From: a virus
Lineage: Duplodnaviria > Caudoviricetes
Strand: one strand, 5' to 3'
IMG/VR virus record: IMGVR_UViG_2974594478_000001
Span: 1-64,000 of that record
DNA length: 64,000 bases
Part shown: positions 1 through 64,000 of the stretch, piece by piece
How positions within the stretch are numbered: position 1 is the stretch's first letter
Layout of the letters: each line of letters starts with the position of its first letter
Made by a program: the position numbers and the translations under genes
Notes under the pieces: generated by a model
The model's database searches: none
Told to the model about the DNA's origin: nothing
What the model saw: the letters and a program-made list of their open reading frames with translations, nothing else

Positions 1-67
1 TAGCTATATAGGAAAATATTCTATAATATTTATGGTACTCTTTCCTTGGTTCAGAGGAGAAGAACCC

Positions 68-310
68 ATGCAAACAATGTTAGATTCCTATGATCCAGTA
101 AAGAACAAAGGTCTTCTTTGTTTTGAGTACCTACCCGGATCAATCCGTCTATTTCAGTTCCTTGGATCTAGAAAGAAGCACACCTTCTCTGTTCAATATG
201 GGAAGCAACTGGATCATGATCTTACCTACAGTGAAGCTTGTGCAAAGCTAGGTCAGGCTCTCCTTCATCATCTTTCCTGTGAGGGGAAAGATGATAACGA
301 GAGAGATTAA
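68..310 (+). CDS. Conserved N4-like terminal hypothetical protein
   Basis: GAGGAG at 54-59 favours ATG 68 (track starts at 32). The C-terminus YSEACAKLGQALLHHLSCEG resembles the small gene found at the right end of N4-like genomes. TATAAT at 22-27 lies upstream. Confidence 0.6.
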   Translation: MQTMLDSYDPVKNKGLLCFEYLPGSIRLFQFLGSRKKHTFSVQYGKQLDHDLTYSEACAKLGQALLHHLSCEGKDDNERD

Positions 311-372
311 TAGCACCCCCAACATACCTGCTGATAGACAGTGGTCACAGAATATATTGGGGGAACATGCTA
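311..372. repeat. Imperfect inverted repeat/hairpin
   Basis: TAGCA-CCCCCAACATA (311-326) pairs with TATATTGGGGG-aaca-TGCTA (353-372). Confidence 0.6.
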
Positions 373-420
373 AATATTATCATAGACATGTTCGGATGTA
401 GGGTTCTTTTACACCGGGGG

Positions 421-490
421 TACACCTACACTAAACACCCCCCCCCCATACACTACCCTACACCCACACCATACCCACCCCACTTCATAC
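421..490. repeat. 70-nt G-free C/A-rich tract with a C10 run
   Basis: No G between 421 and 490. C tracts at 438-447, 456-458, 463-465, 474-476 and 478-481. Confidence 0.9.
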
Positions 491-508
491 AGCCTTCGGC
501 TCTTGTAG
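491..508 (+). promoter_or_regulatory. vRNAP hairpin promoter P1 (early)
   Basis: AGCC-TTC-GGCT gives a template C-GAA-G triloop hairpin. A purine sits 10 nt after the loop, directly upstream of the gp1 homolog. Confidence 0.7.
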
Positions 509-532
509 ATCATAACCTCAGGAGACCTACCT

Positions 533-862
533 ATGGCTAACCTTCGTACCACTGTCACATCCCTGCTCGGCTCTATCCAGACCACAGCAGACTCAGCTTC
601 CAAGCTCATCGATTCCTCATCCAGAGGCATAGACATGCTGGACTCTTACATCCAGCAAGCACAATGGAAACAGAAACGTTCACACATCGCTGAACGAGAT
701 CAGTTCGAACAAGATCTCATCCGTGAATACACGGAACGTAATGCAGATGCAGAGCGTAAGATCCAAACCAAGCTAGACTCAGACCAAGTCTACGCAGCAA
801 TGTACAAATCCAACATGGACCGTCTCACCGAAAAGCTCAACGCTTTGAACTCGGAGAAATAA
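533..862 (+). CDS. N4 gp1-like early transcription cofactor
   Basis: 109 aa, helical, first gene behind the hairpin promoter, AGGAG RBS; size and position match N4 gp1. Confidence 0.7.
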   Translation: MANLRTTVTSLLGSIQTTADSASKLIDSSSRGIDMLDSYIQQAQWKQKRSHIAERDQFEQDLIREYTERNADAERKIQTKLDSDQVYAAMYKSNMDRLTEKLNALNSEK

Positions 863-872
863 CCACCCTAAA

Positions 873-895
873 GGAGAGGACTAACAATCCTCTCC
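873..895 (+). terminator. Hairpin after gp1 (putative terminator)
   Basis: GGAGAGGA-ctaacaa-TCCTCTCC; weak T tract. Confidence 0.45.
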
Positions 896-1014
896 AACTT
901 ATCCTCAATCCAACTAATGATGATAGTCAACTGAGAGTTCAACTCTCTCACTTTATTATCTTCACGTAGAGCGAAGCTCGTAGTGGGAGCGAAGCGAGAC
1001 ATTCGATAGGAGAA

Positions 1015-1161
1015 ATGACAATGTATCCTCAGATCGTACCAGACAACTCATTCAACAGATGGTTCATCGACTTCCTCTCAGGAATGGAACTCATCATGAT
1101 CCATTCCAATTATGATCGAGGATATTCCGATAACTATTTCGTAGAGACCATTGGTCTCTGA
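1015..1161 (+). CDS. Small hypothetical protein (48 aa, not in track)
   Basis: AGGAG at 1008-1012; open frame MTMYPQIVPDNSFNRWF...ETIGL. Confidence 0.6.
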   Translation: MTMYPQIVPDNSFNRWFIDFLSGMELIMIHSNYDRGYSDNYFVETIGL

Positions 1162-1176
1162 ACCAAGGAGATAACA

Positions 1177-1320
1177 ATGGATAACTATTACAAATGCAGT
1201 GATTGCAAACAGCCTCTTATATCTCGTCACGAGATCGAGGATAAACGATGCAATCGTTGTACTGACAAACTCATTCAACGTTCCAATGAACGTAGAGAAT
1301 GGGATCACTATCATTCCTGA
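1177..1320 (+). CDS. CxxC-x14-CxxC zinc-finger microprotein (47 aa, not in track)
   Basis: MDNYYKCSDCKQPLISRHEIEDKRCNRCTD...; AAGGAG RBS. Confidence 0.7.
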   Translation: MDNYYKCSDCKQPLISRHEIEDKRCNRCTDKLIQRSNERREWDHYHS

Positions 1321-1337
1321 ACCAAGGAGAACTCATC

Positions 1338-1538
1338 ATGTTCATACTCATGGGCGTAATCAAATATGAAGGTGACTCATTCCTTGGAATGTTCACCTCA
1401 TTAGAGAAAGCTAATGCTGCATATCTAATGATCGAGAAAACCAAGAAGTATTACGATTGGTTTGAGATCCTAGAATGCACACCTGACGAACCTTATCACG
1501 AGTCAGAACCTGAGACGGTGTTCTCATCTGAACCTTAA
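1338..1538 (+). CDS. Hypothetical protein
   Basis: AAGGAG RBS supports ATG 1338 within track ORF 1299-1538. Confidence 0.6.
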   Translation: MFILMGVIKYEGDSFLGMFTSLEKANAAYLMIEKTKKYYDWFEILECTPDEPYHESEPETVFSSEP

Positions 1539-1554
1539 ACCAAGGAGATAACTC

Positions 1555-1746
1555 ATGAAAATGAGGGATCTAATTGAAAAGCTTGATACTATTGCTGAGC
1601 TTAAGAAGCGAATAGCAAACCAAACTCACTTTAGAGATCAAGCTAGATTCCACGAGAATATGTCAGATCGTGTTGAACGATTAACCAATCAAATCAATGA
1701 ACTAGAGGGACAACTTCAAGATCTAATGGATGAGGATATCGAATGA
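1555..1746 (+). CDS. Small coiled-coil protein
   Basis: Track ORF, AAGGAG RBS, heptad-like sequence. Confidence 0.6.
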   Translation: MKMRDLIEKLDTIAELKKRIANQTHFRDQARFHENMSDRVERLTNQINELEGQLQDLMDEDIE

Positions 1747-1892
1747 GCATCTATCGTATCTCATCTCATTCTCCCAAGGAGAAACGTGTCATCAAGTCCT
1801 GCGAGTCTTGTAAGCAGAGACTTCAACCTCATGAACAAACGATCTGCAATGATTGCAGACGTAAACAGCAACTCAGAATGAGAGGCTATTAA
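1743..1892 (+). CDS. CxxC-x11-CxxC zinc-finger microprotein (49 aa, not in track)
   Basis: ...KSCESCKQRLQPHEQTICNDCRRK...; ATGA overlap with the previous stop. Confidence 0.65.
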   Translation: MSIYRISSHSPKEKRVIKSCESCKQRLQPHEQTICNDCRRKQQLRMRGY

Positions 1893-1916
1893 TTCTAACA
1901 TAGAGGAGAACATAAG

Positions 1917-3030
1917 ATGTCTAAGTATCTGGCAGGATACGGACTTCTACTCATTGCAATCGCTACATTCGTAGCAATCTCGCCTCTCAAACCAGCACGA
2001 ACATATATGCTGGTCCAGATCCAGAATGATGCACAGATCGTACTCCATAGGAATATGTCTGTGACCAGATGTAGTCTGACGAAGAGGCAATATCCCAATT
2101 CTCATTGTGTTCAGAACTTGCTCACAAACAAGCAAGCGAGGAACTAACAATGAAAGCAATACTTCTCATCATCATCGTAGGTGGAAGTCATAGAGTAGAA
2201 GCTATCGAGATTCCTCTATCCAGCTACGAACATTGTATGTCTATCGCAGAACAAACAGGCAAAACCATTGCCGAAGAACTCAGTCACTATGTCTATTCAG
2301 TAGCAACTGAATGTATAGATCAAGGAGAATGAACCAGTGAATCCCAGTCTTACAGAGTATCTCGTATGCAATGGATTCGTCCTTGGTCTCATTGCAATCA
2401 TAATCACTGACAATCCAGTCAGTGATATCTTAAGAGCAGCAATTCAACTCTATCTCATGTAGGAGATCATGATGACCAGTATCACTGGCACGTTCTATTC
2501 ACCGTCAGCGATACTGTTCATCGCTGCATTCATATTGCTTCTAATGACAGTAATGCTCATCAATGAAGCTAAAATCACCGCTTATAGATATAGCGTCCAA
2601 AGCAAAGTTTTCCTGTGGGGAACTATAGGTTTGATGCTGATGTCTGTGGTGTCCATCGTTATACTAGCGATAGGGATCCTGTGATGCTTAAGAGGATCCT
2701 AAAAGAGCTAGTAGGAGTAGCAATTCTACTATTCGGATATGTGGGACTACCTTGGATAATTGGTATCCTTGGTGTCTCTGGGCTTGTCATGATGTTTTGA
2801 ACCAAGGAGAAATACACATGCCTCAATGGCTTATCGTCGCTATCAGTATTTTATGGTTGATCCATTTCCTGTGGGCAATTCTCAGCACTACAGCAACTTA
2901 CGTTCATAACAACAATGAAATCACGGTATATCTCAAAGGCAAAATGGCTCTGAAACGTTGGGTTATCATTGTTAATGTACTCACTATCCCATTCACCATT
3001 TTCTGGTGGTCCTTCATTATCTTCAGTTGA
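1917..3030 (+). CDS. Run of small, mostly hydrophobic/membrane ORFs (1917-2147, 2150-2332, 2337-2462, 2469-2684, 2684-2800, 2818-3030)
   Basis: Tightly packed with AGGAG-type RBSs or stop/start overlaps; hydrophobic stretches in most. Confidence 0.6.
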
Positions 3031-3047
3031 ACCAAGGAGATACACAC

Positions 3048-3398
3048 ATGGTGATTTACGACCAAGAGATCTTTAAGAAATTCAAAGCCTTATCTATTCA
3101 GCATGTAAGTGAATTGAAGGTAGGTGATACCATCTACAGCAATCTCACTCCCACAATGGGTGTTATTGCCAAGCTTCAAACACATGCTGAGCATTATGCT
3201 GATGAGGGTCTTGAGACATCTGATACTAACCCAGAGATTCGTTGGGTTATCTTTGAAGACGGATCTGCTGAATCCCTTAATGATCGCAATGTGACTAATT
3301 CCTATAATCCTTGGATGTTCTTCAAGGATAAGGAGACCATGCTGAAATGCAGGGAAGAACTCAAAGTAGGCTTCACTCCAGAACCTTATGACGATTAA
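3048..3398 (+). CDS. Hypothetical protein, possible SH3-like N-terminal barrel
   Basis: AAGGAG RBS; LKVGDTIY...GVI pattern. Confidence 0.55.
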   Translation: MVIYDQEIFKKFKALSIQHVSELKVGDTIYSNLTPTMGVIAKLQTHAEHYADEGLETSDTNPEIRWVIFEDGSAESLNDRNVTNSYNPWMFFKDKETMLKCREELKVGFTPEPYDD

Positions 3399-3408
3399 GG
3401 AGATACAT

Positions 3409-3801
3409 ATGCACAGCGTAATCAAATCACTTGAACACCACACCATCGAGAAGCTCAAAGGAAATGATGAGCATTTCTTTCTCAAGACACTGAGCTTCGA
3501 ACAGATGCAGCTTCTTCATGCATGGTTGTCATGCCATGCTGACCGTCCTCAGAATGAGATCATTATTGATCGAGCTATGGCACCTGAATGGTTGCTGATG
3601 ATTCTGGCAGGACAGAAGATCAATGCAATCAAGGAAGTTCGTAGACGGTTGGAATTTGAAGTAATTTACGAAAACACACACTACGATAAGGGTGCTAAAA
3701 TCCAACCGGGACTGAAGAATGCCAAGAACTTCGTTGAGGCAATGATTGAATGCATTGTCCCAGATAATTCCGTCGCTGAATTCATTAACATCAGCGAGTA
3801 A
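3409..3801 (+). CDS. Protein with ribosomal bL12 (L7/L12) C-terminal-like domain
   Basis: GQKINAIKEVR...GLKNAKNFVEA matches the bL12 CTD signature KxxxIKxVR...GLKEAKxxVE; RBS at 3397-3402. Confidence 0.65.
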   Translation: MHSVIKSLEHHTIEKLKGNDEHFFLKTLSFEQMQLLHAWLSCHADRPQNEIIIDRAMAPEWLLMILAGQKINAIKEVRRRLEFEVIYENTHYDKGAKIQPGLKNAKNFVEAMIECIVPDNSVAEFINISE

Positions 3802-3803
3802 AT

Positions 3804-3824
3804 AGCGCCTTCGGCGCTTATGGC
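3804..3824 (+). promoter_or_regulatory. vRNAP hairpin promoter P2
   Basis: AGCGCC-TTC-GGCGCT followed by TAT-GG (+1 G at 3822); N4-type geometry; upstream of the gp2 homolog. Confidence 0.85.
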
Positions 3825-3880
3825 GGTCATGGCAGTGACCGTCTCATCTATCAATCCATGATCCAAAGGAGATTAATATC

Positions 3881-4288
3881 ATGGCTCTCGATTTCACTGG
3901 TGCATTTGGTGGTTCTAACGCTCCTCGCTCTGGCAATGCCCAGAATCAGGAACGCCCTAAGACTCAGATCTGGTTGAACGTTGGCTACGAAGTCACTGTT
4001 CAGGGTGAGAACGGTCCTGAAACCCGTTTCATCAACCTGCCTGTTGGCATCCCGGTCGATACCACTGACAAGCTGGAACTGCGTGGTCAGAATGCTGATT
4101 GGAACAAGTTCCAGTCTGCTCGGAACGACTTCCTTGAAATGCTTCAGAAGCATGGTGCCAAGATGGCTCCGGGTGCTGAGGAAATCGTCAAGGGTCTCGT
4201 CGTCAAGATCAAGCGCGTTGCTGGTCCTGTCGAAGTAGACGGCGACACCAACGAATACAGCATGGCGAATTCGATCAGCTTCGGTTGA
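3881..4288 (+). CDS. drc: N4 gp2/Drc-like ssDNA-binding RNAP II activator
   Basis: KTQIWLNVGY...FINLPVGIPVDT matches N4 gp2 motifs (KAQFWLNIGY, FISLPTGIPLDT) as recalled; early position. Confidence 0.85.
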   Translation: MALDFTGAFGGSNAPRSGNAQNQERPKTQIWLNVGYEVTVQGENGPETRFINLPVGIPVDTTDKLELRGQNADWNKFQSARNDFLEMLQKHGAKMAPGAEEIVKGLVVKIKRVAGPVEVDGDTNEYSMANSISFG

Positions 4289-4320
4289 TCGTACCGCAAT
4301 TTCAGCACGTAACACTTTAG

Positions 4321-4358
4321 AGCCTCATCCTCACTTAGAGGGTGAGGCTTCATTTTTT
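4321..4358 (+). terminator. Rho-independent terminator
   Basis: AGCCTCATCCTC-actta-GAGGGTGAGGCT then TCATTTTTT. Confidence 0.8.
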
Positions 4359-4494
4359 CCTCCGATAGATAAGCATTGTTTGACCCCCAAGAAACCTCTA
4401 CTATGGATTCTACTTACTAAAGACCAAAGTAGAGATTTTAGCTCTTTTTCGCGAAGAGCACCTAAAGCCTGTCGATAGATAAAAAGGGAGGCAA

Positions 4495-4515
4495 AGCACC
4501 TTCGGTGCTGATGGA
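4495..4515 (+). promoter_or_regulatory. vRNAP hairpin promoter P3
   Basis: AGCACC-TTC-GGTGCT followed by GAT-GGA (+1 G at 4513); same geometry as P2. Confidence 0.85.
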
Positions 4516-4562
4516 TTCAACCTCTCCCGCTGAGGCGGGATTAGACAAATGGGGAGACAAAG

Positions 4563-4907
4563 ATGAAGATTATTGCAGAGATCATTATCGATGAAGATCA
4601 AGCTAAGAATCGATTGATTCACATCACTGATGACATTCGATTCGCTATAGCAGGAGCATTGAATCTTTTCCGAGATGGTAACGGGAGACACTCAGCAATC
4701 ATTGATTATGAAGTTGACGTTAAAATAGTAGAAGATTGAACCAAGGAGTGAAATATGTGGGGAATCTATGCACTCACAGAATACAACGAAAAAGACATCC
4801 TAGTCCAAGTTGTTGTTGGTACTTATCAGGATGCAAAAGACATTTGTAATGCATGGAATGCAGCAGTCTCAGATAAGAATTATTATGTAGATGAAATAAC
4901 ACCTTAG
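4563..4907 (+). CDS. Two small ORFs not in track (4563-4739, 58 aa; 4755-4907, 50 aa)
   Basis: GGAG/AAGGAG RBSs; joined by the stop-ACCAAGGAG junction. Confidence 0.6.
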
Positions 4908-4924
4908 AACCAAGGAGAAGTGAA

Positions 4925-5146
4925 ATGGAGTACAAAGTAGGAGATCGAGTACAAGACAAAGCTGGATTTACTGGAACCATTACCGATGCATCAGAAGGTT
5001 ATAATGGATTCCAAGAGTATGAAGTTACATGGGACATTTCAGGATGTACCTCTGACATGTTGGTGAATGAAATTGAACCAATGAAAGAGGGACAAGATAA
5101 TCCACAAACACAGAATGACATCCATAAGAAACAATTTGGTGATTAA
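4925..5146 (+). CDS. Small SH3/KOW-like protein
   Basis: YKVGDRV...GTI...YEVTW pattern. Confidence 0.5.
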   Translation: MEYKVGDRVQDKAGFTGTITDASEGYNGFQEYEVTWDISGCTSDMLVNEIEPMKEGQDNPQTQNDIHKKQFGD

Positions 5147-5158
5147 AGGAGAAGTGAA

Positions 5159-5554
5159 ATGGCAGACACACTTCATACCGTACCAACCAAGCCGCTCACT
5201 AAAGAGGATAGGATTGAGCTTGGTCGCAAAGCTGTAGCTATCAATAAGGGTGAAGGTAAACCTGTTACCCAGATAGCTAGAGAAATGGGTATCTCAGATA
5301 AAACACTGGGATATTACATCACTGTCTATAAGAAATCTCTTCGAACCAAGAAAGAAGAGATGGCTGACTCTCTTCTCTATCCAGTTATGCGATCAGAGAA
5401 AACCTCATTGGTTAAAGTACCAAATGAGGAACTAGATAAACTGAGATCTGAAAATACAGACCTCAAAGAAAAGAATGCTGAGCTTCAACGTTCAGTGAAA
5501 GCTCTCCAGAATGTCATTCTCATACTAGGTCATCAACATTCAGAGGATGACTAG
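5159..5554 (+). CDS. HTH DNA-binding protein with C-terminal coiled coil
   Basis: VTQIAREMGISDKTLGYY helix-turn-helix; heptad tail. Confidence 0.7.
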   Translation: MADTLHTVPTKPLTKEDRIELGRKAVAINKGEGKPVTQIAREMGISDKTLGYYITVYKKSLRTKKEEMADSLLYPVMRSEKTSLVKVPNEELDKLRSENTDLKEKNAELQRSVKALQNVILILGHQHSEDD

Positions 5555-5556
5555 CT

Positions 5557-5802
5557 ATGAAGAAATTCCGTTGGGCTAAGAATCGTCCTGTTAAACCAGA
5601 CACAGACCCAATGCTCTCAGATTTGAGAGAGGAATTGCTCAATGACGATAGGACTTATTACCAGAAAGCCAATGCCTCTGGGATAGCTCCATCCACAATC
5701 AGAAACATCGTGAATGGTAAGACTCGTAAACCACAGGGACTTACCATCATGATGATCTACAAAGCATTGGGAATTGAATTCATTAAGAGGAGAAAGAAGT
5801 GA
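5557..5802 (+). CDS. XRE/Cro-like HTH protein
   Basis: ANASGIAPSTIRNIVNGKTRKP...IYKALGI. Confidence 0.8.
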   Translation: MKKFRWAKNRPVKPDTDPMLSDLREELLNDDRTYYQKANASGIAPSTIRNIVNGKTRKPQGLTIMMIYKALGIEFIKRRKK

Positions 5803-6943
5803 ATAACGATGCTGCAATAGAGTTTGAACGAGATCGTTTGGAAACTCTCAGATTATTGAGAGACAATATCGAAAGCAGAATCACAACCGTAATGAATAAT
5901 ATCAATTGGCTTAAACGACAGGATTATGAGGAATCCAAAAATGGCAAAGTCAACATTCAAGACAAGAATGAAATCCTATGAGATAGGAGATCCTATCGAG
6001 GTAGGTCATCCGAATAGGACGACACATACTGTGGATTGGGTTGAAGCAATCATTGTCAAACCTCACCCACTTACGGTCAAATATCAAGATGGTTCTGTGG
6101 AGGAGCTTCTACCAACGACACTCAGGAGGAAATCTGACAAGATCATGGAAGCTCTTGAACCAAAGAAACTCAGTGACCTTCCTGATGATGTGCTCAAGGA
6201 GATGTACCACAAAGCTCTTGTGGATATCATCAAGGAAGGGACTACCAAAACACCTAACGCTACAGTTAGGAGAATGATCAATATTGCTAAGGAAGCTCTA
6301 GGGGAGATTCCAATATGAAAGATTCATTCCACAAATACATGGAGGATCCAAAGATATTAACTTTGATTCTCGCTGCTCAACGAGTTTGTAATTCCATTAC
6401 AGAAGAACAAATTCACCAGATAGCAAATGCTCTGCCAGATACAGATCAAACTGAATTTGCTGCTGCAATGATTGATCTTGGTTATGCAACTCAAGACTTA
6501 GAACAGGAGTAACATATGGCAAGGAATCTACTTGAGACTATCACTGAACGAGCAATGAACTCCTTCAGCGGAGAGACAGATCAATTCCCAAACCATTGGT
6601 TTGATATTGCTGATAAGTTCAAACAGGAACTCATCACTGAAGGTCTCATCGCTAGTGCAACTCATGTTGACAAGCTTATTGATCAACAGAGGAGAATTCT
6701 CAAATGATCAAATGGCTATTTGGTCTCATTATCAAATCCCATAAGCCTATTAAAGAGCAATTGGCAGATGCTCAGGATCGTCTCTACGATCAGGAATACA
6801 AACGAGGCTGGGATTATGCAGTTCTTATTTGGGGCACCACTCCAGTTATGGTTGCCAAAATGGAACTCATAAAGGCAGCAGGAAATATAGAAACTGCCTT
6901 TGAAATCGCAATCTATGACTTCCTCAAGGAGAGAACTCGATGA
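5799..6943 (+). CDS. Five hypothetical ORFs (5799-5981, 5941-6318, 6315-6512, 6516-6707, 6704-6943)
   Basis: Packed with stop/start overlaps and RBSs; no family recognised. Confidence 0.6.
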
Positions 6944-7491
6944 AGGCATATGCAGGCATAGGCTCACGTAAAACTCCTCAACCCATTCTCGATATGATGA
7001 CCAATGCAGCAACTTGGTTACAAGATGCTGGTTGGATTCTCAGATCAGGTGGTGCTCATGGAGCAGATACAGCCTTTGAGAATGGAACCAAGGAAAAGGA
7101 AATTTATATCCCTTGGGGAACATTTAATAATCGTAAGCATGGTTTCAATGGTGCCATTGATATCAACAAGCTAGAGGAAAAAGATCTAGCTGCTGCCTTA
7201 CAGATCACCAAGCAATATCATCCTGCTTGGGAGAACTGTGCTCACTATGCACAAATGCTTCATACCAGAAATGTCTTCCAAATGTTTGGTAGAGATTTCA
7301 AGAACCCATCCAAATTCGTCCTTTGCTGGACTAAGGATGGAAAAGGTGGGGGTGGTACTGGTCAAGCTATCAGGATTGCTAAAGGCAATAACATTCCTGT
7401 GTTTGACCTAGGCAGACCTGACATAGAGAAAGTGCAGGAAGACTGCTTTAACTTTGTCAATTCATTCAAGGAGATGGTTAATGCAAATTGA
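6940..7491 (+). CDS. SLOG (DprA/Smf-like Rossmann fold) protein
   Basis: YAGIGSR, LRSGGAHGAD and GGTGQAIRIA...IPVF motifs. Confidence 0.8.
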   Translation: MKAYAGIGSRKTPQPILDMMTNAATWLQDAGWILRSGGAHGADTAFENGTKEKEIYIPWGTFNNRKHGFNGAIDINKLEEKDLAAALQITKQYHPAWENCAHYAQMLHTRNVFQMFGRDFKNPSKFVLCWTKDGKGGGGTGQAIRIAKGNNIPVFDLGRPDIEKVQEDCFNFVNSFKEMVNAN

Positions 7492-8097
7492 AACTGATTA
7501 CGTCTTCAAAGAAGAAGAAGTTAAAGAAGCAATCAGACAGTATTTGAATAACAAAACCAATGTTGCTTTTGAATCAATGGCAGGCATCTTTGTTGATAAA
7601 CATCAAAATGGAGAAATTACTGCTCGTGTTCGTTTGAGAAATCAGGAGATCAAATGAATGAACCAACTTAAGGTCACATGGCATTTCGATAGCGAAGGTA
7701 ATCGCCATACAGGTGCATCTTATATAGATGACCAAGGCTATCCTAGAGCTACACAACTCAATGGTCATCTCATGGTTCATGAGGTGAAAGCCAGTATTGA
7801 AGGATTCAGGAAACGATTAAAAGGAGCACAAGCATCATGATCTTCAAATATGGAGAAACTGAACTGGAAGATGGTCGCTATATCGTAGAGCTTACTTACA
7901 AATCTATGGATATAGCCAATAAGCAAGCTGTGGAAATCACAGTTACCAAGCGAGAAATAGCTGAATGTTATGACAATCAATGGATGCAAACAGGCGTAGA
8001 CTACGATGTCTGGCAATATGATAGATCCTTCAAGGATCTGGTTATTGATGTCAAAGCTAGTATCCATCTTGATGATTGCACATTAACGGAGATGTAA
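7481..8097 (+). CDS. Three hypothetical ORFs (7481-7657, 7658-7840, 7837-8097)
   Basis: Track ORFs with RBSs or overlaps. Confidence 0.55.
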
Positions 8098-8472
8098 ATG
8101 ATATTCGTATTTGGCTCCAATCTCCGTGGTCTACATGGAGCAGGAGCAGCTAAATTCGCTCATAAGAAGCATGGTGCTATTATGGGTAAGGGAATTGGTA
8201 GAGCAGGCAACAGCTATGCTATCCCCACCAAAGACTTCAATATTAAGACACTTCCTATAGAGGATGTCATGGATCATGTGCAACGCTTTATCATACATGC
8301 TCGTTACTCCAAGGACATATTCCAAGTCACACGAATCGGATGTGGATTGGCAGGCTTTCGAGACGAGGATATCGCTCCTCTATTTAAGGGAGCATCTCCT
8401 AACTGTCATTTCGATGAAGCATGGAAACCCTTCCTCGGTGACGGTTACAAATACTGGGGACACGTAGATTAA
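8098..8472 (+). CDS. N4 gp14-like macrodomain-type protein
   Basis: IFVFGSNLRGLHGAGAA...SYAIPTK...FQVTRIGCGLAG. Confidence 0.8.
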   Translation: MIFVFGSNLRGLHGAGAAKFAHKKHGAIMGKGIGRAGNSYAIPTKDFNIKTLPIEDVMDHVQRFIIHARYSKDIFQVTRIGCGLAGFRDEDIAPLFKGASPNCHFDEAWKPFLGDGYKYWGHVD

Positions 8473-8484
8473 GGAGACAAATCA

Positions 8485-8991
8485 ATGCCAGAAGTCAGTA
8501 TTACCCTTGGTAAAGGCTCAGCCATCACATTGATGGAACATGAGACTATCCACATCACTTCCGAGTCTCGCGGGCAAAGAGAGATGTCAATCTTTCTATG
8601 TAATGCCACGAAACAAGGCATATCAAATGTCCAGAAGTATCTTGAACAGATGAAGGTCTTCGTACCTGATGAGTAAGGAATTCTATCGAGGACTGGCTAT
8701 CGCAACCTTCGTAATGGCAGTAACCTACATAGGTCTCTACCTGCTATTCATATGAGGTATGTTATGAAATTCCGTAAACTAGCTCTCCCAGATAGAACCA
8801 TTATCTCAATTGGGAAATTCAAAGCTGTATATGAGAATGAAAACCCAGATTATGGGTATGTTCTCTATCAGAATGATGAACCATTCCTTGGAGGAATATG
8901 TTCGGAACAAGAAGCTATGAGTGCATTGAGTCAATATCATATGGAGAGTGACCCGAGGCTAACTCATCATGGAATACCCATCATCAACTAA
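8485..8991 (+). CDS. Hypothetical ORFs (8485-8676, a 28-aa hydrophobic peptide, 8752-8991)
   Basis: Track ORFs plus the intervening MSKEFYRGLAIATFVMAVTYIGLYLLFI. Confidence 0.5.
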
Positions 8992-9016
8992 TAGACTTCA
9001 CAATCTGAACCAGTAG

Positions 9017-9045
9017 GAACCAAGGAGAGAGATCTACCTTGGTTC
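9017..9045. promoter_or_regulatory. Perfect 9-bp hairpin in the RNAP1 leader
   Basis: GAACCAAGG-agagagatcta-CCTTGGTTC. Confidence 0.6.
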
Positions 9046-9066
9046 TTTCATTTTAGGAGACCTTAA

Positions 9067-9876
9067 ATGGATAAGATTGCTTATCAGAAAGAGATGGAGA
9101 AGCTCTTTCATAAGAACCAACTGATCCCAAGGATCAAGAAAGAGTTCACTGACTGTAAGGAGATGAACTTCTCAGTCTATATGAAGGCTAAAGAAATCAA
9201 TGAAGACTTCGGTTATGATCTGCTTGTACAGATGGTTCTCCATAAGAGAGTCAAGCTCGCTGTAATAGTAGGCATATTACGTCGTCACTTCATGGACTCT
9301 CAAGCTACTGTAGATGAACTTCATAAGGCAGCAGAAGCCAATCTAGTGGATTGGAATCCTGTTACCGAACAGTTCATTCTCAGAATCAATATCTCTCCTG
9401 ATGTTCAGGAAGAGTTGGATCGGTATCAATACCCACTTCCTATGATCGTTGAACCAAGAGAACTGATCACTAATCATGATTCAGCTTATCTCACTGGTTC
9501 AGGATCTGTGATTCTCAAACAGAACCATCATGAAGATGATGTTTGTCTTGATCATCTTAACAGAGTGAATGCAGTCAAGTTCAAGATCAACCATATCACT
9601 GCCACTATGATTCAGAATCAGTGGAAGGGATTGGACAAACCCAAGGAAGATGAGGAGTTCAAGGATTATCAACGTCGAGTCAAGCAATTCGAGAAGTATG
9701 ATCGAACTGCTAAGGACGTAATGACTCATCTAGAGATAGCAGACAATGAATTCTATCTCACACATAAGTACGACAAGAGGGGGAGAATCTATTGCCAAGG
9801 CTATCATGTGAACTACCAAGGCACACCTTGGAATAAGAGCGTCATTGAATTCGCTGAAGGAGAGATCGTTCTATGA
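9067..9876 (+). CDS. RNA polymerase II subunit 1 (N4 gp15-like)
   Basis: 269 aa; YPLPM, HKYDKRGRIYCQGYHVNYQG (T7-type DxRGRxY motif). Confidence 0.93.
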   Translation: MDKIAYQKEMEKLFHKNQLIPRIKKEFTDCKEMNFSVYMKAKEINEDFGYDLLVQMVLHKRVKLAVIVGILRRHFMDSQATVDELHKAAEANLVDWNPVTEQFILRINISPDVQEELDRYQYPLPMIVEPRELITNHDSAYLTGSGSVILKQNHHEDDVCLDHLNRVNAVKFKINHITATMIQNQWKGLDKPKEDEEFKDYQRRVKQFEKYDRTAKDVMTHLEIADNEFYLTHKYDKRGRIYCQGYHVNYQGTPWNKSVIEFAEGEIVL

Positions 9877-10821
9877 CAGTAGGTGAACTTATTAAACAGC
9901 TACAACATTTCCCTCCTGATCTCATCGTTCGTGATGAGAACACAGGCTATCAAATAGCTAAGCTCACATGTGAGAAACCAGAATTCGAAATAAAGAAAGT
10001 CGTGTTTCTCCACATGGACTGGCAAGGAAATAAGGAGAAGTAGCTCAATGAAGAAGATCATCATTCAAGGAGCTATACCAACAAACACTCTTCACATGCT
10101 TAAACAGGAAGTCCCATCAGATATGGATATCATCGTTATAGATGAGCATCAAATAGCTAATCCTAACTACTATCTGATTGATTCGTCAGGTCTGATTGGG
10201 GTTAGAAATCCTGAACCAAAGGCAGATAGTGATGTTCGTAAGAAGAGACGTAAGGACTTCTGGAACGATCTTCCTAAACCCAAGAGGAGAAAAAGATGAG
10301 TCTGAAGAGTGATCGAGCTTGGAGACACAACGGACTAATAGGTTGTGCTCATCTAACTAAGAAGAATCTCGATTGGATCATGAACACCAATACCACAACA
10401 CAGGAAGCTAAGAACATAGCTTATGAGATGTATGTTCTGAATGAGAAGCTTATTAAAGCTCTCAAGACAAGGGTAGATTCATGAAGATCACATATCTTAA
10501 GCTTGAAGTCCATACTGAGTTGATTCCTAGCGACAGCGACCTGAAGGACATCATATATGCACTTCAAACTAAAGTAAAAGAATCTGAATTTATTGATGGA
10601 CCTAAAGGGAACATTATTCAGAGAGTCTTTGTAAAGGAGATGCACCAATGAAAACATTCAAATCATCAGTCCTTCTAAGACGCATCGATAAGCTTGAAAA
10701 AGCTGCCATCGAAAGATCTTGGAAAGGATCCAAACCACCAGAAGATCATGAAAAGATTGAGCAAGACTACAAGAAAGCTCGTCTAGACTTGATCAGTTAT
10801 GTGATCGAACACGTACTGTAA
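9873..10821 (+). CDS. Five small ORFs between the RNAP II subunit genes (9873-10043, 10048-10299, 10296-10484, 10481-10651, 10648-10821)
   Basis: Mostly chained ATGA overlaps; three are under 60 aa and absent from the track. Confidence 0.6.
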
Positions 10822-10853
10822 TACGCACACACACACTACGCAGGAGACCAAAC

Positions 10854-12062
10854 ATGCTTCAACAGTTCACTGGTAAAGAGTACCTAGGTATCGACATCGC
10901 CAATAACTTTGGCTTGGATAAGCTGAATTGGGATGATCGTCTAGGATGGTTCGAGTCTAATGAATCCCAGCTTGATTCCCTCATTAAGCAAGCTGATGAA
11001 CCTGCACTCTTCTTTGCTGGTGTCCAAGCATGGAAGAAGGCAAAGAGAGGGGAATCAATAACATATCCCATCTCACTGGATGCAACCTGCTCAGGTATCC
11101 AGATTCTAGCTGCTCTCACTGGAGATAGGAAAGCAGCACAACTTTGTAATGTTGTGGACACTGGTAAGCGTGAGGATGCGTATAAATCCATCTATCTGGA
11201 TATGGTCGAGAAGGCTGGAGATACTGCTAAGATCGACCGAAAACAAACAAAACGGGCCATAATGACCTCGTTTTATGGAAGTACAGCCCAACCAAAGAAT
11301 GTCTTTGGTGAAGGTCTTCTACTCGATATCTTCTACGAGACGATGAAGGAACAAGCTCCCGGAGCTTGGGAACTCAATGAGACCATGCTGGCTCTCTGGA
11401 ATCCAGAAGCCTATTCCAATGACTGGATTCTTCCAGACAACTTCCATGTCCATGTGAAGGTGATGAACACCAAGAAGGAGAATGTTCATTTCCTCAACAA
11501 GCCTTACGAGGTGAGTTACACAGTTAATGAACCAATGGAAGGTGGAAGAAGCCTTGGAGCTAATATGACTCACTCTGTCGATGGCATGATCGTCAGGGAA
11601 ATGACTCGTCGTTGCATGTATGATCCAAAGAGAATTATGTATGCACTGATGGTCATTGAAGGGAAAACCAAGCTTTATGATGCAACTACCAGAGTTCAAG
11701 ACCATGAAATGGTTGAGCTTCTCTGGAATCACTATCAGAAGAGTGGATTCCTATCTGCTCGTATTCTGGATCATATCAACCCCATCAACATGTTCTTAGT
11801 AGATCGAGTTGAGATCTTTGATCTTATCAACTCACTGCCTAAGAAACCTTTCAACCTGATCAGCATCCATGATTGCTTCAGGTGCCTACCCAACTATGGT
11901 AATGACCTTCGCAAGCAGTACAATCTGCTTCTCTCTCAAATCGCCAAGAGTGACCTTCTGTCTTACCTCATCTCTCAGATCATCCATCGTGATGTGAAGA
12001 TTGGTAAGCTGGATGATAATCTCTGGAAAGACATCTTGGAGACCAACTATGCGCTATCCTAA
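10854..12062 (+). CDS. RNA polymerase II subunit 2 (N4 gp16-like)
   Basis: LDATCSGIQ (motif A), RKQTKRAIMTSFYGS (motif B), NMTHSVDG, SIHDCF (motif C). Confidence 0.95.
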   Translation: MLQQFTGKEYLGIDIANNFGLDKLNWDDRLGWFESNESQLDSLIKQADEPALFFAGVQAWKKAKRGESITYPISLDATCSGIQILAALTGDRKAAQLCNVVDTGKREDAYKSIYLDMVEKAGDTAKIDRKQTKRAIMTSFYGSTAQPKNVFGEGLLLDIFYETMKEQAPGAWELNETMLALWNPEAYSNDWILPDNFHVHVKVMNTKKENVHFLNKPYEVSYTVNEPMEGGRSLGANMTHSVDGMIVREMTRRCMYDPKRIMYALMVIEGKTKLYDATTRVQDHEMVELLWNHYQKSGFLSARILDHINPINMFLVDRVEIFDLINSLPKKPFNLISIHDCFRCLPNYGNDLRKQYNLLLSQIAKSDLLSYLISQIIHRDVKIGKLDDNLWKDILETNYALS

Positions 12063-12438
12063 AGGCAAATCTCACATTATCCATGAATATGCTGAAGCTC
12101 TCGGCATTCCTGTTGTCGATATTCCTCTTTCCAAATTAGAAGAAGAATATGAAGACCAACTCCCTGAATGGGCGCAGAGGAAAGCTAACCGGGAAGAGCT
12201 TCAGATCTTCCAACAACTCGTCACTCTGAATCCTAAAGCCAGAGGCAATGCCACCATCCTGAAAATCAAGTACCTCTTCAGGTATACAGAGGTACAATTT
12301 ATTGTCGGTACAGATGCTGGTAACATCATGAAGCTCACACTTAATGAACTCTTGCTTATGTATGAACCGGGGGATTATATCCTTAAAGGTTTCCCTAATC
12401 CCAAGCTTTATGAAAAACTTGAGGAGATGAACGAATGA
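12049..12438 (+). CDS. Hypothetical protein
   Basis: ATG 12049 overlaps the end of RNAP2, in frame with track ORF 12001-12438. Confidence 0.5.
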   Translation: MRYPKGKSHIIHEYAEALGIPVVDIPLSKLEEEYEDQLPEWAQRKANREELQIFQQLVTLNPKARGNATILKIKYLFRYTEVQFIVGTDAGNIMKLTLNELLLMYEPGDYILKGFPNPKLYEKLEEMNE

Positions 12439-12457
12439 TTGAATCTAAGTAGTCAAT

Positions 12458-12496
12458 ACCCTCTATGTCCTTCGGGATGTAGAGGGTTTATTTTTT
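12458..12496 (+). terminator. Rho-independent terminator (UUCG loop)
   Basis: ACCCTCTATGTCC-TTCG-GGATGTAGAGGGT then TTATTTTTT. Confidence 0.9.
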
Positions 12497-12561
12497 CCTG
12501 TATAACCTGTAGTTTCCTCTTGTTTTAAAACACATTGGTTCGAACCAAAGAAGGAACTACA

Positions 12562-13053
12562 ATGCCTACATTTCAAGTCGCATGGAATCCAACCACTAGA
12601 GTAGCTAAGATCCAGAAGGATGGTGCTGCTCCCGGTGCTGGATTCACTGATATTGGTGCCTTTGATCACGTTGATGATCCAGATGATCAGCTTGGTGTGG
12701 ATGAGAACCATGTGTTCTATCATCACGTCAGGGATCTGCTTTACAAGGCTACCCCAAGTGTCCAGAACATGCAGGATCTTCAGATCACTATGGTCTATGT
12801 CACTGGTGTATCCGTTGCTCCTGCTGGTCCTGTAGCTCTTGCTAACAGTGCTACCCAACAGCTTACACCAACTGTAGCTCCTGCTGATGCAGCCAATACA
12901 GATGTGCTCTATGAATCCAGCGATACAGATATCGCTACGGTCAGTGCCTCTGGTCTGGTAACAGCACATGCTACCAATGATGGTTCTGCTACCATCACGG
13001 TTACGACCAAGGATGGTGGGTTCAAGGACACTGTTATCATCAACGTCGCCTAA
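12562..13053 (+). CDS. Ig-like (Big_2) capsid decoration protein, N4 gp17-like
   Basis: C-terminal QLTPTVAPADAANTDVLYESSDTDIATVSASGLVTA...ATITVTTKDGG; located after RNAP2. Confidence 0.8.
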   Translation: MPTFQVAWNPTTRVAKIQKDGAAPGAGFTDIGAFDHVDDPDDQLGVDENHVFYHHVRDLLYKATPSVQNMQDLQITMVYVTGVSVAPAGPVALANSATQQLTPTVAPADAANTDVLYESSDTDIATVSASGLVTAHATNDGSATITVTTKDGGFKDTVIINVA

Positions 13054-13083
13054 CAATTTCCCCCAACATATCCTCACTTTTTT

Positions 13084-13115
13084 AGCCTCTCCCTCTTCTG
13101 GGAGGGGCTTTTTTC
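13084..13115 (+). terminator. Rho-independent terminator
   Basis: AGCCTCTCCC-tcttct-GGGAGGGGCT then TTTTT. Confidence 0.85.
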
Positions 13116-13138
13116 TTGTACAGCTAAAAGCAAGCCTT

Positions 13139-13310
13139 TCCTTGGTTCAGCAAGAATGAGCCAACTAACCAAGCATAGCTGGGTCGATAAAGGCGTAGCT
13201 CCAAGTTGATGGTTTAGATCCATTCACCTTTGTAGGTGCTTCGTGAGAGCGTTACAGGCAAGGCAGTCGTACAGACGACAAATGGTTAGTTCCAAATTCA
13301 GAGCCAAGGA
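13139..13310 (+). ncRNA. Candidate structured RNA/leader, family unknown
   Basis: Nested long-range stems 13139-13148/13301-13310, 13154-13157/13296-13299 and 13163-13171/13283-13291 enclose several hairpins; non-coding gap. Confidence 0.5.
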
Positions 13311-13319
13311 GAGGCTACT

Positions 13320-13568
13320 ATGGCAAGCAAGCTTGATGAGACAGAAGTCACTTTGTCCCAAACGATAGCACTCTATCGCGTCTATAACCGCAATGAACTC
13401 TATCTTTATGCAGATGGTTTCCCTCGCAGGGAACCCCAGAGTGAACAACAGAGAAGACTTACATTCTCTGAATTCTGTGAACTGGTTCAGATAGGTTCTG
13501 ACTGCATCATGGTCCCTTGGAATGGGATATGGTTGGGGATTGAAAAAGATGGATACACCCACTCCTGA
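13320..13568 (+). CDS. Conserved phage hypothetical protein
   Basis: C-terminal VPWNGIWLGIEKDGYTHS motif; AAGGAG RBS. Confidence 0.65.
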   Translation: MASKLDETEVTLSQTIALYRVYNRNELYLYADGFPRREPQSEQQRRLTFSEFCELVQIGSDCIMVPWNGIWLGIEKDGYTHS

Positions 13569-13694
13569 AATGATCATTAAGATCACTCCCAATCCAGCTT
13601 GGTCATTCCTCGATATCATAATTGAGGAACAAGCTGCTTATTACGGGCAACGTAACGCACACATCATCGACTATCTAAGAACCAGGGTAAAGAA

Positions 13695-14777
13695 ATGAGC
13701 ACCGTTCACGCATATAAAACCACTCCTCGCCAAGCTACCGAATTCATCATTGATTGCTTTGAAAGTCCCAAGCGCAATGTTGCTTTTCTTCAGGGACCAC
13801 CCGGAATTGGAAAGTCAGCAATCGTTCATGCAATTGCTGAGAATGCCAATCTGGAATTGATTGACCATCGTGTCTCAACATCCACTCCAGAAGACTTTTC
13901 TGGTCTACCAGATATGCATGGTCCTAAAGCAGTCTTCAAACCTTATGACGTATTCCCTGTAGAGGGAGATCCACTTCCTAAAGGGAAGAATGGTTGGATT
14001 CTCTTTCTGGATGAATTCAACGCTGGTAAGAAGGAAGTTCAAGCTGCTGCCTATAAAACGATTCTTGATCGTTTCGTTGGTCAGAAGAAACTCCATAAGG
14101 ATGTTTATGTTGTTGCTGCTGGTAACAGAGCAATTGACCGAGCTATCGTCAACAGCTTGTCCACTGCTATGCAGTCTCGCCTTATCCATCTAGATGTCGA
14201 ATTGAAGTTCAATGACTTCATGGAAGATGTCGCAATCAAGTATGATTGGGATAGTCGTATTATTGGCTACCTCAGTTACAAAGAAGACAAATTGATGGAC
14301 TTCAGGCCTGATCATCAGGACAAGACATTCTGTTGCCCTCGTACTTGGGACTTCATGAATGGCTTCCTCAAAGGCAAGACCTTTGAATATAAGAAGCTTC
14401 CTGATGGGACTTGGTACTATGGAATGGAGCAGAAAGCTCCTCTCTATGCAGGAACCATCACTTCTGGTGTTGCAGTGGATTTCATTCAGTTCACCAAGGT
14501 AGGACAGAATATGCCTACCATCAAACAGATCATTAATGATCCAAAGGGAACTCCTGTTCCTCAAGAACCAGAGATCCAGTGGTGTACTATTACCCACTGC
14601 ATGGAAAACACCAAGAATGATGACACCTTTGAGAAGATCACTGATTACATCAATCGTTATGATGCAAACTTTAGGACTCTCTATTTCCGGTCACTTTTTG
14701 TTCGTCAACCCGCACTTCGTCACCATCCTGTAGTGGCGAAAGCTGCCTTGGAACTTCAGAAGTACCTAAATGGTTAA
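13695..14777 (+). CDS. MoxR-like AAA+ ATPase (N4 gp24-like)
   Basis: Walker A GPPGIGKS, Walker B LFLDEFN, AAGNR, arginine finger in STAMQSRL. Confidence 0.9.
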   Translation: MSTVHAYKTTPRQATEFIIDCFESPKRNVAFLQGPPGIGKSAIVHAIAENANLELIDHRVSTSTPEDFSGLPDMHGPKAVFKPYDVFPVEGDPLPKGKNGWILFLDEFNAGKKEVQAAAYKTILDRFVGQKKLHKDVYVVAAGNRAIDRAIVNSLSTAMQSRLIHLDVELKFNDFMEDVAIKYDWDSRIIGYLSYKEDKLMDFRPDHQDKTFCCPRTWDFMNGFLKGKTFEYKKLPDGTWYYGMEQKAPLYAGTITSGVAVDFIQFTKVGQNMPTIKQIINDPKGTPVPQEPEIQWCTITHCMENTKNDDTFEKITDYINRYDANFRTLYFRSLFVRQPALRHHPVVAKAALELQKYLNG

Positions 14778-15945
14778 ACCCACTCCACTACTCAAAGCTG
14801 ATGATCTTGATTTCCAGTTTCTGCATAAGGAACTGGATATCGTTAAAACCCAAGTCTTCCTAGGGAAGAATGCAGCATTCCTTGGGTCTCTTATGTGCAG
14901 CCTCAATTTCATGTGGTCAACTGATATTGAAACTGCTGCTACCAATGGTGTTGGTCTGTGGTGGAATCCTTACTTCTTTATGAGGATTCCGAGAGCAACC
15001 CGAAAGACAGTCCTTGTCCATGAACTCTGGCATCCTGCTGAACTCGATATGATTCGTCGTGACAACAGGGATCCAGAGGTATGGAACTGGGCCTGTGATA
15101 TCAGGATCAATAATCGTCTCACCAGACAAGGTTACACTTGGGATGACCTTGGTTTCAAACACTGGGAAGATCTCAATTATCCTGAGGGAACTCCTCCTGA
15201 GAAAATCTATGACGATTTCATGCAAAAAATTAAGGAAAATCCTGAACTCAGGATTATCCTTCAATCTTATGAATGGTCAGATATCATAGAACCTGATCCA
15301 TCCATTCCGGGTTCGGATATGGAAGTCATTGGTAAGGTAGTTCAGGCTTCTCAAGCTGCTACTATGGCAGGGGAAGAACTTCCCTCTGATATTGGCACCA
15401 CTCTTACCAAATTCCTCACACCTAAGATTCCGTGGGAATCTCAACTCTATCGTTGGTTCGATGAGATGGTGAATGAGATGTATAGCATGGCTCGCCCTAA
15501 TAGACGCTATACAGCTTTGAACCTCTATATGTCATCGCTTCAACCCGATGAAGGTATAGGTCATCTCGTCTGCTTTCAGGATGTCTCTGGATCAGTTACA
15601 GATGAAGAAGAAATTCGCTTCAATTCTGAATTGAAATATATCTGGGACACTCTTAAACCAGCGAAAATTTCAGTGGTTCAATTCTCCACTGCAATCACCC
15701 AAGTCACTGAATACATTCAGGATAATGGGGATGAATTCGATCAAGTTACTATTGTTGGTCGAGGTGGTACTGATCTGGAACCAGTAAGAGAATGGATACT
15801 GGAACACAAGCCTAGTGCTGTTGTCGTGTTCTCAGATCTTCGCTGTGATCCCATGCAACCGATTGACACTCCTATTCTCTGGGTCTGTATCAACAACCCA
15901 AGAGGTAAAGTCCTGTTTGGAGATGTCATCTACATTAAGGAGTAA
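14770..15945 (+). CDS. Metallopeptidase-like + VWA domain protein (N4 gp25-like)
   Basis: VHELWH (HExxH), MIDAS DVSGS, GRGGTD, FSD. Confidence 0.88.
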   Translation: MVKPTPLLKADDLDFQFLHKELDIVKTQVFLGKNAAFLGSLMCSLNFMWSTDIETAATNGVGLWWNPYFFMRIPRATRKTVLVHELWHPAELDMIRRDNRDPEVWNWACDIRINNRLTRQGYTWDDLGFKHWEDLNYPEGTPPEKIYDDFMQKIKENPELRIILQSYEWSDIIEPDPSIPGSDMEVIGKVVQASQAATMAGEELPSDIGTTLTKFLTPKIPWESQLYRWFDEMVNEMYSMARPNRRYTALNLYMSSLQPDEGIGHLVCFQDVSGSVTDEEEIRFNSELKYIWDTLKPAKISVVQFSTAITQVTEYIQDNGDEFDQVTIVGRGGTDLEPVREWILEHKPSAVVVFSDLRCDPMQPIDTPILWVCINNPRGKVLFGDVIYIKE

Positions 15946-15951
15946 ACTTCA

Positions 15952-16143
15952 ATGAGAGAACTTAAGTTCGTCAATCAGGATGCCACACCTAAGACCGTGG
16001 TTCTTCACGTAGCTACTGAAGCTATCCCCTATATCATGTCTTGGTATGGTGGATTTTTCGCCGGTGATGATTATAAAGTCTTTGTCGATGGAAAAGAAAT
16101 TTCCAAGGACATTAACGGAAATTTAGTTGGAGACACTCCGTGA
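15952..16143 (+). CDS. Hypothetical protein
   Basis: Track ORF; AAGGAG RBS. Confidence 0.6.
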   Translation: MRELKFVNQDATPKTVVLHVATEAIPYIMSWYGGFFAGDDYKVFVDGKEISKDINGNLVGDTP

Positions 16144-16649
16144 CAATTATCAATCGTAATACCCTGTTTCTCATGAAGCCTATCAAGGAGATGAAATCTC
16201 AGAAGATTCAAGAGAATGGGGTTTCTTATGGTCTTGCTGAGGCGGGTTATGATATCCGCCTTAAGCAGGAAATATCTTTCATACCAGATAGTGATGGTGG
16301 ATCTATTCGCATCAATGATGATGGAAAAATCTATTATCGAAACGGAAAGTTCTGCCTCGCTTCAGCTATCGAAGAATTCGATATGCCCAAGGATCTAGTA
16401 GGCGTTGTCCATGACAAGTCTACATGGGCTAGGCAAGGTCTCTCAGTGTTCAACACTGTGATTGAACCGGGATGGAAAGGCTTCCTCACTCTGGAACTTG
16501 TCCATCATGGAAATGAACCTCTTCACCTTCCTGCTGGTTGTGGGATTGCTCAAGTGATCTTTCACCAAGCTCTCAATCTGGCTTCCTATGAAGGCAAGTA
16601 TCAGAACCAAGCAGATCAACCTGTGGAATCAATCTTTGTAGAAAGCTAA
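16140..16649 (+). CDS. dcd: dCTP deaminase (trimeric dUTPase superfamily)
   Basis: AGYDIRL, DKSTWARQGL, NTVIEPGWKGFLTLEL, IAQVIF, YEGKYQNQ. Confidence 0.88.
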   Translation: MTIINRNTLFLMKPIKEMKSQKIQENGVSYGLAEAGYDIRLKQEISFIPDSDGGSIRINDDGKIYYRNGKFCLASAIEEFDMPKDLVGVVHDKSTWARQGLSVFNTVIEPGWKGFLTLELVHHGNEPLHLPAGCGIAQVIFHQALNLASYEGKYQNQADQPVESIFVES

Positions 16650-16652
16650 ACT

Positions 16653-17105
16653 ATGGCAGATGATCTTGGCGTCTATTACCGCTATTACGATGAGCTTTCT
16701 GCTGGTGGTTATTACGGTGTAGATGGAATACCAAGACCACCATCAGTCAAGATAAAGCTTGAAGAATTCAAGATAACAAAAAAGACCCCGAAAGGGGTCT
16801 ATATTTCTCGTGTTCGATACATTCATGATCACTATGAGAATGAGCAATTAATCTTGGATCATTGGTCCAAGAAATATGCCTACCCTACCAAGGAGGAAGC
16901 TCAGAAGGATTTTCTTAGGAGAAAGAGAAACCAACTGGCTATTCATGAAGAACGTGCTCTTAGAGCACGAGAGGCTTACAATACAGCCTGCTTTGAGTTC
17001 AAACAGGAATCAGAGATTCCAAGAACTGCTGAACTTCAACAAGTTTATGGTAAAGATATTTTGTTCGATCTTTCTAAAGATCTGGACGATGACGTACCCT
17101 ATTGA
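16653..17105 (+). CDS. Hypothetical protein
   Basis: Track ORF; KKTPKG...YAYPTKEEA pattern. Confidence 0.6.
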   Translation: MADDLGVYYRYYDELSAGGYYGVDGIPRPPSVKIKLEEFKITKKTPKGVYISRVRYIHDHYENEQLILDHWSKKYAYPTKEEAQKDFLRRKRNQLAIHEERALRAREAYNTACFEFKQESEIPRTAELQQVYGKDILFDLSKDLDDDVPY

Positions 17106-17339
17106 GAGAAATCAAATGCAACGAGTTGGACTGAAACGTAATCGAAAGCTTCAACGTGGTGATCGTCTAGGAGATATCGAAGTAGACGAACTAGACTCCT
17201 TTGAGGAGTTCTTGGATTCACGTCCTGAAGGTCTTGAGCTTAACTCCCATCACGGTCGTACATTGGATCTCAAATCCTTTCATGAGTGTTGAAAAAGCAT
17301 TTTAAATAGGTTATGTCCTCTGGACATTCCCCCCAACTT

Positions 17340-17372
17340 AGGCTGATAGTAACCCTATCAGCCTTTTTATTT
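17340..17372 (+). terminator. Rho-independent terminator
   Basis: AGGCTGATAG-taacc-CTATCAGCCT then TTTTATTTT. Confidence 0.85.
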
Positions 17373-17553
17373 TCAGGAGGTTTCGATGAAATCCCAACCC
17401 AAGGAATACTATGAAGAGTGGTGGAATCCACAGACGAACCGATATGAAGAAGTTCCTATGAAAAAGGAACAAGCTCCTAAACGTGGTCCCGGAGACCATG
17501 TGACAGAGAGCAATGATGACATGCAAGTTTACGGTTATTGAGGAACCAAGGAA

Positions 17554-18366
17554 ATGGAAAAGCAATATCTCGATCTGCTGCAATTGGTTCTTCACCAAGG
17601 CAAGCACAAGACGGATCGTACAGGCACTGGAACGATCTCTTATTTCTCCCCACCAGATATGGACTTTGATCTGACAGCAGGATTCCCCTTGCTGACAACC
17701 AAGAAGCTATTCCTGAAGGGAATCATTCATGAGCTTCTCTGGTTCATCAAAGGCGATACCAATATCCAATATCTCTTGGATCATGATGTTCACATCTGGG
17801 ATGCTTGGGCAGATCCAGAAGGCAATTTAGGACCAGTCTATGGTAAACAATGGCGACAAATTACGGGCATTGCTGAGGACGGTAGCTTCCGCACTGTTGA
17901 TCAGCTTGCTACTCTCATTGCTGACATTAAGCGTAGCCCAGATTCTCGCAGACATATTGTTAGTGCATGGAACCCAATCGATCTGCCAGATATGGCACTT
18001 GCTCCATGTCACTGCCTGTTCCAAGTCTTTGTGAATGAGGGAGAACTCTCCCTGAAACTCTACCAGCGTAGTGCTGATCTGTTTCTAGGAGTTCCCTTCA
18101 ACATTGCCTCTTATGCATTGCTCACAATGATGCTTGCTCAAGTGACAGGCAACAGACCGGGAAGGTTCATTCATTCTTTCGGGGATGCTCACATCTATTC
18201 GAACCATGTGGAACAGGTACAGGAACAACTATCCCGTATCCCATATGATTCTCCCACCATGATTCTAAATCCCGATATCACTGAGATTGAAGATTTCAAA
18301 TTCGAAGACTTTGAACTCAGGGATTACAATCCCCATCCCGCTATCAAGGCAGATGTAGCGGTCTAG
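17554..18366 (+). CDS. thyA: Thymidylate synthase (folate-dependent ThyA)
   Basis: [63 protein letters not shown]. Confidence 0.98.
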
Positions 18367-18387
18367 AAACCAGATAAAGGACACATC

Positions 18388-20889
18388 ATGCAGGTAACTC
18401 ATAAGGAAGATTTTGATACCCACGCCATCATTGGTGGTAGTGATGTCATTGCATTCGAGGTAGCTCAGACAGCAGAATTCTTCGAAGTCCTGTCTAATAC
18501 CCTCTATTCAGACAAACCTCTTGCTGTAGTACGTGAAGTCCTGTGCAATGCATGGGACATTCACATTGTCACCAAGAGACAGAATATTCCCGTTGAGATT
18601 ACCCTTGATGAAACCAAGCTGGTAATTCGAGATCATGGGACTGGGATCAAGCACGAGATGATTGGTCCCACCTATTGCACCTATGGTAACTCCACCAAGG
18701 GAAATGATGGTGAACAGACTGGTGGCTTTGGACTTGGTTCCAAGGCACCCTTTGCCTATTCACACCATCTGTCTGTGACTTCCCACTTTGAGGGAACCAA
18801 GACTGTCTATGCCATCTCTCGTGGATCTATCAAGACACAAGGTCGTCCCGATTGCCGTGTTATGGTCCGAGTTCCTACTCAGGAATCCGGTCTGGAAGTG
18901 AACATTCCTCTCAAGCAAGCTGCTGATAAGCACATGTTTGAGGAAATCATCAGGAACATTGTTCGTCTTGGTGAAATGAATGTCACTTTGAATGGTGAGA
19001 AGCTTTCCACCATGCCTATCTCTGAGGGCAAGGAAGGCTATTACTTCACACGTTCTACCTTCTCCAAGGCTCAGGAACGTCTCTTCGTTCGCTATGGTAA
19101 TGTGGTTTATCCCATTCCTCGGCACGAAGATTATGAAGGAACCTATGCAGAAGTCGTCAAGTTTCTAAACAATCTTCCTGATCCTAATTCCTATCATCAG
19201 AATAGCAGTAACGCTTGGAAGGTGATCTTTCAGGCACCTGCCAATAAGATCTCTGTCACTCCTTCCCGAGAATCTCTGTCTCTCACGGAGACAACCATCA
19301 ACACTCTCAAGGAGTTGATGAAGAAGATTCCTGTAATTGGATCCAGTGAGTATAATGTCATTGGTTCCAATATGGTGAAGACTTCCATTGTTAATGCTTG
19401 GAAGGATCAGAACCAATGGAAGATGCTTACTCTGGAAAGCCTTTTCAAAGATAGCAGCATCGCTCACAACAGTAAGGAATTCACCAACTATAAGGATGCT
19501 GTTGAGGCAAGCCTTAAGAGGTACTATCCCTCTGAATGGGCATTCAAATATGCTGATATCTCTCAGCGAATGGAATCATTCATTCACCAGAGTCCTGCAA
19601 ACAAGCATGTGTTTGTTGAGTATCTAAAGGTACTGGGTACAGTTGGTGAGGAAACAGTACGATGGACGGGTGCTAATTCAGAATGGTCTGCATTCTGTAC
19701 CCGATTTATCACTGGACCTCTCGTCAAGAGAGTCCTGAAATCTGATAAAGTGGATCTCAAGAATCTTTACGTAGTCACTCCAAATGACTATCGTACCAGA
19801 GGGACTGGACCCAAATACACACCTATCACCAAATACAGCAGTACATATGAGCAAGCGACAATGCTGCTCAAGAATCTTGTCATCGTTGCTGAAAGCAAGA
19901 TCAGTATCTCTGATTATCTACACCATAATCCTGAAATGAAAGTCTGGGATAATGGTCACACCAAGCTTGTATATCTCGCTCCGAGAACCAAGAATGGTCG
20001 AACTGATGCTGTAGAGTTCTTCAAGAGCATCAAAATGAATGTTATCGATCATGCTCAATATGTGGCAGATAACTTCAAAGATACTCCTGTTATCTCAGCA
20101 TCACCTAAGCCTGTGAAGCCTAAGATCCTTGGGATACCATCCCTCAAGAATCTGTTGAAATCCACTGGAAGAATTGACCCCAGAGGTCACATGATCACCA
20201 CTCCTGTTCGGATTGAAGATCCTGAATTCATCTTCCAGCCTCATAACCTCTCTGGTCAAAGCTATAGTCACCGCTTCTTCCAAGCGAAGGATGAAATCTT
20301 TGGTCAGATTGTTGTCAGTCTTTATGGGGATAAAGGCGGAATTGTCGTAAACTCACGTCAATATGACGCCTATATCAAGAAAGGTTCCAAGGACGGTTAC
20401 GCTTGGGTCGGAGAGCGTTTGCTTGAAGAGTTTCAAACGAACCAGAAGTTACTGAATCAAATCTCTTGGAAACTTGTTCCTTGGCTTACAGTAGGAAGCA
20501 AGACACAAGCAACTATTGAGAGTCTCTATCAGGTATCTTTACATTCGCCTGTTATCAAACAAGCGTTGAAGTTCCCTGATAAATTGACTTCAGAAGAAAA
20601 TGATCTTCTTCGAATTTATTCTGAAATACGTCCTGTTGAACCGGGGGAATATGCATATGGAAGATCTATTCCCAGTGCCATGTTGCCATTCGTTAAACAG
20701 ATCAAGGATCTCATAGATAAGCAGGGTATCCACCCCCAACTTACTGTGGTAAAAGACCTTGTTGAAAACAGTAGCCTTTTCCGGTTGCTGCATTTCAGTG
20801 AGATGGTGAGCATCCTATCCAATCCTAAATCGGACCAGAAGCAGAAGGATAACGTAGAAACCTTGCTGCTGCTTGCATTACAAGGATAA
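18388..20889 (+). CDS. rIIA: rIIA-like protein (GHKL ATPase N-terminus)
   Basis: LYSDKPLAVVREVLCNAWD, IRDHGTGI, TGGFGLGSKAPFAY. Confidence 0.92.
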   Translation: MQVTHKEDFDTHAIIGGSDVIAFEVAQTAEFFEVLSNTLYSDKPLAVVREVLCNAWDIHIVTKRQNIPVEITLDETKLVIRDHGTGIKHEMIGPTYCTYGNSTKGNDGEQTGGFGLGSKAPFAYSHHLSVTSHFEGTKTVYAISRGSIKTQGRPDCRVMVRVPTQESGLEVNIPLKQAADKHMFEEIIRNIVRLGEMNVTLNGEKLSTMPISEGKEGYYFTRSTFSKAQERLFVRYGNVVYPIPRHEDYEGTYAEVVKFLNNLPDPNSYHQNSSNAWKVIFQAPANKISVTPSRESLSLTETTINTLKELMKKIPVIGSSEYNVIGSNMVKTSIVNAWKDQNQWKMLTLESLFKDSSIAHNSKEFTNYKDAVEASLKRYYPSEWAFKYADISQRMESFIHQSPANKHVFVEYLKVLGTVGEETVRWTGANSEWSAFCTRFITGPLVKRVLKSDKVDLKNLYVVTPNDYRTRGTGPKYTPITKYSSTYEQATMLLKNLVIVAESKISISDYLHHNPEMKVWDNGHTKLVYLAPRTKNGRTDAVEFFKSIKMNVIDHAQYVADNFKDTPVISASPKPVKPKILGIPSLKNLLKSTGRIDPRGHMITTPVRIEDPEFIFQPHNLSGQSYSHRFFQAKDEIFGQIVVSLYGDKGGIVVNSRQYDAYIKKGSKDGYAWVGERLLEEFQTNQKLLNQISWKLVPWLTVGSKTQATIESLYQVSLHSPVIKQALKFPDKLTSEENDLLRIYSEIRPVEPGEYAYGRSIPSAMLPFVKQIKDLIDKQGIHPQLTVVKDLVENSSLFRLLHFSEMVSILSNPKSDQKQKDNVETLLLLALQG

Positions 20890-20896
20890 TAAATAA

Positions 20897-22873
20897 ATGC
20901 CAGAACTTCGCGTGGTATCTGCCATTGCAGATAAAAACAACGTGGTTCTCTATCTGGAGAACGGTGATACACACACCGTTCCTCAGACAGACTACCGCCT
21001 CAAAGCATTGCTTGATCAAATTATTCCCATCACTGCTCGTGGACAGGTTGCCGTAGTCTCACTGGAACAGTTCAGTGTCTATGAAGACTTCACAAAGAAG
21101 ACCAATGGATTCATAAGATTCCTGAAGGTCGCTAAGAGTGCTGTGAAAGGTTTCTTTGGATTGGATCCAGAAGAGGAACCAACCAAAGTCACAGTTACTG
21201 TGGAAACCCCCGCTGAATCAGTAAAGGAAGTCTCCAAACCTACTGCTGAAGAAATCCTTTCCCAAGCTCAAGAGATTGGAGCCAAGGATGAAGTCTCTGA
21301 GGAAGAGACAATCGTAGCAGTGGTCAACACTGGTTCTAAGGATAAGCCCAAGGAAACTGTTATTCCCGGTGCTGAAGCACTTAAGGAACAGTTCGTCCAT
21401 TCTGTAAAGACAGGTAACACTGTTGGAATGGAAAACTTCATGAAGCGTATCAGTAAGATGATCGACAAGCGAGGTCACTCAGTTGAAGATCTGCTTCGCT
21501 TCATGGAACGTGGTGATCTGCCTGTAGCTGATGATGGGTCCATCATTGCCTATAAGATCCTAAAGCGTGCTTATAATGCACCTGAAGGAACCTATGTGGA
21601 TTGCCACTCAGGTAAGGTATTCCAGAAGATTGGTTCCTATGTCGTTGTGGACGAATCTCTTGTTGACAAGAATCGTCGCAATGAATGCTCCAACGGTCTG
21701 CACATTGCTCGCCGTGGATATCTGGGAAGCTTCTCCGGTGATGTCTGTGTACTCTGCAAGATTGCTCCTGAAGACGTAATCACTGTTCCGCATGGTGATC
21801 CGAACAAGGTTCGTGTCTGTGGATATCACATCCTGTTCCTGATCCCACAGGAGAGCTTCTACAAGCTCAAGAACAATCAACCCATGACTTCCAACCCGGA
21901 AGCCTCTGACATGCTTGCTCGTGCCATTGCTGGCAAGCACGTTGGTAAGCTGGAGGAAGTCAGGATCACTGGTTCTATGGGTAATGGTCTCAAGATCACA
22001 CCTCTGAATCCTGATGGATCCAAGAAGCAGGTAGAGGAAGTCTCTACCGAAGAACGCAAGAAAGCCAAGGCATTTGACGATGCTAACTCTGCTGCTGCCT
22101 CTGGTGTTGATCCAAAGGCAATCAACAAGCAGGTAGCTCAGGAAGAAGCCAAGGCTGAGGTTGAGAAGACTCTCTCCAACAAGGATAAGGCAGGTATCTA
22201 CTTTAATGAAATGCGCAATGAAGAGAATCCTCTGAAGAAGCGCCAGAATTACGGTAGGGATCTCATGGTCCTGAAGGGTAAAGCCAAGGTTTCTTATCAG
22301 AAGCTTGGTCTTCCTGTTGATACTGCTGACCAGCTTGAGGCAATACTTGTTCTCAAGGATGAACCAGAGACGGTGGAAACTTCGAAGCCTACTCCTCAAG
22401 ATGTACAGGAACAACAATATCTGTTCCATGTAGAGAAGCGTGACAAACATGGTGCAGTAGCTTCACCCCATAAGACTCGTGCTGAGTTCATTCAAGCTCT
22501 GTACAAGGACATGGCGAATGAATCTCTGCCTCTGTTGACACGTCAAAAGTCTGCTCAAGATCTGTTGGATATCAAGAAGAAAGCTAAGCTCTCTTGGGAG
22601 AAGCTTGGTTTCCACTTCGATATCCTGCAACTGATTACTATGGTCCTTGCACTCAAGGAAGAACCGAAGCCACAGACGAAGGCTGAGCCTGCGAAGCAGG
22701 CGGACAAGCCGAAGGATGGGGCGAAGGGTCCATCTCGACAGGAACAAGCTCGTGCCTTGTATGAGGCAAATGACTACCAAGCAGTCATTGAGCTTAAGAA
22801 GAAAGCCAAGGTAGGTTGGGATAAACTTGGCTTTACTGAGGACGAGGTAAAGGGAATTACCTCTAAGTCCTAA
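20897..22873 (+). CDS. rIIB: rIIB-like protein
   Basis: DGSIIAYK, DCHSG, RRNECSNGLH, KIAPEDVITVP, KVRVCGY; follows rIIA. Confidence 0.9.
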   Translation: MPELRVVSAIADKNNVVLYLENGDTHTVPQTDYRLKALLDQIIPITARGQVAVVSLEQFSVYEDFTKKTNGFIRFLKVAKSAVKGFFGLDPEEEPTKVTVTVETPAESVKEVSKPTAEEILSQAQEIGAKDEVSEEETIVAVVNTGSKDKPKETVIPGAEALKEQFVHSVKTGNTVGMENFMKRISKMIDKRGHSVEDLLRFMERGDLPVADDGSIIAYKILKRAYNAPEGTYVDCHSGKVFQKIGSYVVVDESLVDKNRRNECSNGLHIARRGYLGSFSGDVCVLCKIAPEDVITVPHGDPNKVRVCGYHILFLIPQESFYKLKNNQPMTSNPEASDMLARAIAGKHVGKLEEVRITGSMGNGLKITPLNPDGSKKQVEEVSTEERKKAKAFDDANSAAASGVDPKAINKQVAQEEAKAEVEKTLSNKDKAGIYFNEMRNEENPLKKRQNYGRDLMVLKGKAKVSYQKLGLPVDTADQLEAILVLKDEPETVETSKPTPQDVQEQQYLFHVEKRDKHGAVASPHKTRAEFIQALYKDMANESLPLLTRQKSAQDLLDIKKKAKLSWEKLGFHFDILQLITMVLALKEEPKPQTKAEPAKQADKPKDGAKGPSRQEQARALYEANDYQAVIELKKKAKVGWDKLGFTEDEVKGITSKS

Positions 22874-22895
22874 ACTACTGGTTGTCCCATAAAAT

Positions 22896-22933
22896 AACTC
22901 CCCAACATAATTTCATGTTGGGGAGTTTTCATT
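22896..22933 (+). terminator. 13-bp perfect hairpin, probable terminator
   Basis: AACTCCCCAACAT-aatttc-ATGTTGGGGAGTT then TTCATTTT. Confidence 0.75.
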
Positions 22934-22949
22934 TTGAAAGTATTATGTC

Positions 22950-23216
22950 ATGAAGAACCAACAAGAAGAAAAAGACATGAATCTCCTGAAGCTCATCTCT
23001 GCACTGAACACCGATTGGGACAATAGAGCGGCATATATAAACCGCATCAAACAGACCGAACGAGTGACAGTATTTGCTGAAGATGGCACTGCTATTGAGA
23101 AGGACGTTGAGTTCTTCGTGAATTGGGAATCCATCAAAGCTGTTCTGGAACTGGTTCGTAAGAAAGCAGGACTAGAAGATGACTTCCGCGTATCGAGTGA
23201 ACCGGAAAGCAAGTGA
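22950..23216 (+). CDS. Hypothetical protein
   Basis: Track ORF. Confidence 0.55.
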   Translation: MKNQQEEKDMNLLKLISALNTDWDNRAAYINRIKQTERVTVFAEDGTAIEKDVEFFVNWESIKAVLELVRKKAGLEDDFRVSSEPESK

Positions 23217-23481
23217 TGAGGATCTGATCAAGCTGAATAACCTTGGTCTTTCCCTTCAGACTATTGCTGAAATTATTGGTTGCCATCCAACAACTGTGAC
23301 CCAGAGACTCAAAGCACTGGGGATCCCAGTTGCTGACACTCGACGGTCATTCATGGAAGATGTCTATAAGACATTGACCCAAGCTCAAAGGGATCATGTC
23401 GCTGAGAAGCTTGGGAACACCACAACAATTAAAGAATATGTTCGAAAACTCATTCTCAACGATTATCTAGGATCGCAATAA
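23179..23481 (+). CDS. HTH DNA-binding protein (conserved in N4-like phages)
   Basis: GLSLQTIAEIIGCHPTTVTQRL...DTRRSFMEDV. Confidence 0.75.
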   Translation: MTSAYRVNRKASDEDLIKLNNLGLSLQTIAEIIGCHPTTVTQRLKALGIPVADTRRSFMEDVYKTLTQAQRDHVAEKLGNTTTIKEYVRKLILNDYLGSQ

Positions 23482-23939
23482 TGCGGGAAGTTCACACCCT
23501 ACAAGATACCAAACGATGGATGGAGAAGGCTATTCCCTCTCCTGAGATTAAGAACATCCATACGCAAATGGGTGTGCACTTCGAAGAAATTGGTGAGATG
23601 GTTGATGCTATCTCTGTCAAGGATCGCCTTACAGCAGAGCTATTTGATGATCTCAAGCAATCACTATCTGTGTTGAGTCAACACCTTAAGACTCATTCTG
23701 ATGTCGTCTATATCAAACCTGAAGATCGTCAGGACTATCTTGATTCTCTTTGTGATCAGATCGTCACAGCAGTCGGTTGTGCCCACAACTCTGGCTTTGA
23801 TATTGTCAATGCCATGAACGAGGTCAATCGTTCGAATTTCTCGAAATTTGATGAGGGCGGTTATCCCATTTTTGACGAGAACCGAAAAATCATCAAAGGA
23901 CCAAATTATAGCAAGGCAGACCTTGCACCCTTTATCTAA
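23481..23939 (+). CDS. MazG-like NTP pyrophosphohydrolase
   Basis: GVHFEEIGEM, DSLCDQIVTAVG, EVNRSNFSKF, KIIKGPNY. Confidence 0.85.
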   Translation: MREVHTLQDTKRWMEKAIPSPEIKNIHTQMGVHFEEIGEMVDAISVKDRLTAELFDDLKQSLSVLSQHLKTHSDVVYIKPEDRQDYLDSLCDQIVTAVGCAHNSGFDIVNAMNEVNRSNFSKFDEGGYPIFDENRKIIKGPNYSKADLAPFI

Positions 23940-24005
23940 ATTTGCTACCACCAACTTAGGCTGTTCTCGACAGTCTGGATTGCGGTGAGTGTGGCGTGAA
24001 GAGAG

Positions 24006-24038
24006 AACCTCCTTGAGAAATCGGGGAGGTTTTCTTTT
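24006..24038 (+). terminator. Rho-independent terminator (GAAA loop)
   Basis: AACCTCCTTGA-GAAA-TCGGGGAGGTT then TTCTTTT. Confidence 0.85.
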
Positions 24039-24067
24039 ATAAGCAATCCCTTATGGAGAATTTCCAA

Positions 24068-25351
24068 ATGGCAGAATTGAACCAAGGACAGAGAGAAGCA
24101 GCGGAAGCCTTCTTTCAGTTCCTTTTCCAGCAAGGCAAAGGCTTTATCATCAGTGGTGCTGCTGGTGTTGGTAAGACCTTCACGATGTCACATATCATTG
24201 ACATTATCATGCCTCAGTATTTCGAGACCTGTAAGCTCATGGGTATCGAGCCTGAGTATGAAGAAGTCGTAATGACTGCTACGACTAACAAGGCGGCAGA
24301 AGTCCTTGGGACTGCAACAAAGAGACCCACAGGCACAATCCATTCCTTCCTCAATCTGAAGGTCCAGGACGATTTCACGACAGGGAAATCGATCATCACC
24401 AAGACTGTCAATTGGCGAGTCTATGAGCGTAAGATCATCTTCATTGATGAGTGCTCCATGATCGATAGTGAACTGTTCAATCTCATCCAAGAAGGCACCA
24501 TTAAGAGTAAGGTTGTCTACGTTGGTGATCATAACCAACTGGCTCCAATCTATGAGACCATTTCCCCTGTCTACAAGCAAGGGTATCCGTTCTACGAACT
24601 TACGGAACCAATGAGGAATAATGGTCAACCGGAACTCATGAATGTTTGTGCTCAGCTTCGTGAGACTGTTGAGACTGGTGTTTTCAAACCCATTCAGATC
24701 AAACCCGGAGTCATTGATCATCTGGATCCAGATCAGATGCAACAGCATATTGATCAGATTTTCATTGGTCAGACGATGGAGAGTCGTATTCTCGCTTGGT
24801 CCAACAAGCAAGTCATTGCCTATAATGATCACATTCGATCTCTGAGACAGCTTCCTGATCAATTCACTGAAGGTGAATACCTCGTCAATAATGCTGCTAT
24901 TCGTGTTGGACGAGAACAGCTTTCTGTTGAAGATGAGGTAGTCCTCGAAAAGATCTTCAGCACTGAAGAGATTGAGGTGGTTAGAGATACAGTCATGAAA
25001 GTCATGAGTGTAGAACTCTCCACCAAATATGGAACCACGATCAGTTGTAAACTTCCTGTGGATCGTGCTCATTACATGGCACTGATTGCTTACTTCAAGC
25101 GAACCAAGAACTGGGAACGGTTCTACTATCTCAAGAATACCTTCCCTGATCTCAGACAGAGGGATGCTGCTACCGTGCATAAGTCACAAGGTAGCACCTA
25201 TGATTCTGTCTTCATCGATCTAGGCAATATCAGCACTTGCAACTTTGAGAACCAAGTTGCTCGTATGCTTTATGTTGCCTTCTCTCGACCACGCAACCGC
25301 ATATTCCTGTATGGCAACCTTGCTGATAAATATGGCGGGTTGACCTACTAG
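24068..25351 (+). CDS. Dda/RecD-like SF1B DNA helicase
   Basis: GAAGVGKT, TNKAA, TIHSFL, FIDECSM, GDHNQLAP, TVHKSQGSTY, YVAFSRPR. Confidence 0.93.
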   Translation: MAELNQGQREAAEAFFQFLFQQGKGFIISGAAGVGKTFTMSHIIDIIMPQYFETCKLMGIEPEYEEVVMTATTNKAAEVLGTATKRPTGTIHSFLNLKVQDDFTTGKSIITKTVNWRVYERKIIFIDECSMIDSELFNLIQEGTIKSKVVYVGDHNQLAPIYETISPVYKQGYPFYELTEPMRNNGQPELMNVCAQLRETVETGVFKPIQIKPGVIDHLDPDQMQQHIDQIFIGQTMESRILAWSNKQVIAYNDHIRSLRQLPDQFTEGEYLVNNAAIRVGREQLSVEDEVVLEKIFSTEEIEVVRDTVMKVMSVELSTKYGTTISCKLPVDRAHYMALIAYFKRTKNWERFYYLKNTFPDLRQRDAATVHKSQGSTYDSVFIDLGNISTCNFENQVARMLYVAFSRPRNRIFLYGNLADKYGGLTY

Positions 25352-25361
25352 GGAGGTCAGC

Positions 25362-25853
25362 ATGTCAATTCACCAGCTAAGTAAGCAACTAACGGAATTC
25401 ATCTTTCAAATAGATGAGAAACGGTTGGAACAACAACTTGAGACCATCAAGAGTGAGGATAACAAGCTTGGTGGTCTCTGGTATGGATTCACCTACGGAG
25501 GTGAGATGTATACACATCTAGCCCCCAAACAGAGAAGAAATGTACAGTTCAGGGAACTGGATCCATCACTACATCCAAAAATGCAGGATTATCTTTTAAC
25601 TAAGAAAATCATGGATTTAGACAGAATCAAAGTCACACAGACTCTCTCTGCTATTCTAATTGGATGTACAAACTGGCAGGATGTTAGGGACTCTCTCCCG
25701 GAAGGAATCATTGAATTCATTCCACAGGTAAAAGATCTTCCTAGAACCAGAGAAGAAGCTTTTAACATCGTTAATAATGAGAGAGCTAAGCGTCAGTACG
25801 AAAAGAACAGCGCTATCATCGCTAAGTATCTCATGGCTAGGTATATGTTATAA
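25362..25853 (+). CDS. N4 gp38-like hypothetical protein
   Basis: Synteny between helicase and polymerase; WQDVRDSLP motif. Confidence 0.65.
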   Translation: MSIHQLSKQLTEFIFQIDEKRLEQQLETIKSEDNKLGGLWYGFTYGGEMYTHLAPKQRRNVQFRELDPSLHPKMQDYLLTKKIMDLDRIKVTQTLSAILIGCTNWQDVRDSLPEGIIEFIPQVKDLPRTREEAFNIVNNERAKRQYEKNSAIIAKYLMARYML

Positions 25854-28483
25854 TGCGATATCTCACCTATTCTGAACAAGAATCTTATCCTGTTTGCTTC
25901 TTGGTTCAACAGATCAAGAAGGATGAGATTCAGAAAGCTTACCTTGACCCATACAAAATCAACCATGATGATGTGTTGGTCATAGATCTTCATTTCTCCA
26001 ACACTAAGAAAAAGACTCCAGTCGCAGAAATGAAAGCTTATATCACTGAAGAATTAGCTTCAGTGCTGCATGACATGAAGACTGAGTACATTGTTGTCAA
26101 TGACTCAGAATACTTCAAGGTACTTACCAAAAGCACCAAAACAGAACCTTTCCTTGGTTATGTATTGGATTGTGCATTTGGTCCTTGGAAAGTGGTCTAT
26201 GTTCCAACCTTCAAAGCGATCTTCTATGATCCAGAGAAGATCAATGCCAAGATTGCTCAAGGCATCACAGCATTACAAGCTCATAGAGGTGCAAGCTATC
26301 AAGCACCGGGAACTGGCATCATTAAGTTTGCTGCCTATCCTGAAACCTATGAAGAGATTGAAGCATGGTTGGAAAAGCTTCTGGAATATGAAGCTCTCAC
26401 CTGTGATATCGAAGGCTTCAGCCTTAAGCATTATGATGCTGGTATAGGCACCATAACCTTCTGCTGGAACCAAGGAGAAGGGATAGCCTTTACAGTTGAC
26501 TACAAAGCCCTACAGACAGCTACTGAAGGTCACTATGGAACCAGTGTAAAGAATATCAGGATCCGCAGACTCCTGAAAAGATTCTTTGAACGATTCCAAG
26601 GGAAGATGATCTACCATAGCATTTCTTATGATGCTTATGTGCTAGTCTATCAACTCTTTATGGATAACATCCTAGACACAGCAGGATTGCTGAAAGGGAT
26701 GGAAATCCTTCTCAGGAATTGGGATTGTACCAAGCTCATTTCCTATCTCGCTACCAACTCCTGTGCTGGCAACAAACTAAGTCTAAAAAATCAGGCTCAG
26801 GAATATGCTGGTAACTATGCAATGGAAGAGATCGAGGACATCACCAAGATCCCATTGCCTGAATTGCTTCAATACAATCTGGTGGATGGTCTCTCTACTT
26901 GGTTCGTCTACAATAAGAACCATCCCAAAATGATTGCTGACCAACAGCTTGAGATCTATGAAACGATCTTCAAGCCTGCCATTCTGGATATTGTCCAGAT
27001 GCAGCTAACTGGTCTACCCATTGATATGGATCGAGTGAAGGAAGTGAAAGCTATCCTTCAAGCGGATAATGATGGTGCTACCTCAAAAATGCACGCATCA
27101 CCATTGGTTCAGAAGTTCAATTATAAGAGACTTGAGGAATATGTTAATCTCAAGAACTCTGAATGGAAGAAAAAGAGAACCACCATTGAAGAGACTCTAC
27201 AAGAGTCTCTAACCAATGAAAATATTCGGGATGCAATCACATTCAATCCCAATTCTGGTCCACAACTGATCAAGCTTCTTTATGAACAGATCGGTCTACC
27301 AGTCATTGACCTGACAGACTCCAAGCTACCAGCAACTGGTAAGGACACTATCAAGAGTCTCAAGCATCACACACAGGATCCAGTGGTACTGGAATTCCTA
27401 GATGCACTTATTGACTATATTGATGTGAACAAGATTCTCACCAGCTTCATTCCAGCTTTTGAGAATGCCAAACAAGGTCCAGATGGGTGGTACTATCTCT
27501 TTGGGAACTTCAACCTTGGTGGAACGGTCTCAGGAAGACTCTCTTCTTCAGATCCTAACCTCCAGAATCTTCCTGCAACTGGATCCAAGTATGCCAAGAT
27601 CATTAAGACATGTTTCAAGGCACCTCCCGGTTGGTTGTTCTGTGGACTGGATTTCGCTTCTCTTGAAGATCGAATCTCAGCCCTCACGACCAAGGATCCA
27701 AACAAGCTAAAGGTCTACACTGATGGGTATGATGGTCACTCCCTTAGAGCTTATGCTTATTTCGGTGATAATATGCCTGATATTGATCCAGATTCTGTAG
27801 AATCGATCAATTCAATACAGGACAAATACAAACCGGAAAGACAGGAGTCTAAAGCTCCTACATTCGCTCTAACCTATCAGGGTACATACAAGACCCTGAT
27901 GAACAATTGTGGTTTCCCTGAGTGGAAAGCCAAAGACGTTGAGGCAAAATATCATGTCCTCTACAAAGTCTCAGATGACTGGGTTGCCTCTAAACTAGAT
28001 CAAGCCTGTCAGGATGGTTATGTCACAGTTGCCTTTGGACTTAGAGTCCGTACTCCACTATTGGCACAGGTTGTCCGAGGAACCAGCAAAACACCCTTTG
28101 AAGCTGAAGCTGAAGGGAGAACTGCTGGTAATGCTCTTGGTCAAAGCTGGTGCTTGCTCAATACAAGAGCGGGATCTGAATTCATGGGCAAGGTACGAAA
28201 GTCAGATTACCGACTGGATATCCGACCATGTGCACAGATCCATGACGCCTCCTACTACCTGATCAGGGATGAAATCGAACCAATCCTCTACACCAATCAA
28301 CATCTCGTTGAGGCGGTGAAGTGGCAGGATCATCCTGATATCTGGCATGACGAGGTTAAGTTGGGTGGAAATCTATCCATTTTCTACCCGGATTGGAGCA
28401 AGGAGTGTGAACTCCCAAACGACGCTACAATCGAACAAATTCAAGGTGTGATCGGAAAGCATCTTGAAAAGCTTGCTGCATAA
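25853..28483 (+). CDS. Family A DNA polymerase with 3'-5' exonuclease
   Basis: CDIEG (Exo I), YNLVD, SGRLSSSDPNLQNLP, DFASLEDR, RQESKAPTFALTYQG, QIHDA; no intein or intron seen. Confidence 0.96.
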   Translation: MRYLTYSEQESYPVCFLVQQIKKDEIQKAYLDPYKINHDDVLVIDLHFSNTKKKTPVAEMKAYITEELASVLHDMKTEYIVVNDSEYFKVLTKSTKTEPFLGYVLDCAFGPWKVVYVPTFKAIFYDPEKINAKIAQGITALQAHRGASYQAPGTGIIKFAAYPETYEEIEAWLEKLLEYEALTCDIEGFSLKHYDAGIGTITFCWNQGEGIAFTVDYKALQTATEGHYGTSVKNIRIRRLLKRFFERFQGKMIYHSISYDAYVLVYQLFMDNILDTAGLLKGMEILLRNWDCTKLISYLATNSCAGNKLSLKNQAQEYAGNYAMEEIEDITKIPLPELLQYNLVDGLSTWFVYNKNHPKMIADQQLEIYETIFKPAILDIVQMQLTGLPIDMDRVKEVKAILQADNDGATSKMHASPLVQKFNYKRLEEYVNLKNSEWKKKRTTIEETLQESLTNENIRDAITFNPNSGPQLIKLLYEQIGLPVIDLTDSKLPATGKDTIKSLKHHTQDPVVLEFLDALIDYIDVNKILTSFIPAFENAKQGPDGWYYLFGNFNLGGTVSGRLSSSDPNLQNLPATGSKYAKIIKTCFKAPPGWLFCGLDFASLEDRISALTTKDPNKLKVYTDGYDGHSLRAYAYFGDNMPDIDPDSVESINSIQDKYKPERQESKAPTFALTYQGTYKTLMNNCGFPEWKAKDVEAKYHVLYKVSDDWVASKLDQACQDGYVTVAFGLRVRTPLLAQVVRGTSKTPFEAEAEGRTAGNALGQSWCLLNTRAGSEFMGKVRKSDYRLDIRPCAQIHDASYYLIRDEIEPILYTNQHLVEAVKWQDHPDIWHDEVKLGGNLSIFYPDWSKECELPNDATIEQIQGVIGKHLEKLAA

Positions 28484-28526
28484 GTGGCATAAGAAATATC
28501 AACATAAGTTGGAAGGGATTGAAAAC

Positions 28527-28880
28527 ATGACTGAAGAAGTCAACAATGAAGAACGTCTCCATTATTATCTCATTGCCGGTAAGGTCATCTACCACAAGAA
28601 GGACATCCGCAATAAGACGGAGCAGCTTCAGATTGAACTGAATGGCATCATCAAAACAGGTGTTCAGCAGTTCAATCAGACCCAGATTGCTCGTGCTCAG
28701 CAGACACTTCAGATGCGTCTGATGACCGAGTTTGAGGATCCAAAGAAGATCAAGGTCGTAGACGTGATTCTCGGGAGCATCAGTCACCTTGGTTATATGA
28801 CCAAGGACGAATTTGCTCCACCAGTTCCTGAGACCCCTCTGGCTCAGATTGCCGACCTTCCTGTCAATGGGAATGCCTAA
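28527..28880 (+). CDS. Conserved N4-like hypothetical protein
   Basis: HYYLIAG...VVDVILGSISHLGYMTKDEF; GGAAGG RBS. Confidence 0.6.
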   Translation: MTEEVNNEERLHYYLIAGKVIYHKKDIRNKTEQLQIELNGIIKTGVQQFNQTQIARAQQTLQMRLMTEFEDPKKIKVVDVILGSISHLGYMTKDEFAPPVPETPLAQIADLPVNGNA

Positions 28881-28882
28881 GC

Positions 28883-29416
28883 ATGGCACATCTTGTCCTT
28901 ATCAATGGGTATGCTGGGGCAGGTAAGGATACGTTCGTTGAGATGGTCTCTCAGGAACTAGACAAGCATGATATAGAGGTGAATAATATCTCTTCTATCA
29001 CGCCTGTATGGTCACTTCTGAAAGACCATCTCTGCCTTCCAATGGATCGTAAAGGTCCAGAAGAACGTAAGCTTGCTGCTGAAGTCAAAGCTGCACTGGA
29101 TAATTATCATTTCACAGCTACGAAGATGGCGCTTCATAAAGCATTAGAATGGTTTGGTTTTAATGAAAATGGAGTTTGCTTCATTCATATGAGAGAACCA
29201 AGAGCATTAGAGTTTTCTAAAACTTATGCTGAAAATGCTATCCCCGGTAAATGCTCAACTCTCTTCATTGATCGTCCTCAGCCTAAGCTTAAAATTGGCA
29301 ATGTTGCTGATGACTCAGTGAACGATTTTGAATATGATCGAAAGGTTCTGAATCATTTCGATCTGACACACTTAAAAGTGCTTGCTGAATCTTATGCAAG
29401 GCAGTTCTTGCCTTGA
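28883..29416 (+). CDS. P-loop protein, dNMP-kinase-like
   Basis: LINGYAGAGKDTF; D-x-x-I-x-N-like C-terminus (DRKVLN). Confidence 0.65.
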   Translation: MAHLVLINGYAGAGKDTFVEMVSQELDKHDIEVNNISSITPVWSLLKDHLCLPMDRKGPEERKLAAEVKAALDNYHFTATKMALHKALEWFGFNENGVCFIHMREPRALEFSKTYAENAIPGKCSTLFIDRPQPKLKIGNVADDSVNDFEYDRKVLNHFDLTHLKVLAESYARQFLP

Positions 29417-29441
29417 ACCTGTGGATATCCCACTGGGAACC

Positions 29442-29472
29442 AAGGAGAGGAATTGAAGCCTCTCCTTATTTT
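29442..29472 (+). terminator. Hairpin, putative terminator
   Basis: AAGGAGAGG-aattgaag-CCTCTCCTT then ATTTT. Confidence 0.55.
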
Positions 29473-29501
29473 GTCTAAGAGCATTTCTCGGAGACCCTTT
29501 C

Positions 29502-30488
29502 ATGAAAATCACAAACAATACAGGCATCAGCCTGCCATTGGCAGTTTGGTTGTTGCATGACGAATATGATTACATCAACGAACCGAATTACATTTCGGCA
29601 ACTCGTTTGCTTCGACCGCTCAAGCACATTGTTATGGCTCCGAGAGTTCCCAATGAAGTGAAAGAGATGGATATCTCTGAACTCATTGCTCGTGCATCTG
29701 GTCATGCTTACCATGCTGCTATTGAAAAGGCATGGCTCAATGGGAACCATGTGAGACCACTGAAGCTGCTTGGTTATCCTGATCACGTCATTGGACGTGT
29801 ATTAGTCAATCCGACTGAGGAAGAACTCGCAGCAAACCCTGATGCAATTCCTGTCTTCATTGAAAGACGTGCCATCAGAGAAGTCACTGTCAATGGAACT
29901 GTCTACAAGGTAGGCGGTAAGTTTGACATGTGTGCTGAGGGAGCACTCAATGACAACAAGTCTACATCTGTATGGACTTGGGTCTATGGTGGTCGTGATG
30001 ATGAGCACAAGCTTCAAGGTTCAGTCTATAAGTGGTTGAACCCCAAGATCGTTACGGAAGATTATATCCGTATCAATTACATCTTCACGGATTGGCAGAA
30101 ACAAGCTGCTGCTTCTAATCCGAAATATCCTCAGAGTAGGCTCCTGAAGAAAGACATTCCACTTATGTCTGATCAGGAAACCGAAGAGTGGATTCGTTGG
30201 AAGCTCTCCATGGTTCTGAAGTATCAGAATGAACCAGAGAGTAGGATTCCAGACTGTACTGATGAGGAACTCTGGCGATCTGAACCACAGTTCAAATATT
30301 ATGCTGATCCAAACAAGACCCAGAGAGCGACTAGAAACTTCGATACGCTCGCTGAGGCAAACGCATTCATGGCAGAGAAAGGTGGCAAGGGCATTGTCAA
30401 GACCTTCCCCGGTGAGGTGAAGCGGTGTGGATACTGCGACATTGCTCCTATCTGCGAACAACGTAAGGGATATTTCCCAGATGATTGA
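29502..30488 (+). CDS. PD-(D/E)xK/RecB-like nuclease (N4 gp42-like)
   Basis: ISATRLL, GHAYH, GGKFD, DNKSTS, terminal RCGYCDIAPIC Cys cluster. Confidence 0.8.
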   Translation: MKITNNTGISLPLAVWLLHDEYDYINEPNYISATRLLRPLKHIVMAPRVPNEVKEMDISELIARASGHAYHAAIEKAWLNGNHVRPLKLLGYPDHVIGRVLVNPTEEELAANPDAIPVFIERRAIREVTVNGTVYKVGGKFDMCAEGALNDNKSTSVWTWVYGGRDDEHKLQGSVYKWLNPKIVTEDYIRINYIFTDWQKQAAASNPKYPQSRLLKKDIPLMSDQETEEWIRWKLSMVLKYQNEPESRIPDCTDEELWRSEPQFKYYADPNKTQRATRNFDTLAEANAFMAEKGGKGIVKTFPGEVKRCGYCDIAPICEQRKGYFPDD

Positions 30489-32634
30489 TCTTGAAACTAC
30501 CGCCCATCATCCTGCAATCGAAGAGATTGTGGATGTTATCTGCAATAAAACACAGAACTCAGACAGAGGATTCTATCGAACTGAGGTTGCCTACTTCCTT
30601 GCCAAGATGGCAGGGATCATGAGAGCTACCATTATCACTAAGGATCGTGGTGAGATTCCTGTGAATCTCTATGCTCTTGCTCTGGCTCCATCAGGTTTCG
30701 GTAAGGGTCACTCTGTCTCCATTATGGAGAATGAGTTCCTGAAGTCGTTCAAGAAACGCTTCATGGAAGATACATTCGTTACCATCTCGGAACAGTTCAT
30801 CAATAATATTGCCAATGAGCGTGCTGCTCGTAATGGCACTGATCAAGCCGAGGAACTGGAACGTGTGGAGAAAGAGTTCAGGCAAGCTGGTGCTTACCCA
30901 TTTACTTTCGACTCTGGTACTGCACCTGCTGTTAAGCAGCTTCGTCATAAGCTTCTCATGGCTAACATTGGTTCAATCAATCTTCAGATAGATGAAATTG
31001 GATCCAATCTTATTGGTGCCACTGAAGTTCTCACTCTCTTCCTTGAGCTTTATGATCAGGGTATGGTGAAGCAGAAGCTCACTAAGAACACATCGGAGAA
31101 CCAGAGAAGTGAAGAACTCGATGGGAAAACTCCAACCAATGCTCTTCTCTTTGGGACTCCATCTAAGTTGCTTGATGGTGGACAAACCGAGGAGCAATTT
31201 TACTCCTTCCTTGAAACCGGCTATGCACGTCGATGCTTGTTCGGTTTCGGGCATCATTCCCGGTCGTCGGAAACCCTATCTCCAGCAGAGATCTATAACC
31301 GACTTATTAACCCCACGAATACTGCTGCTATCGATTACTGGGCCTCAAGATTCCACACTCTTGCTGACCCAGCTATGTATGGATGGAAAATGGTGGTTGA
31401 GGATGATGTGGCAATTGCCTTGCTTTCCTACAAAATCGATTGTGAGAAGCTTGCCGACAGTCTTGCAGACCATGAGGATATCAAGAAAGCCGAGCTTTCG
31501 CATCGTTACTTTAAAGTCCTCAAGCTCGCAGGGGCATATGCTTTCGTGGATAAGTCGATGGAAGTGGAAATGGATCACCTTAACTCAGCTATCAAGCTGG
31601 TTGAGGAATCTGGGGAAGCTTTCCAGACAATCCTGAACAGAGAGAAAGCCTACGTCAAACTGGCAAAATACATTGCTGATGTAGGTACAGAAGTCACTCA
31701 TGCTGATCTCATGGAAGCATTGCCATTCTACAAGTCTGGTAATGCTGCTCGTAATGAGATGATCACCCTTGCTACAGCTTGGGGATATAAGAAGCATATC
31801 ATCATCAAGAAGATGTTCATTGATGGGATTGAGTTCTTCAAGGGGGAAACCCTTAAGGAAACTGATCTCTCTAAGATGACACTCTCCTATTCTGATCATT
31901 GGGCTTACAATTACATGGGTGAGAAGGTTCCCTTCGATCAACTCCATGTGTTGACCCAAGCATCAGGAATGCACTGGGCGAATCATCACTTCAAGAATCA
32001 GCACAGAGCAGAAGAGAATGTGATTGCTGGCTTCAATATGATCGTCATTGATGTTGATGGTAGTATCTCTCTGTCATCGGTCCATGAACTATTGAAGGAT
32101 TTCAAGTTCATGACCTATACCACTAAGCGTCACACTGATGATGAGAATAGGTTCAGACTTATTCTTCCCATGAATTACTATCTCGAATTGGATCAAGACG
32201 AGTATAAGGAATTCATGAATTCAGTGATGGAATGGTTGCCATTCCGGACTGATGAGAGTGCGAACCAGAGATCTAAGAAGTGGATGTCCTGTGATACTGG
32301 ATCTTTCCACTATAATCTGGATGGTGAACTACTGGATGTCTTGGATTTCATTCCTAAGACTTCTCGTAATGAACAGCACAAGAGAGAGAACCAGCAATTG
32401 GAATCTCTCGACAATCTGGAACGTTGGTTCGCTCAGAGGATTGCCTCTGGCAACCGAAACAATCACATGATCAAATATGCTCTGGCACTGGTTGACAGTG
32501 GTATGGATCTTGTGAATGTTCAGAAGCAAGTCCATGCCTTCAATCAGAAGCTCAATACCCCTCTTCCTGAAGAGGAGTTGGACAACACCGTATTGGTGAC
32601 GGTCGCTAAGCGTTTCCAGCGTATGACGCATTAA
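30481..32634 (+). CDS. DNA primase (N4 gp43-like)
   Basis: About 717 aa; APSGFGKG, DEIGSN, IVIDVDG, YTTKRH, RFRLILP, GNRNN. Confidence 0.88.
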   Translation: MIDLETTAHHPAIEEIVDVICNKTQNSDRGFYRTEVAYFLAKMAGIMRATIITKDRGEIPVNLYALALAPSGFGKGHSVSIMENEFLKSFKKRFMEDTFVTISEQFINNIANERAARNGTDQAEELERVEKEFRQAGAYPFTFDSGTAPAVKQLRHKLLMANIGSINLQIDEIGSNLIGATEVLTLFLELYDQGMVKQKLTKNTSENQRSEELDGKTPTNALLFGTPSKLLDGGQTEEQFYSFLETGYARRCLFGFGHHSRSSETLSPAEIYNRLINPTNTAAIDYWASRFHTLADPAMYGWKMVVEDDVAIALLSYKIDCEKLADSLADHEDIKKAELSHRYFKVLKLAGAYAFVDKSMEVEMDHLNSAIKLVEESGEAFQTILNREKAYVKLAKYIADVGTEVTHADLMEALPFYKSGNAARNEMITLATAWGYKKHIIIKKMFIDGIEFFKGETLKETDLSKMTLSYSDHWAYNYMGEKVPFDQLHVLTQASGMHWANHHFKNQHRAEENVIAGFNMIVIDVDGSISLSSVHELLKDFKFMTYTTKRHTDDENRFRLILPMNYYLELDQDEYKEFMNSVMEWLPFRTDESANQRSKKWMSCDTGSFHYNLDGELLDVLDFIPKTSRNEQHKRENQQLESLDNLERWFAQRIASGNRNNHMIKYALALVDSGMDLVNVQKQVHAFNQKLNTPLPEEELDNTVLVTVAKRFQRMTH

Positions 32635-32640
32635 TCTCTA

Positions 32641-32683
32641 GGGGATAGCTAGCCTTTCTTTGGCTCTCTAAACAGCTATCCCC
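32641..32683. promoter_or_regulatory. Intergenic stem-loop
   Basis: GGGGATAGCT (32641-32650) / AGCTATCCCC (32674-32683) with inner AGCC/GGCT pairing. Confidence 0.6.
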
Positions 32684-32700
32684 AGAACCAAGGAAATCAT

Positions 32701-33441
32701 ATGTCCGACGATACAAATCAAGTGATCAATGAACAGTTGGTCCTGATCAGTGGAGAATCTGGAACTGGTAAATCTGCCAGTCTCAGAAATATCAGGAACC
32801 AAGAACGATGGATGTTCCTGAATAGTGAAGCTGGTAAGAGGCTTCCATTCAAGAATAAGTTCGATGCTTATAAGATCATCGATCCCTATCAGGTTCATGA
32901 AGGTCTGGACTTTCTTAAAGTAAGTCCTGATCATGATGGAGGTATTCTTGATACCCTAACCTTCCTGATGGATATGATGGAAACACAGTACGTTCTTCGT
33001 GCTGTAAACACTCAAAATGCTTGGGGATCCTTTGCTCAATTCTTTAAGGAAATGATGCAGGAAAAGGTAGCATCCCTAGATAAACCATTCCTCATTCTGG
33101 CTCATACCAGATCTGATCTGGATGAGAAGAATATGGAAATGAAGACAGCGGTTCCCATTAAGGGAGCGCTTAGAAACAATGGTATCGAAGCATACTTCTC
33201 AACCGTAGTGTCCACTAAAAAGGTTCCCCTTACGGAACTGAAGGAATATGAGAACGATATGCTTCATATCACTGAGGAAGATGAAATGCTTGGCTATAAG
33301 CATGTCTTCCAAACCAGACTCACCAAGAAAACGGTGGGAGAGCGTATTCGGTCGCCTATGGGTATGTTCACCAAGGAACAGACTTTCATCGACAATGACG
33401 CTCAACTCCTTCTGGATCACATGAAGGACTACTACGCTTAA
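32701..33441 (+). CDS. AAA_24/Sak4-like ATPase (N4 gp44-like)
   Basis: SGESGTGKSAS, ILDTL, LILAH, IEAYFSTV, IRSPMGMF. Confidence 0.85.
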   Translation: MSDDTNQVINEQLVLISGESGTGKSASLRNIRNQERWMFLNSEAGKRLPFKNKFDAYKIIDPYQVHEGLDFLKVSPDHDGGILDTLTFLMDMMETQYVLRAVNTQNAWGSFAQFFKEMMQEKVASLDKPFLILAHTRSDLDEKNMEMKTAVPIKGALRNNGIEAYFSTVVSTKKVPLTELKEYENDMLHITEEDEMLGYKHVFQTRLTKKTVGERIRSPMGMFTKEQTFIDNDAQLLLDHMKDYYA

Positions 33442-33469
33442 CTGTTGGAACCAACGAAAGAGAATAAAA

Positions 33470-34249
33470 ATGTCTAATCTATTTGGAAACCTGAGCACTC
33501 AAGATCATGAAGAGGTACAAGACCGCCTTGGTGGTTTTACCGCTTATGAGACTGATGCTTACACTGGTAAGATCAAGGCTGCTTATGCAGGCAAATCGGA
33601 AGGCGGTGCTCAGTCGATGACTTACATCTTTACACTGTCTTCTGGTGAATATCGTGAGACAGCTTGGGTCACGAACAAGGAAGGTAAGAATTACTACCAT
33701 CCGAAGAAGGCTGATGGCACGGTCATTACCGACAAGAAGCAGACGCTGGCTGGTTATACCATTGCCAATGACATTGCTCTTGTCACGGTAGGCAAGGAGC
33801 TTGGCGAACTGGTCTTTGAAGAGAAGGTCATGAACGTCTATGACCCGGATGCCAAGAAGGAGCTTCCCAAGGCTGTAATGATGGCAACCGAGCTTCTCGG
33901 TCAGGAAGTCACTCTGGGCATTGTCAAGCAGATCGTTGACAAGCAAACCAAAGACGCATCTGGTCAATATGTTTCGACGGGTGAGACTCGTGAGGAGAAC
34001 CAGATTGAGAAGGTCTTCCATTGCCCTAGCAACGTCACGGTTGTTGAACAACGTGAAGCTGTAAAGGCTGGACGTGATGCTACCCCAGTCTTCTTTGAAA
34101 AGTGGGTGGAGAAGAACAAGGGTCAGACTCGTGATCGTTCCACGAAGTCGAACCAGAATGGTCAGTCTGGTCGTCCCGGTCAGAAGTCTCCGCCTCAAGC
34201 TGGTCAGCAGACTGCTCAGAGGACATCTCTCTTCGGCAATAAGGGTTAA
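33470..34249 (+). CDS. ssb: Single-stranded DNA-binding protein (N4 gp45-like)
   Basis: MSNLFG...DRLGG, EKVF, C-terminal TSLFG; synteny. Confidence 0.88.
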   Translation: MSNLFGNLSTQDHEEVQDRLGGFTAYETDAYTGKIKAAYAGKSEGGAQSMTYIFTLSSGEYRETAWVTNKEGKNYYHPKKADGTVITDKKQTLAGYTIANDIALVTVGKELGELVFEEKVMNVYDPDAKKELPKAVMMATELLGQEVTLGIVKQIVDKQTKDASGQYVSTGETREENQIEKVFHCPSNVTVVEQREAVKAGRDATPVFFEKWVEKNKGQTRDRSTKSNQNGQSGRPGQKSPPQAGQQTAQRTSLFGNKG

Positions 34250-34263
34250 TCCCTCATTGTTTG

Positions 34264-34292
34264 TTGACTTCTCCTGTGCTATCCCCTATTTA
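34264..34292 (+). promoter_or_regulatory. Putative host sigma70-type promoter
   Basis: TTGACT-N17-TATTTA upstream of the rusA start; overlaps the CCCCTA/TAGGGG hairpin. Confidence 0.45.
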
Positions 34293-34309
34293 ATTAGGGG
34301 GTAGACACA

Positions 34310-35125
34310 GTGTCACATGTAATAAGTTTACCGATTAAGATCCAACTCTCCAAAAAGGAGAAGTTCTACCTTAATCTGAATGCGTATCGAAATGCTCATT
34401 ACTTCACATTGAACAAGGCTAAGGTCTTATTCAAAGAGGCAATTGAAGGCTTAGTAAATACGCTACCTTCCATGAAGAAAGTAGAGCTAAGCTTTATGCT
34501 TTTCATGGGGTCACAAAGATCAGCAGACCTCAGTAATATATGCAGCGTAGTGGATAAGTTCTTCTGTGATGCACTGGTTGAGTTAGGGAAACTTCCTGAT
34601 GACAACTATGATGTTATTGGATCCGTTGATTACAAATTCGGGGGCATAGATAAAAACAATCCCCGAGTAGACGTACACATAAACCCCCTAGTAAGTGAAA
34701 ACGCAGAAGAGGAAGACACAATGCAAATCACTATCGTTCAGGCAGAAATCGAAGCTGCTATCACCAACTACATTACCCAGCAGGTCTCGGTTAACGAGGG
34801 CATGGATATCAATATTGAACTCCGTGCAACTCGTGGCGCTGAAGGCTTCCAAGCCATCATCGACATCGTACCTGCTAATCCCAAGTCCGGTCGTCGTGCA
34901 GCAGCAAACACCAGCAATGGTTCTGTAGCTGCTCAGGCTACTGCTCCTGCTGCCAAGAAGGCAGAAGCCCCGGTTGCTGAAGCAGTTACCGGTGAAGCTA
35001 CCACTGCTCCGACTGCACAGGAAGAAGCAGAAGCTCAGGTTGAAGACGGTCCGGTAGAGGCACCGTCTGAGCCGCCGATCCAGTCCCGTTCGCTGTTTGG
35101 TGGTCTCAAAGCCAACGCTGAATAA
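34310..35125 (+). CDS. rusA: RusA-like Holliday junction resolvase fused in frame to a gp47-like protein (internal start 34721)
   Basis: LNLNAYRN, DLSN, DKFFCDALV...LPDDN, PRVDV; then GAGGA-N7-ATG MQITIVQAEIEAAI...SLFGG with no stop between. Confidence 0.8.
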   Translation: MSHVISLPIKIQLSKKEKFYLNLNAYRNAHYFTLNKAKVLFKEAIEGLVNTLPSMKKVELSFMLFMGSQRSADLSNICSVVDKFFCDALVELGKLPDDNYDVIGSVDYKFGGIDKNNPRVDVHINPLVSENAEEEDTMQITIVQAEIEAAITNYITQQVSVNEGMDINIELRATRGAEGFQAIIDIVPANPKSGRRAAANTSNGSVAAQATAPAAKKAEAPVAEAVTGEATTAPTAQEEAEAQVEDGPVEAPSEPPIQSRSLFGGLKANAE

Positions 35126-35283
35126 TGGACTTGCTCCTAGCCATACTCATTGGGATCATTGTCGTGATTGTCTATTTTGCAATAGGCGCTTTAATCATAG
35201 CAATGATCCCTGTGCTTGTCGGGCTAGGAATCTTTGCAATGGCAGCTATCATTGCTTATGCACTTCTCAAGTCCCGGCACTAG
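35125..35283 (+). CDS. 52-aa membrane protein (not in track)
   Basis: TAATG overlap; almost entirely hydrophobic. Confidence 0.6.
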   Translation: MDLLLAILIGIIVVIVYFAIGALIIAMIPVLVGLGIFAMAAIIAYALLKSRH

Positions 35284-35305
35284 GGCAACGTCCTACCTAT
35301 TTAGG

Positions 35306-35331
35306 TTGACAGCTTTCCTCAGTGCTATAAT
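35306..35331 (+). promoter_or_regulatory. Putative host-type promoter with short spacer
   Basis: TTGACAG-N11-GCTATAAT (perfect TTGACA and TATAAT, 14 nt apart). Confidence 0.45.
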
Positions 35332-35373
35332 AATTGTTTTGCGTGATGTGCGCTCAGGAAAGCCTTAAATTTC

Positions 35374-35410
35374 AGCCAGTAGAGGATTAGATCTCTACTG
35401 GCTTTTTTCT
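35374..35410 (+). terminator. Rho-independent terminator
   Basis: AGCCAGTAGAG-gattagat-CTCTACTGGCT then TTTTT. Confidence 0.88.
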
Positions 35411-35422
35411 TACGAGGAACCA

Positions 35423-35602
35423 ATGGAAGCCGAGATTATCAATAACATTGAAAAGCACGCTGTACGGGAAATGATTCAGGACACCATCAAGAGAGCCAAG
35501 GATCTAAAGGCATCTCGGAATATCGCTATGGTGATCACCAATCTGGAAAATGCAGAAGACAAAATCATTCGAGCTATTGAAGAAGAAAAAACCCCCAATT
35601 AA
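35423..35602 (+). CDS. 59-aa helical-hairpin protein, Acb2/Tad1-like candidate (not in track)
   Basis: GAGG RBS; ASRNIAMVITNLENAEDKIIRAI helix. Confidence 0.55.
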   Translation: MEAEIINNIEKHAVREMIQDTIKRAKDLKASRNIAMVITNLENAEDKIIRAIEEEKTPN

Positions 35603-35610
35603 GGGGGTTT
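35586..35610. terminator. Bidirectional terminator between convergent genes
   Basis: AAAAAA-CCCCC-aattaa-GGGGG-TTT. Confidence 0.7.
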
Positions 35611-35614
35611 ATTT

Positions 35615-38600
35615 CTATTTGAACAACTGCATCCAAGGATTGAGATTCCAAGAATTCAATCCCATTCCCGGACCTACTGAGTAATCCAGCTTTCCATTCA
35701 CCATCACCGACAAGAAGTTGTCTGTCACAGGTGAACCTATGGAACCAATGACTGGGAAGCTAGGTGCCATCATCCCTGCCATGAAAGCTCTGACAGGATT
35801 GTTCCTGATCATAGAAGCAGCAACCTTCATGGATCTCAACTTGAAGTTCCAGAACCAAAGAAGACCAACACTCTCAAGGTAGTTACGTGTCCGACCAGCA
35901 AGGCGGTTATAGTTCACGAACTCCTCAGAGACTTGTCCCAGAGCTTGCTCTCTGGAGAGACCCTGACGCTTTATCAGATCGTCATACATAATTGCCTTGG
36001 CAATGAAGTCACCATATTGGACAGCACGAGCCAGACCCTTGAACAGTGCAGTGTCCTTAGTGATCAGAGCATAGCGACCAGCAGTCCTGAGACCAGCAGG
36101 CAATCTCTTAGCTTGGTTCTCCAGATAGGTCACAAACCGACCATTGGAGAGTGCCAGATCTTCCTGAGTGATCCCACCATCAGAGATGGAGGAGAATTCA
36201 CCATGCTCAATCAGAGGTGCAATGGTCATGCGACGATTGCTATCCTTGATCGATTGAAGCTCAGACTGGATCTTTCTCTGTTTCACAAGATCGTTACCAG
36301 CAGCACGAAGATCCGCTTCCAGTTCGATCTGGCGTTCCCGGTTCTTGATATACTGGTTGATCTCAACCGTCTTCTCACCCATGCCTTTGAGGATATTTCT
36401 CAGAGGCACACCACGTCCCATAAGCTGATACCCATTCGACATGATATTAGCGAGAGGAACGATCATCGACTTGACGACGATCAACACTCTAGCATCAGCA
36501 ACAACGTTCTGTGTGAAGCGCTCTGCCTGAACCAGATACTTAAATGCATTCTGTCCTTGACCAGCAAGGTCAAATACACCGACAGCAGCCTGTCTCAGTC
36601 TCTCAGTGACAGCAGGCTTCCACCGTGTCGTACCCGTCCAGATATCGCCCACAGAGGCGGACCTGAAGCCAATGGCATCATTCAGCATATCACGACGGAC
36701 ACGGAAACCCTCTCCCCCAAAAACTTCCTTGATAGTGTCCTTTGTCCGAGCGGGAACCAAGTTCCACGCATCATGAAGAACTGCATCATCACTTCGCTTA
36801 AGATTGGCAAGATCCACAAATTCATTAGCTCGACCCTTTTTCTGCTCATTCCAAATTTTGGCAAGATGTTCAATCAGTTGCTTGTTGAAGTCTTCAGCAA
36901 GAGCTTCTTCAACTTGACGACCACGCCATGCACCGATCATCTGTCCCAGATGAGTGTTACGGTTCATACGTGCCATTTGAGCAGGATCAATGCTACGTTC
37001 AAAAGCGATAACATCCCCACTCTCATCATAGACCGGAAGTAGTGGTTCCACTGCATTCTGGTTACGATGCATGTTCTTGATAATACGGGCTATCTCATCA
37101 GGATTGGTTATAGCACCGGCAGTAAGATCCTGAGTAGTACGACCAGTATTAGGATCCACACCGGAAGCAGTAGTATGAACTGTTTGTAGGACGCCTTGAT
37201 TGAAAGGAGCACGACCTGAGACAGGTGCGTAATAATACCCTCTCTTGGTTCCACGTCCTTCCGCTTGTGATCCAGTGTAATCAGATACTCTGGTATAACC
37301 CAAAGTGATAAGGCGAGCATATTCCGTATCCTCCGCAACAATCAGACTGGTTCCAACCTGATTCTCAGATGGAATATAGCCTTTATAGTGGTTGGCTCTT
37401 GCAGCCCCTGTGGTGATCTTCAATTGCTCATCAGCACGCTGACCTCTCAGATAGTTGATGGCAAAGTCCAACCCATCCTTTTCACTCTGAGCCAAGGAAG
37501 AAAGAGTAGCCTTTACGTCTTGGTTCAGTCCCTTAAGAGCATAGAGAGTTACCAGATGATCGACAGCTTGAATCGTCTGCTCACTAGCAGCAGTCTTACG
37601 ACCACCAGCACCGAAGAGGTTAGCAACAGCATACGCATTGCGCAGGGTGTTACCGGAAGCTTTCCCAGTATTCATGAAGTTCGCAAGGTCTTGAGCCGCT
37701 CTATGAATCCTGTTGAACAGCGCTCCCTCGCTGGCTTTGAGATTGGATTCGATCTGGCTAGTGATGACATCGATACGTGTGTCGTAGCTCAACATAGCAA
37801 GGACGGTATCCATATCATAAGCATCGAGCAGGGAAGCGATATCCGTCTTACCAAGTCCCTTAAAGAGATGCGACCACTCATCCTCACTAATCGGTCTGGT
37901 GAAATGATTCGCAATCTTCGTTGGCAAATGTTCTCTGAACTGTTGACGAGTCTGTTGAACAGCAGAGCGAACCAGTGAGATCATATCAAAGATATTGGCA
38001 TTCTCTTTTGTCCGACCAATGATTTCCGTGGTGAGTTCTCTCAATGAGACAAACCCACTCTGTTGATTCATTGCAGAGGTGACTGCACTGGCGACATGCT
38101 CAGCAGTTTCATTGTTAACAATAGCAGTCATTGCTTTGATGAAATTAGCAGCAGCTTTAACATAAGTGTTATTGCTGTTGTTCCTAACCTCAGTTGCCTT
38201 GTCAGCAAGTTTACCAGACAGATCCTGAAACTTGTCTCGTACCCAACCATCAAAACCACTAACGATGTTATCCGTCTGTTGCTCAATGAATGTTCTTTGA
38301 TCCTGAACTTGTTCAGTCAAAGTCTTGGTAAGAGCATCCAGTGCAGCCTTAGCGTCAGAACCTTTAGGCTCTCCTGCCATCAGGACAGAGAGTCTATCCA
38401 TTGCAGCATTGCCGAGATTCTCAAGCAGTGCATCAACAGTACCTTCATTGTTTCTCTCAGACTTAGGAGACTCGATCTTAGAGAGAACATCTCTAAAACC
38501 ATCATCTACCATTGCCAGAGCCAAGAAAGCAGGCAGGAGATTGGTCCGACCATGACGATCTGTCTTGGTTAGATACACACCAGTCAAGGATCTGAACTTT

Positions 38601-41600
38601 TCCTGAGCTTGATACTCTTCATTCTGGTCAGGATGTTCCGATGTAATGAAGTCAGCAGGGTTCAGCTTCTGAGTGACATGAGCATAGATCTCTTGGATCC
38701 GAGCCATAGAGGCAGGATTCAACTTTGCTTCTGTAGCAAAAGCAGCATGGATCATTTGGAAGGTGGAAGCCTGTTGCATATTCATGGGGAAACCATGAGC
38801 ACGGAACGATTCAGCTACCGCTTGAGCTTCAGTCAACTCAGCTTCAGTTTCCTTGGTTCTGGTATCTCTCTCAATTTCATCAGAGACTTCTGTGATTGCA
38901 GAGAGGACACGATCATGGAACCGTTCTCTCAGTTCCGTAAGTCTTTCATCCGAACCAAAGGAAGGTGAGTGATAAGCAATCACACCGGAAGCATTCTCAC
39001 GGAAAGTCGTTGGTGTAGACAAGAGGATAGCTGTATTAAAGCGGATGTTGGACCAGAGAGTATCACTCAATGGAAGTCCAACCAGCTTCTTCAGAATGTT
39101 CACAACATCCTTGGCAATCTTAGCCAGCTTATCCTTGACCTTCGTCTTCTTCTGAACCGAAGCAAGTGCTTCATTCGAGAGAGACCAAGCCATAAACTCA
39201 TTAAGAGCAGCAGCAGTCTGCTTCTTGTTCAGCTTATCAGCAACAGTGCTGTAAGCCATACGACGAGCTTCTTGAGCTACCACAGACTCTTTCGAATAGT
39301 CTTGGTTCAACCATTCTCTCATCAGAGCTTCTAGGCGTCTAATAGCATCTGCATCCTGCTTGGAGACAGAGTTGTTATCAGCATAGAAGTTATAAACCTT
39401 ATCCAAAGTCGCAGCATGAACCAGTTCATGTGTAATCGTTTCAGGAGAAGGGTTAGAAATATAAATGGTCTTAGTAAGAGTGTTGATCTTCCCATAGAAG
39501 ACATCATTCGGAACATGGTTTGCTGGATCATTCTGTGCTTCATGAGCAGAGAGTTGAGCAGGAGAACCAATGACAAAGGTGTAACCATCGCCCTCAATAG
39601 CGTTGAGAAGTTCCTGTGGAATCTCTTCAATGCCATCGAACTCAACAGCATCAACGATCCGAGCACCAGAGTCACTATCAACAAAGCCAAGCTTATTGAT
39701 CTTCTCTACGAATTCATTGGTAGGTGTCTCAACAGCAGCAGGAGCTTTCCTGCCTTGGATCTTAGCGAGTTCTTCATTGTAGATCTCGTTGATCCGAGTG
39801 AGAAGCTCAACAGGATCTGTTGGCAGAACTTCACCTTCATTGGTGTAAGCCTGTTCAGCAGATGCCATATGATCCACGGAAAGTTCAACTCTTTCCATAG
39901 CTCTATGTCGAGCTTCAATGGATTGAGCATCAGAAACCATACCAGCATTAAGATCACTGATATCATTCAATGCATCTTCCCATGCTGTACCAGCAGCATC
40001 ACTCTTACCATAGAGTGCTTCCATGATCTCTTGCTTGCCAGCATCATCAAGCTGATCGAAGATATCGGTATTCAGGAAAGCAGAGAAGCTTTCCGATACG
40101 CTCTGGACAGGATTCCCCATCCAACCATCAAAGACAGCTTCATTGATTTTCCGGGAATCCTCATCAATGGTCGAAGCTTTCATCTCCACACCATCAAAGA
40201 CATAGAGAGCACCTTCAGGTGCATTGGATCCAGTGATGATATTCTGGACCATCTGCCCATCACCAGTGCCAATGACCATGTAAGGAACGCCAGCAACACC
40301 AGCATTCTCAGGACCATAGATATAAGCAGGCGTCGTTACCGTCTCAAACTTCTGTGTTCCAGTTTGGAGAGCACGAGCGAAAGTTCTGATACCAACATCA
40401 CTACGTTCAGATCCACCGACAAAGAATGTCTGTGTCCCTGTGCTAATGAGGGGAGAGTATTTCGCAAGCTCTTTATAGATCTTGTTCATCTCTCTCTGAG
40501 AAAGAAACTCTTGACCTTTCTTCTCAGCCAGCTTGGACATCACTCTTTGTTGGAAGAGATGCTTCAGAGCAATGGATTGTACTTGGATCGACTTCTGGAC
40601 TTTCCGAGTCGTATCCATAGATGGACCCATCATTTCCTGAATGGCACCATCCATTTGGTTCACAAACAATGTCTTCACATTCGACTTGAAGCGATCCAAT
40701 TGCTCCTTGGTGAATGTAAACTTGGAAGCATCGATATTGTTGGAACCAGTGAAAGGAGTAGCCTTACCTTCGATCTTGACTTTGAAGGTTCCCTTATCAC
40801 CGGGGATGACAACACCATTGATCAGCAGTTCAAGGTTCTCCAAGAGCTTGGGATCAGGTGTTCCATTGCCTTGCAGAGCATCCGACAGTTGCTCATAGAA
40901 GGTCTCAACAAGACCACTAGCAACTTTACCAGCAATTCCATCAATACCAGATCCATAGATGGTAATGGTCAATGGGTTCTTCGTGACACCACGGGACAAT
41001 TCCAATTGACCATTCTCAAACTTCACATCTGCATTAAGAGCATTCATGACTTCAAGAAGTGCATTGGAATAAGCTTCAGCATCTGTACCAGCAACAAGGT
41101 TCCTGAAATCAGCTTGCTTGGTTCTCAGTTTCTTGGTTGCTTCCTGATACAGATCCTCATCATCAACAGATTGATGAGCATTCAGTGTCTTATCACGAAC
41201 ACCAAAGAACAGACCACCCTTGGCAACATTCTTGAGCCAAGTAGAGTCAAACAATCCAGCAGTGAAATGCACCAAAGCATTGATAGGACCATCAGTCTTT
41301 CCGTCTGCTTCCAAGGACAGGAAGTGTTCGAAGTTAGTAAGATCTTGAGCTAGTCCAAGCTTAGCTACAGACAAGATAGCATGGACTGCCTTGAAGGAGA
41401 GATCACCACCAAAAGCTTCTTTCACAGCAGCAAGAGTTTCAGTTGGAATAGCAGTACCATTCTCAATGAAAGCTTCAAACGCTGGCAGATGATCTTGAAT
41501 CTTAGCAATCTTCTCCTGAGCTTTCTGTACAGCTACAGCCCGAGTATCTTTCTCAGTCTTGACACCCACTGCCTGAGCTATGGTCATCCAGAATTTCTGG

Positions 41601-44600
41601 ACATCTTCAGGCTTGGTCATATCCAGAGTGGTTCTGGTAGACATGAAAGCTTCACGAGCCATCTTATCCGACTGAGGATTCGATGCTCCCTGCATATGCA
41701 GACGACCCACACGAGAAACATTGTGCTCGTAATAAACTGGCATCTCAGTGACAGGAACATTGGAGTTACCAGCAATGTTCTGAACTTGTCCCAATTGTCT
41801 GAAGATATTCCGATAAGAATTCTGAAGACCAAGGTTCTTACCTTGGATCGACTTCAGATGATTCTCATTGAATTGCTTAGGATTATCAATCTTGGTTCCA
41901 CCAAACAATTCAATGACAGCTTCTTCACCCAACATCTTAAGGAAATCAAACATTGTTTGATTCACATAGAATGGAGTTTCCTGAGCCTTACGAATCGCTT
42001 CTCTCTGTTGAGCAGTGTTCTTCACCAGAGGATTACGCATTTGCGTATCAGCGATCTGAGTTGGTGCCTGACCAATATGAGGATCATCTGGATTGTTCAC
42101 CAGAACAGCATCAGCAATGACAGCAGGCGCTACACTCATGGAACCAATGAGATTCTCTATCTCTTCATTCCGCTCATCAAAATAGATCCTAACAGCCTGA
42201 CGAGGATCACCCTTCACCTGATAATCGAAACTACCAAGAGTGATGAGACCAGCAGCTTGAAGACCATAAAGGACTTCAGCAGCGACAGCTTCAGGAATAC
42301 CCTTTACATAGGAATCCGTAACATCACTGTTACCTTGGACACCCCAGAACTGTTGAATGGTTTGAGCCAGTGAACGCTTAGCCTCTGTAATATAGAGTCC
42401 GCGGTTCATACCCTGTTCGATTTTGTCATCTACATCAGACTCATCGATACCAAGGATCTTGGCAATCTGTTCCTTGTCCAATGTATAGGATGCACGTTCA
42501 GCATTGAGTACCCAATGCAGACCAGCAGCAATTGCTTGCTGAAGCAGAGCAGGTTCATACCGACCCTTCTCCTTATCTACGATGGAGAGACCCCTAGCAT
42601 CAACAAAATCAGCAACATCAGTTCCCTTCTTGATCAAATCAAGGAGAGATTCTTTCTTCTGACCCTTAGCACCTTCATCTCTAGTGATAGCTTGCACCAG
42701 ACGTTGGTGCATTGCTTCACCGATCTGATCAGCATAGTCCAGGTATTGGCGATAGGACCGAGCAATGGGCTTGTCATAGCCATAACGAGCAATTCGACCA
42801 AGCTCAGCATTCAGAGACTGCTTATCCTTAAGGACAGCACGCAGCTTCTTGATTGGTTCAGCTTCACCAACGAGACGAGAAATCATTTCTCTTGGAAGCT
42901 TGAATGCTTCAAGGAAGTGATTCTTCACACCTTCAACAGTAAGGAGATTCGGATAAAGAGTCTCTACGGTAGTGGTTGACTCAATCTCTGTTCCAGACTC
43001 AGTTGGAAGTCCTTCAGTTGTTTCTTGTTCATTCCCTTGAACAGACTCTTGGACTTCTTGCCTTGCTTCTGGTTGGGCTTCTTCACGAACTGTAGAGACG
43101 ACTGGCGCAGACTCATCGTTGACCTCTTCTTGGATCGTTTCACTAACGACTTCTGTTTCGACCACAGGAGACTGTAGAACCTCATCCTGCACCTCTTCAA
43201 CAACTTCATCAATAGGAGTTTCAACAACTCTCTGAGAAGCTTCCTGTGTCCGGTTCACTGGAACTACACGAGTATTTCTAACCTCTTGGACTTGTTGATC
43301 CACAGGCTTTCTCAGTGCTGGAACCAAGGTAGGAACAGTGATTGGTTGAATTCCAAGCTCAGGGTAGATCTCGGCAATGTTGTTGTTCAACGTTGCAGCA
43401 TATTGAGCTTCAGCATAGATTTGTTGAGCAAGCTTAGAGGATCCCTTGTGGATCTTCGGAGACTTGGTTGTGAACTGTTTTCCAGTGCCATCATAGGCTT
43501 GGAAATCCACAGCTTCACCAGCAGCAAAGCTCCGGTTTACTGCATCCATTTTGTTCCGCATATGACGAGCGAATTGACCCAAGCGAACAGCACGGTCACG
43601 AGCAAGCTTTGGATTACCAGACTGAGTAGCTTCAATGATCCCAGACAGATGTTGATTCAGAGACAGCTTGTTAGGATCAGAGGAGAATTTCTCAATCTGA
43701 TTGTTCACAGCCTTCATCAAAGAAGCTGGAGTCTCAGCTTGGATCGGTTGACCCATTTCTTCCATAGTGGAAGCAAACTGTTGTCCAGCCCGAACCAAGG
43801 AAGAGGAAGCTTGTAGAGCCTTCCTCTCTTCAGGAGAGAGAGTGATGTTGCCTTCATCCGATTGACGAAGGATACGATCATTCACATCTGGATTAACAGC
43901 AGAGGGATTAAACTCTGCCAGACCAACAGATCTGGTTACATCATCAGCAGTGATCGTTTCCATATCGGGAAGCGAATCTGTCTCATCCAATAGCTTATTG
44001 ATTTGAGCAATATCTGGATCTTGATCAATAGCAACAATCGTAGCCATGTAGTTACGGAGTTGCTGGATCTCTTCACTGTCTTCTGATGCATTCTTGATTG
44101 CATTAGGAAGATCAGAAAAGAATGTTGCTTCATTCTCACGAAGTTGTTGACGAACATAAATTGCAGAAGAAAGACGGTCATTGATATCTGCCTCTGGATC
44201 AGCAGCAATACTAGCTACATCCATAAGAACATCAAATCTATTATTTGTTTCACTGACAACAGAACGAAGGTTATCAGGAATAGAAGCAATCTCTTCTGGA
44301 GAGATGAGTGCAGTTCTTGCTACTCGACCAATGTAATCATTGAGTTCAGCTTGCTCTTCTTGAGAAGTAACTTGAGCAACTTTCTGAAGACCTTCAGCGA
44401 CAGCAGGAACTTGATTCACTGCCTGTTCAATGTTCTCTCTAATTACTTCTGGTGCAACAGGAGAAGCAGCAGCATTAGTTTGCTCAACCCGTTGACCACG
44501 AGCAACAACGGCATCAGTAGCATCCTTAACGGCATTGGCAGCAGTTCGTAGTACAGCACCCGGAGTCTGTACAACACCAGCAGAAGCAACACCGCCAACA

Positions 44601-45883
44601 AGGCTGTTAGCGATATTCTCACCGACATCTTCCGTCAGGCTCCTGTTCTCATCAGCAGCTTGCTGAATACCGAGGTTGACACCAACTTGTCCCGTCAGAC
44701 CTTGACCAGCTTCCTCGACACCTTCTCTGAAAACATTGCCAGTAGCGGAACCAAGAGAAGGAACTCTAAAGGGGGCAGCTTCGAATCTGGAAACCAGAGT
44801 ACCAGTGAGAGCACCAGCAGGACCAGCAATAGCAGCAGAGATTTGACCAGCACGATTGGCAGCAGCAAGCTTAGCCTGCTCTGGCGTATCCCCAACAGCA
44901 ATTCTCTCACGGTAGAATTCAGAGTTCTGAGACAGTTGGTCATGGGTCATATCCATGACTTCCTGAGAAGCTTGAGTATAAGCTCCACCAGCTTCCATTG
45001 AACCAATGGCAGCAGGCATTGCCCCCTTCTCGATGATAGCTCCCCCAACCTCACCAAAGATCTTGGTCAGTGGTTTTCCAGCAGTGGCAATAGCCTTGCC
45101 AGTAGGACCAGCTACAAGGAGACTGCCCACACCTTGGGCAGCGATATCCCCGGCGAGTGTTGGGTTCGTGAGTGTACGTACTGATGCAGCACCGAAATCA
45201 CGCCCAATGCGTTTAAGACCAGCAACAGTATCACCATCAGTTTGGCGATCCACTTGATACTGTTCTTCATTATCCTGAGCATCTAATTCTCCTGCAATCG
45301 CTGCTTGGTTCCGAGTACGGTTCAACGTATCCGATTGAAGATCCTGTGCAGCTTCAGAGAAGGAACCAAGTGCACCGGAAATAGCTGCACCAGCACGATC
45401 ATCAACGAGACCAGCACCGAGAGCGAGAATACCACCAGCAGATCCAACAGCACCTTGAACTCCCGAGTTAAGAGAATCAGCAGCAATCTCCAGACCAGTT
45501 CTCTCCATACCTTCAGCATTGGAAAGACGATCACGAGCACTGGCAAGATTAGCTTGAAGCTGAGGATCCACTCCGGGATACTTCTGCTCAAACTCAAATG
45601 GATTCATCGAAGCAGCATCAAGTAGAACTTGATTGCGATTGGTTAGATTATTCTCATTCTGAAGTGAAACCGCTGCAACATCAGCATTCTGAGATGGTCC
45701 AAGAAGTTGCTTCTTGGCATCAGACATTGCTACCAATTCCTGTTTCTTGTTATCAGAAACTGACATCACATTAGCTTTCACGGTATCTGAAATACCGGGA
45801 GTCGGAAGACTAGCTACTTGATTGATGTTCAGTTCAGGGAACAAAGAAAAAGGATTGATTGGGTCAGCCATATTAGTTCTCAC
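35615..45883 (-). CDS. Virion-encapsidated RNA polymerase (vRNAP, N4 gp50-like)
   Basis: About 3,420 aa (likely start ATG 45871). Motif A LEADGKTDGP, motif B RGVTKNPLTITIYGSG, motif C VFDG. No cysteine seen on reading, as for N4 vRNAP. Confidence 0.97.
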   Translation of the reverse strand: MRTNMADPINPFSLFPELNINQVASLPTPGISDTVKANVMSVSDNKKQELVAMSDAKKQLLGPSQNADVAAVSLQNENNLTNRNQVLLDAASMNPFEFEQKYPGVDPQLQANLASARDRLSNAEGMERTGLEIAADSLNSGVQGAVGSAGGILALGAGLVDDRAGAAISGALGSFSEAAQDLQSDTLNRTRNQAAIAGELDAQDNEEQYQVDRQTDGDTVAGLKRIGRDFGAASVRTLTNPTLAGDIAAQGVGSLLVAGPTGKAIATAGKPLTKIFGEVGGAIIEKGAMPAAIGSMEAGGAYTQASQEVMDMTHDQLSQNSEFYRERIAVGDTPEQAKLAAANRAGQISAAIAGPAGALTGTLVSRFEAAPFRVPSLGSATGNVFREGVEEAGQGLTGQVGVNLGIQQAADENRSLTEDVGENIANSLVGGVASAGVVQTPGAVLRTAANAVKDATDAVVARGQRVEQTNAAASPVAPEVIRENIEQAVNQVPAVAEGLQKVAQVTSQEEQAELNDYIGRVARTALISPEEIASIPDNLRSVVSETNNRFDVLMDVASIAADPEADINDRLSSAIYVRQQLRENEATFFSDLPNAIKNASEDSEEIQQLRNYMATIVAIDQDPDIAQINKLLDETDSLPDMETITADDVTRSVGLAEFNPSAVNPDVNDRILRQSDEGNITLSPEERKALQASSSLVRAGQQFASTMEEMGQPIQAETPASLMKAVNNQIEKFSSDPNKLSLNQHLSGIIEATQSGNPKLARDRAVRLGQFARHMRNKMDAVNRSFAAGEAVDFQAYDGTGKQFTTKSPKIHKGSSKLAQQIYAEAQYAATLNNNIAEIYPELGIQPITVPTLVPALRKPVDQQVQEVRNTRVVPVNRTQEASQRVVETPIDEVVEEVQDEVLQSPVVETEVVSETIQEEVNDESAPVVSTVREEAQPEARQEVQESVQGNEQETTEGLPTESGTEIESTTTVETLYPNLLTVEGVKNHFLEAFKLPREMISRLVGEAEPIKKLRAVLKDKQSLNAELGRIARYGYDKPIARSYRQYLDYADQIGEAMHQRLVQAITRDEGAKGQKKESLLDLIKKGTDVADFVDARGLSIVDKEKGRYEPALLQQAIAAGLHWVLNAERASYTLDKEQIAKILGIDESDVDDKIEQGMNRGLYITEAKRSLAQTIQQFWGVQGNSDVTDSYVKGIPEAVAAEVLYGLQAAGLITLGSFDYQVKGDPRQAVRIYFDERNEEIENLIGSMSVAPAVIADAVLVNNPDDPHIGQAPTQIADTQMRNPLVKNTAQQREAIRKAQETPFYVNQTMFDFLKMLGEEAVIELFGGTKIDNPKQFNENHLKSIQGKNLGLQNSYRNIFRQLGQVQNIAGNSNVPVTEMPVYYEHNVSRVGRLHMQGASNPQSDKMAREAFMSTRTTLDMTKPEDVQKFWMTIAQAVGVKTEKDTRAVAVQKAQEKIAKIQDHLPAFEAFIENGTAIPTETLAAVKEAFGGDLSFKAVHAILSVAKLGLAQDLTNFEHFLSLEADGKTDGPINALVHFTAGLFDSTWLKNVAKGGLFFGVRDKTLNAHQSVDDEDLYQEATKKLRTKQADFRNLVAGTDAEAYSNALLEVMNALNADVKFENGQLELSRGVTKNPLTITIYGSGIDGIAGKVASGLVETFYEQLSDALQGNGTPDPKLLENLELLINGVVIPGDKGTFKVKIEGKATPFTGSNNIDASKFTFTKEQLDRFKSNVKTLFVNQMDGAIQEMMGPSMDTTRKVQKSIQVQSIALKHLFQQRVMSKLAEKKGQEFLSQREMNKIYKELAKYSPLISTGTQTFFVGGSERSDVGIRTFARALQTGTQKFETVTTPAYIYGPENAGVAGVPYMVIGTGDGQMVQNIITGSNAPEGALYVFDGVEMKASTIDEDSRKINEAVFDGWMGNPVQSVSESFSAFLNTDIFDQLDDAGKQEIMEALYGKSDAAGTAWEDALNDISDLNAGMVSDAQSIEARHRAMERVELSVDHMASAEQAYTNEGEVLPTDPVELLTRINEIYNEELAKIQGRKAPAAVETPTNEFVEKINKLGFVDSDSGARIVDAVEFDGIEEIPQELLNAIEGDGYTFVIGSPAQLSAHEAQNDPANHVPNDVFYGKINTLTKTIYISNPSPETITHELVHAATLDKVYNFYADNNSVSKQDADAIRRLEALMREWLNQDYSKESVVAQEARRMAYSTVADKLNKKQTAAALNEFMAWSLSNEALASVQKKTKVKDKLAKIAKDVVNILKKLVGLPLSDTLWSNIRFNTAILLSTPTTFRENASGVIAYHSPSFGSDERLTELRERFHDRVLSAITEVSDEIERDTRTKETEAELTEAQAVAESFRAHGFPMNMQQASTFQMIHAAFATEAKLNPASMARIQEIYAHVTQKLNPADFITSEHPDQNEEYQAQEKFRSLTGVYLTKTDRHGRTNLLPAFLALAMVDDGFRDVLSKIESPKSERNNEGTVDALLENLGNAAMDRLSVLMAGEPKGSDAKAALDALTKTLTEQVQDQRTFIEQQTDNIVSGFDGWVRDKFQDLSGKLADKATEVRNNSNNTYVKAAANFIKAMTAIVNNETAEHVASAVTSAMNQQSGFVSLRELTTEIIGRTKENANIFDMISLVRSAVQQTRQQFREHLPTKIANHFTRPISEDEWSHLFKGLGKTDIASLLDAYDMDTVLAMLSYDTRIDVITSQIESNLKASEGALFNRIHRAAQDLANFMNTGKASGNTLRNAYAVANLFGAGGRKTAASEQTIQAVDHLVTLYALKGLNQDVKATLSSLAQSEKDGLDFAINYLRGQRADEQLKITTGAARANHYKGYIPSENQVGTSLIVAEDTEYARLITLGYTRVSDYTGSQAEGRGTKRGYYYAPVSGRAPFNQGVLQTVHTTASGVDPNTGRTTQDLTAGAITNPDEIARIIKNMHRNQNAVEPLLPVYDESGDVIAFERSIDPAQMARMNRNTHLGQMIGAWRGRQVEEALAEDFNKQLIEHLAKIWNEQKKGRANEFVDLANLKRSDDAVLHDAWNLVPARTKDTIKEVFGGEGFRVRRDMLNDAIGFRSASVGDIWTGTTRWKPAVTERLRQAAVGVFDLAGQGQNAFKYLVQAERFTQNVVADARVLIVVKSMIVPLANIMSNGYQLMGRGVPLRNILKGMGEKTVEINQYIKNRERQIELEADLRAAGNDLVKQRKIQSELQSIKDSNRRMTIAPLIEHGEFSSISDGGITQEDLALSNGRFVTYLENQAKRLPAGLRTAGRYALITKDTALFKGLARAVQYGDFIAKAIMYDDLIKRQGLSREQALGQVSEEFVNYNRLAGRTRNYLESVGLLWFWNFKLRSMKVAASMIRNNPVRAFMAGMMAPSFPVIGSIGSPVTDNFLSVMVNGKLDYSVGPGMGLNSWNLNPWMQLFK

Positions 45884-45895
45884 TGATCAATGCTT

Positions 45896-45925
45896 AAAAG
45901 AAAAGGGAGCCAAGGAGGCTCCCTT
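45896..45925 (-). terminator. Terminator immediately upstream of vRNAP
   Basis: AAGGGAGCC-aagga-GGCTCCCTT; TTCTTTT follows on the minus strand. Confidence 0.75.
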
Positions 45926-45939
45926 AGATATCTCTATTC

Positions 45940-48195
45940 TTAGTTCGCTCCCGCTGATCTGGCAAGGAGACTTTGTACTCTTCGAGATCGAACAATTGCT
46001 TCTGCTCTTTCCCTCATATTCTGAGCTTCCGCATTGGTAGGTTCACGCCCCAACTCATCCAGTAGTGTTCTGTAGACTTCCAGAACTGATCTACCATTCA
46101 CTGGTTCTTGAATCTGTGCTCTTGTCCCAGCAGGAACGGTCACTGGATCAGTAGCTCTCTGAGGTGGGGCAGGGTTTCCTCTGAAGGTACTTGCTGCACC
46201 ACCATTTCGCATCACTGCATCGAGAGCTTGTTGTGCTCTGCTGACAGCTTCATCTCTTTTCTTTGTCGCCTCTGTGAGATCAAGGTTCCGACGAGATGTA
46301 GCTTTCAGTCTTTGGTTCCGTTCCAGTTCCAATTGAAGACGTTCAGCTTCTTGAACCAGAGTGTTAGCATTTGTACGAGCTTCATTAGAAGTTCTCAGAC
46401 GCTTCATTCTCTGTTCAATGGTTGTCCCACTTTCACCATTAGCAGCGTTACCTGTTGCTGGATCAGTGATGGAACCAAGCAGACGATCTACCTTACTATA
46501 GTCAAATTGGACTTCCTCACTCTCACCAGTAAAGGGAGTGAAGTCTCCAATAACTCTTTCAGAACGAACTGAATCAGCAAGAGCAAGTGCTGCTACCGAT
46601 GGGTAAACACCATAGGTCTTGCTGTAATAATTGATATCATCAGTAACCTTATCTTCACTTCTACCTTGAAGAAGACCACCTTTACCAATGAGACGATTCA
46701 CTACAGCAGCAGTTGGACTATCGTCATCAGCAGCTTTCAGGAAGTTATTATCAAAAGTTCCTGTTGTATTACCAGAACGATCAACAGCGAAACGAGCATT
46801 GACATTGGACAGATTGTTCTTGAGATCCAAGATCACAGGAGCAACTGTTGTGCTTGCTGGTTCCTGTCCAGTAGCAACAGCTTCCGTCTTTGCTTCTGCT
46901 TCTTTCTTGGTTTCCTGCTTCTCTGGTTCCTTAGCAGGAGCAAGGAAATCAATATCAGCAGCAGAAGGAATAGGAGCAGTCTGTGTACGTGGGCGGGTTA
47001 CATCAGCCCAAGCACCATTCTTCTCAGCTTCCCGAATCTCAGCAACAGACCTCGTATAGACTTCTGGTCCAAGTGCTTCGATATCCAGTCGAGCAATAGC
47101 TTCATCTGGCGTTGCTGAACCAACGATAAGAGGTGTTACAGATTCACGAGCAGCTTCAGTGATCCCACGACCACGAAGCTCATCAGTCTCTTCACGATTA
47201 CGCTTTCTCTCTTCAGATTGACCTTCACGGAAAACCTGTCCCTCTCTTGCAGCCTTGATGGTGTTATCCGTCAGGGTCAGGAGATTGGTTGTCGTACCAT
47301 TCAAAGGATAACGAGCATTGTTGACCATGCTCTCAATGGCACCACTTGGATCCCCAGAGAATGCCAAGGCACGATCCTGAATAGCATCAACAGAGAGTTC
47401 ATAGTTCCTCTGGTTGAAACCGTCCTTACCTCTTGGAGTACCAACTCTGATTGGACCGGGAGTCGGTGTTCGAACTGAAGTCATCAATTCAACAGCAGGG
47501 TTGGTTCCATCATTCACAGGAGCAGGCGTGCTCACGGAAGGGACAGATCCAGAACCAAGTGCAGCAGCATTCTCAAGCGTAGGAGCTACCTGAGTAATAT
47601 TGGTGACTGGTGCACCAGCTTCCGATTCAAATTCAGGAAGCATACCTGTTACCGATGGGTCAGCAGCAGCGACCACATCACTGACAATATCAGAGGGCAG
47701 TTCAGAAACTCTAGTCTGAGCAGGGACAGTGGATTCAGGACCATTCACCTGAGACGAGGTGATGTTCCCATCCGCATCATAATAGCCTCTGATACCTGTG
47801 TTGTTGACATCAACAAAGTCATCTCTCCCACCCTTACCACCACGACCTCCCCCTGCACCACGAGCAGCAAGAGTCCTGTTCGCAAGATCATTCTTGAGAA
47901 GAGAAGTCTGATAATCAGCAGCAAAGGCAAGAGCTTCAGGAGTGATATATCTTGGATCAGCAGAACCAAGAATACCATTCGACAAAGCAGTCGAAAGTTC
48001 AGCAGAAGATCTGTTCTTCAAGATATCTGCCATCAATTGAGACGAGGCAGCTTGAGTACGACCTTCCTGAAAACCTTCAATAGATGCCATCAAATCTCTG
48101 GATGCATTGCTAAAGCCTTGACCAGATACCTGCAAGGCAGAAGCAGAACCAGAGAAGTTAGGAGCATCGACATTACGCCAAGTAAGTGGTGCCAC
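45940..48195 (-). CDS. Internal virion/ejection protein (N4 gp51-like)
   Basis: MAPLTWRNVDAPNFSG N-terminus; no Cys seen; synteny. Confidence 0.8.
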   Translation of the reverse strand: MAPLTWRNVDAPNFSGSASALQVSGQGFSNASRDLMASIEGFQEGRTQAASSQLMADILKNRSSAELSTALSNGILGSADPRYITPEALAFAADYQTSLLKNDLANRTLAARGAGGGRGGKGGRDDFVDVNNTGIRGYYDADGNITSSQVNGPESTVPAQTRVSELPSDIVSDVVAAADPSVTGMLPEFESEAGAPVTNITQVAPTLENAAALGSGSVPSVSTPAPVNDGTNPAVELMTSVRTPTPGPIRVGTPRGKDGFNQRNYELSVDAIQDRALAFSGDPSGAIESMVNNARYPLNGTTTNLLTLTDNTIKAAREGQVFREGQSEERKRNREETDELRGRGITEAARESVTPLIVGSATPDEAIARLDIEALGPEVYTRSVAEIREAEKNGAWADVTRPRTQTAPIPSAADIDFLAPAKEPEKQETKKEAEAKTEAVATGQEPASTTVAPVILDLKNNLSNVNARFAVDRSGNTTGTFDNNFLKAADDDSPTAAVVNRLIGKGGLLQGRSEDKVTDDINYYSKTYGVYPSVAALALADSVRSERVIGDFTPFTGESEEVQFDYSKVDRLLGSITDPATGNAANGESGTTIEQRMKRLRTSNEARTNANTLVQEAERLQLELERNQRLKATSRRNLDLTEATKKRDEAVSRAQQALDAVMRNGGAASTFRGNPAPPQRATDPVTVPAGTRAQIQEPVNGRSVLEVYRTLLDELGREPTNAEAQNMRERAEAIVRSRRVQSLLARSAGAN

Positions 48196-48206
48196 GTTGA
48201 AACTCC

Positions 48207-48626
48207 TTACAGACGATTCTTATCAATGTAAGAATCAATCTGATCTTGAGATTGACCCTCAGTGAAACCACGAGAACGAGCACGATCTTCCAGTGCCGTA
48301 TTATAGGACTGAATTTGATTTGCCAGATTCTTATTGGCAAAGTTCTTCTGGAAATTAAACGAGTCTCTTGCAAGCTTCTGAGCTTGGAAAGCGTTCCAGA
48401 GATTACCAATGGTGGACAAACCACCACCAATGAGCTTGAGACCATCAAGGCTCATTAGTCCACCAAATCCCCCAGAACCAGTACCACCTACATTAAATTG
48501 AGATGGATCAGCACCAATGAGATTTCCATAAGTCGTATTGGCTTGGAACTGTGGGCTTTGGAGATAAGCATTCTGCTGCTGAGAACCAAAACCAAAGTTA
48601 GCAATGTCACTAGGCAAAATAGCCAT
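48207..48626 (-). CDS. Structural/ejection protein (N4 gp52-like)
   Basis: Gly-rich, AQKLARDSFNFQK...SYNTALEDRARSR. Confidence 0.8.
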   Translation of the reverse strand: MAILPSDIANFGFGSQQQNAYLQSPQFQANTTYGNLIGADPSQFNVGGTGSGGFGGLMSLDGLKLIGGGLSTIGNLWNAFQAQKLARDSFNFQKNFANKNLANQIQSYNTALEDRARSRGFTEGQSQDQIDSYIDKNRL

Positions 48627-48640
48627 CTGATTTTCTCCGA

Positions 48641-51340
48641 TTAAGCATAGGCATTGGGTAGAGTCAGAGTCAATTCAGTGAAGCTATTCAACATATCATG
48701 AGACATGTTTGCTATGTCGCTTCCCGTCATCAGTGTTCTGGTGAGGAATGTATCCCCACTTTCCAAAAAGATGTTCGAAGAATCCAAGAACATATTTGGG
48801 TTGATTATGTTGTTAGCATAACCAATGTTCTCTGAATAGAGTTCAGAGATTCTCTCAGACTCCTTCTGGTAGTTATTCATAATGTCTCTACTCTCTGCTG
48901 CCATATCTTGAATAGATGATTGGACATAAGCAGAGTAACCACCAGAGACAGCATCTGTCAGTTTCAGGATATTATCCACTTTCATCAGATCTGCCCAGTT
49001 AAACTGGAAACCTGCTTGAAAGCCTTGGATAAAACCAGAGACAAACATTCCAAACAGTGCACCAAGAATGGGACCAAGGAATCCCAGATTCTTAGTAACA
49101 GCTTCAATGAGTGTGCTCAGCACCATAGCTGCAAGAGCATTCGCTACTGATCCGACAATAGCAGCAGTAAGACCGGAAAAGCCGAGAGCAGAACCAATAG
49201 CAAGATTAGAACCAAGGAGACCAAAGCCAGCACCACCTGTGAAAGCAACAGAGATAATGGCAATAACAATGACAAACAGGATCTTAAAGATCCCTCTCTC
49301 ATACCATCTCTGCTTCACAATCTGGTAGCAATTGAACAGGATAAAGCAGCAGGCAGTGGACATCTGTGTGCCAGCTATCAGTGATACAGCTTTATAGGTT
49401 GGGTAATGTAGAGGGACTACGAATCCAGATTCCTCTGTATCATCAAGAGCATCAGCTAGACTGGTATCAACAGACTTACCATTGTAGACGAAGTTCTTAT
49501 GCAACATCCCTTCAATGTTCATGACCTTATAGCTGTTAGCAGTAACCTGCCAATACAGCTTAGCTCTTTGAATTCTCAAAGGATCCTGTGGGATCTCTTT
49601 GTATCCACCTCCCGAAATAACCATTGTGGGTGGCATATTATAGGTATCTGTTGGAAGCTTCTCCAACCAGAACTCACCTACCTTGGCATCAGGCTTACTG
49701 AGACCAGCATGATCAGTTTCATAAAGAAAGTTCCAGTGGATACGGATATCAAAGTTCCGAGCTACTGAACCAGTGTTCGCCATCCGAATGATGTTAGAAG
49801 GTAGGACAGGTTTCGATGGAACAGACGGTTTTGGTTCCCCAAAATAAGGAGATCCAGAATTAGCCTGACCCTTCTGCCATTGATAGAACTCTTCCCGAGC
49901 CTCATCATAGGCTACACGCTTGACTTTCCATTCATTGAAATTGGCAAGTGAGGATGTCTGAAGATCCATCAGATTTCTGAAGAAGTAATAGAGATACTTC
50001 TTGCAAGCATTTTCTTTCACATTCAGTGACACACCAAACATTGCATAAGCAAAGTCAATGTCATCCAGATCATCATTGTCTTCAATAGATTCCACAAGCT
50101 TATCAAAGCTTGCTTTCATTGCTTTTTTGTAACCCTTCTTAGCTTCACCATAAGCTACAGGTTCATGAGATTCTGAAAGAAACTCATTCTCAATACGTAC
50201 TGGAATGAATGGGAAGAACTGACCAGTCAATTCATTATCTGCTGGAACCAAAGAATCCAGAACAGCATTACCGCTACCAATCCGGTAGATGTAATATTTC
50301 AAAGATGAGAATCCATTATTGATGATGTCCTGAGTATCTACTCGATACCATTTGTCATAGTTAATGAATTCAGATGTTACAGTTGTAGTAGTGGTCTTAG
50401 TAACGCCACCACCCATATCTTCCTCAACAACTGTCACTTCTACATCTTCATCAATGAAACCAAATTGATGAAAGAACATGTAGGATTTTGTTGAAGACAT
50501 AACTTCAACATTACCAACTACCACAGCACCGTTGTAAACAGTCTGCTGGTATTCAGCATCTCGATCCAGATAATCGACAAAGCTATGTGTATCCGTAGTG
50601 GTATCACTACCGGGAGATCCATCCGAATAGGTCACAACAACTCTGGTTGTCTCAGTGAGATCCACTCCCACATGAGGTGTCAAGACATTGGATACATCAG
50701 TCCATCCCGTCGTAGAGGGGAATGGATCCGCTTCCGTTAGTGGAATCGTGGAACCAGTTACAATTGGGTCAGCTTGGTTCTCAATGGCAGAGACGTAACT
50801 CACATAGAGATACTTCGCATTGATATTGAAGCTAGGGGATGATGGAGTAATAAAGGTTGTTGAGAGATCAGCAAAGGTGATCTTTATCTGGTTGGTATTT
50901 TCCAGATAATCAGCAGTCCATGCTGTATCAAACAGTTCTGGATAATTATCCAGCATCCATTTCTCAGCCCAGTAGGTGTAATCAGCATCACCGATTTCAG
51001 CATTCTGAACCACTGCTACTTCGGGGGGAACGATGCCAGGAATCTGATCAGGAATCAGTGTACCATCCACAGAGGAGAGATCGGTAATGAACCCTGTAGG
51101 GATACCAATCTCGTCATAATTCCCACTGTTCACTGCCCAGTTATAAAAGCTTCTAAGCCTGATACCGGGACCACCTAGATAACCTTTCCGAAACGTATCC
51201 CCCATACCTTCCTTGGTTCCAGAGAGAATATTTCTCGTGACCAAGGATCTTAGGTAATTAGGACGATCATCCTCATCCCCTGCCAAGTTATAAGCGACAG
51301 AGGAGACATAGGTTTTCTTACTGGAAGAGAACAGTCCCAT
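48641..51340 (-). CDS. Tail/structural protein (N4 gp53-like)
   Basis: MGLFSSSKKTYVSS N-terminus; C-terminal WYERGIFK plus hydrophobic segments; synteny. Confidence 0.8.
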   Translation of the reverse strand: MGLFSSSKKTYVSSVAYNLAGDEDDRPNYLRSLVTRNILSGTKEGMGDTFRKGYLGGPGIRLRSFYNWAVNSGNYDEIGIPTGFITDLSSVDGTLIPDQIPGIVPPEVAVVQNAEIGDADYTYWAEKWMLDNYPELFDTAWTADYLENTNQIKITFADLSTTFITPSSPSFNINAKYLYVSYVSAIENQADPIVTGSTIPLTEADPFPSTTGWTDVSNVLTPHVGVDLTETTRVVVTYSDGSPGSDTTTDTHSFVDYLDRDAEYQQTVYNGAVVVGNVEVMSSTKSYMFFHQFGFIDEDVEVTVVEEDMGGGVTKTTTTTVTSEFINYDKWYRVDTQDIINNGFSSLKYYIYRIGSGNAVLDSLVPADNELTGQFFPFIPVRIENEFLSESHEPVAYGEAKKGYKKAMKASFDKLVESIEDNDDLDDIDFAYAMFGVSLNVKENACKKYLYYFFRNLMDLQTSSLANFNEWKVKRVAYDEAREEFYQWQKGQANSGSPYFGEPKPSVPSKPVLPSNIIRMANTGSVARNFDIRIHWNFLYETDHAGLSKPDAKVGEFWLEKLPTDTYNMPPTMVISGGGYKEIPQDPLRIQRAKLYWQVTANSYKVMNIEGMLHKNFVYNGKSVDTSLADALDDTEESGFVVPLHYPTYKAVSLIAGTQMSTACCFILFNCYQIVKQRWYERGIFKILFVIVIAIISVAFTGGAGFGLLGSNLAIGSALGFSGLTAAIVGSVANALAAMVLSTLIEAVTKNLGFLGPILGALFGMFVSGFIQGFQAGFQFNWADLMKVDNILKLTDAVSGGYSAYVQSSIQDMAAESRDIMNNYQKESERISELYSENIGYANNIINPNMFLDSSNIFLESGDTFLTRTLMTGSDIANMSHDMLNSFTELTLTLPNAYA

Positions 51341-52188
51341 TAGTTGAAATCATTCTCTGTCTTAATCTTGGTGAGCACTTGATCCACACTGGCATTGGTA
51401 AAGCCTGTTGGAGCAACAAGACCTTCATCAATTGTCTTCTGTGTGATCCATGCATCTACAAACAGCTTGCCTGCCTTGACCTCAGCATCTCGCTGATAGG
51501 AGGTAATCTGTTGGGTATAGAGATCTTTCTGCTTCCCAATGGAACCAGTAATGGTAGTCACACCATCCGATCTGGTGTTCATGGTCTGAGCACGAGCAGC
51601 TTCCATTTGTTCAACGACAAGCTTCTTCTGTTCTTGGGTCAGTTCCGTCTGAGCCTTCATTTGACAATAGGTCTGATCTTCCGTTGCCAGTTTCATAACA
51701 GTCAAAGCGTAAGTCGCTTCCGAGTTACGAGCTTGGTACTCCATTGCAATGGCTTGGAGCTTAGCAACTTGGAGATTGACCTTGGCAGTGACCAGTTCCA
51801 CCTGTGCGGTCTGTGCTTGTGCCTGAGCCAGTACACCCTGCCAATATGCTTGGTCTTTCCCAAGTAGATATTGAGCAGCAGTACCAAGAGCACCTTGGAA
51901 AGCTGCAATATAGGCTTTTGTGTATTCTGCACCGGAAATTCTATTTGCCTGAAATTCACCCTTAAGGTGATTGGCAATGCTTTCCATAAGTGCATCGAAT
52001 GTACCTGTGCCATTGATCTGGCGAGTGGTGAGATCCTCATTCGTCAAAGGATCCGGCAAAGCAACTGCCGGAAGATCTGGGAGATCAAACTCTGGACCAG
52101 ACAAATCGATATCAGGAAAGGTAATCTCTTTCCCAAGCAGAATGTCTGTCAGAAGTTCTTTAGCAAGGGTCTCACCACCGCAGGACAT
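51340..52188 (-). CDS. Structural protein (N4 gp54-like)
   Basis: GTGTFDALM, GKQKDLYTQQITSYQRDAEVK, WITQKTIDEG. Confidence 0.8.
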   Translation of the reverse strand: MSCGGETLAKELLTDILLGKEITFPDIDLSGPEFDLPDLPAVALPDPLTNEDLTTRQINGTGTFDALMESIANHLKGEFQANRISGAEYTKAYIAAFQGALGTAAQYLLGKDQAYWQGVLAQAQAQTAQVELVTAKVNLQVAKLQAIAMEYQARNSEATYALTVMKLATEDQTYCQMKAQTELTQEQKKLVVEQMEAARAQTMNTRSDGVTTITGSIGKQKDLYTQQITSYQRDAEVKAGKLFVDAWITQKTIDEGLVAPTGFTNASVDQVLTKIKTENDFN

Positions 52189-52198
52189 ATATCACCTA

Positions 52199-52822
52199 TT
52201 ATTCACCAGAGGTCGAACCAGAAGCAGCTTGTTGAGCCTTAAGATCGGCAAGACCCTTCTCATCCAGTTGAGGAAGGACTTCAAGAGCGAACTCACGAAC
52301 CCAGTTAGCTTGAACCTCATTGGTTCCACGCTTGGATTTACGTGTCTTGATCTGAAGGAATTTCCGATCCTTCATCATATTATAGATGCAATAGGGAACA
52401 TGATACCCATTGTCAGTCTGTTCACCAAAGGGAACAAACTTACGAACCGTACCCAAGTAGCTATTGGCAATAGTGAAAATCTCACCGGGAAGATTCTTCT
52501 TCTTTGGATCCAAGCAGGTAACACGAATACGGACCAGCTTCATCTGTTCCTTCTTCAGACGTGCACGAATCTGCATCTTCGTCTCAGGTTTAGCAGCTAC
52601 TTCTTCTGCTTCCTCAGCTTGCTGTTCAGCAGCTTGTTCCTGCTCCTTAGCGTCACCATCCAGCTTTTCTTGAATACGAGCCTTAAGAGCATCAACTCCA
52701 ATGTTGTTGGAGAAGGTGATTCCCATCATACGAGCACGCTGCTTCAGCATATCCAGTTCAGTGAACTGAACTTCTTCAGTCTCAGTTTCTTCACCACTCG
52801 TTGTATTAAACAGATCCGACAT
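52199..52822 (-). CDS. N4 gp55-like protein
   Basis: LKQRARMMGITFSNNIG, KLVRIRVTCLDPKKK, KFVPF. Confidence 0.8.
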   Translation of the reverse strand: MSDLFNTTSGEETETEEVQFTELDMLKQRARMMGITFSNNIGVDALKARIQEKLDGDAKEQEQAAEQQAEEAEEVAAKPETKMQIRARLKKEQMKLVRIRVTCLDPKKKNLPGEIFTIANSYLGTVRKFVPFGEQTDNGYHVPYCIYNMMKDRKFLQIKTRKSKRGTNEVQANWVREFALEVLPQLDEKGLADLKAQQAASGSTSGE

Positions 52823-52844
52823 TGGGTTTACCTATGATTTGTTA

Positions 52845-52872
52845 AAGAAAAGGGAGGGTATTAACCCTCCCT
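52845..52872 (-). terminator. Terminator after the major capsid gene
   Basis: AGGGAGGG-tattaa-CCCTCCCT; TTTTCTTT follows on the minus strand. Confidence 0.8.
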
Positions 52873-52896
52873 CCAAGAAACAATCTAATCACTAGA

Positions 52897-54099
52897 TCAG
52901 ATTGGTGCAACAGTCTTGATAAGACCGATACGCTCTGGGCGCTTAACAAGGATACCGTAGTACCACTTGATGGACGAGAACCCAGTCTCACCGTAAGGAT
53001 CATTACGGTCAGCAGTTTCCTTACCGGGCATCTTGGTCAGAACGGAGAACTTAACCGTCTTACCATCGGTTTGGAAACCAATCGTGGTCCACGAATCATC
53101 ACCGAGGACAAGCATCGGGAAGATATCATAGTGATCCGTACCAGCTACATCCGAGGCACGATAACCCGGATTCGTAGCTTCAGCAGCACCGGCACCTGCC
53201 CAATGGAGCATTTCCGGTACAACAACGATACGGAATTCGAAGATCGAACCGATCTCACCATTCAGGATCGTACCAGCATCACCATATTGCTGAACCGGAA
53301 TGAAGGCAGGATTGTTGAATGGATCAACCATCTTGCGAACCACTGGATCCAGTTCGGAACCAATGAACATCACACGACCAGCAGCAATGGTCTTGGTATC
53401 GATCAGACGCGAACCAGTGATAACCTTGGTCTGCTTCGGAGTCCGGTTATCCGTGAGGATCTGAGACAGACGCATCAGGTTGTCATAGTCAACAATCGAA
53501 GGCGTTGCACCTTCAGCAGTGACTTCCGAATCCTGAGTCGCAGCACCAGCGTAAACAATGACACCAGCAGCAGCGAGAAGATCCTTCTGGAGAACTGCTT
53601 CGGTAAGCTGAACAGCACCATTCATAAGCTCACGAGACAGGTGCTCCTTAAGACCATCATCCGAATCAAAGTCCAGAGATTCCTGAGTAAATTCAGTGAA
53701 GAAACCGAACTTCTCAATGGAACCTTCACGCTCCAGACGAGTGAAACCAACACGGTTCACACGACCACCATTCTCAGTGAGAGTTGGAAGCTTGGAGGTG
53801 ATCGTACCAATATCCTTGGACGAACCATAGAGATTACCATTGGCAATGGTAACACCATTGGCATCAATACCTTGGTCATTGACGTTACGTTCATCAAGCA
53901 GAGGAACATATTCATAGACCTTGATGGTCTTACCAAAGTGCTTCGGCATACCAATGGTCGAAGCCAGTGGCATGAAGAACTGCTCTTTACGGGATTCGAT
54001 AATCGCATTCTTCAGCCAGAAGAATGTATTCATCTGATCGGAACCAGCACCATCAATCGTGGATTTGGACCCATCAATAGGGGCATTATAGTTCAACAT
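52897..54099 (-). CDS. Major capsid protein (N4 gp56-like)
   Basis: 400 aa; [54 protein letters not shown]. Confidence 0.96.
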
Positions 54100-54111
54100 G
54101 GGATATTAACC

Positions 54112-55323
54112 TCACAATCTACCTTTGAATTTCTGAAGAAACTCATCATCCGACATAGCCAACGGATTCTTGAATTCTTCAGCCTTGTTAGGGGAAGTCT
54201 TCGTGGGAGAAGCAGCCCTAGCTTTATCCCCGTTACTTACTGCTGGCTTGGGAGTGGCAACCCGTTCTGTTACTACAGTTGGTTGTTTCACTTCCTGTTT
54301 TGATGGTTGGAAAGCATTTCGCTTTACCATGTCATCACCAACCAGCTTATAAGCTTGGAGGAATGGAACATTGGACGGAATCACACCGAGCATCTTCTGT
54401 CGGTCCATCTCCGTGACGATCTGTTGATACACACCGTTTTCACGTTGAGTCTGGATTACCGACAAGAGTTCAGGTTGTTTCCAGAGGGCTTCCTTACTAA
54501 CTTGATCCCATGTCGTATTGATGTCTTGAAGTGTTTCTCTACCGTTTGGTTTGGACTGAATGTCTTCCAAAGCAGTAGTAAAGTTCACTTCTTCATCAGT
54601 GACACTGTGATTGCTAGGCGTGTAAGCCGGTTCTTCACTAGTGTTAATGTCAAGTGGATCAACTCCACTATCCTTCACTAACTTCTTAATAGCATCAGGA
54701 TTCTTTTTATCCAAGTCTATTAAGTAAGAAAGTTTAGCTTCATCCAACAAATTATTGTTTTGAAGCATAGTGAGCAACTTTCTCTGAGGTGCCCACTGTT
54801 GCATTTGTCGAGTATAGTTCGCTCCCATCTGCATAAGCTTAATTGCTTCATCAGGAGAACGTAGTTCAATCATTCTTCCGTTAGCTTTGAACGGAGCCAT
54901 GATTTGATTGTAGAGTTCCTCGTAATTCGGAGGAGTTTTTTCTTCTGCTTTCTCAGATTCTTTGTTTTCTGATCCAGTAGCAGAAGGGTCTTTTTCCTTC
55001 GTAGGATCTTCCTCTGCTTTTGCCTTATCAGCTTCAGCAGTTTTATCCCCAGAGGCTTCTGTGGACTTGTCAGCTTCGTCAGGCTTTGCATTGGGATCAG
55101 TCTCCTCTGTGGAAGTCTTTTCTTCCTGAGACTTATTTTCTTCAGAACCAGTAGAAGGAGTTGTCTCAACTTCTTGGGTCTGTGTCTGTTCCTGAGTTTG
55201 CTCCTGTACAGGAGGTTCTACAACAGAGTCAGACTCCCCACTTGGGGGAGTTGCTCGTTGCTTCAGGAAGTCTTCATCGGAAAGCTCAAGAGGATTACTC
55301 ATTATCAGCTTCCTCTTCAGCAC
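54112..55323 (-). CDS. N4 gp57-like protein
   Basis: APFKANGR...LMQMGANYTRQMQ, LIDLDKKNPDAIKKLVKDSG. Confidence 0.82.
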   Translation of the reverse strand: MLKRKLIMSNPLELSDEDFLKQRATPPSGESDSVVEPPVQEQTQEQTQTQEVETTPSTGSEENKSQEEKTSTEETDPNAKPDEADKSTEASGDKTAEADKAKAEEDPTKEKDPSATGSENKESEKAEEKTPPNYEELYNQIMAPFKANGRMIELRSPDEAIKLMQMGANYTRQMQQWAPQRKLLTMLQNNNLLDEAKLSYLIDLDKKNPDAIKKLVKDSGVDPLDINTSEEPAYTPSNHSVTDEEVNFTTALEDIQSKPNGRETLQDINTTWDQVSKEALWKQPELLSVIQTQRENGVYQQIVTEMDRQKMLGVIPSNVPFLQAYKLVGDDMVKRNAFQPSKQEVKQPTVVTERVATPKPAVSNGDKARAASPTKTSPNKAEEFKNPLAMSDDEFLQKFKGRL

Positions 55324-55636
55324 GAAGCTCGGTCAGATTCTCTTCAATATTCGGGAGATCTGCTGCTGCATAATCACCCTGTTGAATCATCACATTAAGC
55401 CAACGCTTCAGATGCCCAGCAGCTTGTGCCATGTTCAATGCATCAGCACGTTCCTGTGGACCCAGAGAAGGGTCAGAAGACAGGTGCACAAGGCGAGCAC
55501 TCTCAGTAACGAAGAAACCTTCGACAATCAGCTTACGGAATTCGTAGTTATCCTTAAGCTTGAGTGCCATGTCTCGCTGCTTAATTGCTTCAACAGCGGT
55601 AGACTTAGCGTATTCAAGTTGTTCAAGATCAGACAC
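55295..55636 (-). CDS. N4 gp58-like protein
   Basis: EFRKLIVEGFF; synteny between portal and gp57. Confidence 0.75.
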   Translation of the reverse strand: MSDLEQLEYAKSTAVEAIKQRDMALKLKDNYEFRKLIVEGFFVTESARLVHLSSDPSLGPQERADALNMAQAAGHLKRWLNVMIQQGDYAAADLPNIEENLTELRAEEEADNE

Positions 55637-55648
55637 GTTAGGGTTTCC

Positions 55649-57871
55649 TTAAAGATTAAGGTTAGGGTTTAAGGCTGGATCCAATCTTGGGTCAAATTGA
55701 TTGGAACCAATGTTAAGTCGAGGATCAGGTCTTTGCTCAGACTGACCACTCAAAGCATTGAAACCTATTGCAGCATCAACACTTGGTTTACTTTCACCTT
55801 CTTTTTTAGGGGAAAGCAAGCTCTTTGTTATTTCTAGTTCTTGGTTGCCCTTAGACTGTGCTTGTTGTTTCTCCAATTCACGAGCATGTTTCGTACCAGT
55901 TTCTGTTTCAACAAAGTCCAAGTTCTTTTGATCAGCAGATGCGTCAGCTTCCTTAGCCTTGGCATTGTTGAGAGCGACCTTGGATCTGAGTTCTTCAATC
56001 TCAAGCTGGAGCTTTTGGATTTCAAGCTGTTTAGCCTGTTGAACCAATGGATCTGGTTGAGGTTGATAAGCACGAATACGATGAGCGAGTTCAGGCATTC
56101 TCTTGAGATCAGCGATCTCAGCAAGAATCATCTTGGTCATCTCCAGATCCATATTCGGACCCATAGTCTGAAGCATGAATCCAAGATCTTGAGCCTTGGC
56201 ATTGTCCACTTCAGCGGTGGAGATATCCACTTCAAGGTCAAAGTTACCAGCAAGATCTTCCCGGTTAACCGTAACAAACTCTTCATTGGTGATACGGATG
56301 ACTTCCTTGTCAGAGAGGAAGACACCATTCATAGCAATGAGCTTCTGACCAATCTGAGTCATACCCTTGGCGAGACGACGTAGAATTGCCATCTCACGTT
56401 TGGAAGCAGCATCCAGAACACCACGGATACCAGCAGCAACATCACCATAAGCTTCACCAGACATCCCACCAGAAAAGCTCTTAACACCTGTCAGTGCTTC
56501 TGCTTCTTGGTTCTGAAGCGTAAGCATGGTCAGAGCAGACTGAGGAATCTCAGGATACTTATGCTCCATATGCCCTTGTTGTGGTGGCATGTTCGGATTG
56601 AATTCATAATCCTGTCCATTCTCAAACCGACGACGGTTCAAGACATCCAGCATACCCTTGGCAAAACCTTGTTGAGCGTTGGCAGATCGACCAAGCAAAT
56701 CAATCATGCCTCTGGTGACAGCACCAAGGACATTTTGGTTATCTTCCAGAAGCTCAGCATCAGTCTCACCATAGACTTCACGCTTCTTGGGAAGATAGGG
56801 AACCACGACAAAGGGAGGTTTTTCATCCGGGAAGGGGTTCATCTCCATGCGGATAAGAACATCACCGATCCAAGTAGCAACAAATGGAACCAGTGTGTCA
56901 TCACCATTCACGTCATAATAACCCCAATACTCATAAGCTACGACACGCTTACGAAGCACATCCTTGAATTGGAATGTGTCTGGAGTTCCTGATGCATGGT
57001 CGGGATTTGTAGGAGGAGCAGCATTCTCCCAGAGAACTGCATCCAGATTCTTATAGCGATCTGGTTCCATAAGAAGTTCTGCCTTGGAAGTCTCAAAGGA
57101 GACAATGACAAAACGTGCCTTATCAAGATCCCCTTCACAGGATGGATCGATATAGACATTGGTTGGATTCAGAACTTGAAGAGTTGGACGATTGTCCAAA
57201 ATCTTCTCTTGTTCAATTTCAGAAGAACCAGTCTGAACAGCAACTGTGACCTGACCAGACTCTTCAAAGTAATCCACAGCAGCTTTGATCTCTGGTGGAA
57301 CCGTCTCTTCATATTGACGAGGATTCTCACCCTTAAGAGCAACTGCTTGATCCAATGCAGCAATTTCCTCTTCTGTCTGAGGAATTTGATGTTGGAAGAC
57401 AGGCGCTTGAATCTTTACCTTAGTGGTTGTTCGGCACCATCCCAGACGAACGATACAAGTTCCTTCATCGACTGTAGCACGAACGAAATCGTCAATGAAT
57501 TTAACTCGATTCAGCTTGGTTCTGAATTGATGATTGAGAACAAGTTCATTCTGCTTGGCAGCAGGACCATCCTCAAAAGTGACAGGAGATATCTTGAACA
57601 GCTTATTGGAACCAAGGAATGGTTCCGTCAAAGCAGAATATCTCCACTCAGCCTGACGACGAATCAGCTTAGGTTGAACAGAGCTTCGACCTTTGACCTT
57701 AGCAGGCTTTGCCTTGCCCTCTACATTGAGTAGATCGGTCCATTTCCTGATCTTGGAAACCTGATCATCATGAGAAGTCTTTGCAGCTTCCAGATCATAT
57801 TTAAGATCCAGAATGGAAGGTTCCTTCTTCCACTGGGTCAACTTCTTCTGATGCAGATTAACGGTTTCCAT
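55649..57871 (-). CDS. Portal protein (N4 gp59-like)
   Basis: 740 aa; [50 protein letters not shown]. Confidence 0.95.
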
Positions 57872-57874
57872 AAT

Positions 57875-58216
57875 TTATTTCCAAGTCAGAAATGAAGAAA
57901 CATAAGTCCAAGTACCAACAGCACCCGCTGCCATAGAGAGAAGGATACCACCAAGCTTCCAAATAAAGGTGCCTAACTTACCTGCACCTTGAGCTTGAAT
58001 CTTGTATGTAGCGAATTCTTCAACTGTTGGCGAGATTGTTCCCAACTTCTTTTCCAGATCAGCAACTCTCCAGTCAAGATGGTCAACTTTACGATCTACT
58101 CTTTCAAGTTTCTCGTACATAGCTTTACGACCATCTCTCGCTTCATCCAGTTGACGTTCAATGTTTTTAAGAGCCTCAGCCAACGCCCCTAATTCCTTCA
58201 TAGGTGTATCAGTCAT
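57875..58216 (-). CDS. Coiled-coil + C-terminal TM protein, possible holin-like
   Basis: ATGA overlap with the o-spanin stop; heptads then a hydrophobic GGILLSMAAGAVG segment. Confidence 0.5.
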   Translation of the reverse strand: MTDTPMKELGALAEALKNIERQLDEARDGRKAMYEKLERVDRKVDHLDWRVADLEKKLGTISPTVEEFATYKIQAQGAGKLGTFIWKLGGILLSMAAGAVGTWTYVSSFLTWK

Positions 58217-58470
58217 TCCCGTAATTCCTTGCGTCTTACAGCACTTGCTTCTGTATGACGCTGGCATTCGGCAGACATGAAAACTCCACCGCCACAGCCC
58301 CTTGCGACGGTTTCATCAATTCTGTTCTGATCCTGTAATGTCTTTCCCATAGTACCGGGTAGAATCCCGCCGACGACTGATCGGACCCCTTGTACAGTAA
58401 CCGGACTTGAAGTCATACATCCCGCCAGAGTCAATGCACCTGTACAAAGCACTAGTAGCTTCACTTGCAT
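58213..58470 (-). CDS. o-spanin (Rz1-like lipoprotein)
   Basis: Signal peptide with lipobox LTLAG-C; overlaps the i-spanin 3' half in another frame. Confidence 0.8.
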   Translation of the reverse strand: MQVKLLVLCTGALTLAGCMTSSPVTVQGVRSVVGGILPGTMGKTLQDQNRIDETVARGCGGGVFMSAECQRHTEASAVRRKELRE

Positions 58471-58621
58471 TCTTAGTCGCATTGGAATTCTCCCGTTCTA
58501 TTTTCAGTGTAACTTCTTCAGCACCCCGCTCTTTAACCAATTTATAACCATAGAAAGCAGCAGAGATTCCTGCTGCTACTACGGCGACTTTGAGCCAATT
58601 AATGGAAAGAGGAAGCATCAT
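58316..58621 (-). CDS. i-spanin (Rz-like)
   Basis: N-terminal TM, periplasmic helix, CIDSGGMYDFKSGYC. Confidence 0.75.
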   Translation of the reverse strand: MMLPLSINWLKVAVVAAGISAAFYGYKLVKERGAEEVTLKIERENSNATKNASEATSALYRCIDSGGMYDFKSGYCTRGPISRRRDSTRYYGKDITGSEQN

Positions 58622-59445
58622 ACTTCCCCTTCCAGTTCTGTCTTAATGGTTCTGATACGACGGATGATCCACTCACCACCCAACAGCATGATGAGGATGA
58701 AGATCCCGGAGGAACCTAGGACAAGAATGAGTGTCTGTGTGTCCAGACCACCGAGCCAAGTAAATAGACCAGCAATAGAACCTGCTGCACCAACGAACCA
58801 AGAGAGAAGATTCGTTTTCTTACGAACTTCAGTTTCAACCTTCTCAGGGACAACTGGTGTAGGGACTTTGACTTCAATCTCTACAGTTTCAAGAGGTTGT
58901 TCCTGAAGGTGACGTTCACGAACTTCAGCAAGAACCTTCCGAACCTTATCCACAGTGATAGGTGTTCTCTGTCCAGCATAGTGACCCTTGCCTTGGACAT
59001 TCGGAAGAGATGCCCATTCCATAGCAAGCTGGTTGATCAGGGTATCTTCTTTGAGACGACCAGAGAGATATTTATCAATACCTCTTTGACCCAGAAGGAA
59101 GCAGGCTAGACGATCTTGCATCTCTTCATTGAACTTCTCATATCCGAGAAGGTTCAGTTGACGGCGCATACTTCTGAGAGTGGTTCCAACAATCTGGTAA
59201 CGACCCAGTGCAGAAGAGTTCCACTTCTTATTGTCTGGATCTTTGAGCATCTTTAGTTGAAGCTCATTGATCTGATCCAGTGTCATATCGGTCAACACGA
59301 TGTTAGGAGCTTTACCTCTTTGGGTCACAATCCCATCAAGCATAGCTCCATAAGCGAGAGTCTCATTGTACCCATCACCTTGATCAGTCCCTTCTGTGAA
59401 ACCAATTAGGTCCAGAAGGGGACGGTATACATAAAACTTATCCAT
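58618..59445 (-). CDS. Endolysin (lambda R/GH104-like lysozyme fold) with C-terminal TM helices
   Basis: LLDLIGFTEG, SSALGRYQI, QDRLA, EWASLP; hydrophobic tail LLSWFVGAAGSIAGLF...LILVLGSSGIFILIMLLGG. Confidence 0.85.
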   Translation of the reverse strand: MDKFYVYRPLLDLIGFTEGTDQGDGYNETLAYGAMLDGIVTQRGKAPNIVLTDMTLDQINELQLKMLKDPDNKKWNSSALGRYQIVGTTLRSMRRQLNLLGYEKFNEEMQDRLACFLLGQRGIDKYLSGRLKEDTLINQLAMEWASLPNVQGKGHYAGQRTPITVDKVRKVLAEVRERHLQEQPLETVEIEVKVPTPVVPEKVETEVRKKTNLLSWFVGAAGSIAGLFTWLGGLDTQTLILVLGSSGIFILIMLLGGEWIIRRIRTIKTELEGEV

Positions 59446-59504
59446 TGTAGTCTACCTATGTTGGAATCATTTCTCTGACTACTAACATTAGCTGAGAATC
59501 TACA

Positions 59505-59542
59505 CAAAGAAAAAACGCCCCAGAGTTTAATCTGAGGCGTTT
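59505..59542 (-). terminator. Terminator between tailspike and lysis genes
   Basis: AAACGCC-c-CAGA-gtttaa-TCTG-a-GGCGTTT; T-rich tract follows on the minus strand. Confidence 0.7.
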
Positions 59543-59551
59543 ACTTAATGA

Positions 59552-61672
59552 TTAGGTTTGAGTTCCTACAATCACCCCATCCGTATCACTTGCCCTTAGA
59601 GCACCTGAGGTCATAATTCGTAGATCACCTGTGGAATCTTGCCAGAGAGCATTAATCCCGAGGAACATATTATCCCCTGTATTTGTGTCCCCCGGATTGT
59701 TGCATTTGACAGATGAAAACAGGGAAGTGTTATTCATGTTAATCTGTGCAGATGCACCACCTGTAAGAATGTTCCCTGTACAAACACCATTAATAGCGGT
59801 TGCCGCTGTCACAATACGATTGATGGCGTTACCGCCAATAATGTTATTAATACACAGGAAGTTAGCGCCCGAAATACTGATTCCGTCTGTAACACCACCT
59901 GTAAAATGATTCCCAATAATCTTGATATCAGCAGCAGTTGAACCACCAAAACCACGAAGAGCATTCGCACTGTTGATATAGCAATCCTTCATTTCAAAAC
60001 GAGATGCTGTACTAAACAAGGACGTTGCTTGTGTAGCTGAGGTAATAGCAGTCATTTCTAGACGGCAATTGAGAATCTTGCAGTCTGTACCACGAATAGA
60101 CCATGCGAGCCTGTCATCTGTCTGTGTACCACCACTGTTTATGAACTGTGCTCCCGGTCCTTCCGAGTAGAACATCTCATCACCAGAGCAATTCTCAATC
60201 CAGCAATTGATGAATTTGACAGAAATAGATGTTGCTGAACCAGCATGGATGAAACCAAGTGTAGAAGTTTTACAGAAAATGTTTTCAAAGATGACATCCT
60301 TGACAACACGACCTGTAACAATAGGACGACCTGTTGCACCAAGAGTGTTCATAGTGAGGTTACGAACCACAGATCGTCTACAGTTCGACAAGGTAACACC
60401 ACCAACACCACTAACTTCAATGTGGTTGCTATCAAACACATGTCCTGTGTTATCCGCACCATCATGATCAAAACCTACAACACCATTAGAGTAGGTGAAG
60501 GATGAGTTCTCTCCTTCTGTGGTAAACACATTCTGATTACCAGCAGTCTCCATAGAGGCAGAAAGAACCCAGTTGTGATGCACGTAATGATTATGAACGT
60601 GGTACTGAAAGGTGACTGCCTTCCGTCCAACGTTAGAGAAGAAGCAGTTTCGAACCTCGACATTCCGGCACATAGAACCGCCGATACCGTTGTCGTTGGT
60701 TCCATTGTTGGTATCAACATGGATACCGTCGATCAGGATATTGTCTACAAATACCGCAGGTTGACCCCCACTAACTGTAGGCAAAAGACCAGCAATGCCA
60801 ATAAATTGACCTACACCAGATGGTGTAAATGCTACCAGTCTCATCCATGATCTATAACCATCACCCTTGATGAACATAGAGCGACGAACTGGAATGGACG
60901 TAGAGCACAAATATCTTTGACCCGACTCAATATCCAATCCCGGTACATAGGAACCAGGACCAAAAAAGAAGGAGCAAACAAAGGCATTGTAATCATCGGT
61001 GACATTATCACCTTTAGCGCCGAACCAGAAAGGAGAGGACCAAGGGATTCTAGGATTACCTTGGAGACCAAGGATATATGGAGTCAGTGAGTTGCTCACA
61101 TAGGAACTTTGAACAAGATCACCACTGAAAATCTGTTGGTAAGCATCAGCAATAATACCACCGTTCCATGTGATAATTACATCTGTACCAATTTTCAGTT
61201 TAGCACCATTATCAAAGATAACTACACATGTGCTTGGAACAGTAACGTTATCGTCAATAAGGTACTCACCAGTCACAACTCTAACGTATGGGAATGTGTT
61301 AACTATTGCTTGGAAAGCAGCAGAAACATCTACCAAACCAGAGTCATCAGCATTGAATGCATTAAACTCAACTATGGTGAAGATACTTTGTGTGCCAATG
61401 TGATTGGCTCTGTTGATTGCGTTAGCTGCATTGGTCTCAGAAGTTGCAGCACTCAGAGCAGCAGCACTCGCACTCAATGCAGCAGCAGCAGCGGATTCTG
61501 CTGCACTATCAATTTCATCATCTTTGTCAGCAAGGAACTTAGCGAAAGAGGGGAGAGTTACTCCCCCACTCGTTTGCCAAGTTTCCAGTGCTGTACCATT
61601 AACAAGCTTATCTACTCTCTCCTCATTCTCTTTGAAACGAGGGATAGCAAGGACGAGGGGAAGCTGAGTCAT
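59552..61672 (-). CDS. Tailspike/depolymerase (pectate-lyase-like beta-helix)
   Basis: N-terminal anchor with Ala run and RANHIGTQ; WFGAKGDNVTDDYNAF; repeated beta-helix rungs; C-terminal LWQDSTGDLRI...SDTDG. Confidence 0.82.
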   Translation of the reverse strand: MTQLPLVLAIPRFKENEERVDKLVNGTALETWQTSGGVTLPSFAKFLADKDDEIDSAAESAAAAALSASAAALSAATSETNAANAINRANHIGTQSIFTIVEFNAFNADDSGLVDVSAAFQAIVNTFPYVRVVTGEYLIDDNVTVPSTCVVIFDNGAKLKIGTDVIITWNGGIIADAYQQIFSGDLVQSSYVSNSLTPYILGLQGNPRIPWSSPFWFGAKGDNVTDDYNAFVCSFFFGPGSYVPGLDIESGQRYLCSTSIPVRRSMFIKGDGYRSWMRLVAFTPSGVGQFIGIAGLLPTVSGGQPAVFVDNILIDGIHVDTNNGTNDNGIGGSMCRNVEVRNCFFSNVGRKAVTFQYHVHNHYVHHNWVLSASMETAGNQNVFTTEGENSSFTYSNGVVGFDHDGADNTGHVFDSNHIEVSGVGGVTLSNCRRSVVRNLTMNTLGATGRPIVTGRVVKDVIFENIFCKTSTLGFIHAGSATSISVKFINCWIENCSGDEMFYSEGPGAQFINSGGTQTDDRLAWSIRGTDCKILNCRLEMTAITSATQATSLFSTASRFEMKDCYINSANALRGFGGSTAADIKIIGNHFTGGVTDGISISGANFLCINNIIGGNAINRIVTAATAINGVCTGNILTGGASAQINMNNTSLFSSVKCNNPGDTNTGDNMFLGINALWQDSTGDLRIMTSGALRASDTDGVIVGTQT

Positions 61673-61685
61673 GAGGTATTAATCC

Positions 61686-63581
61686 TTAACTTCTATATTC
61701 ACCAGCATAATTAATTGTTAGAGGTGAACCACTGGTGATTTCCGTAGATTGAATCGGTGCAGAACCTGCTGCTGCAACAAGACCCCTCATTTCCAAGAAA
61801 GAGTTACCATTTGTTGGGTTGATAATAAGCATGGTTCTACTATTCCAATCAATAAGAGAACTTAGAGATTGGATAACTATATTGCCTACAGAACTAGCTG
61901 CATTAAATGGCATACCTGTTAGACGGAGATTACCAGATGCAGCAACGGTAAATGTAGGTGTGCCTGTGAAAGCTCCTTCAACATAGATTTGACGACCTTT
62001 ACGCTTCCACCGTCCAGAAGCTGTTACAGCAGATAAAGCTAGATCGCCGGGAGTTGCGAAACTAATACTTGGTGTAAATACGCCTTCTGATTCTACTTCA
62101 TCGATAAAATCAGCATCTGTTAGAATCAAAGATGGAACATTTACAATTCCTGACACCCCACCTCTAGCAAATCCTTTAATACCAGAAGCCTTAGTAGCAA
62201 AAGGAGAACCTCCACTTTGATTGAGTGTTACTTCAAAGTCATAAGATCCATTATTCTGGCTATCAACATCTACCCAGACATCTCTCCAAACAGCATCTGA
62301 TGCTGAAGCTTCATACTTCACACCAGCACCAATATTATCTGAAGTGCGTCCCTTAATGTAGATTGCTTCTGGGGATGTAGTTCCCCCAGCTTGAACCTGA
62401 ATACCAGCAGTTCTGGATTTCTCTGTATCAGCGAAAAGAATATGAACATGATTAGATCGTTCGACCCAGCAACCGATATAACCAGACTGAGCTTGAGAAA
62501 GAGCGCGGTTCATAAATGAACCAATTTGAACATGTTGAGAGTTACGAATAGCAAGGGATTCCTTGTTACCGTCGTTATCAACCAATGGGGTGTCAATATA
62601 ATTAACTCCATCATTGGAAGCATAATTCATATATCCGGGGGTTCCGAACCAGTTACCGTTGCCTACATCCTCTGTGTACAAACTTTCAATAGTGATGCGC
62701 TTAATGTTAAATGCATCAGCATCATCTTGTTTGAATCCACAACCATATGAGCGATAAATCTTGACAGCACCAAATGCGATACGTTGATTCGGAACAGTAG
62801 TTCCAGAGGCTACTGCACCAATGCGTACACCATGTTCAAGCATATCAAATGCTTGCCATCCCCCACCAAGTCCGAAGGAACTATCTGAACAACCACCCAG
62901 AACCAAAGAATTTAGACCGGGAGTCATTGGTCCCCTTGGTCTTGGTAGAGCAATGGCAGAAACAGCACTCAAGCTTGTCGTAAAACCAGTCATGACATGG
63001 ATGTCACGAGATCCATGTATGTAACCTCCCATAAGGGTTTCTAGGTTACGAAGCTTCTCGATGACAACATCCGTACTGTTGACGATACACCAACCACGAT
63101 CAAAGCGATTGATCAGAACTTGACCAATCCTAACATGTTGAGCATCTTCAATAAGAAGTGCTCCAGAGATTAGATCTGTGGATCCACCTTCTTGTCTATT
63201 GATATTGTAGCCAACTGAATTGGCTTCAAAATAATCAACTTGACACTGAGATTGTACCTTCACCAAAGATCGGATGGTATCTATCCCAGTGGGTAGATTT
63301 GTTTTTAGATAATTTACACAAACACCTAAACCAAGAGTGATTAGCGGTGTAGCTCTATCAACCCCTATCGGTTCAAATGTAGGTTCAAAAATCGTACCAG
63401 TTTCAGCAATGATGATTGAATTATCTGGAATAGTGAATGGAGCATCGAAGGTATATGTACCCGCTGGAATAAGAAAAATTTTGATTCCAGAAGAAAACAT
63501 AGATTCAATAGAACCTCCCCATTTATTTGGGGAAGTGTATTGAAAGCCTTCAATCATTTCAGCAGAGATTTTCGAAGTCAT
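61686..63581 (-). CDS. Second tailspike/receptor-binding protein (beta-helix, no obvious anchor)
   Basis: FLIPAGTYTF start of helix; beta-rich repeats; C-terminal GRWKRKGRQIYV...LRLTGMPF domain. Confidence 0.75.
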   Translation of the reverse strand: MTSKISAEMIEGFQYTSPNKWGGSIESMFSSGIKIFLIPAGTYTFDAPFTIPDNSIIIAETGTIFEPTFEPIGVDRATPLITLGLGVCVNYLKTNLPTGIDTIRSLVKVQSQCQVDYFEANSVGYNINRQEGGSTDLISGALLIEDAQHVRIGQVLINRFDRGWCIVNSTDVVIEKLRNLETLMGGYIHGSRDIHVMTGFTTSLSAVSAIALPRPRGPMTPGLNSLVLGGCSDSSFGLGGGWQAFDMLEHGVRIGAVASGTTVPNQRIAFGAVKIYRSYGCGFKQDDADAFNIKRITIESLYTEDVGNGNWFGTPGYMNYASNDGVNYIDTPLVDNDGNKESLAIRNSQHVQIGSFMNRALSQAQSGYIGCWVERSNHVHILFADTEKSRTAGIQVQAGGTTSPEAIYIKGRTSDNIGAGVKYEASASDAVWRDVWVDVDSQNNGSYDFEVTLNQSGGSPFATKASGIKGFARGGVSGIVNVPSLILTDADFIDEVESEGVFTPSISFATPGDLALSAVTASGRWKRKGRQIYVEGAFTGTPTFTVAASGNLRLTGMPFNAASSVGNIVIQSLSSLIDWNSRTMLIINPTNGNSFLEMRGLVAAAGSAPIQSTEITSGSPLTINYAGEYRS

Positions 63582-63596
63582 CAGTGTGTATTCCTA

Positions 63597-64000
63597 TTAA
63601 TATGTAGTGAACGTAGCAGAACCACTGGTAGCAAGGATAGTAGCACCAATTCCAAGAATACCTCTGTGTTTGACCACAGAACCAGCAGTGGTAGCCCTAA
63701 CCACGCTGAGAGGAGCGACAGAGTTTCTAAGAGTAACTCCATCACAGATAATCTCAGTTGCTGAACCAGTGCCAATGATGACTACTCCTACAAATGACCC
63801 ACCACTTTTGTTAACATCAGCGAGATCAATGTTGCGGAGAATTCCCTTGAAATCTCCATTACGCATATCAATGCCATGATCTGTACACCCAACACCCACA
63901 AAGTCTTTTAGGATGAACCCGGTATGTTGACCTGTCATCTTAATGAAGCTCTCTGGGGTAGTCATAGGACCGGGAGAACCAGCAGGTGTGTAATCCATAA
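63597..64000 (-). CDS. 3' end of a probable third tailspike-like gene (truncated by the window)
   Basis: Beta-helix-like I/V/G/D/N repeats; the frame has no stop up to the window edge. Confidence 0.55.
   Translation of the reverse strand, partial: MDYTPAGSPGPMTTPESFIKMTGQHTGFILKDFVGVGCTDHGIDMRNGDFKGILRNIDLADVNKSGGSFVGVVIIGTGSATEIICDGVTLRNSVAPLSVVRATTAGSVVKHRGILGIGATILATSGSATFTTY

Follow-up and report, generated by a model that had tools for sequence, protein, structure and literature searches.

A six-base word, GAACCA, enriched on both strands of an N4-like phage genome and its relatives, and a phage primase as its candidate reader

Why does one short word recur on both strands throughout the genome of a soil N4-like phage, and which protein, if any, reads it? 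The first-pass annotation of the window, the 64,000-nt stretch analysed here out of a genome of 75,239 bp, had reported that GAACCAAG is over-represented on both strands. This was borne out: we counted 51 exact copies in the window over both strands, 33 on the (+) strand and 18 on the (-) strand, while dinucleotide-preserving shuffles gave 2.55 (sd 1.65, maximum 7). Every position which that annotation had listed is an exact match, and its estimate of about 28 copies of GAACCA in the first 10 kb agrees with our count of exactly 28. Of the hexamer the window holds 183 copies where 37.3 would be expected, and the whole genome 223, more than of any other hexamer; GAACCAAG, with 60 copies in the whole genome, is likewise the commonest word of its length. 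The features discussed below are collected in Table 1.

Table 1. Positions in the window of the word, of local elements that contain it and of candidate or alternative readers
Feature	Position	Strand	Details
GAACCAAG copies, 51	45..58802	both	exact matches across the window
GAACCA/TGGTTC core hexamer, 183 copies	47..63981	both	word count
GAACCAAGGAG fused to Shine-Dalgarno	1160..1170	+	ORF start 1177
GAACCAAGGAG with Shine-Dalgarno, other sites	4738, 4907, 17543, 32685		starts 4755, 4925, 17554, 32701, respectively
Hairpin of two inverted GAACCAAGG copies, then U-rich run	9015..9047	+	-23.7 kcal/mol, z -2.8 vs shuffles
Exonuclease, replication/recombination module; alternative reader	29502..30488	+	PHROG 2139 'exonuclease', E 7e-136
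N4 gp43 (dns) homologue; candidate reader	30427..32634	+	70.8% identity to N4 gp43
Sak4-like annealing protein; context/alternative reader	32701..33441	+	Pfam/PHROG matches
N4-type SSB; context/alternative reader	33470..34249	+	Pfam/PHROG matches

The size of the excess depends on the null model. Markov models of order 3, 4 and 5 predicted 14.4, 24.7 and 38.4 copies of GAACCAAG against the 60 observed in the genome, so that a check proposed in the first-pass annotation left an excess at each order, and for GAACCA the high-order (4-5) expectation was 180 against 223. Amino-acid sequence and codon use alone give about three times the zero-order expectation of the word, and of all CCA and AAC codons only about 10% and about 7%, respectively, fall within the motif. 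Preferred codons had been named as a part-cause, and indeed the genome-wide shuffles raise the expectation without reaching the observed counts: synonymous-codon shuffling gave 21.9 copies of GAACCAAG (sd 2.9, z 13.2) and 103-109 of GAACCA (z 16), while a third-position shuffle that keeps all dinucleotides gave 33.0 (z 8.4) and 146.5 (z 10.2), respectively. We rejected codon usage or phage tRNA supply as the full explanation, since the excess persists after synonymous shuffling (z 13-17). CAGCAG, CATTGG and other unrelated hexamers also reach 1.6-1.7 times the codon-shuffle null, and thus part of any excess reflects general sequence texture.

Selection acts on the hexamer GAACCA and, more weakly, on its variant GATCCA. 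The 7-mers within GAACCAAG suffice to explain its count (113 x 85 / 174 = 55, against 60), which indicates that the signal builds up from the hexamer core, and the one-letter variants of GAACCA are flat at 0.8-1.25 times expectation, GAGCCA and GATCCA being the exceptions. Of the longer motif described in the first-pass annotation, the core therefore stands as the selected element and the AG tail is a habit of the lineage; GAACCAAG is the preferred extended form in the lineage of this phage.

The word is not tied to any one coding context. Among the 60 genomic copies of GAACCAAG, 2, 11 and 14 lie in sense frames 0, 1 and 2, 11, 5 and 5 in the corresponding antisense frames, and 12 are intergenic or at gene boundaries, in keeping with the earlier remark that the motif occurs in several frames and between genes. 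When we considered the coding positions able to carry GAACCA, 98 of 220 were occupied against 27.7 expected (45% against the 13% predicted from codon use), and for GAACCAAG the sense positions were occupied in 27 of 42 cases against 2.7 expected. The excess holds in both genome arms and in both orientations. More than 90% of the GAACCA copies in this genome are intragenic, again in both orientations, and intergenic DNA is enriched as well: 16 copies lie wholly between genes in about 4.0 kb, that is 4.0 per kb against about 0.47 per kb by composition, an enrichment of about eightfold. The 12 N4-like genomes compared below hold 175 intergenic sites in 67 kb. The first-pass annotation had named two outcomes that would speak against a selected signal, loss of the excess on shuffling and a lack of enrichment between genes; the excess persisted and intergenic DNA was enriched. 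The proposal that the motif behaves as a selected signal is thus upheld as regards selection at the DNA level. Enrichment in the antisense as well as the sense orientation makes the RNA processing role also suggested for it unlikely.

Counted over both strands, there is one GAACCA/TGGTTC per ~340 bp. In this genome the mean spacing is 513 bp on the (+) strand and 972 bp on the (-) strand, and the (+) strand sites are more evenly spread than chance (CV 0.78, largest gap 1742 bp, p 0.002). The CV of the commoner strand is below 1 in all 12 N4-like genomes, and 9 of the 24 strand tests gave p<0.05 against a null of positions able to carry the word. The raw strand counts are unequal, with a bias of 1.4-1.9:1 and, in this genome, 145 to 78. 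After codon normalisation the strand odds ratio was 4.7 vs 2.6 in the early/middle arm and 3.5 vs 3.8 in the late arm, and the intergenic copies of the 12 genomes split 57 to 25 in favour of the sense strand in early arms and 48 to 45 in late arms. The apparent polarity, though it resembles a lagging-strand signature, is therefore confined to the early/middle arm after codon correction and is not robust.

We compared 12 N4-like genomes and also looked at T7, Alteromonas phage AD45-P2 and divergent Schitoviridae, a comparison with related schitoviruses having been suggested at the outset. GAACCA is the top hexamer in 9 of the 12 genomes, with 146-223 copies against 31-38 expected, and N4 itself carries 220. 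The hosts of these phages belong to Escherichia, Klebsiella, Erwinia, Achromobacter, Pseudomonas putida, Rhizobium/Sinorhizobium and Dinoroseobacter. Against the codon shuffle the word is about twofold over-represented in all 12 (z 9-20), and under a stringent null that keeps dinucleotides and most trinucleotides the word still ranks first in 9 of 12 (pooled z 21.6). The seventh base depends on the clade, being A in this phage and G in the enterobacterial phages. In LUZ7 the word is AAACCA/AAGCCA, and in Vibrio phage 1.188.C and Acinetobacter phage Presley it is TAACCA/TATCCA/TAGCCA; the same enrichment test revealed no such word in the genomes of T7 or AD45-P2. The word is therefore common to N4 and most of the Schitoviridae sampled and tracks the phage lineage and not the host. 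Such drift with the lineage is what would be expected for a co-evolving, phage-encoded reader.

Individual sites are also conserved. Where the amino acids are identical, the word was kept at 59-76% of sites, compared with 24-40% for other hexamers. In the comparison with Rhizobium phage RHph_X2_28B it was kept in 40 of 56 cases (other hexamers 40%), and in that with KP8, JWAlpha, N4 and Zuri in 47 of 62 (other hexamers 24%; Fisher p 2e-17). Even across very distant relatives, conservation at synonymous sites is two to three times better within the word than elsewhere, which points to purifying selection on the individual sites. A purine follows GAACCA at 73% of 2180 sites, compared with 56% after other NNNCCA words.

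Some copies coincide with translation signals, and the word could be read as an extended ribosome-binding site, GAACCAAGGAG, serving the early genes. About ten copies of GAACCAAGGAG occur, mostly in the first 10 kb, at least five of them directly precede a start codon, the AAG tail overlaps the AAGGAG Shine-Dalgarno, and the sense-strand preference of the intergenic copies among early genes points the same way. However, no more than about 13 of the 223 copies of GAACCA are found in the 30 nt before a called start, the others being intragenic or antisense, and antisense and intragenic copies are enriched equally. N4 and the enterobacterial phages carry GAACCAG(T) without a Shine-Dalgarno overlap, and GAACC is not complementary to the 3′ end of 16S rRNA, judging from the standard anti-Shine-Dalgarno. 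We thus consider a translation signal very improbable as an account of the word, in agreement with the first-pass annotation, which had doubted that it was only a ribosome-binding site. The overlap of GAACCAAGGAG with the Shine-Dalgarno is best read as two signals in a shared, scarce intergenic space. The GAACCAAGG hairpin is terminator-like and lies upstream of an RNA polymerase subunit gene (9067..9876).

An explanation through the host (a Chi site, a sequence for DNA uptake, or a by-product of avoiding restriction sites) is hardly credible and, for the hexamer, already contradicted. This genome does avoid CCWGG (6 vs ~115) and GGCC (5 vs ~84), and avoidance of CCWGG pushes GAACCAGG towards GAACCAAG and raises CCAAG; the near-total ban on CCWGG reinforces the AG tail here because GAACCAGG would contain CCAGG. 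Restriction avoidance nevertheless accounts for only part of the tail in this genome. The same hexamer tops the phages of seven unrelated host genera, and the close relative RHph_X2_28B has 154 CCWGG yet keeps GAACCA and GAACCAAG as its top words, as JWAlpha, with 223 CCWGG, keeps GAACCA as its top word. The Chi of E. coli is an octamer different from this word, and yet N4 carries the hexamer in abundance. A Chi-type hotspot was rejected on two grounds, the presence of the same word in phages of unrelated hosts and the lack of robust polarity.

If the reader is a phage-encoded protein and not a host one, the N4 gp43 homologue is our candidate. It has an MCM-like AAA+ helicase region (residues ~20-455), an AEP primase-polymerase region (~480-650) and a PriCT-1 helical bundle (669-722; Pfam PriCT_1 6e-11), and matches the PHROG 'DNA primase'. 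The protein was modelled with AlphaFold (pLDDT 93.5), and its N-terminal portion matches MCM subunits. For the C-terminal part, modelled at pLDDT 96.8, the best structural match is the AEP domain of cyanophage S-2L PrimPol (Foldseek E 9.6e-4; VIA Z 8.7, rmsd 3.4, 136 aligned); RepB', Prim-PolC and the AEP domains of poxvirus D5/E5 come next. D542, D544 and R577 are conserved in at least 90% of 71 gp43 homologues, and the family consensus has a histidine in YTTKSHT that corresponds to H569 here; the protein has only four scattered cysteines. A further structural match, weak by the standards of a helical bundle, links the PriCT-1 part to the origin-binding domain of the ColE2 Rep primase (VIA Z 6.1, rmsd 2.6, 62 aligned, 23% identity). 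The genome thus encodes a highly conserved AEP primase with a helical-bundle (PriCT/HBD) domain. Among the conserved proteins this primase alone has a domain of a type known to read sequence, although the core genes of the family all co-occur and presence or absence cannot single it out.

We therefore put forward, as a possibility somewhat short of an even chance, that GAACCA is the start signal for this MCM-like helicase/AEP primase. GAACCA/TGGTTC would be a DNA-level signal on both strands, kept by selection at synonymous and non-coding positions. The helical bundle would bind 5'-TGGTTC-3' on the single-stranded template, with primer synthesis beginning either at the word or immediately 5' of it on that template. 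Copying would then start with the base that follows GAACCA, and the usual purine at this place would be accounted for. With words so dense and evenly spread, discontinuous synthesis could be initiated at intervals of a few hundred bases on either strand. What the analysis shows is the excess, its independence of coding and host, the conservation and even spacing of the sites and the fold of the primase; that the primase and not another phage protein reads the word, and where priming begins, is inferred. In a bolder and rather doubtful version, the word would be a private 'priming code': the MCM-AEP primase would need a six-base word, the genome would have been rewritten to carry it at about half of the positions that allow it, so that a start site lies every few hundred bases, and the word would co-evolve with the enzyme across subfamilies (GAACCA, AAACCA/AAGCCA, TAACCA/TATCCA).

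Whatever argues for a phage-encoded reader holds just as well for other phage proteins, and it is unlikely, though still a serious contender, that one of these reads the word. The word could mark the phage's own DNA for the recombination module or load that module, in effect as a phage-private Chi (exonuclease, Sak4-like annealase, RusA-like resolvase), or it could be a nucleation site for the gp2/Drc-type single-strand-binding cofactors of the phage RNA polymerases or for SSB. The replication and recombination genes are as conserved as the primase, and the roughly strand-symmetric enrichment of the late arm after normalisation would also be explained by a duplex-binding or recombination role. 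However, the exonuclease, annealase and SSB match generic Pfam/PHROG families, none of which is known to read a specific short word, Chi-type sites are much less frequent and have a polarity relative to DNA ends, whereas no robust polarity is seen here, and a regular spacing of a few hundred bases suits repeated initiation better than end protection. The HTH proteins, Drc and SSB had been suggested as binding partners in the first-pass annotation; no evidence in our analysis points to them.

It is also conceivable, if improbable, that nothing reads the word and that it merely tops a compositional habit of the whole family, caused by codon-pair preference, neighbour-dependent mutation by a shared DNA polymerase or inherited protein motifs. 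A large share of the counts is indeed reproduced by the order-4 and order-5 Markov models (hexamer, 180 of 223; 8-mer, 38 of 60), and both the contribution of amino-acid sequence and codon use and the excess of other hexamers over the codon-shuffle null are in line with such a habit. Against it stand the enrichment in sense, antisense, all frames and non-coding DNA, the first rank of the word under the null that keeps dinucleotides and most trinucleotides, the flat one-letter variants, the conservation of synonymous sites within the word across very distant relatives, a spacing more even than chance, and the difference of the word between lineages although the DNA polymerase is shared.

N4 has served as a model phage for fifty years and several N4-like phages are therapy candidates; we found no description of the GAACCA word in the open-access full-text literature searched. 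If the word is a primase start signal, it would be the first case of a long primase recognition site visibly shaping a whole genome, primase specificity would become predictable from sequence alone across a phage family, and the recoding or engineering of N4-like phages would be constrained. Should the priming code be true, phage replication would be insulated from host DNA. Even with another protein as the reader, the synonymous-site conservation represents a strong, unexplained layer of selection in these genomes.

Among known systems, Chi, KOPS and DNA uptake sequences are also short asymmetric words kept above chance in coding DNA by DNA-level selection, but they are host-specific, strongly polar and 10-100 times sparser, whereas GAACCA follows the phage lineage, lacks robust polarity and recurs every 340 bp. 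The start-associated sequences and stoperators of mycobacteriophages are likewise short phage-wide repeated motifs, some of them fused to ribosome-binding sites as in the GAACCAAGGAG subset. They are 13-bp sites, tens per genome, tied to gene starts or transcription direction and repressor-bound in temperate phages; unlike them, the present word is overwhelmingly intragenic, lies in both orientations and belongs to a lytic-type phage.

T7 gp4 is closer to our proposal in being a phage primase with a short template word. Its sites are 5'-(G/T)(G/T)GTC-3', and TGGTC, from which it makes pppACCA, is one base from TGGTTC. It is however a zinc-finger/TOPRIM primase, unrelated to the AEP-fold gp43, and its sites are not enriched in T7 relative to a dinucleotide-preserving shuffle (TGGTC 141 vs 131, GGGTC 94 vs 90, GTGTC 85 vs 79), so that enrichment is not a general mark of primase sites.

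Another close parallel is with the helix-bundle AEP primases, which like gp43 combine an AEP domain, a C-terminal helical bundle and a fused helicase, although in gp43 the helicase comes first, the primase last, and the helicase is MCM-like. The template words of these enzymes are 5'-GTG-3' for pRN1 ORF904 and 5'-TTTGGTTA-3' and 5'-GTGR-3' for phage NrS-1 PrimPol, bound in both by the helical-bundle domain, and 5'-CCTG-3' for BcMCM/TthPrimPol (PMC8718748). Studied AEP primases mostly need just 3-4 bases (PMC8718748) or use single origin-type sites, and none has been reported to fill about half of the possible positions of its own genome. The NrS-1 PrimPol site nevertheless shares TGGTT with the proposed template word TGGTTC, and the start of synthesis outside the recognised word by the pRN1 and NrS-1 enzymes (PMC8718748) fits the purine preference after GAACCA.

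The first-pass annotation of this phage, made by eye, had reported a large excess of the octamer GAACCAAG and of the hexamer GAACCA (TGGTTC on the complementary strand); both excesses are real, every site listed proved correct, and the opening 10 kb does contain 28 hexamers, as estimated. In the window, we found 51 copies of GAACCAAG where dinucleotide shuffles give 2.55, and 183 copies of GAACCA against 37 expected. Over the whole genome the counts reach 60 and 223, respectively, and each is the top word of its length. Since GAACCAAG is identical to its own reversed string, a control with the reversed sequence is uninformative.

When genes were called per strand block and synonymous codons were shuffled inside each gene, the null was 21.9 octamers vs 60 observed (z 13) and 103 hexamers vs 223 (z 16). 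A more stringent shuffle, in which third positions were permuted only among codons sharing their first two bases and the following base, and which thus keeps all dinucleotides and most trinucleotides, gave 33 octamers (z 8.4) and about 146 hexamers (z 10.2). The excess was seen in both arms of the genome, in both orientations and in five of the six frame classes. Where the encoded amino acids allow GAACCA, 98 of 220 coding positions carry the word (codon use predicts 27.7), as do 103 of the 217 that allow TGGTTC, while 27 of the 42 positions permissive for the sense octamer are filled vs 2.7 expected. Outside genes the density is 4.0 copies per kb, compared with about 0.47 expected. Coding does not explain the excess. 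The proposal of a selected signal, present in several reading frames and between genes, had been staked on a surplus outlasting codon shuffling and on intergenic enrichment; both were found, and it therefore stands on both counts.

The selected unit is the hexamer. GAACCA has the highest z of all hexamers against the shuffles of the present genome, with GATCCA as a weaker second form (140 vs 99), and the octamer count follows from those of its 7-mers (55 predicted, 60 observed). The position profile holds zero information upstream of the first G, and downstream it displays merely a purine-rich tendency. The AG tail is partly local to the present genome, through avoidance of CCWGG: this site is nearly banned, so that GAACCAGG is excluded.

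The composition of the genome has other peculiarities. Compared with codon shuffles, CCWGG is nearly absent (6 vs about 115), GGCC is likewise almost missing (5 vs about 84), and AAAA/TTTT runs are strongly depleted (397 vs 781). Among the relatives, CCWGG occurs 154 times in RHph_X2_28B and once each in Erwinia phage Rexella and roseophage DFL12phi1. The avoidance of CCWGG and GGCC suggests restriction pressure from a soil host. We also observed 24 copies of ACCGGGA(G) in the genome vs about 6 expected, 22 of them in the window, on both strands and inside genes; most simply, its CCGGG stands in for the banned CCWGG.

The first-pass annotation had also called for the same analysis in related schitoviruses. 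We compared eleven more N4-like genomes. The full set of 12 spans G+C contents from 41 to 54%, its hosts being Escherichia, Klebsiella, Erwinia, Achromobacter, Pseudomonas putida, Rhizobium/Sinorhizobium and Dinoroseobacter; in all 12 genomes GAACCA exceeds the codon shuffles about two-fold (z 9-20). It is the top hexamer in nine of them, coliphage N4 included (220 copies vs 31 expected), and ranks 2nd to 6th in the remaining three. Under the stringent shuffle it again ranks first in nine of the 12, and when the genomes are pooled it comes first (ratio 1.58, z 21.6), followed by words that overlap it. Its one-letter variants are flat (0.8-1.25x), except for GAGCCA (1.56) and GATCCA (1.34). At the seventh position, rhizobial, Achromobacter and P. 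putida phages have A whereas enterobacterial phages have G, and thus GAACCAAG is top in the present genome and GAACCAGT in N4. More divergent members have variants of the word, AAACCA/AAGCCA in Pseudomonas phage LUZ7 and TAACCA/TATCCA/TAGCCA in Vibrio phage 1.188.C and Acinetobacter phage Presley. These words share the general form N-A-D-C-C-A, in which the first base depends on the lineage. Positions one and three of the signal thus seem to have drifted within the family. The word is a family trait that does not depend on the host. The same analysis found no comparable word in T7 or in the distant Alteromonas phage AD45-P2. In the latter, codon shuffles revealed a strong enrichment of words containing CTAG (AACTAG 188 vs 73, ACCTAG 134 vs 58, CACTAG 115 vs 55), which is unusual since CTAG is normally rare.

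The 75,239-bp genome is a single contig, of which the window is the first 64 kb, and its layout is that of coliphage N4 (see table). The five tRNAs are Pro-UGG, Asn-GUU, Thr-UGU, Gln-UUG and Arg-UCU. The closest named relatives are the Rhizobium/Sinorhizobium phages RHph_X2_28B and X3_15 (Schitoviridae, Xoxocotlavirus), whose polymerase gene is 74.6% identical at the nucleotide level; a search of IMG/VR for loci related by the virion RNA polymerase returned one, and the public runs containing the phage sequence are soil metagenomes. Because a frame stays open across both contig ends, the assembly is probably circularly permuted with a collapsed terminal repeat, position 1 being no true genome end. 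Shortly before an RNA polymerase subunit gene, an inverted GAACCAAGG pair forms a strong hairpin with a U-rich run after it, and looks like a terminator.

Coordinates of features in the window and the whole genome
Feature	Position	Strand
Open frame running off both contig ends	window 2-310 and genome 75030-75239	
ACCGGGA(G), examples	window 3705, 12188, 16466, 45794, 63969	
Inverted GAACCAAGG pair (hairpin)	window 9015-9047	
RNA polymerase subunit gene	9067..9876	
Small early genes and replication genes	up to ~35.6 kb	+
gp43 (dns) homologue	30427..32634	+
Virion RNA polymerase, 3,422 aa	35615..45883	-
Structural genes	up to ~70.4 kb	-
Short block with five tRNA genes, after the structural genes	genome 70996-73025, outside the window	+

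According to blastn alignments, orthologous positions keep the word two to three times as often as they keep hexamers overall. When only positions where all overlapped codons encode identical amino acids in both genomes were considered, it was kept at 71% (40/56) against RHph_X2_28B, compared with 40% for other hexamers (Fisher p 3e-6), at 59% (27/46) vs 31% against the two Demetervirinae RHph_I1_6 and RHph_Y2_6 (p 2e-4), and at 76% (47/62) vs 24% against KP8, JWAlpha, N4 and Zuri (p 2e-17). Selection acts on individual sites. The sites are also more evenly spread than chance: the spacing CV is below 1 on the commoner strand in all 12 genomes, and even spacing reaches p<0.05 in 9 of 24 strand tests, with a null limited to positions able to carry the word.

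Raw counts favour the sense strand of the early genes by 1.4-1.9 to 1 in every genome, late genes included, which looks like replication polarity. However, normalisation removes this polarity in the late arm: after allowing for codon use, the odds ratios are 4.7 vs 2.6 in early and middle genes and 3.5 vs 3.8 in late genes. The intergenic copies split 57 to 25 between early genes and 48 to 45 between late genes. Given these late-arm ratios and this split, we regard the enrichment as two-stranded in essence; the surplus on the sense strand in the early arm comes partly from copies fused to ribosome-binding sites (GAACCAAGGAG).

Several other causes for the word were considered. Restriction avoidance, so marked in the present genome, is not the cause, since RHph_X2_28B keeps its CCWGG sites and yet has the same top words. 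Decay of 5-methylcytosine from CCWGG to CCAAG could have produced the AG tail, but it fails for GAACCA itself and for the relatives that keep CCWGG. The LexA box of Alphaproteobacteria (GAAC-N7-GAAC) shares the GAAC, but the position profile lacks a second one at the required spacing. Among the phage tRNAs, Pro-UGG, Asn-GUU and Gln-UUG recur in N4-like phages whatever their host, and they decode the codons CCA, AAC and CAA that lie in frame within GAACCAA; we rejected them as a cause because the word contains only about 10% of CCA and about 7% of AAC codons. The question of a Chi or uptake sequence was approached through host independence among the phages. Our full-text search of open-access papers for the word returned primers and unrelated papers only, with no description of it, and in the Drc paper TGGTTC is present solely inside a primer.

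Host independence together with lineage drift points to a phage protein as the reader of the word, and we consider it very probable that such a protein exists. A gp43-type primase is the leading but tentative candidate for this role. Of the conserved proteins, only the gp43 homologue, 70.8% identical to the N4 protein, carries a type of domain for which recognition of short template words is known; Pfam places PriCT_1 at its C-terminus. In an alignment of 71 sequences, a Walker A lysine, a DE pair and an RR pair are conserved in the N-terminal half, and D542 and D544 (a D-x-D motif) with an R in the C-terminal half; the consensus includes the H of YTTKSHT. A PDB sequence search with gp43 gave zero matches. 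In the AlphaFold model (pLDDT 93.5) the N-terminal part matches MCM helicase subunits. For the C-terminal 280 residues, modelled separately (pLDDT 96.8), the nearest structure is the AEP domain of cyanophage S-2L PrimPol (Foldseek E 9.6e-4; by VIA, Z 8.7, rmsd 3.4, 136 aligned), followed by RepB', Prim-PolC, CAPP and the AEP domains of poxvirus D5/E5. The bundle at the end of the protein is similar to the origin-binding domain of ColE2 Rep primase (Z 6.1, 62 aligned, 23% identity, which is weak for a helical bundle). The domain order, from an MCM-like AAA+ helicase through an AEP primase to a PriCT-1 bundle, is unusual, and the protein has no zinc finger, just four scattered cysteines.

The primase sites of T7 are well known, but they are not enriched in the T7 genome, and T7 thus fails as a precedent. 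This control weakens the primase reading, as do the strand polarity, which was not robust, and the co-occurrence of every core gene with the word, because of which presence and absence cannot single out the primase. Parallels to a gp43-type reader are pRN1 ORF904 (GTG) and NrS-1 PrimPol (TTTGGTTA or GTGR), in which a helical bundle binds the template word and synthesis begins just outside it (PMC8718748). By analogy with these enzymes, the template word would be TGGTTC, and copying would begin with the base that follows GAACCA; a purine occupies that position in 73% of 2180 sites vs 56% in controls.

Follow-up and report, generated by a model that had tools for sequence, protein, structure and literature searches.

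A conserved structured RNA enclosing a ribosome-binding site in a clade of rhizobial N4-like phages

Locus, homologs and distribution

The stretch of DNA analysed here, referred to as the window, comprises 64,000 nucleotides and represents the first 64 kb of a 75-kb, CheckV-complete IMG/VR virus record with the gene order of an N4-like phage (Schitoviridae). The RNA element that is the subject of this study is encoded on the plus strand at positions 13133–13316, between an Ig-like gene and the gene for an 82-aa protein (Table 1). Genes for a dCTP deaminase and thyA are located further downstream. The 82-aa protein belongs to a family that is encoded on at least 109 IMG/VR N4-like contigs and whose C-terminal motif is invariant. 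AlphaFold modelled the protein with confidence (pLDDT 91) as two helices and a small beta sheet; Foldseek returned no PDB match for this model at E≤0.001, and the small proteins flanking the element could not be assigned to any Pfam or PHROGs family.

Table 1. Features of the locus and of the RNA element (window positions).
Feature	Position	Strand	Remarks
RNAPII-like polymerase gene	10854–12062		
Ig-like gene (Pfam Big_2)	12535–13053		terminators on both sides
Intrinsic terminator of the Ig-like (Big_2) gene	13084–13116	+	
P1, 5' strand (anti-RBS strand)	13133–13148	+	13138–13143 pairs with the SD; outer pairs compensatory between lineages
Local alternative hairpin of the nascent RNA	13142–13164	+	predicted; 13142–13148 with the RBS-like decoy 13158–13164; bases invariant
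P2, 5' strand	13154–13157	+	partner 13296–13299
P3, 5' strand	13163–13171	+	partner 13283–13291
P3a, 5' strand	13178–13185	+	in invariant block; partner 13257–13264; tandem GG/AA mismatch
6-nt bulge GAUAAA between P3a and P4	13186–13191	+	invariant in all homologs
P4, 5' strand (segments a, b, c)	13192–13205	+	partner 13239–13253; closes distal three-way junction
T-arm-like hairpin	13208–13224	+	5 bp, 7-nt loop; conserved
P5, variable hairpin	13225–13238	+	abuts the 13208–13224 hairpin; 5 bp in the window
P4, 3' strand	13239–13253	+	
P3a, 3' strand	13257–13264	+	in second invariant block
P6 hairpin	13266–13279	+	5 bp, 4-nt loop; 100% paired; 4 of 5 pairs compensatory
P3, 3' strand	13283–13291	+	
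P2, 3' strand	13296–13299	+	
P1, 3' strand (ribosome-binding region)	13301–13316	+	SD 13306–13311; ATG 13320
Gene for 82-aa protein	13320–13568	+	directly after the RNA element
MoxR-type AAA ATPase gene	13695–14777		
DUF2201/VWA gene	after the MoxR-type ATPase gene		

The nearest cultured relatives of the window phage are the Rhizobium phages RHph_X2_28B and X3_15 (genus Xoxocotlavirus, host Sinorhizobium americanum), whose ATPase is 65.5% identical to that of the window. By blastn, an unannotated copy of the element was detected in the corresponding gap of both phages (79.5% identity). Other members were reached by searching a protein index with the neighbouring ATPase and the downstream small-protein family and then retrieving the encoding contigs, while the ATPase as a single-protein query found no relative in IMG/VR. 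Logan assemblies contributed all three of the further members. L128 and L280/L281 are closely related to the window phage, and L129/L130, whose ATPase shares 58% identity with that of the window, represents a third lineage. The resulting five distinct sequences from three lineages are 172–200 nt long and score 168–205 bits with our model R1. Every copy is located in the gap upstream of a MoxR-type ATPase operon.

In a tree of the ATPase, all carriers fall into one well-supported clade (100/99). This clade also includes an element-less subclade formed by L131, L188 and L284, plus L189, whose upstream gap was not seen. In L131, L188, L282 and L284, the syntenic gap is only 121–157 nt long and gave no match to the element. 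As these phages carry the same genes without it, the element is dispensable for expression of the downstream genes in sister phages. The shorter gap of the element-less relatives harbours an unrelated hairpin (7–8 bp, 3-nt loop) in front of the small-protein gene (L188:2440–2470). DNA patterns of the invariant blocks, both exact and gapped, produced chance matches only in IMG/VR, JGI metagenomes and GTDB genomes, as filtering by script and with the model showed; the best leftover match, L139, was rejected, being located inside a coding region. Model R1 found no match in 80 IMG/VR N4-like loci encoding the downstream small protein and nothing credible in 151 Rhizobiales genomes. In the genome of the window phage and in X2_28B a single credible copy each was obtained; a weak second match in X2_28B lies inside annotated CDSs, folds no better than shuffles (z −1.4) and was discarded. 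As judged by these sequence comparisons, the element appears to be vertically inherited and confined to a small clade of rhizobial N4-like phages.

The neighbourhood of the element varies between phages. The window phage, L128 and L280 are about 90% identical overall and nevertheless display local mosaicism. The 82-aa proteins of L280 and the window are only 61% identical, whereas the adjoining RNA element is about 97% identical, and the small gene at 13522–13698 of the window (58 aa) is swapped for an unrelated 77-aa gene in L128. In X2_28B, a beta-glucanase is encoded between the Ig-like gene and the element (L001:2752–3978), and at the same location L129 encodes a 126-aa protein with weak endolysin-like similarity (L129:1935–2315). 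The cargo genes thus differ between lineages, and insertions seem to favour the site immediately ahead of the element, a likely hotspot. The terminator that a preliminary description of the locus had noted ahead of the element is present, though in the window lineage only and not in L129 or X2_28B.

Fold and conservation of the element

The minimum free energy (MFE) of the plus strand was −56 kcal/mol, as compared to −41.7±3.7 kcal/mol for 200 dinucleotide shuffles (z −3.90). None of the shuffles was as good, so that the real sequence withstood the shuffle comparison proposed in the preliminary description. The homologs folded comparably strongly, with z values of −4.19 and −4.03 and a range of −3.9 to −4.2 over the three lineages. 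For the reverse complement, a z of only −0.75 was obtained; about eight G-U pairs turn into A-C mismatches on the other strand, and for this reason only the plus strand folds.

In the consensus fold, a closing rod of P1, P2 and P3, together about 25–30 bp with internal loops, leads to a three-way junction with P6. From there, P3a and the adjacent bulge connect to P4, and the distal three-way junction closed by P4 holds the T-arm-like hairpin and the variable P5. P1 comprises 16 bp in the window, 14 bp in L129 and 15 bp in X2_28B (13–16 bp overall). P2 is present in all lineages, with a different register and sequence. The sole substitution in P3a is a G-to-A change in L129 that converts a U-G into a U-A pair and preserves pairing. 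P5 consists of a different set of 5 bp in L128, and in L129 this arm gains about 24 nt and, as judged by eye, has 9 bp and an inner hairpin.

This fold agrees in its outer part with the one drawn up initially from the window alone. The outer stem (13139–13148/13301–13310), the GAAT/ATTC helix and the 9-bp stem are all present, and their nesting was reproduced by the MFE structure; the outer stem is, however, longer than the 10 bp reported at that time and extends over 16 bp in the window (13133–13148/13301–13316). The hairpins at 13208–13224 and 13266–13279 likewise occur in the sequence and are conserved. The remaining inner fold had to be revised. Pairing of the proposed AGCT..AGCT hairpin at 13177–13200 is limited to the window and L280, being disrupted in L128, L129 and X2_28B, and the long CCTT-TGTA..TACA-AAGG arm at 13227–13263 is absent in the other lineages; P3a, P4 and P5 take their place. 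The CCATT and AATGG segments, for which an alternative pairing had been suggested, hardly vary among the homologs. Taken together, the earlier observation was partly confirmed and its interpretation is supported.

Covariation was evaluated on an alignment of the five distinct sequences from three lineages, which replaced an earlier version with four sequences. The 54 consensus pairs are 95.9% paired in this alignment. Compensatory changes, with both sides altered, occur in 13 of the 54 pairs, as compared to one or two when the 3' partners are slid by 1–3 columns, and the observed covariation score was reached by none of 500 shuffles. P4 contributes strongly (6 of its 11 pairs are compensatory). 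RNAalifold, run without a supplied structure, recovered the same helices, P3a included. With five sequences the power is low, and invariant strands give no covariation signal; the support from covariation in this alignment appears good but not overwhelming. No reading frame is open in every homolog, and indels of 1–24 nt break the frames. Along with covariation over three lineages and the strand-specific fold, this bears out the claim that the gap encodes a structured RNA. DNA identity is 80–89% for the element as opposed to 64–76% for the flanking genes, and the adjoining spacer is unalignable. At the level of these identities, the element is the best-conserved DNA of its neighbourhood and apparently under selection.

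None of the 4227 models of Rfam 15 matched the window at gathering score. At E≤10, the nearby matches fell only on the upstream terminator, and none overlapped the element in L129, X2_28B or L280. ARAGORN predicted no tRNA or tmRNA gene in the window. The YrlA model RF02553 gave matches (E 0.8–8.6) only on tRNA genes at 71–73 kb and not on the element; TROVE/Rsr (PF05731) is absent from the 75-kb phage genome, in a search in which the controls matched. The window phage possesses five tRNA genes at about 70.9–73.0 kb of its own genome, outside the window (Pro-TGG, Asn-GTT, Thr-TGT, Gln-TTG and Arg-TCT; L124:1494–2571 and L127:1494–1569), and X2_28B has Thr and Gln tRNAs at the matching position. 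The loop of the hairpin at 13208–13224 reads UUYANAU, and its fifth base, equivalent to A58, is G, U or A depending on the lineage. As this position varies, the loop does not appear to be a canonical T-loop; the canonical T-arm loop form occurs only in X2_28B. In the literature, we found no description of this RNA, and the small RNAs of LUZ7 derive from a different locus. The preliminary description had not matched the element to tRNA, common riboswitches or small ribozymes, and the lack of an Rfam 15, tRNA, tmRNA or YrlA match upholds that it fits no known family. Based on these results, we concluded that the element represents a genuine and previously uncatalogued family of structured RNA.

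The ribosome-binding site in the closing helix

The duplex energy of P1 is −30.3 kcal/mol in the window, −27.7 kcal/mol in L129 and −25.5 kcal/mol in X2_28B. Only 1–4 nt separate P1 from the start codon, and in L129 the helix stops 1 nt before the first ATG. The Shine-Dalgarno sequence (SD) is thus paired within a conserved helix, with a same-strand start codon following immediately, an arrangement expected for an SD-sequestering cis-regulatory leader. In local partition-function folds, the SD of the gene at 13320 had an unpaired probability of 0.001, the lowest among 27 AAGGAG-plus-start sites in the window. True ribosome-binding sites (RBSs) elsewhere in the window displayed values from 0.17 to 0.68. 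Together with covariation of the outer pairs, this strengthens the earlier proposal that the outer stem hides the next RBS. The second most occluded candidate, at 29442, was dismissed as an RBS since it is actually the 5' arm of a terminator. In this strong terminator hairpin (29438–29475), the 5' arm reads like the stereotyped RBS and is complemented by the 3' arm, after which comes a U run; the 231 nt around it fold with a z of −3.9.

The SD of the gene at 13320 is embedded in the context AACCAAGGA, which is stereotyped in the window phage: 98 matches with at most one mismatch occur in the window, as compared to 17 expected. The 9-mer AACCAAGGA consists of the SD and four upstream bases that are not complementary to the 16S tail. 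Its sites are mostly found on the plus strand just before start codons, for example at 1161, 1320, 1538, 2800, 3030, 4739, 4908, 7086, 9018, 17544 and 24080, and the same context precedes the ATPase gene in the element-less L131. P1 reaches past the motif on both sides, and its outer pairs covary (C-G to U-A and U-A to C-G). Covariation of the pairs that flank the SD suggests selection on occlusion itself.

In L129 and X2_28B, the element begins 7–20 nt past the stop codon of the preceding gene, and no terminator-like structure was detected after it, which argues that the element is part of an mRNA. Since the 3' strand of P1 is the SD region of the next gene, a full-length transcript would present a closed RBS. 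In X2_28B, two unrelated small genes are inserted after the element, so that the usual gene family is now in third position; the location of the SD in P1 is kept. A scan for promoters of the sigma-70 type, as distinct from phage RNAPII promoters, found none in 12300–13900. Unlike a promoter motif, which would be expected to recur, the invariant blocks are unique in the window.

Because its closing helix buries the RBS of the next gene, the element most likely gates translation of that gene. With moderate confidence, we propose that it represents a new translational gate that acts in cis and possesses a factor-binding core, and we infer a gating as well as a docking role. As part of the mRNA, the element would keep the RBS of the 82-aa gene closed by means of P1, and the invariant core of P3a, bulge and junctions would serve as docking site for a protein, an RNase or a small ligand. 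The invariant GAUAAA bulge is a candidate binding site for such a factor. Opening could occur by removal of the 5' strand through an endonucleolytic cut in the P1–P3 rod, which would free the core as a stable RNA, by transcripts initiating within the element in the manner of phage T4 late genes, or by remodelling driven by a factor. For the window lineage, with the terminator of the separately expressed Ig-like gene preceding the element, a T4-style discrimination between readthrough and internally initiated transcripts would be attractive. However, internal initiation of this kind is weakened by the missing sigma-70-like promoter and by the invariant blocks not being recurrent. We also considered a kinetic trap, or anti-anti-SD switch, based on the decoy hairpin of the nascent RNA (13142–13148/13158–13164), which is predicted to form in every lineage until the true RBS is transcribed. 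It was rejected as a sufficient mechanism: the decoy hairpin leaves the anti-SD core at 13133–13141 free to capture the SD and so cannot keep the RBS open on its own.

Alternative readings and comparison with known systems

The main rival to the translational gate, possible but doubtful, is a processed stable ncRNA. Here, an RNase III-type cut of the P1-P2-P3 rod would free a trans-acting RNA of about 140–170 nt, for example a protein sponge or decoy, and the overlap with the RBS would be secondary. The core, with its two invariant strands, a bulge and two junctions, is indeed more elaborate and more conserved than occlusion of an SD requires, the coaxial rod of about 25–30 bp with internal loops resembles phage RNase III sites such as those of T7 and lambda, and sister phages can dispense with the element, a frequent trait of accessory ncRNAs. 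On the other hand, it has neither a promoter nor a terminator of its own, its 3' strand is always a functional-looking RBS at the correct distance from a start codon, and the covarying pairs around the SD point to selection on occlusion. A trans-acting role of a particular kind, in which the excised RNA functions as a phage-encoded global anti-RBS regulator, we regard as very unlikely. Over 10 nt, the 5' strand of P1 perfectly complements the stereotyped RBS context in front of about 20 plus-strand genes, many of them early; its own partner in cis contains a G-U in the window lineage. If such regulation occurred, translation of an entire class of phage genes could be silenced simultaneously by a middle-phase RNA that presents or releases its anti-RBS strand. 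A metabolite riboswitch of a new class that controls an operon with nucleotide-metabolism genes is unlikely as well, if less so than this global regulator. Multi-helix junctions, invariant joining strands and an SD in P1 are a typical layout of riboswitches, and genes for dCTP deaminase and thyA follow downstream. However, a P1 of 13–16 bp with about −25 to −30 kcal/mol is far beyond what could be switched, and its excessive stability renders a classical ligand-controlled P1 switch unlikely. The predicted 5' decoy hairpin does not help, as the anti-SD core stays free; moreover, no Rfam model matches, and the very narrow distribution, with no occurrence in 151 Rhizobiales genomes, differs from that of most metabolite riboswitches.

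The other explanations are less probable still than the global regulator. N4 polymerases use structured or single-stranded DNA, and a cruciform or single-strand structure might act at the DNA level as an N4-type RNAPII promoter or loading site or as a replication signal, in agreement with the location of the element in the window lineage, where it marks an operon boundary and is preceded by a terminator. We give this little credence: the fold is strand-specific with many G-U pairs and G-U intermediates, the element lies inside an operon in two lineages, and the motif is unique in the genome. Slightly harder to sustain is a miniature inverted-repeat mobile element that inserted next to the RBS and supplied a replacement RBS in its terminal inverted repeat. 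P1 would provide the terminal inverted repeats, and presence or absence is polymorphic among related phages. Yet each genome has a single copy at an unchanging locus, the searches of 151 Rhizobiales genomes and 80 N4-like loci and the pattern scans of IMG/VR, JGI and GTDB yielded no copy, and the divergence between copies follows the phage lineages. The element is also not a simple palindrome, its internal local hairpins covary, and no target-site duplication was seen. Least probable of all is a tRNA-like or YrlA-type Y RNA mimic serving as a target of tRNA-processing enzymes or of Ro60/Rsr. This idea draws on the hairpin with 5 bp and a 7-nt loop, which is like a T arm and exactly so in X2_28B, and on the closed hairpin that directly follows it, as is the case in YrlA. 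It is opposed by the negative results with ARAGORN and the YrlA model, by the lack of TROVE/Rsr in the phage genome, by the variable A58-equivalent base (G, U or A) and by the want of a topologically correct D arm.

The structured regulatory RNAs that lytic phages encode have been poorly catalogued, and the element adds a family that is supported by covariation. N4-like phages are a classic model owing to their unusual transcription programme with three polymerases; to our knowledge, no structured regulatory RNA has been described for this family (Schitoviridae). The structural output of the element is clear, as one RBS is occluded by an exceptionally long helix, and its conserved branched core presumably binds something. 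It also illustrates that the stereotyped RBS context of a phage group can be targeted by a dedicated complementary strand. With one member residing in the isolated and culturable phage RHph_X2_28B, opening of the putative gate by a nuclease, a phage or host protein or a ligand is directly approachable.

Individual traits of the element are found in several known systems. It shares with the RNase III sites of the T7 early mRNA and the lambda N leader an intercistronic, irregular and long double-stranded stem in a polycistronic phage mRNA. The T7 and lambda sites, at about 60 nt, are single hairpins of irregular shape and lack a conserved branched distal domain; the structure in the lambda N leader also limits translation. 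YrlA (RF02553) has a long terminal stem closing a domain with a T-arm-like hairpin stacked on a closed hairpin, a resemblance offset by the model missing the element, by the absence of an Rsr/TROVE gene and a D arm and by the apparently non-canonical loop. As in the SAM-II (RF00521) and preQ1-II (RF01054) riboswitches, the SD is held in a helix of a conserved fold with invariant junction nucleotides. In contrast to these, the element shows no match to them in sequence or structure, its P1 is several times longer and more stable, and its distribution is very narrow.

The 5' UTR of the MS2 maturation gene employs long-distance pairing with the SD, and translation is controlled by delayed RNA folding. 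There, too, an upstream complement pairs with the SD across a folded domain, and a small 5' hairpin competes during synthesis. However, the decoy hairpin of our element leaves the anti-SD core uncovered, which makes a kinetic window doubtful, and the element belongs to a DNA phage and occupies an internal operon position.

In the T4 genes e, soc, 49 and I-TevI, the SD and/or the start codon is held in an intramolecular helix on longer, upstream-initiated transcripts, blocking the 30S subunit (PMC3014915). The likeness to these RBS-occluding helices is that a phage SD is sequestered within the transcript by an intramolecular helix. The T4 structures are simple hairpins, and an internal late promoter gives rise to an open transcript, whereas the element has no internal sigma-70-like promoter. 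The element is also far larger and branched, with about 150 nt between its pairing strands and a conserved multi-junction domain enclosed by them.
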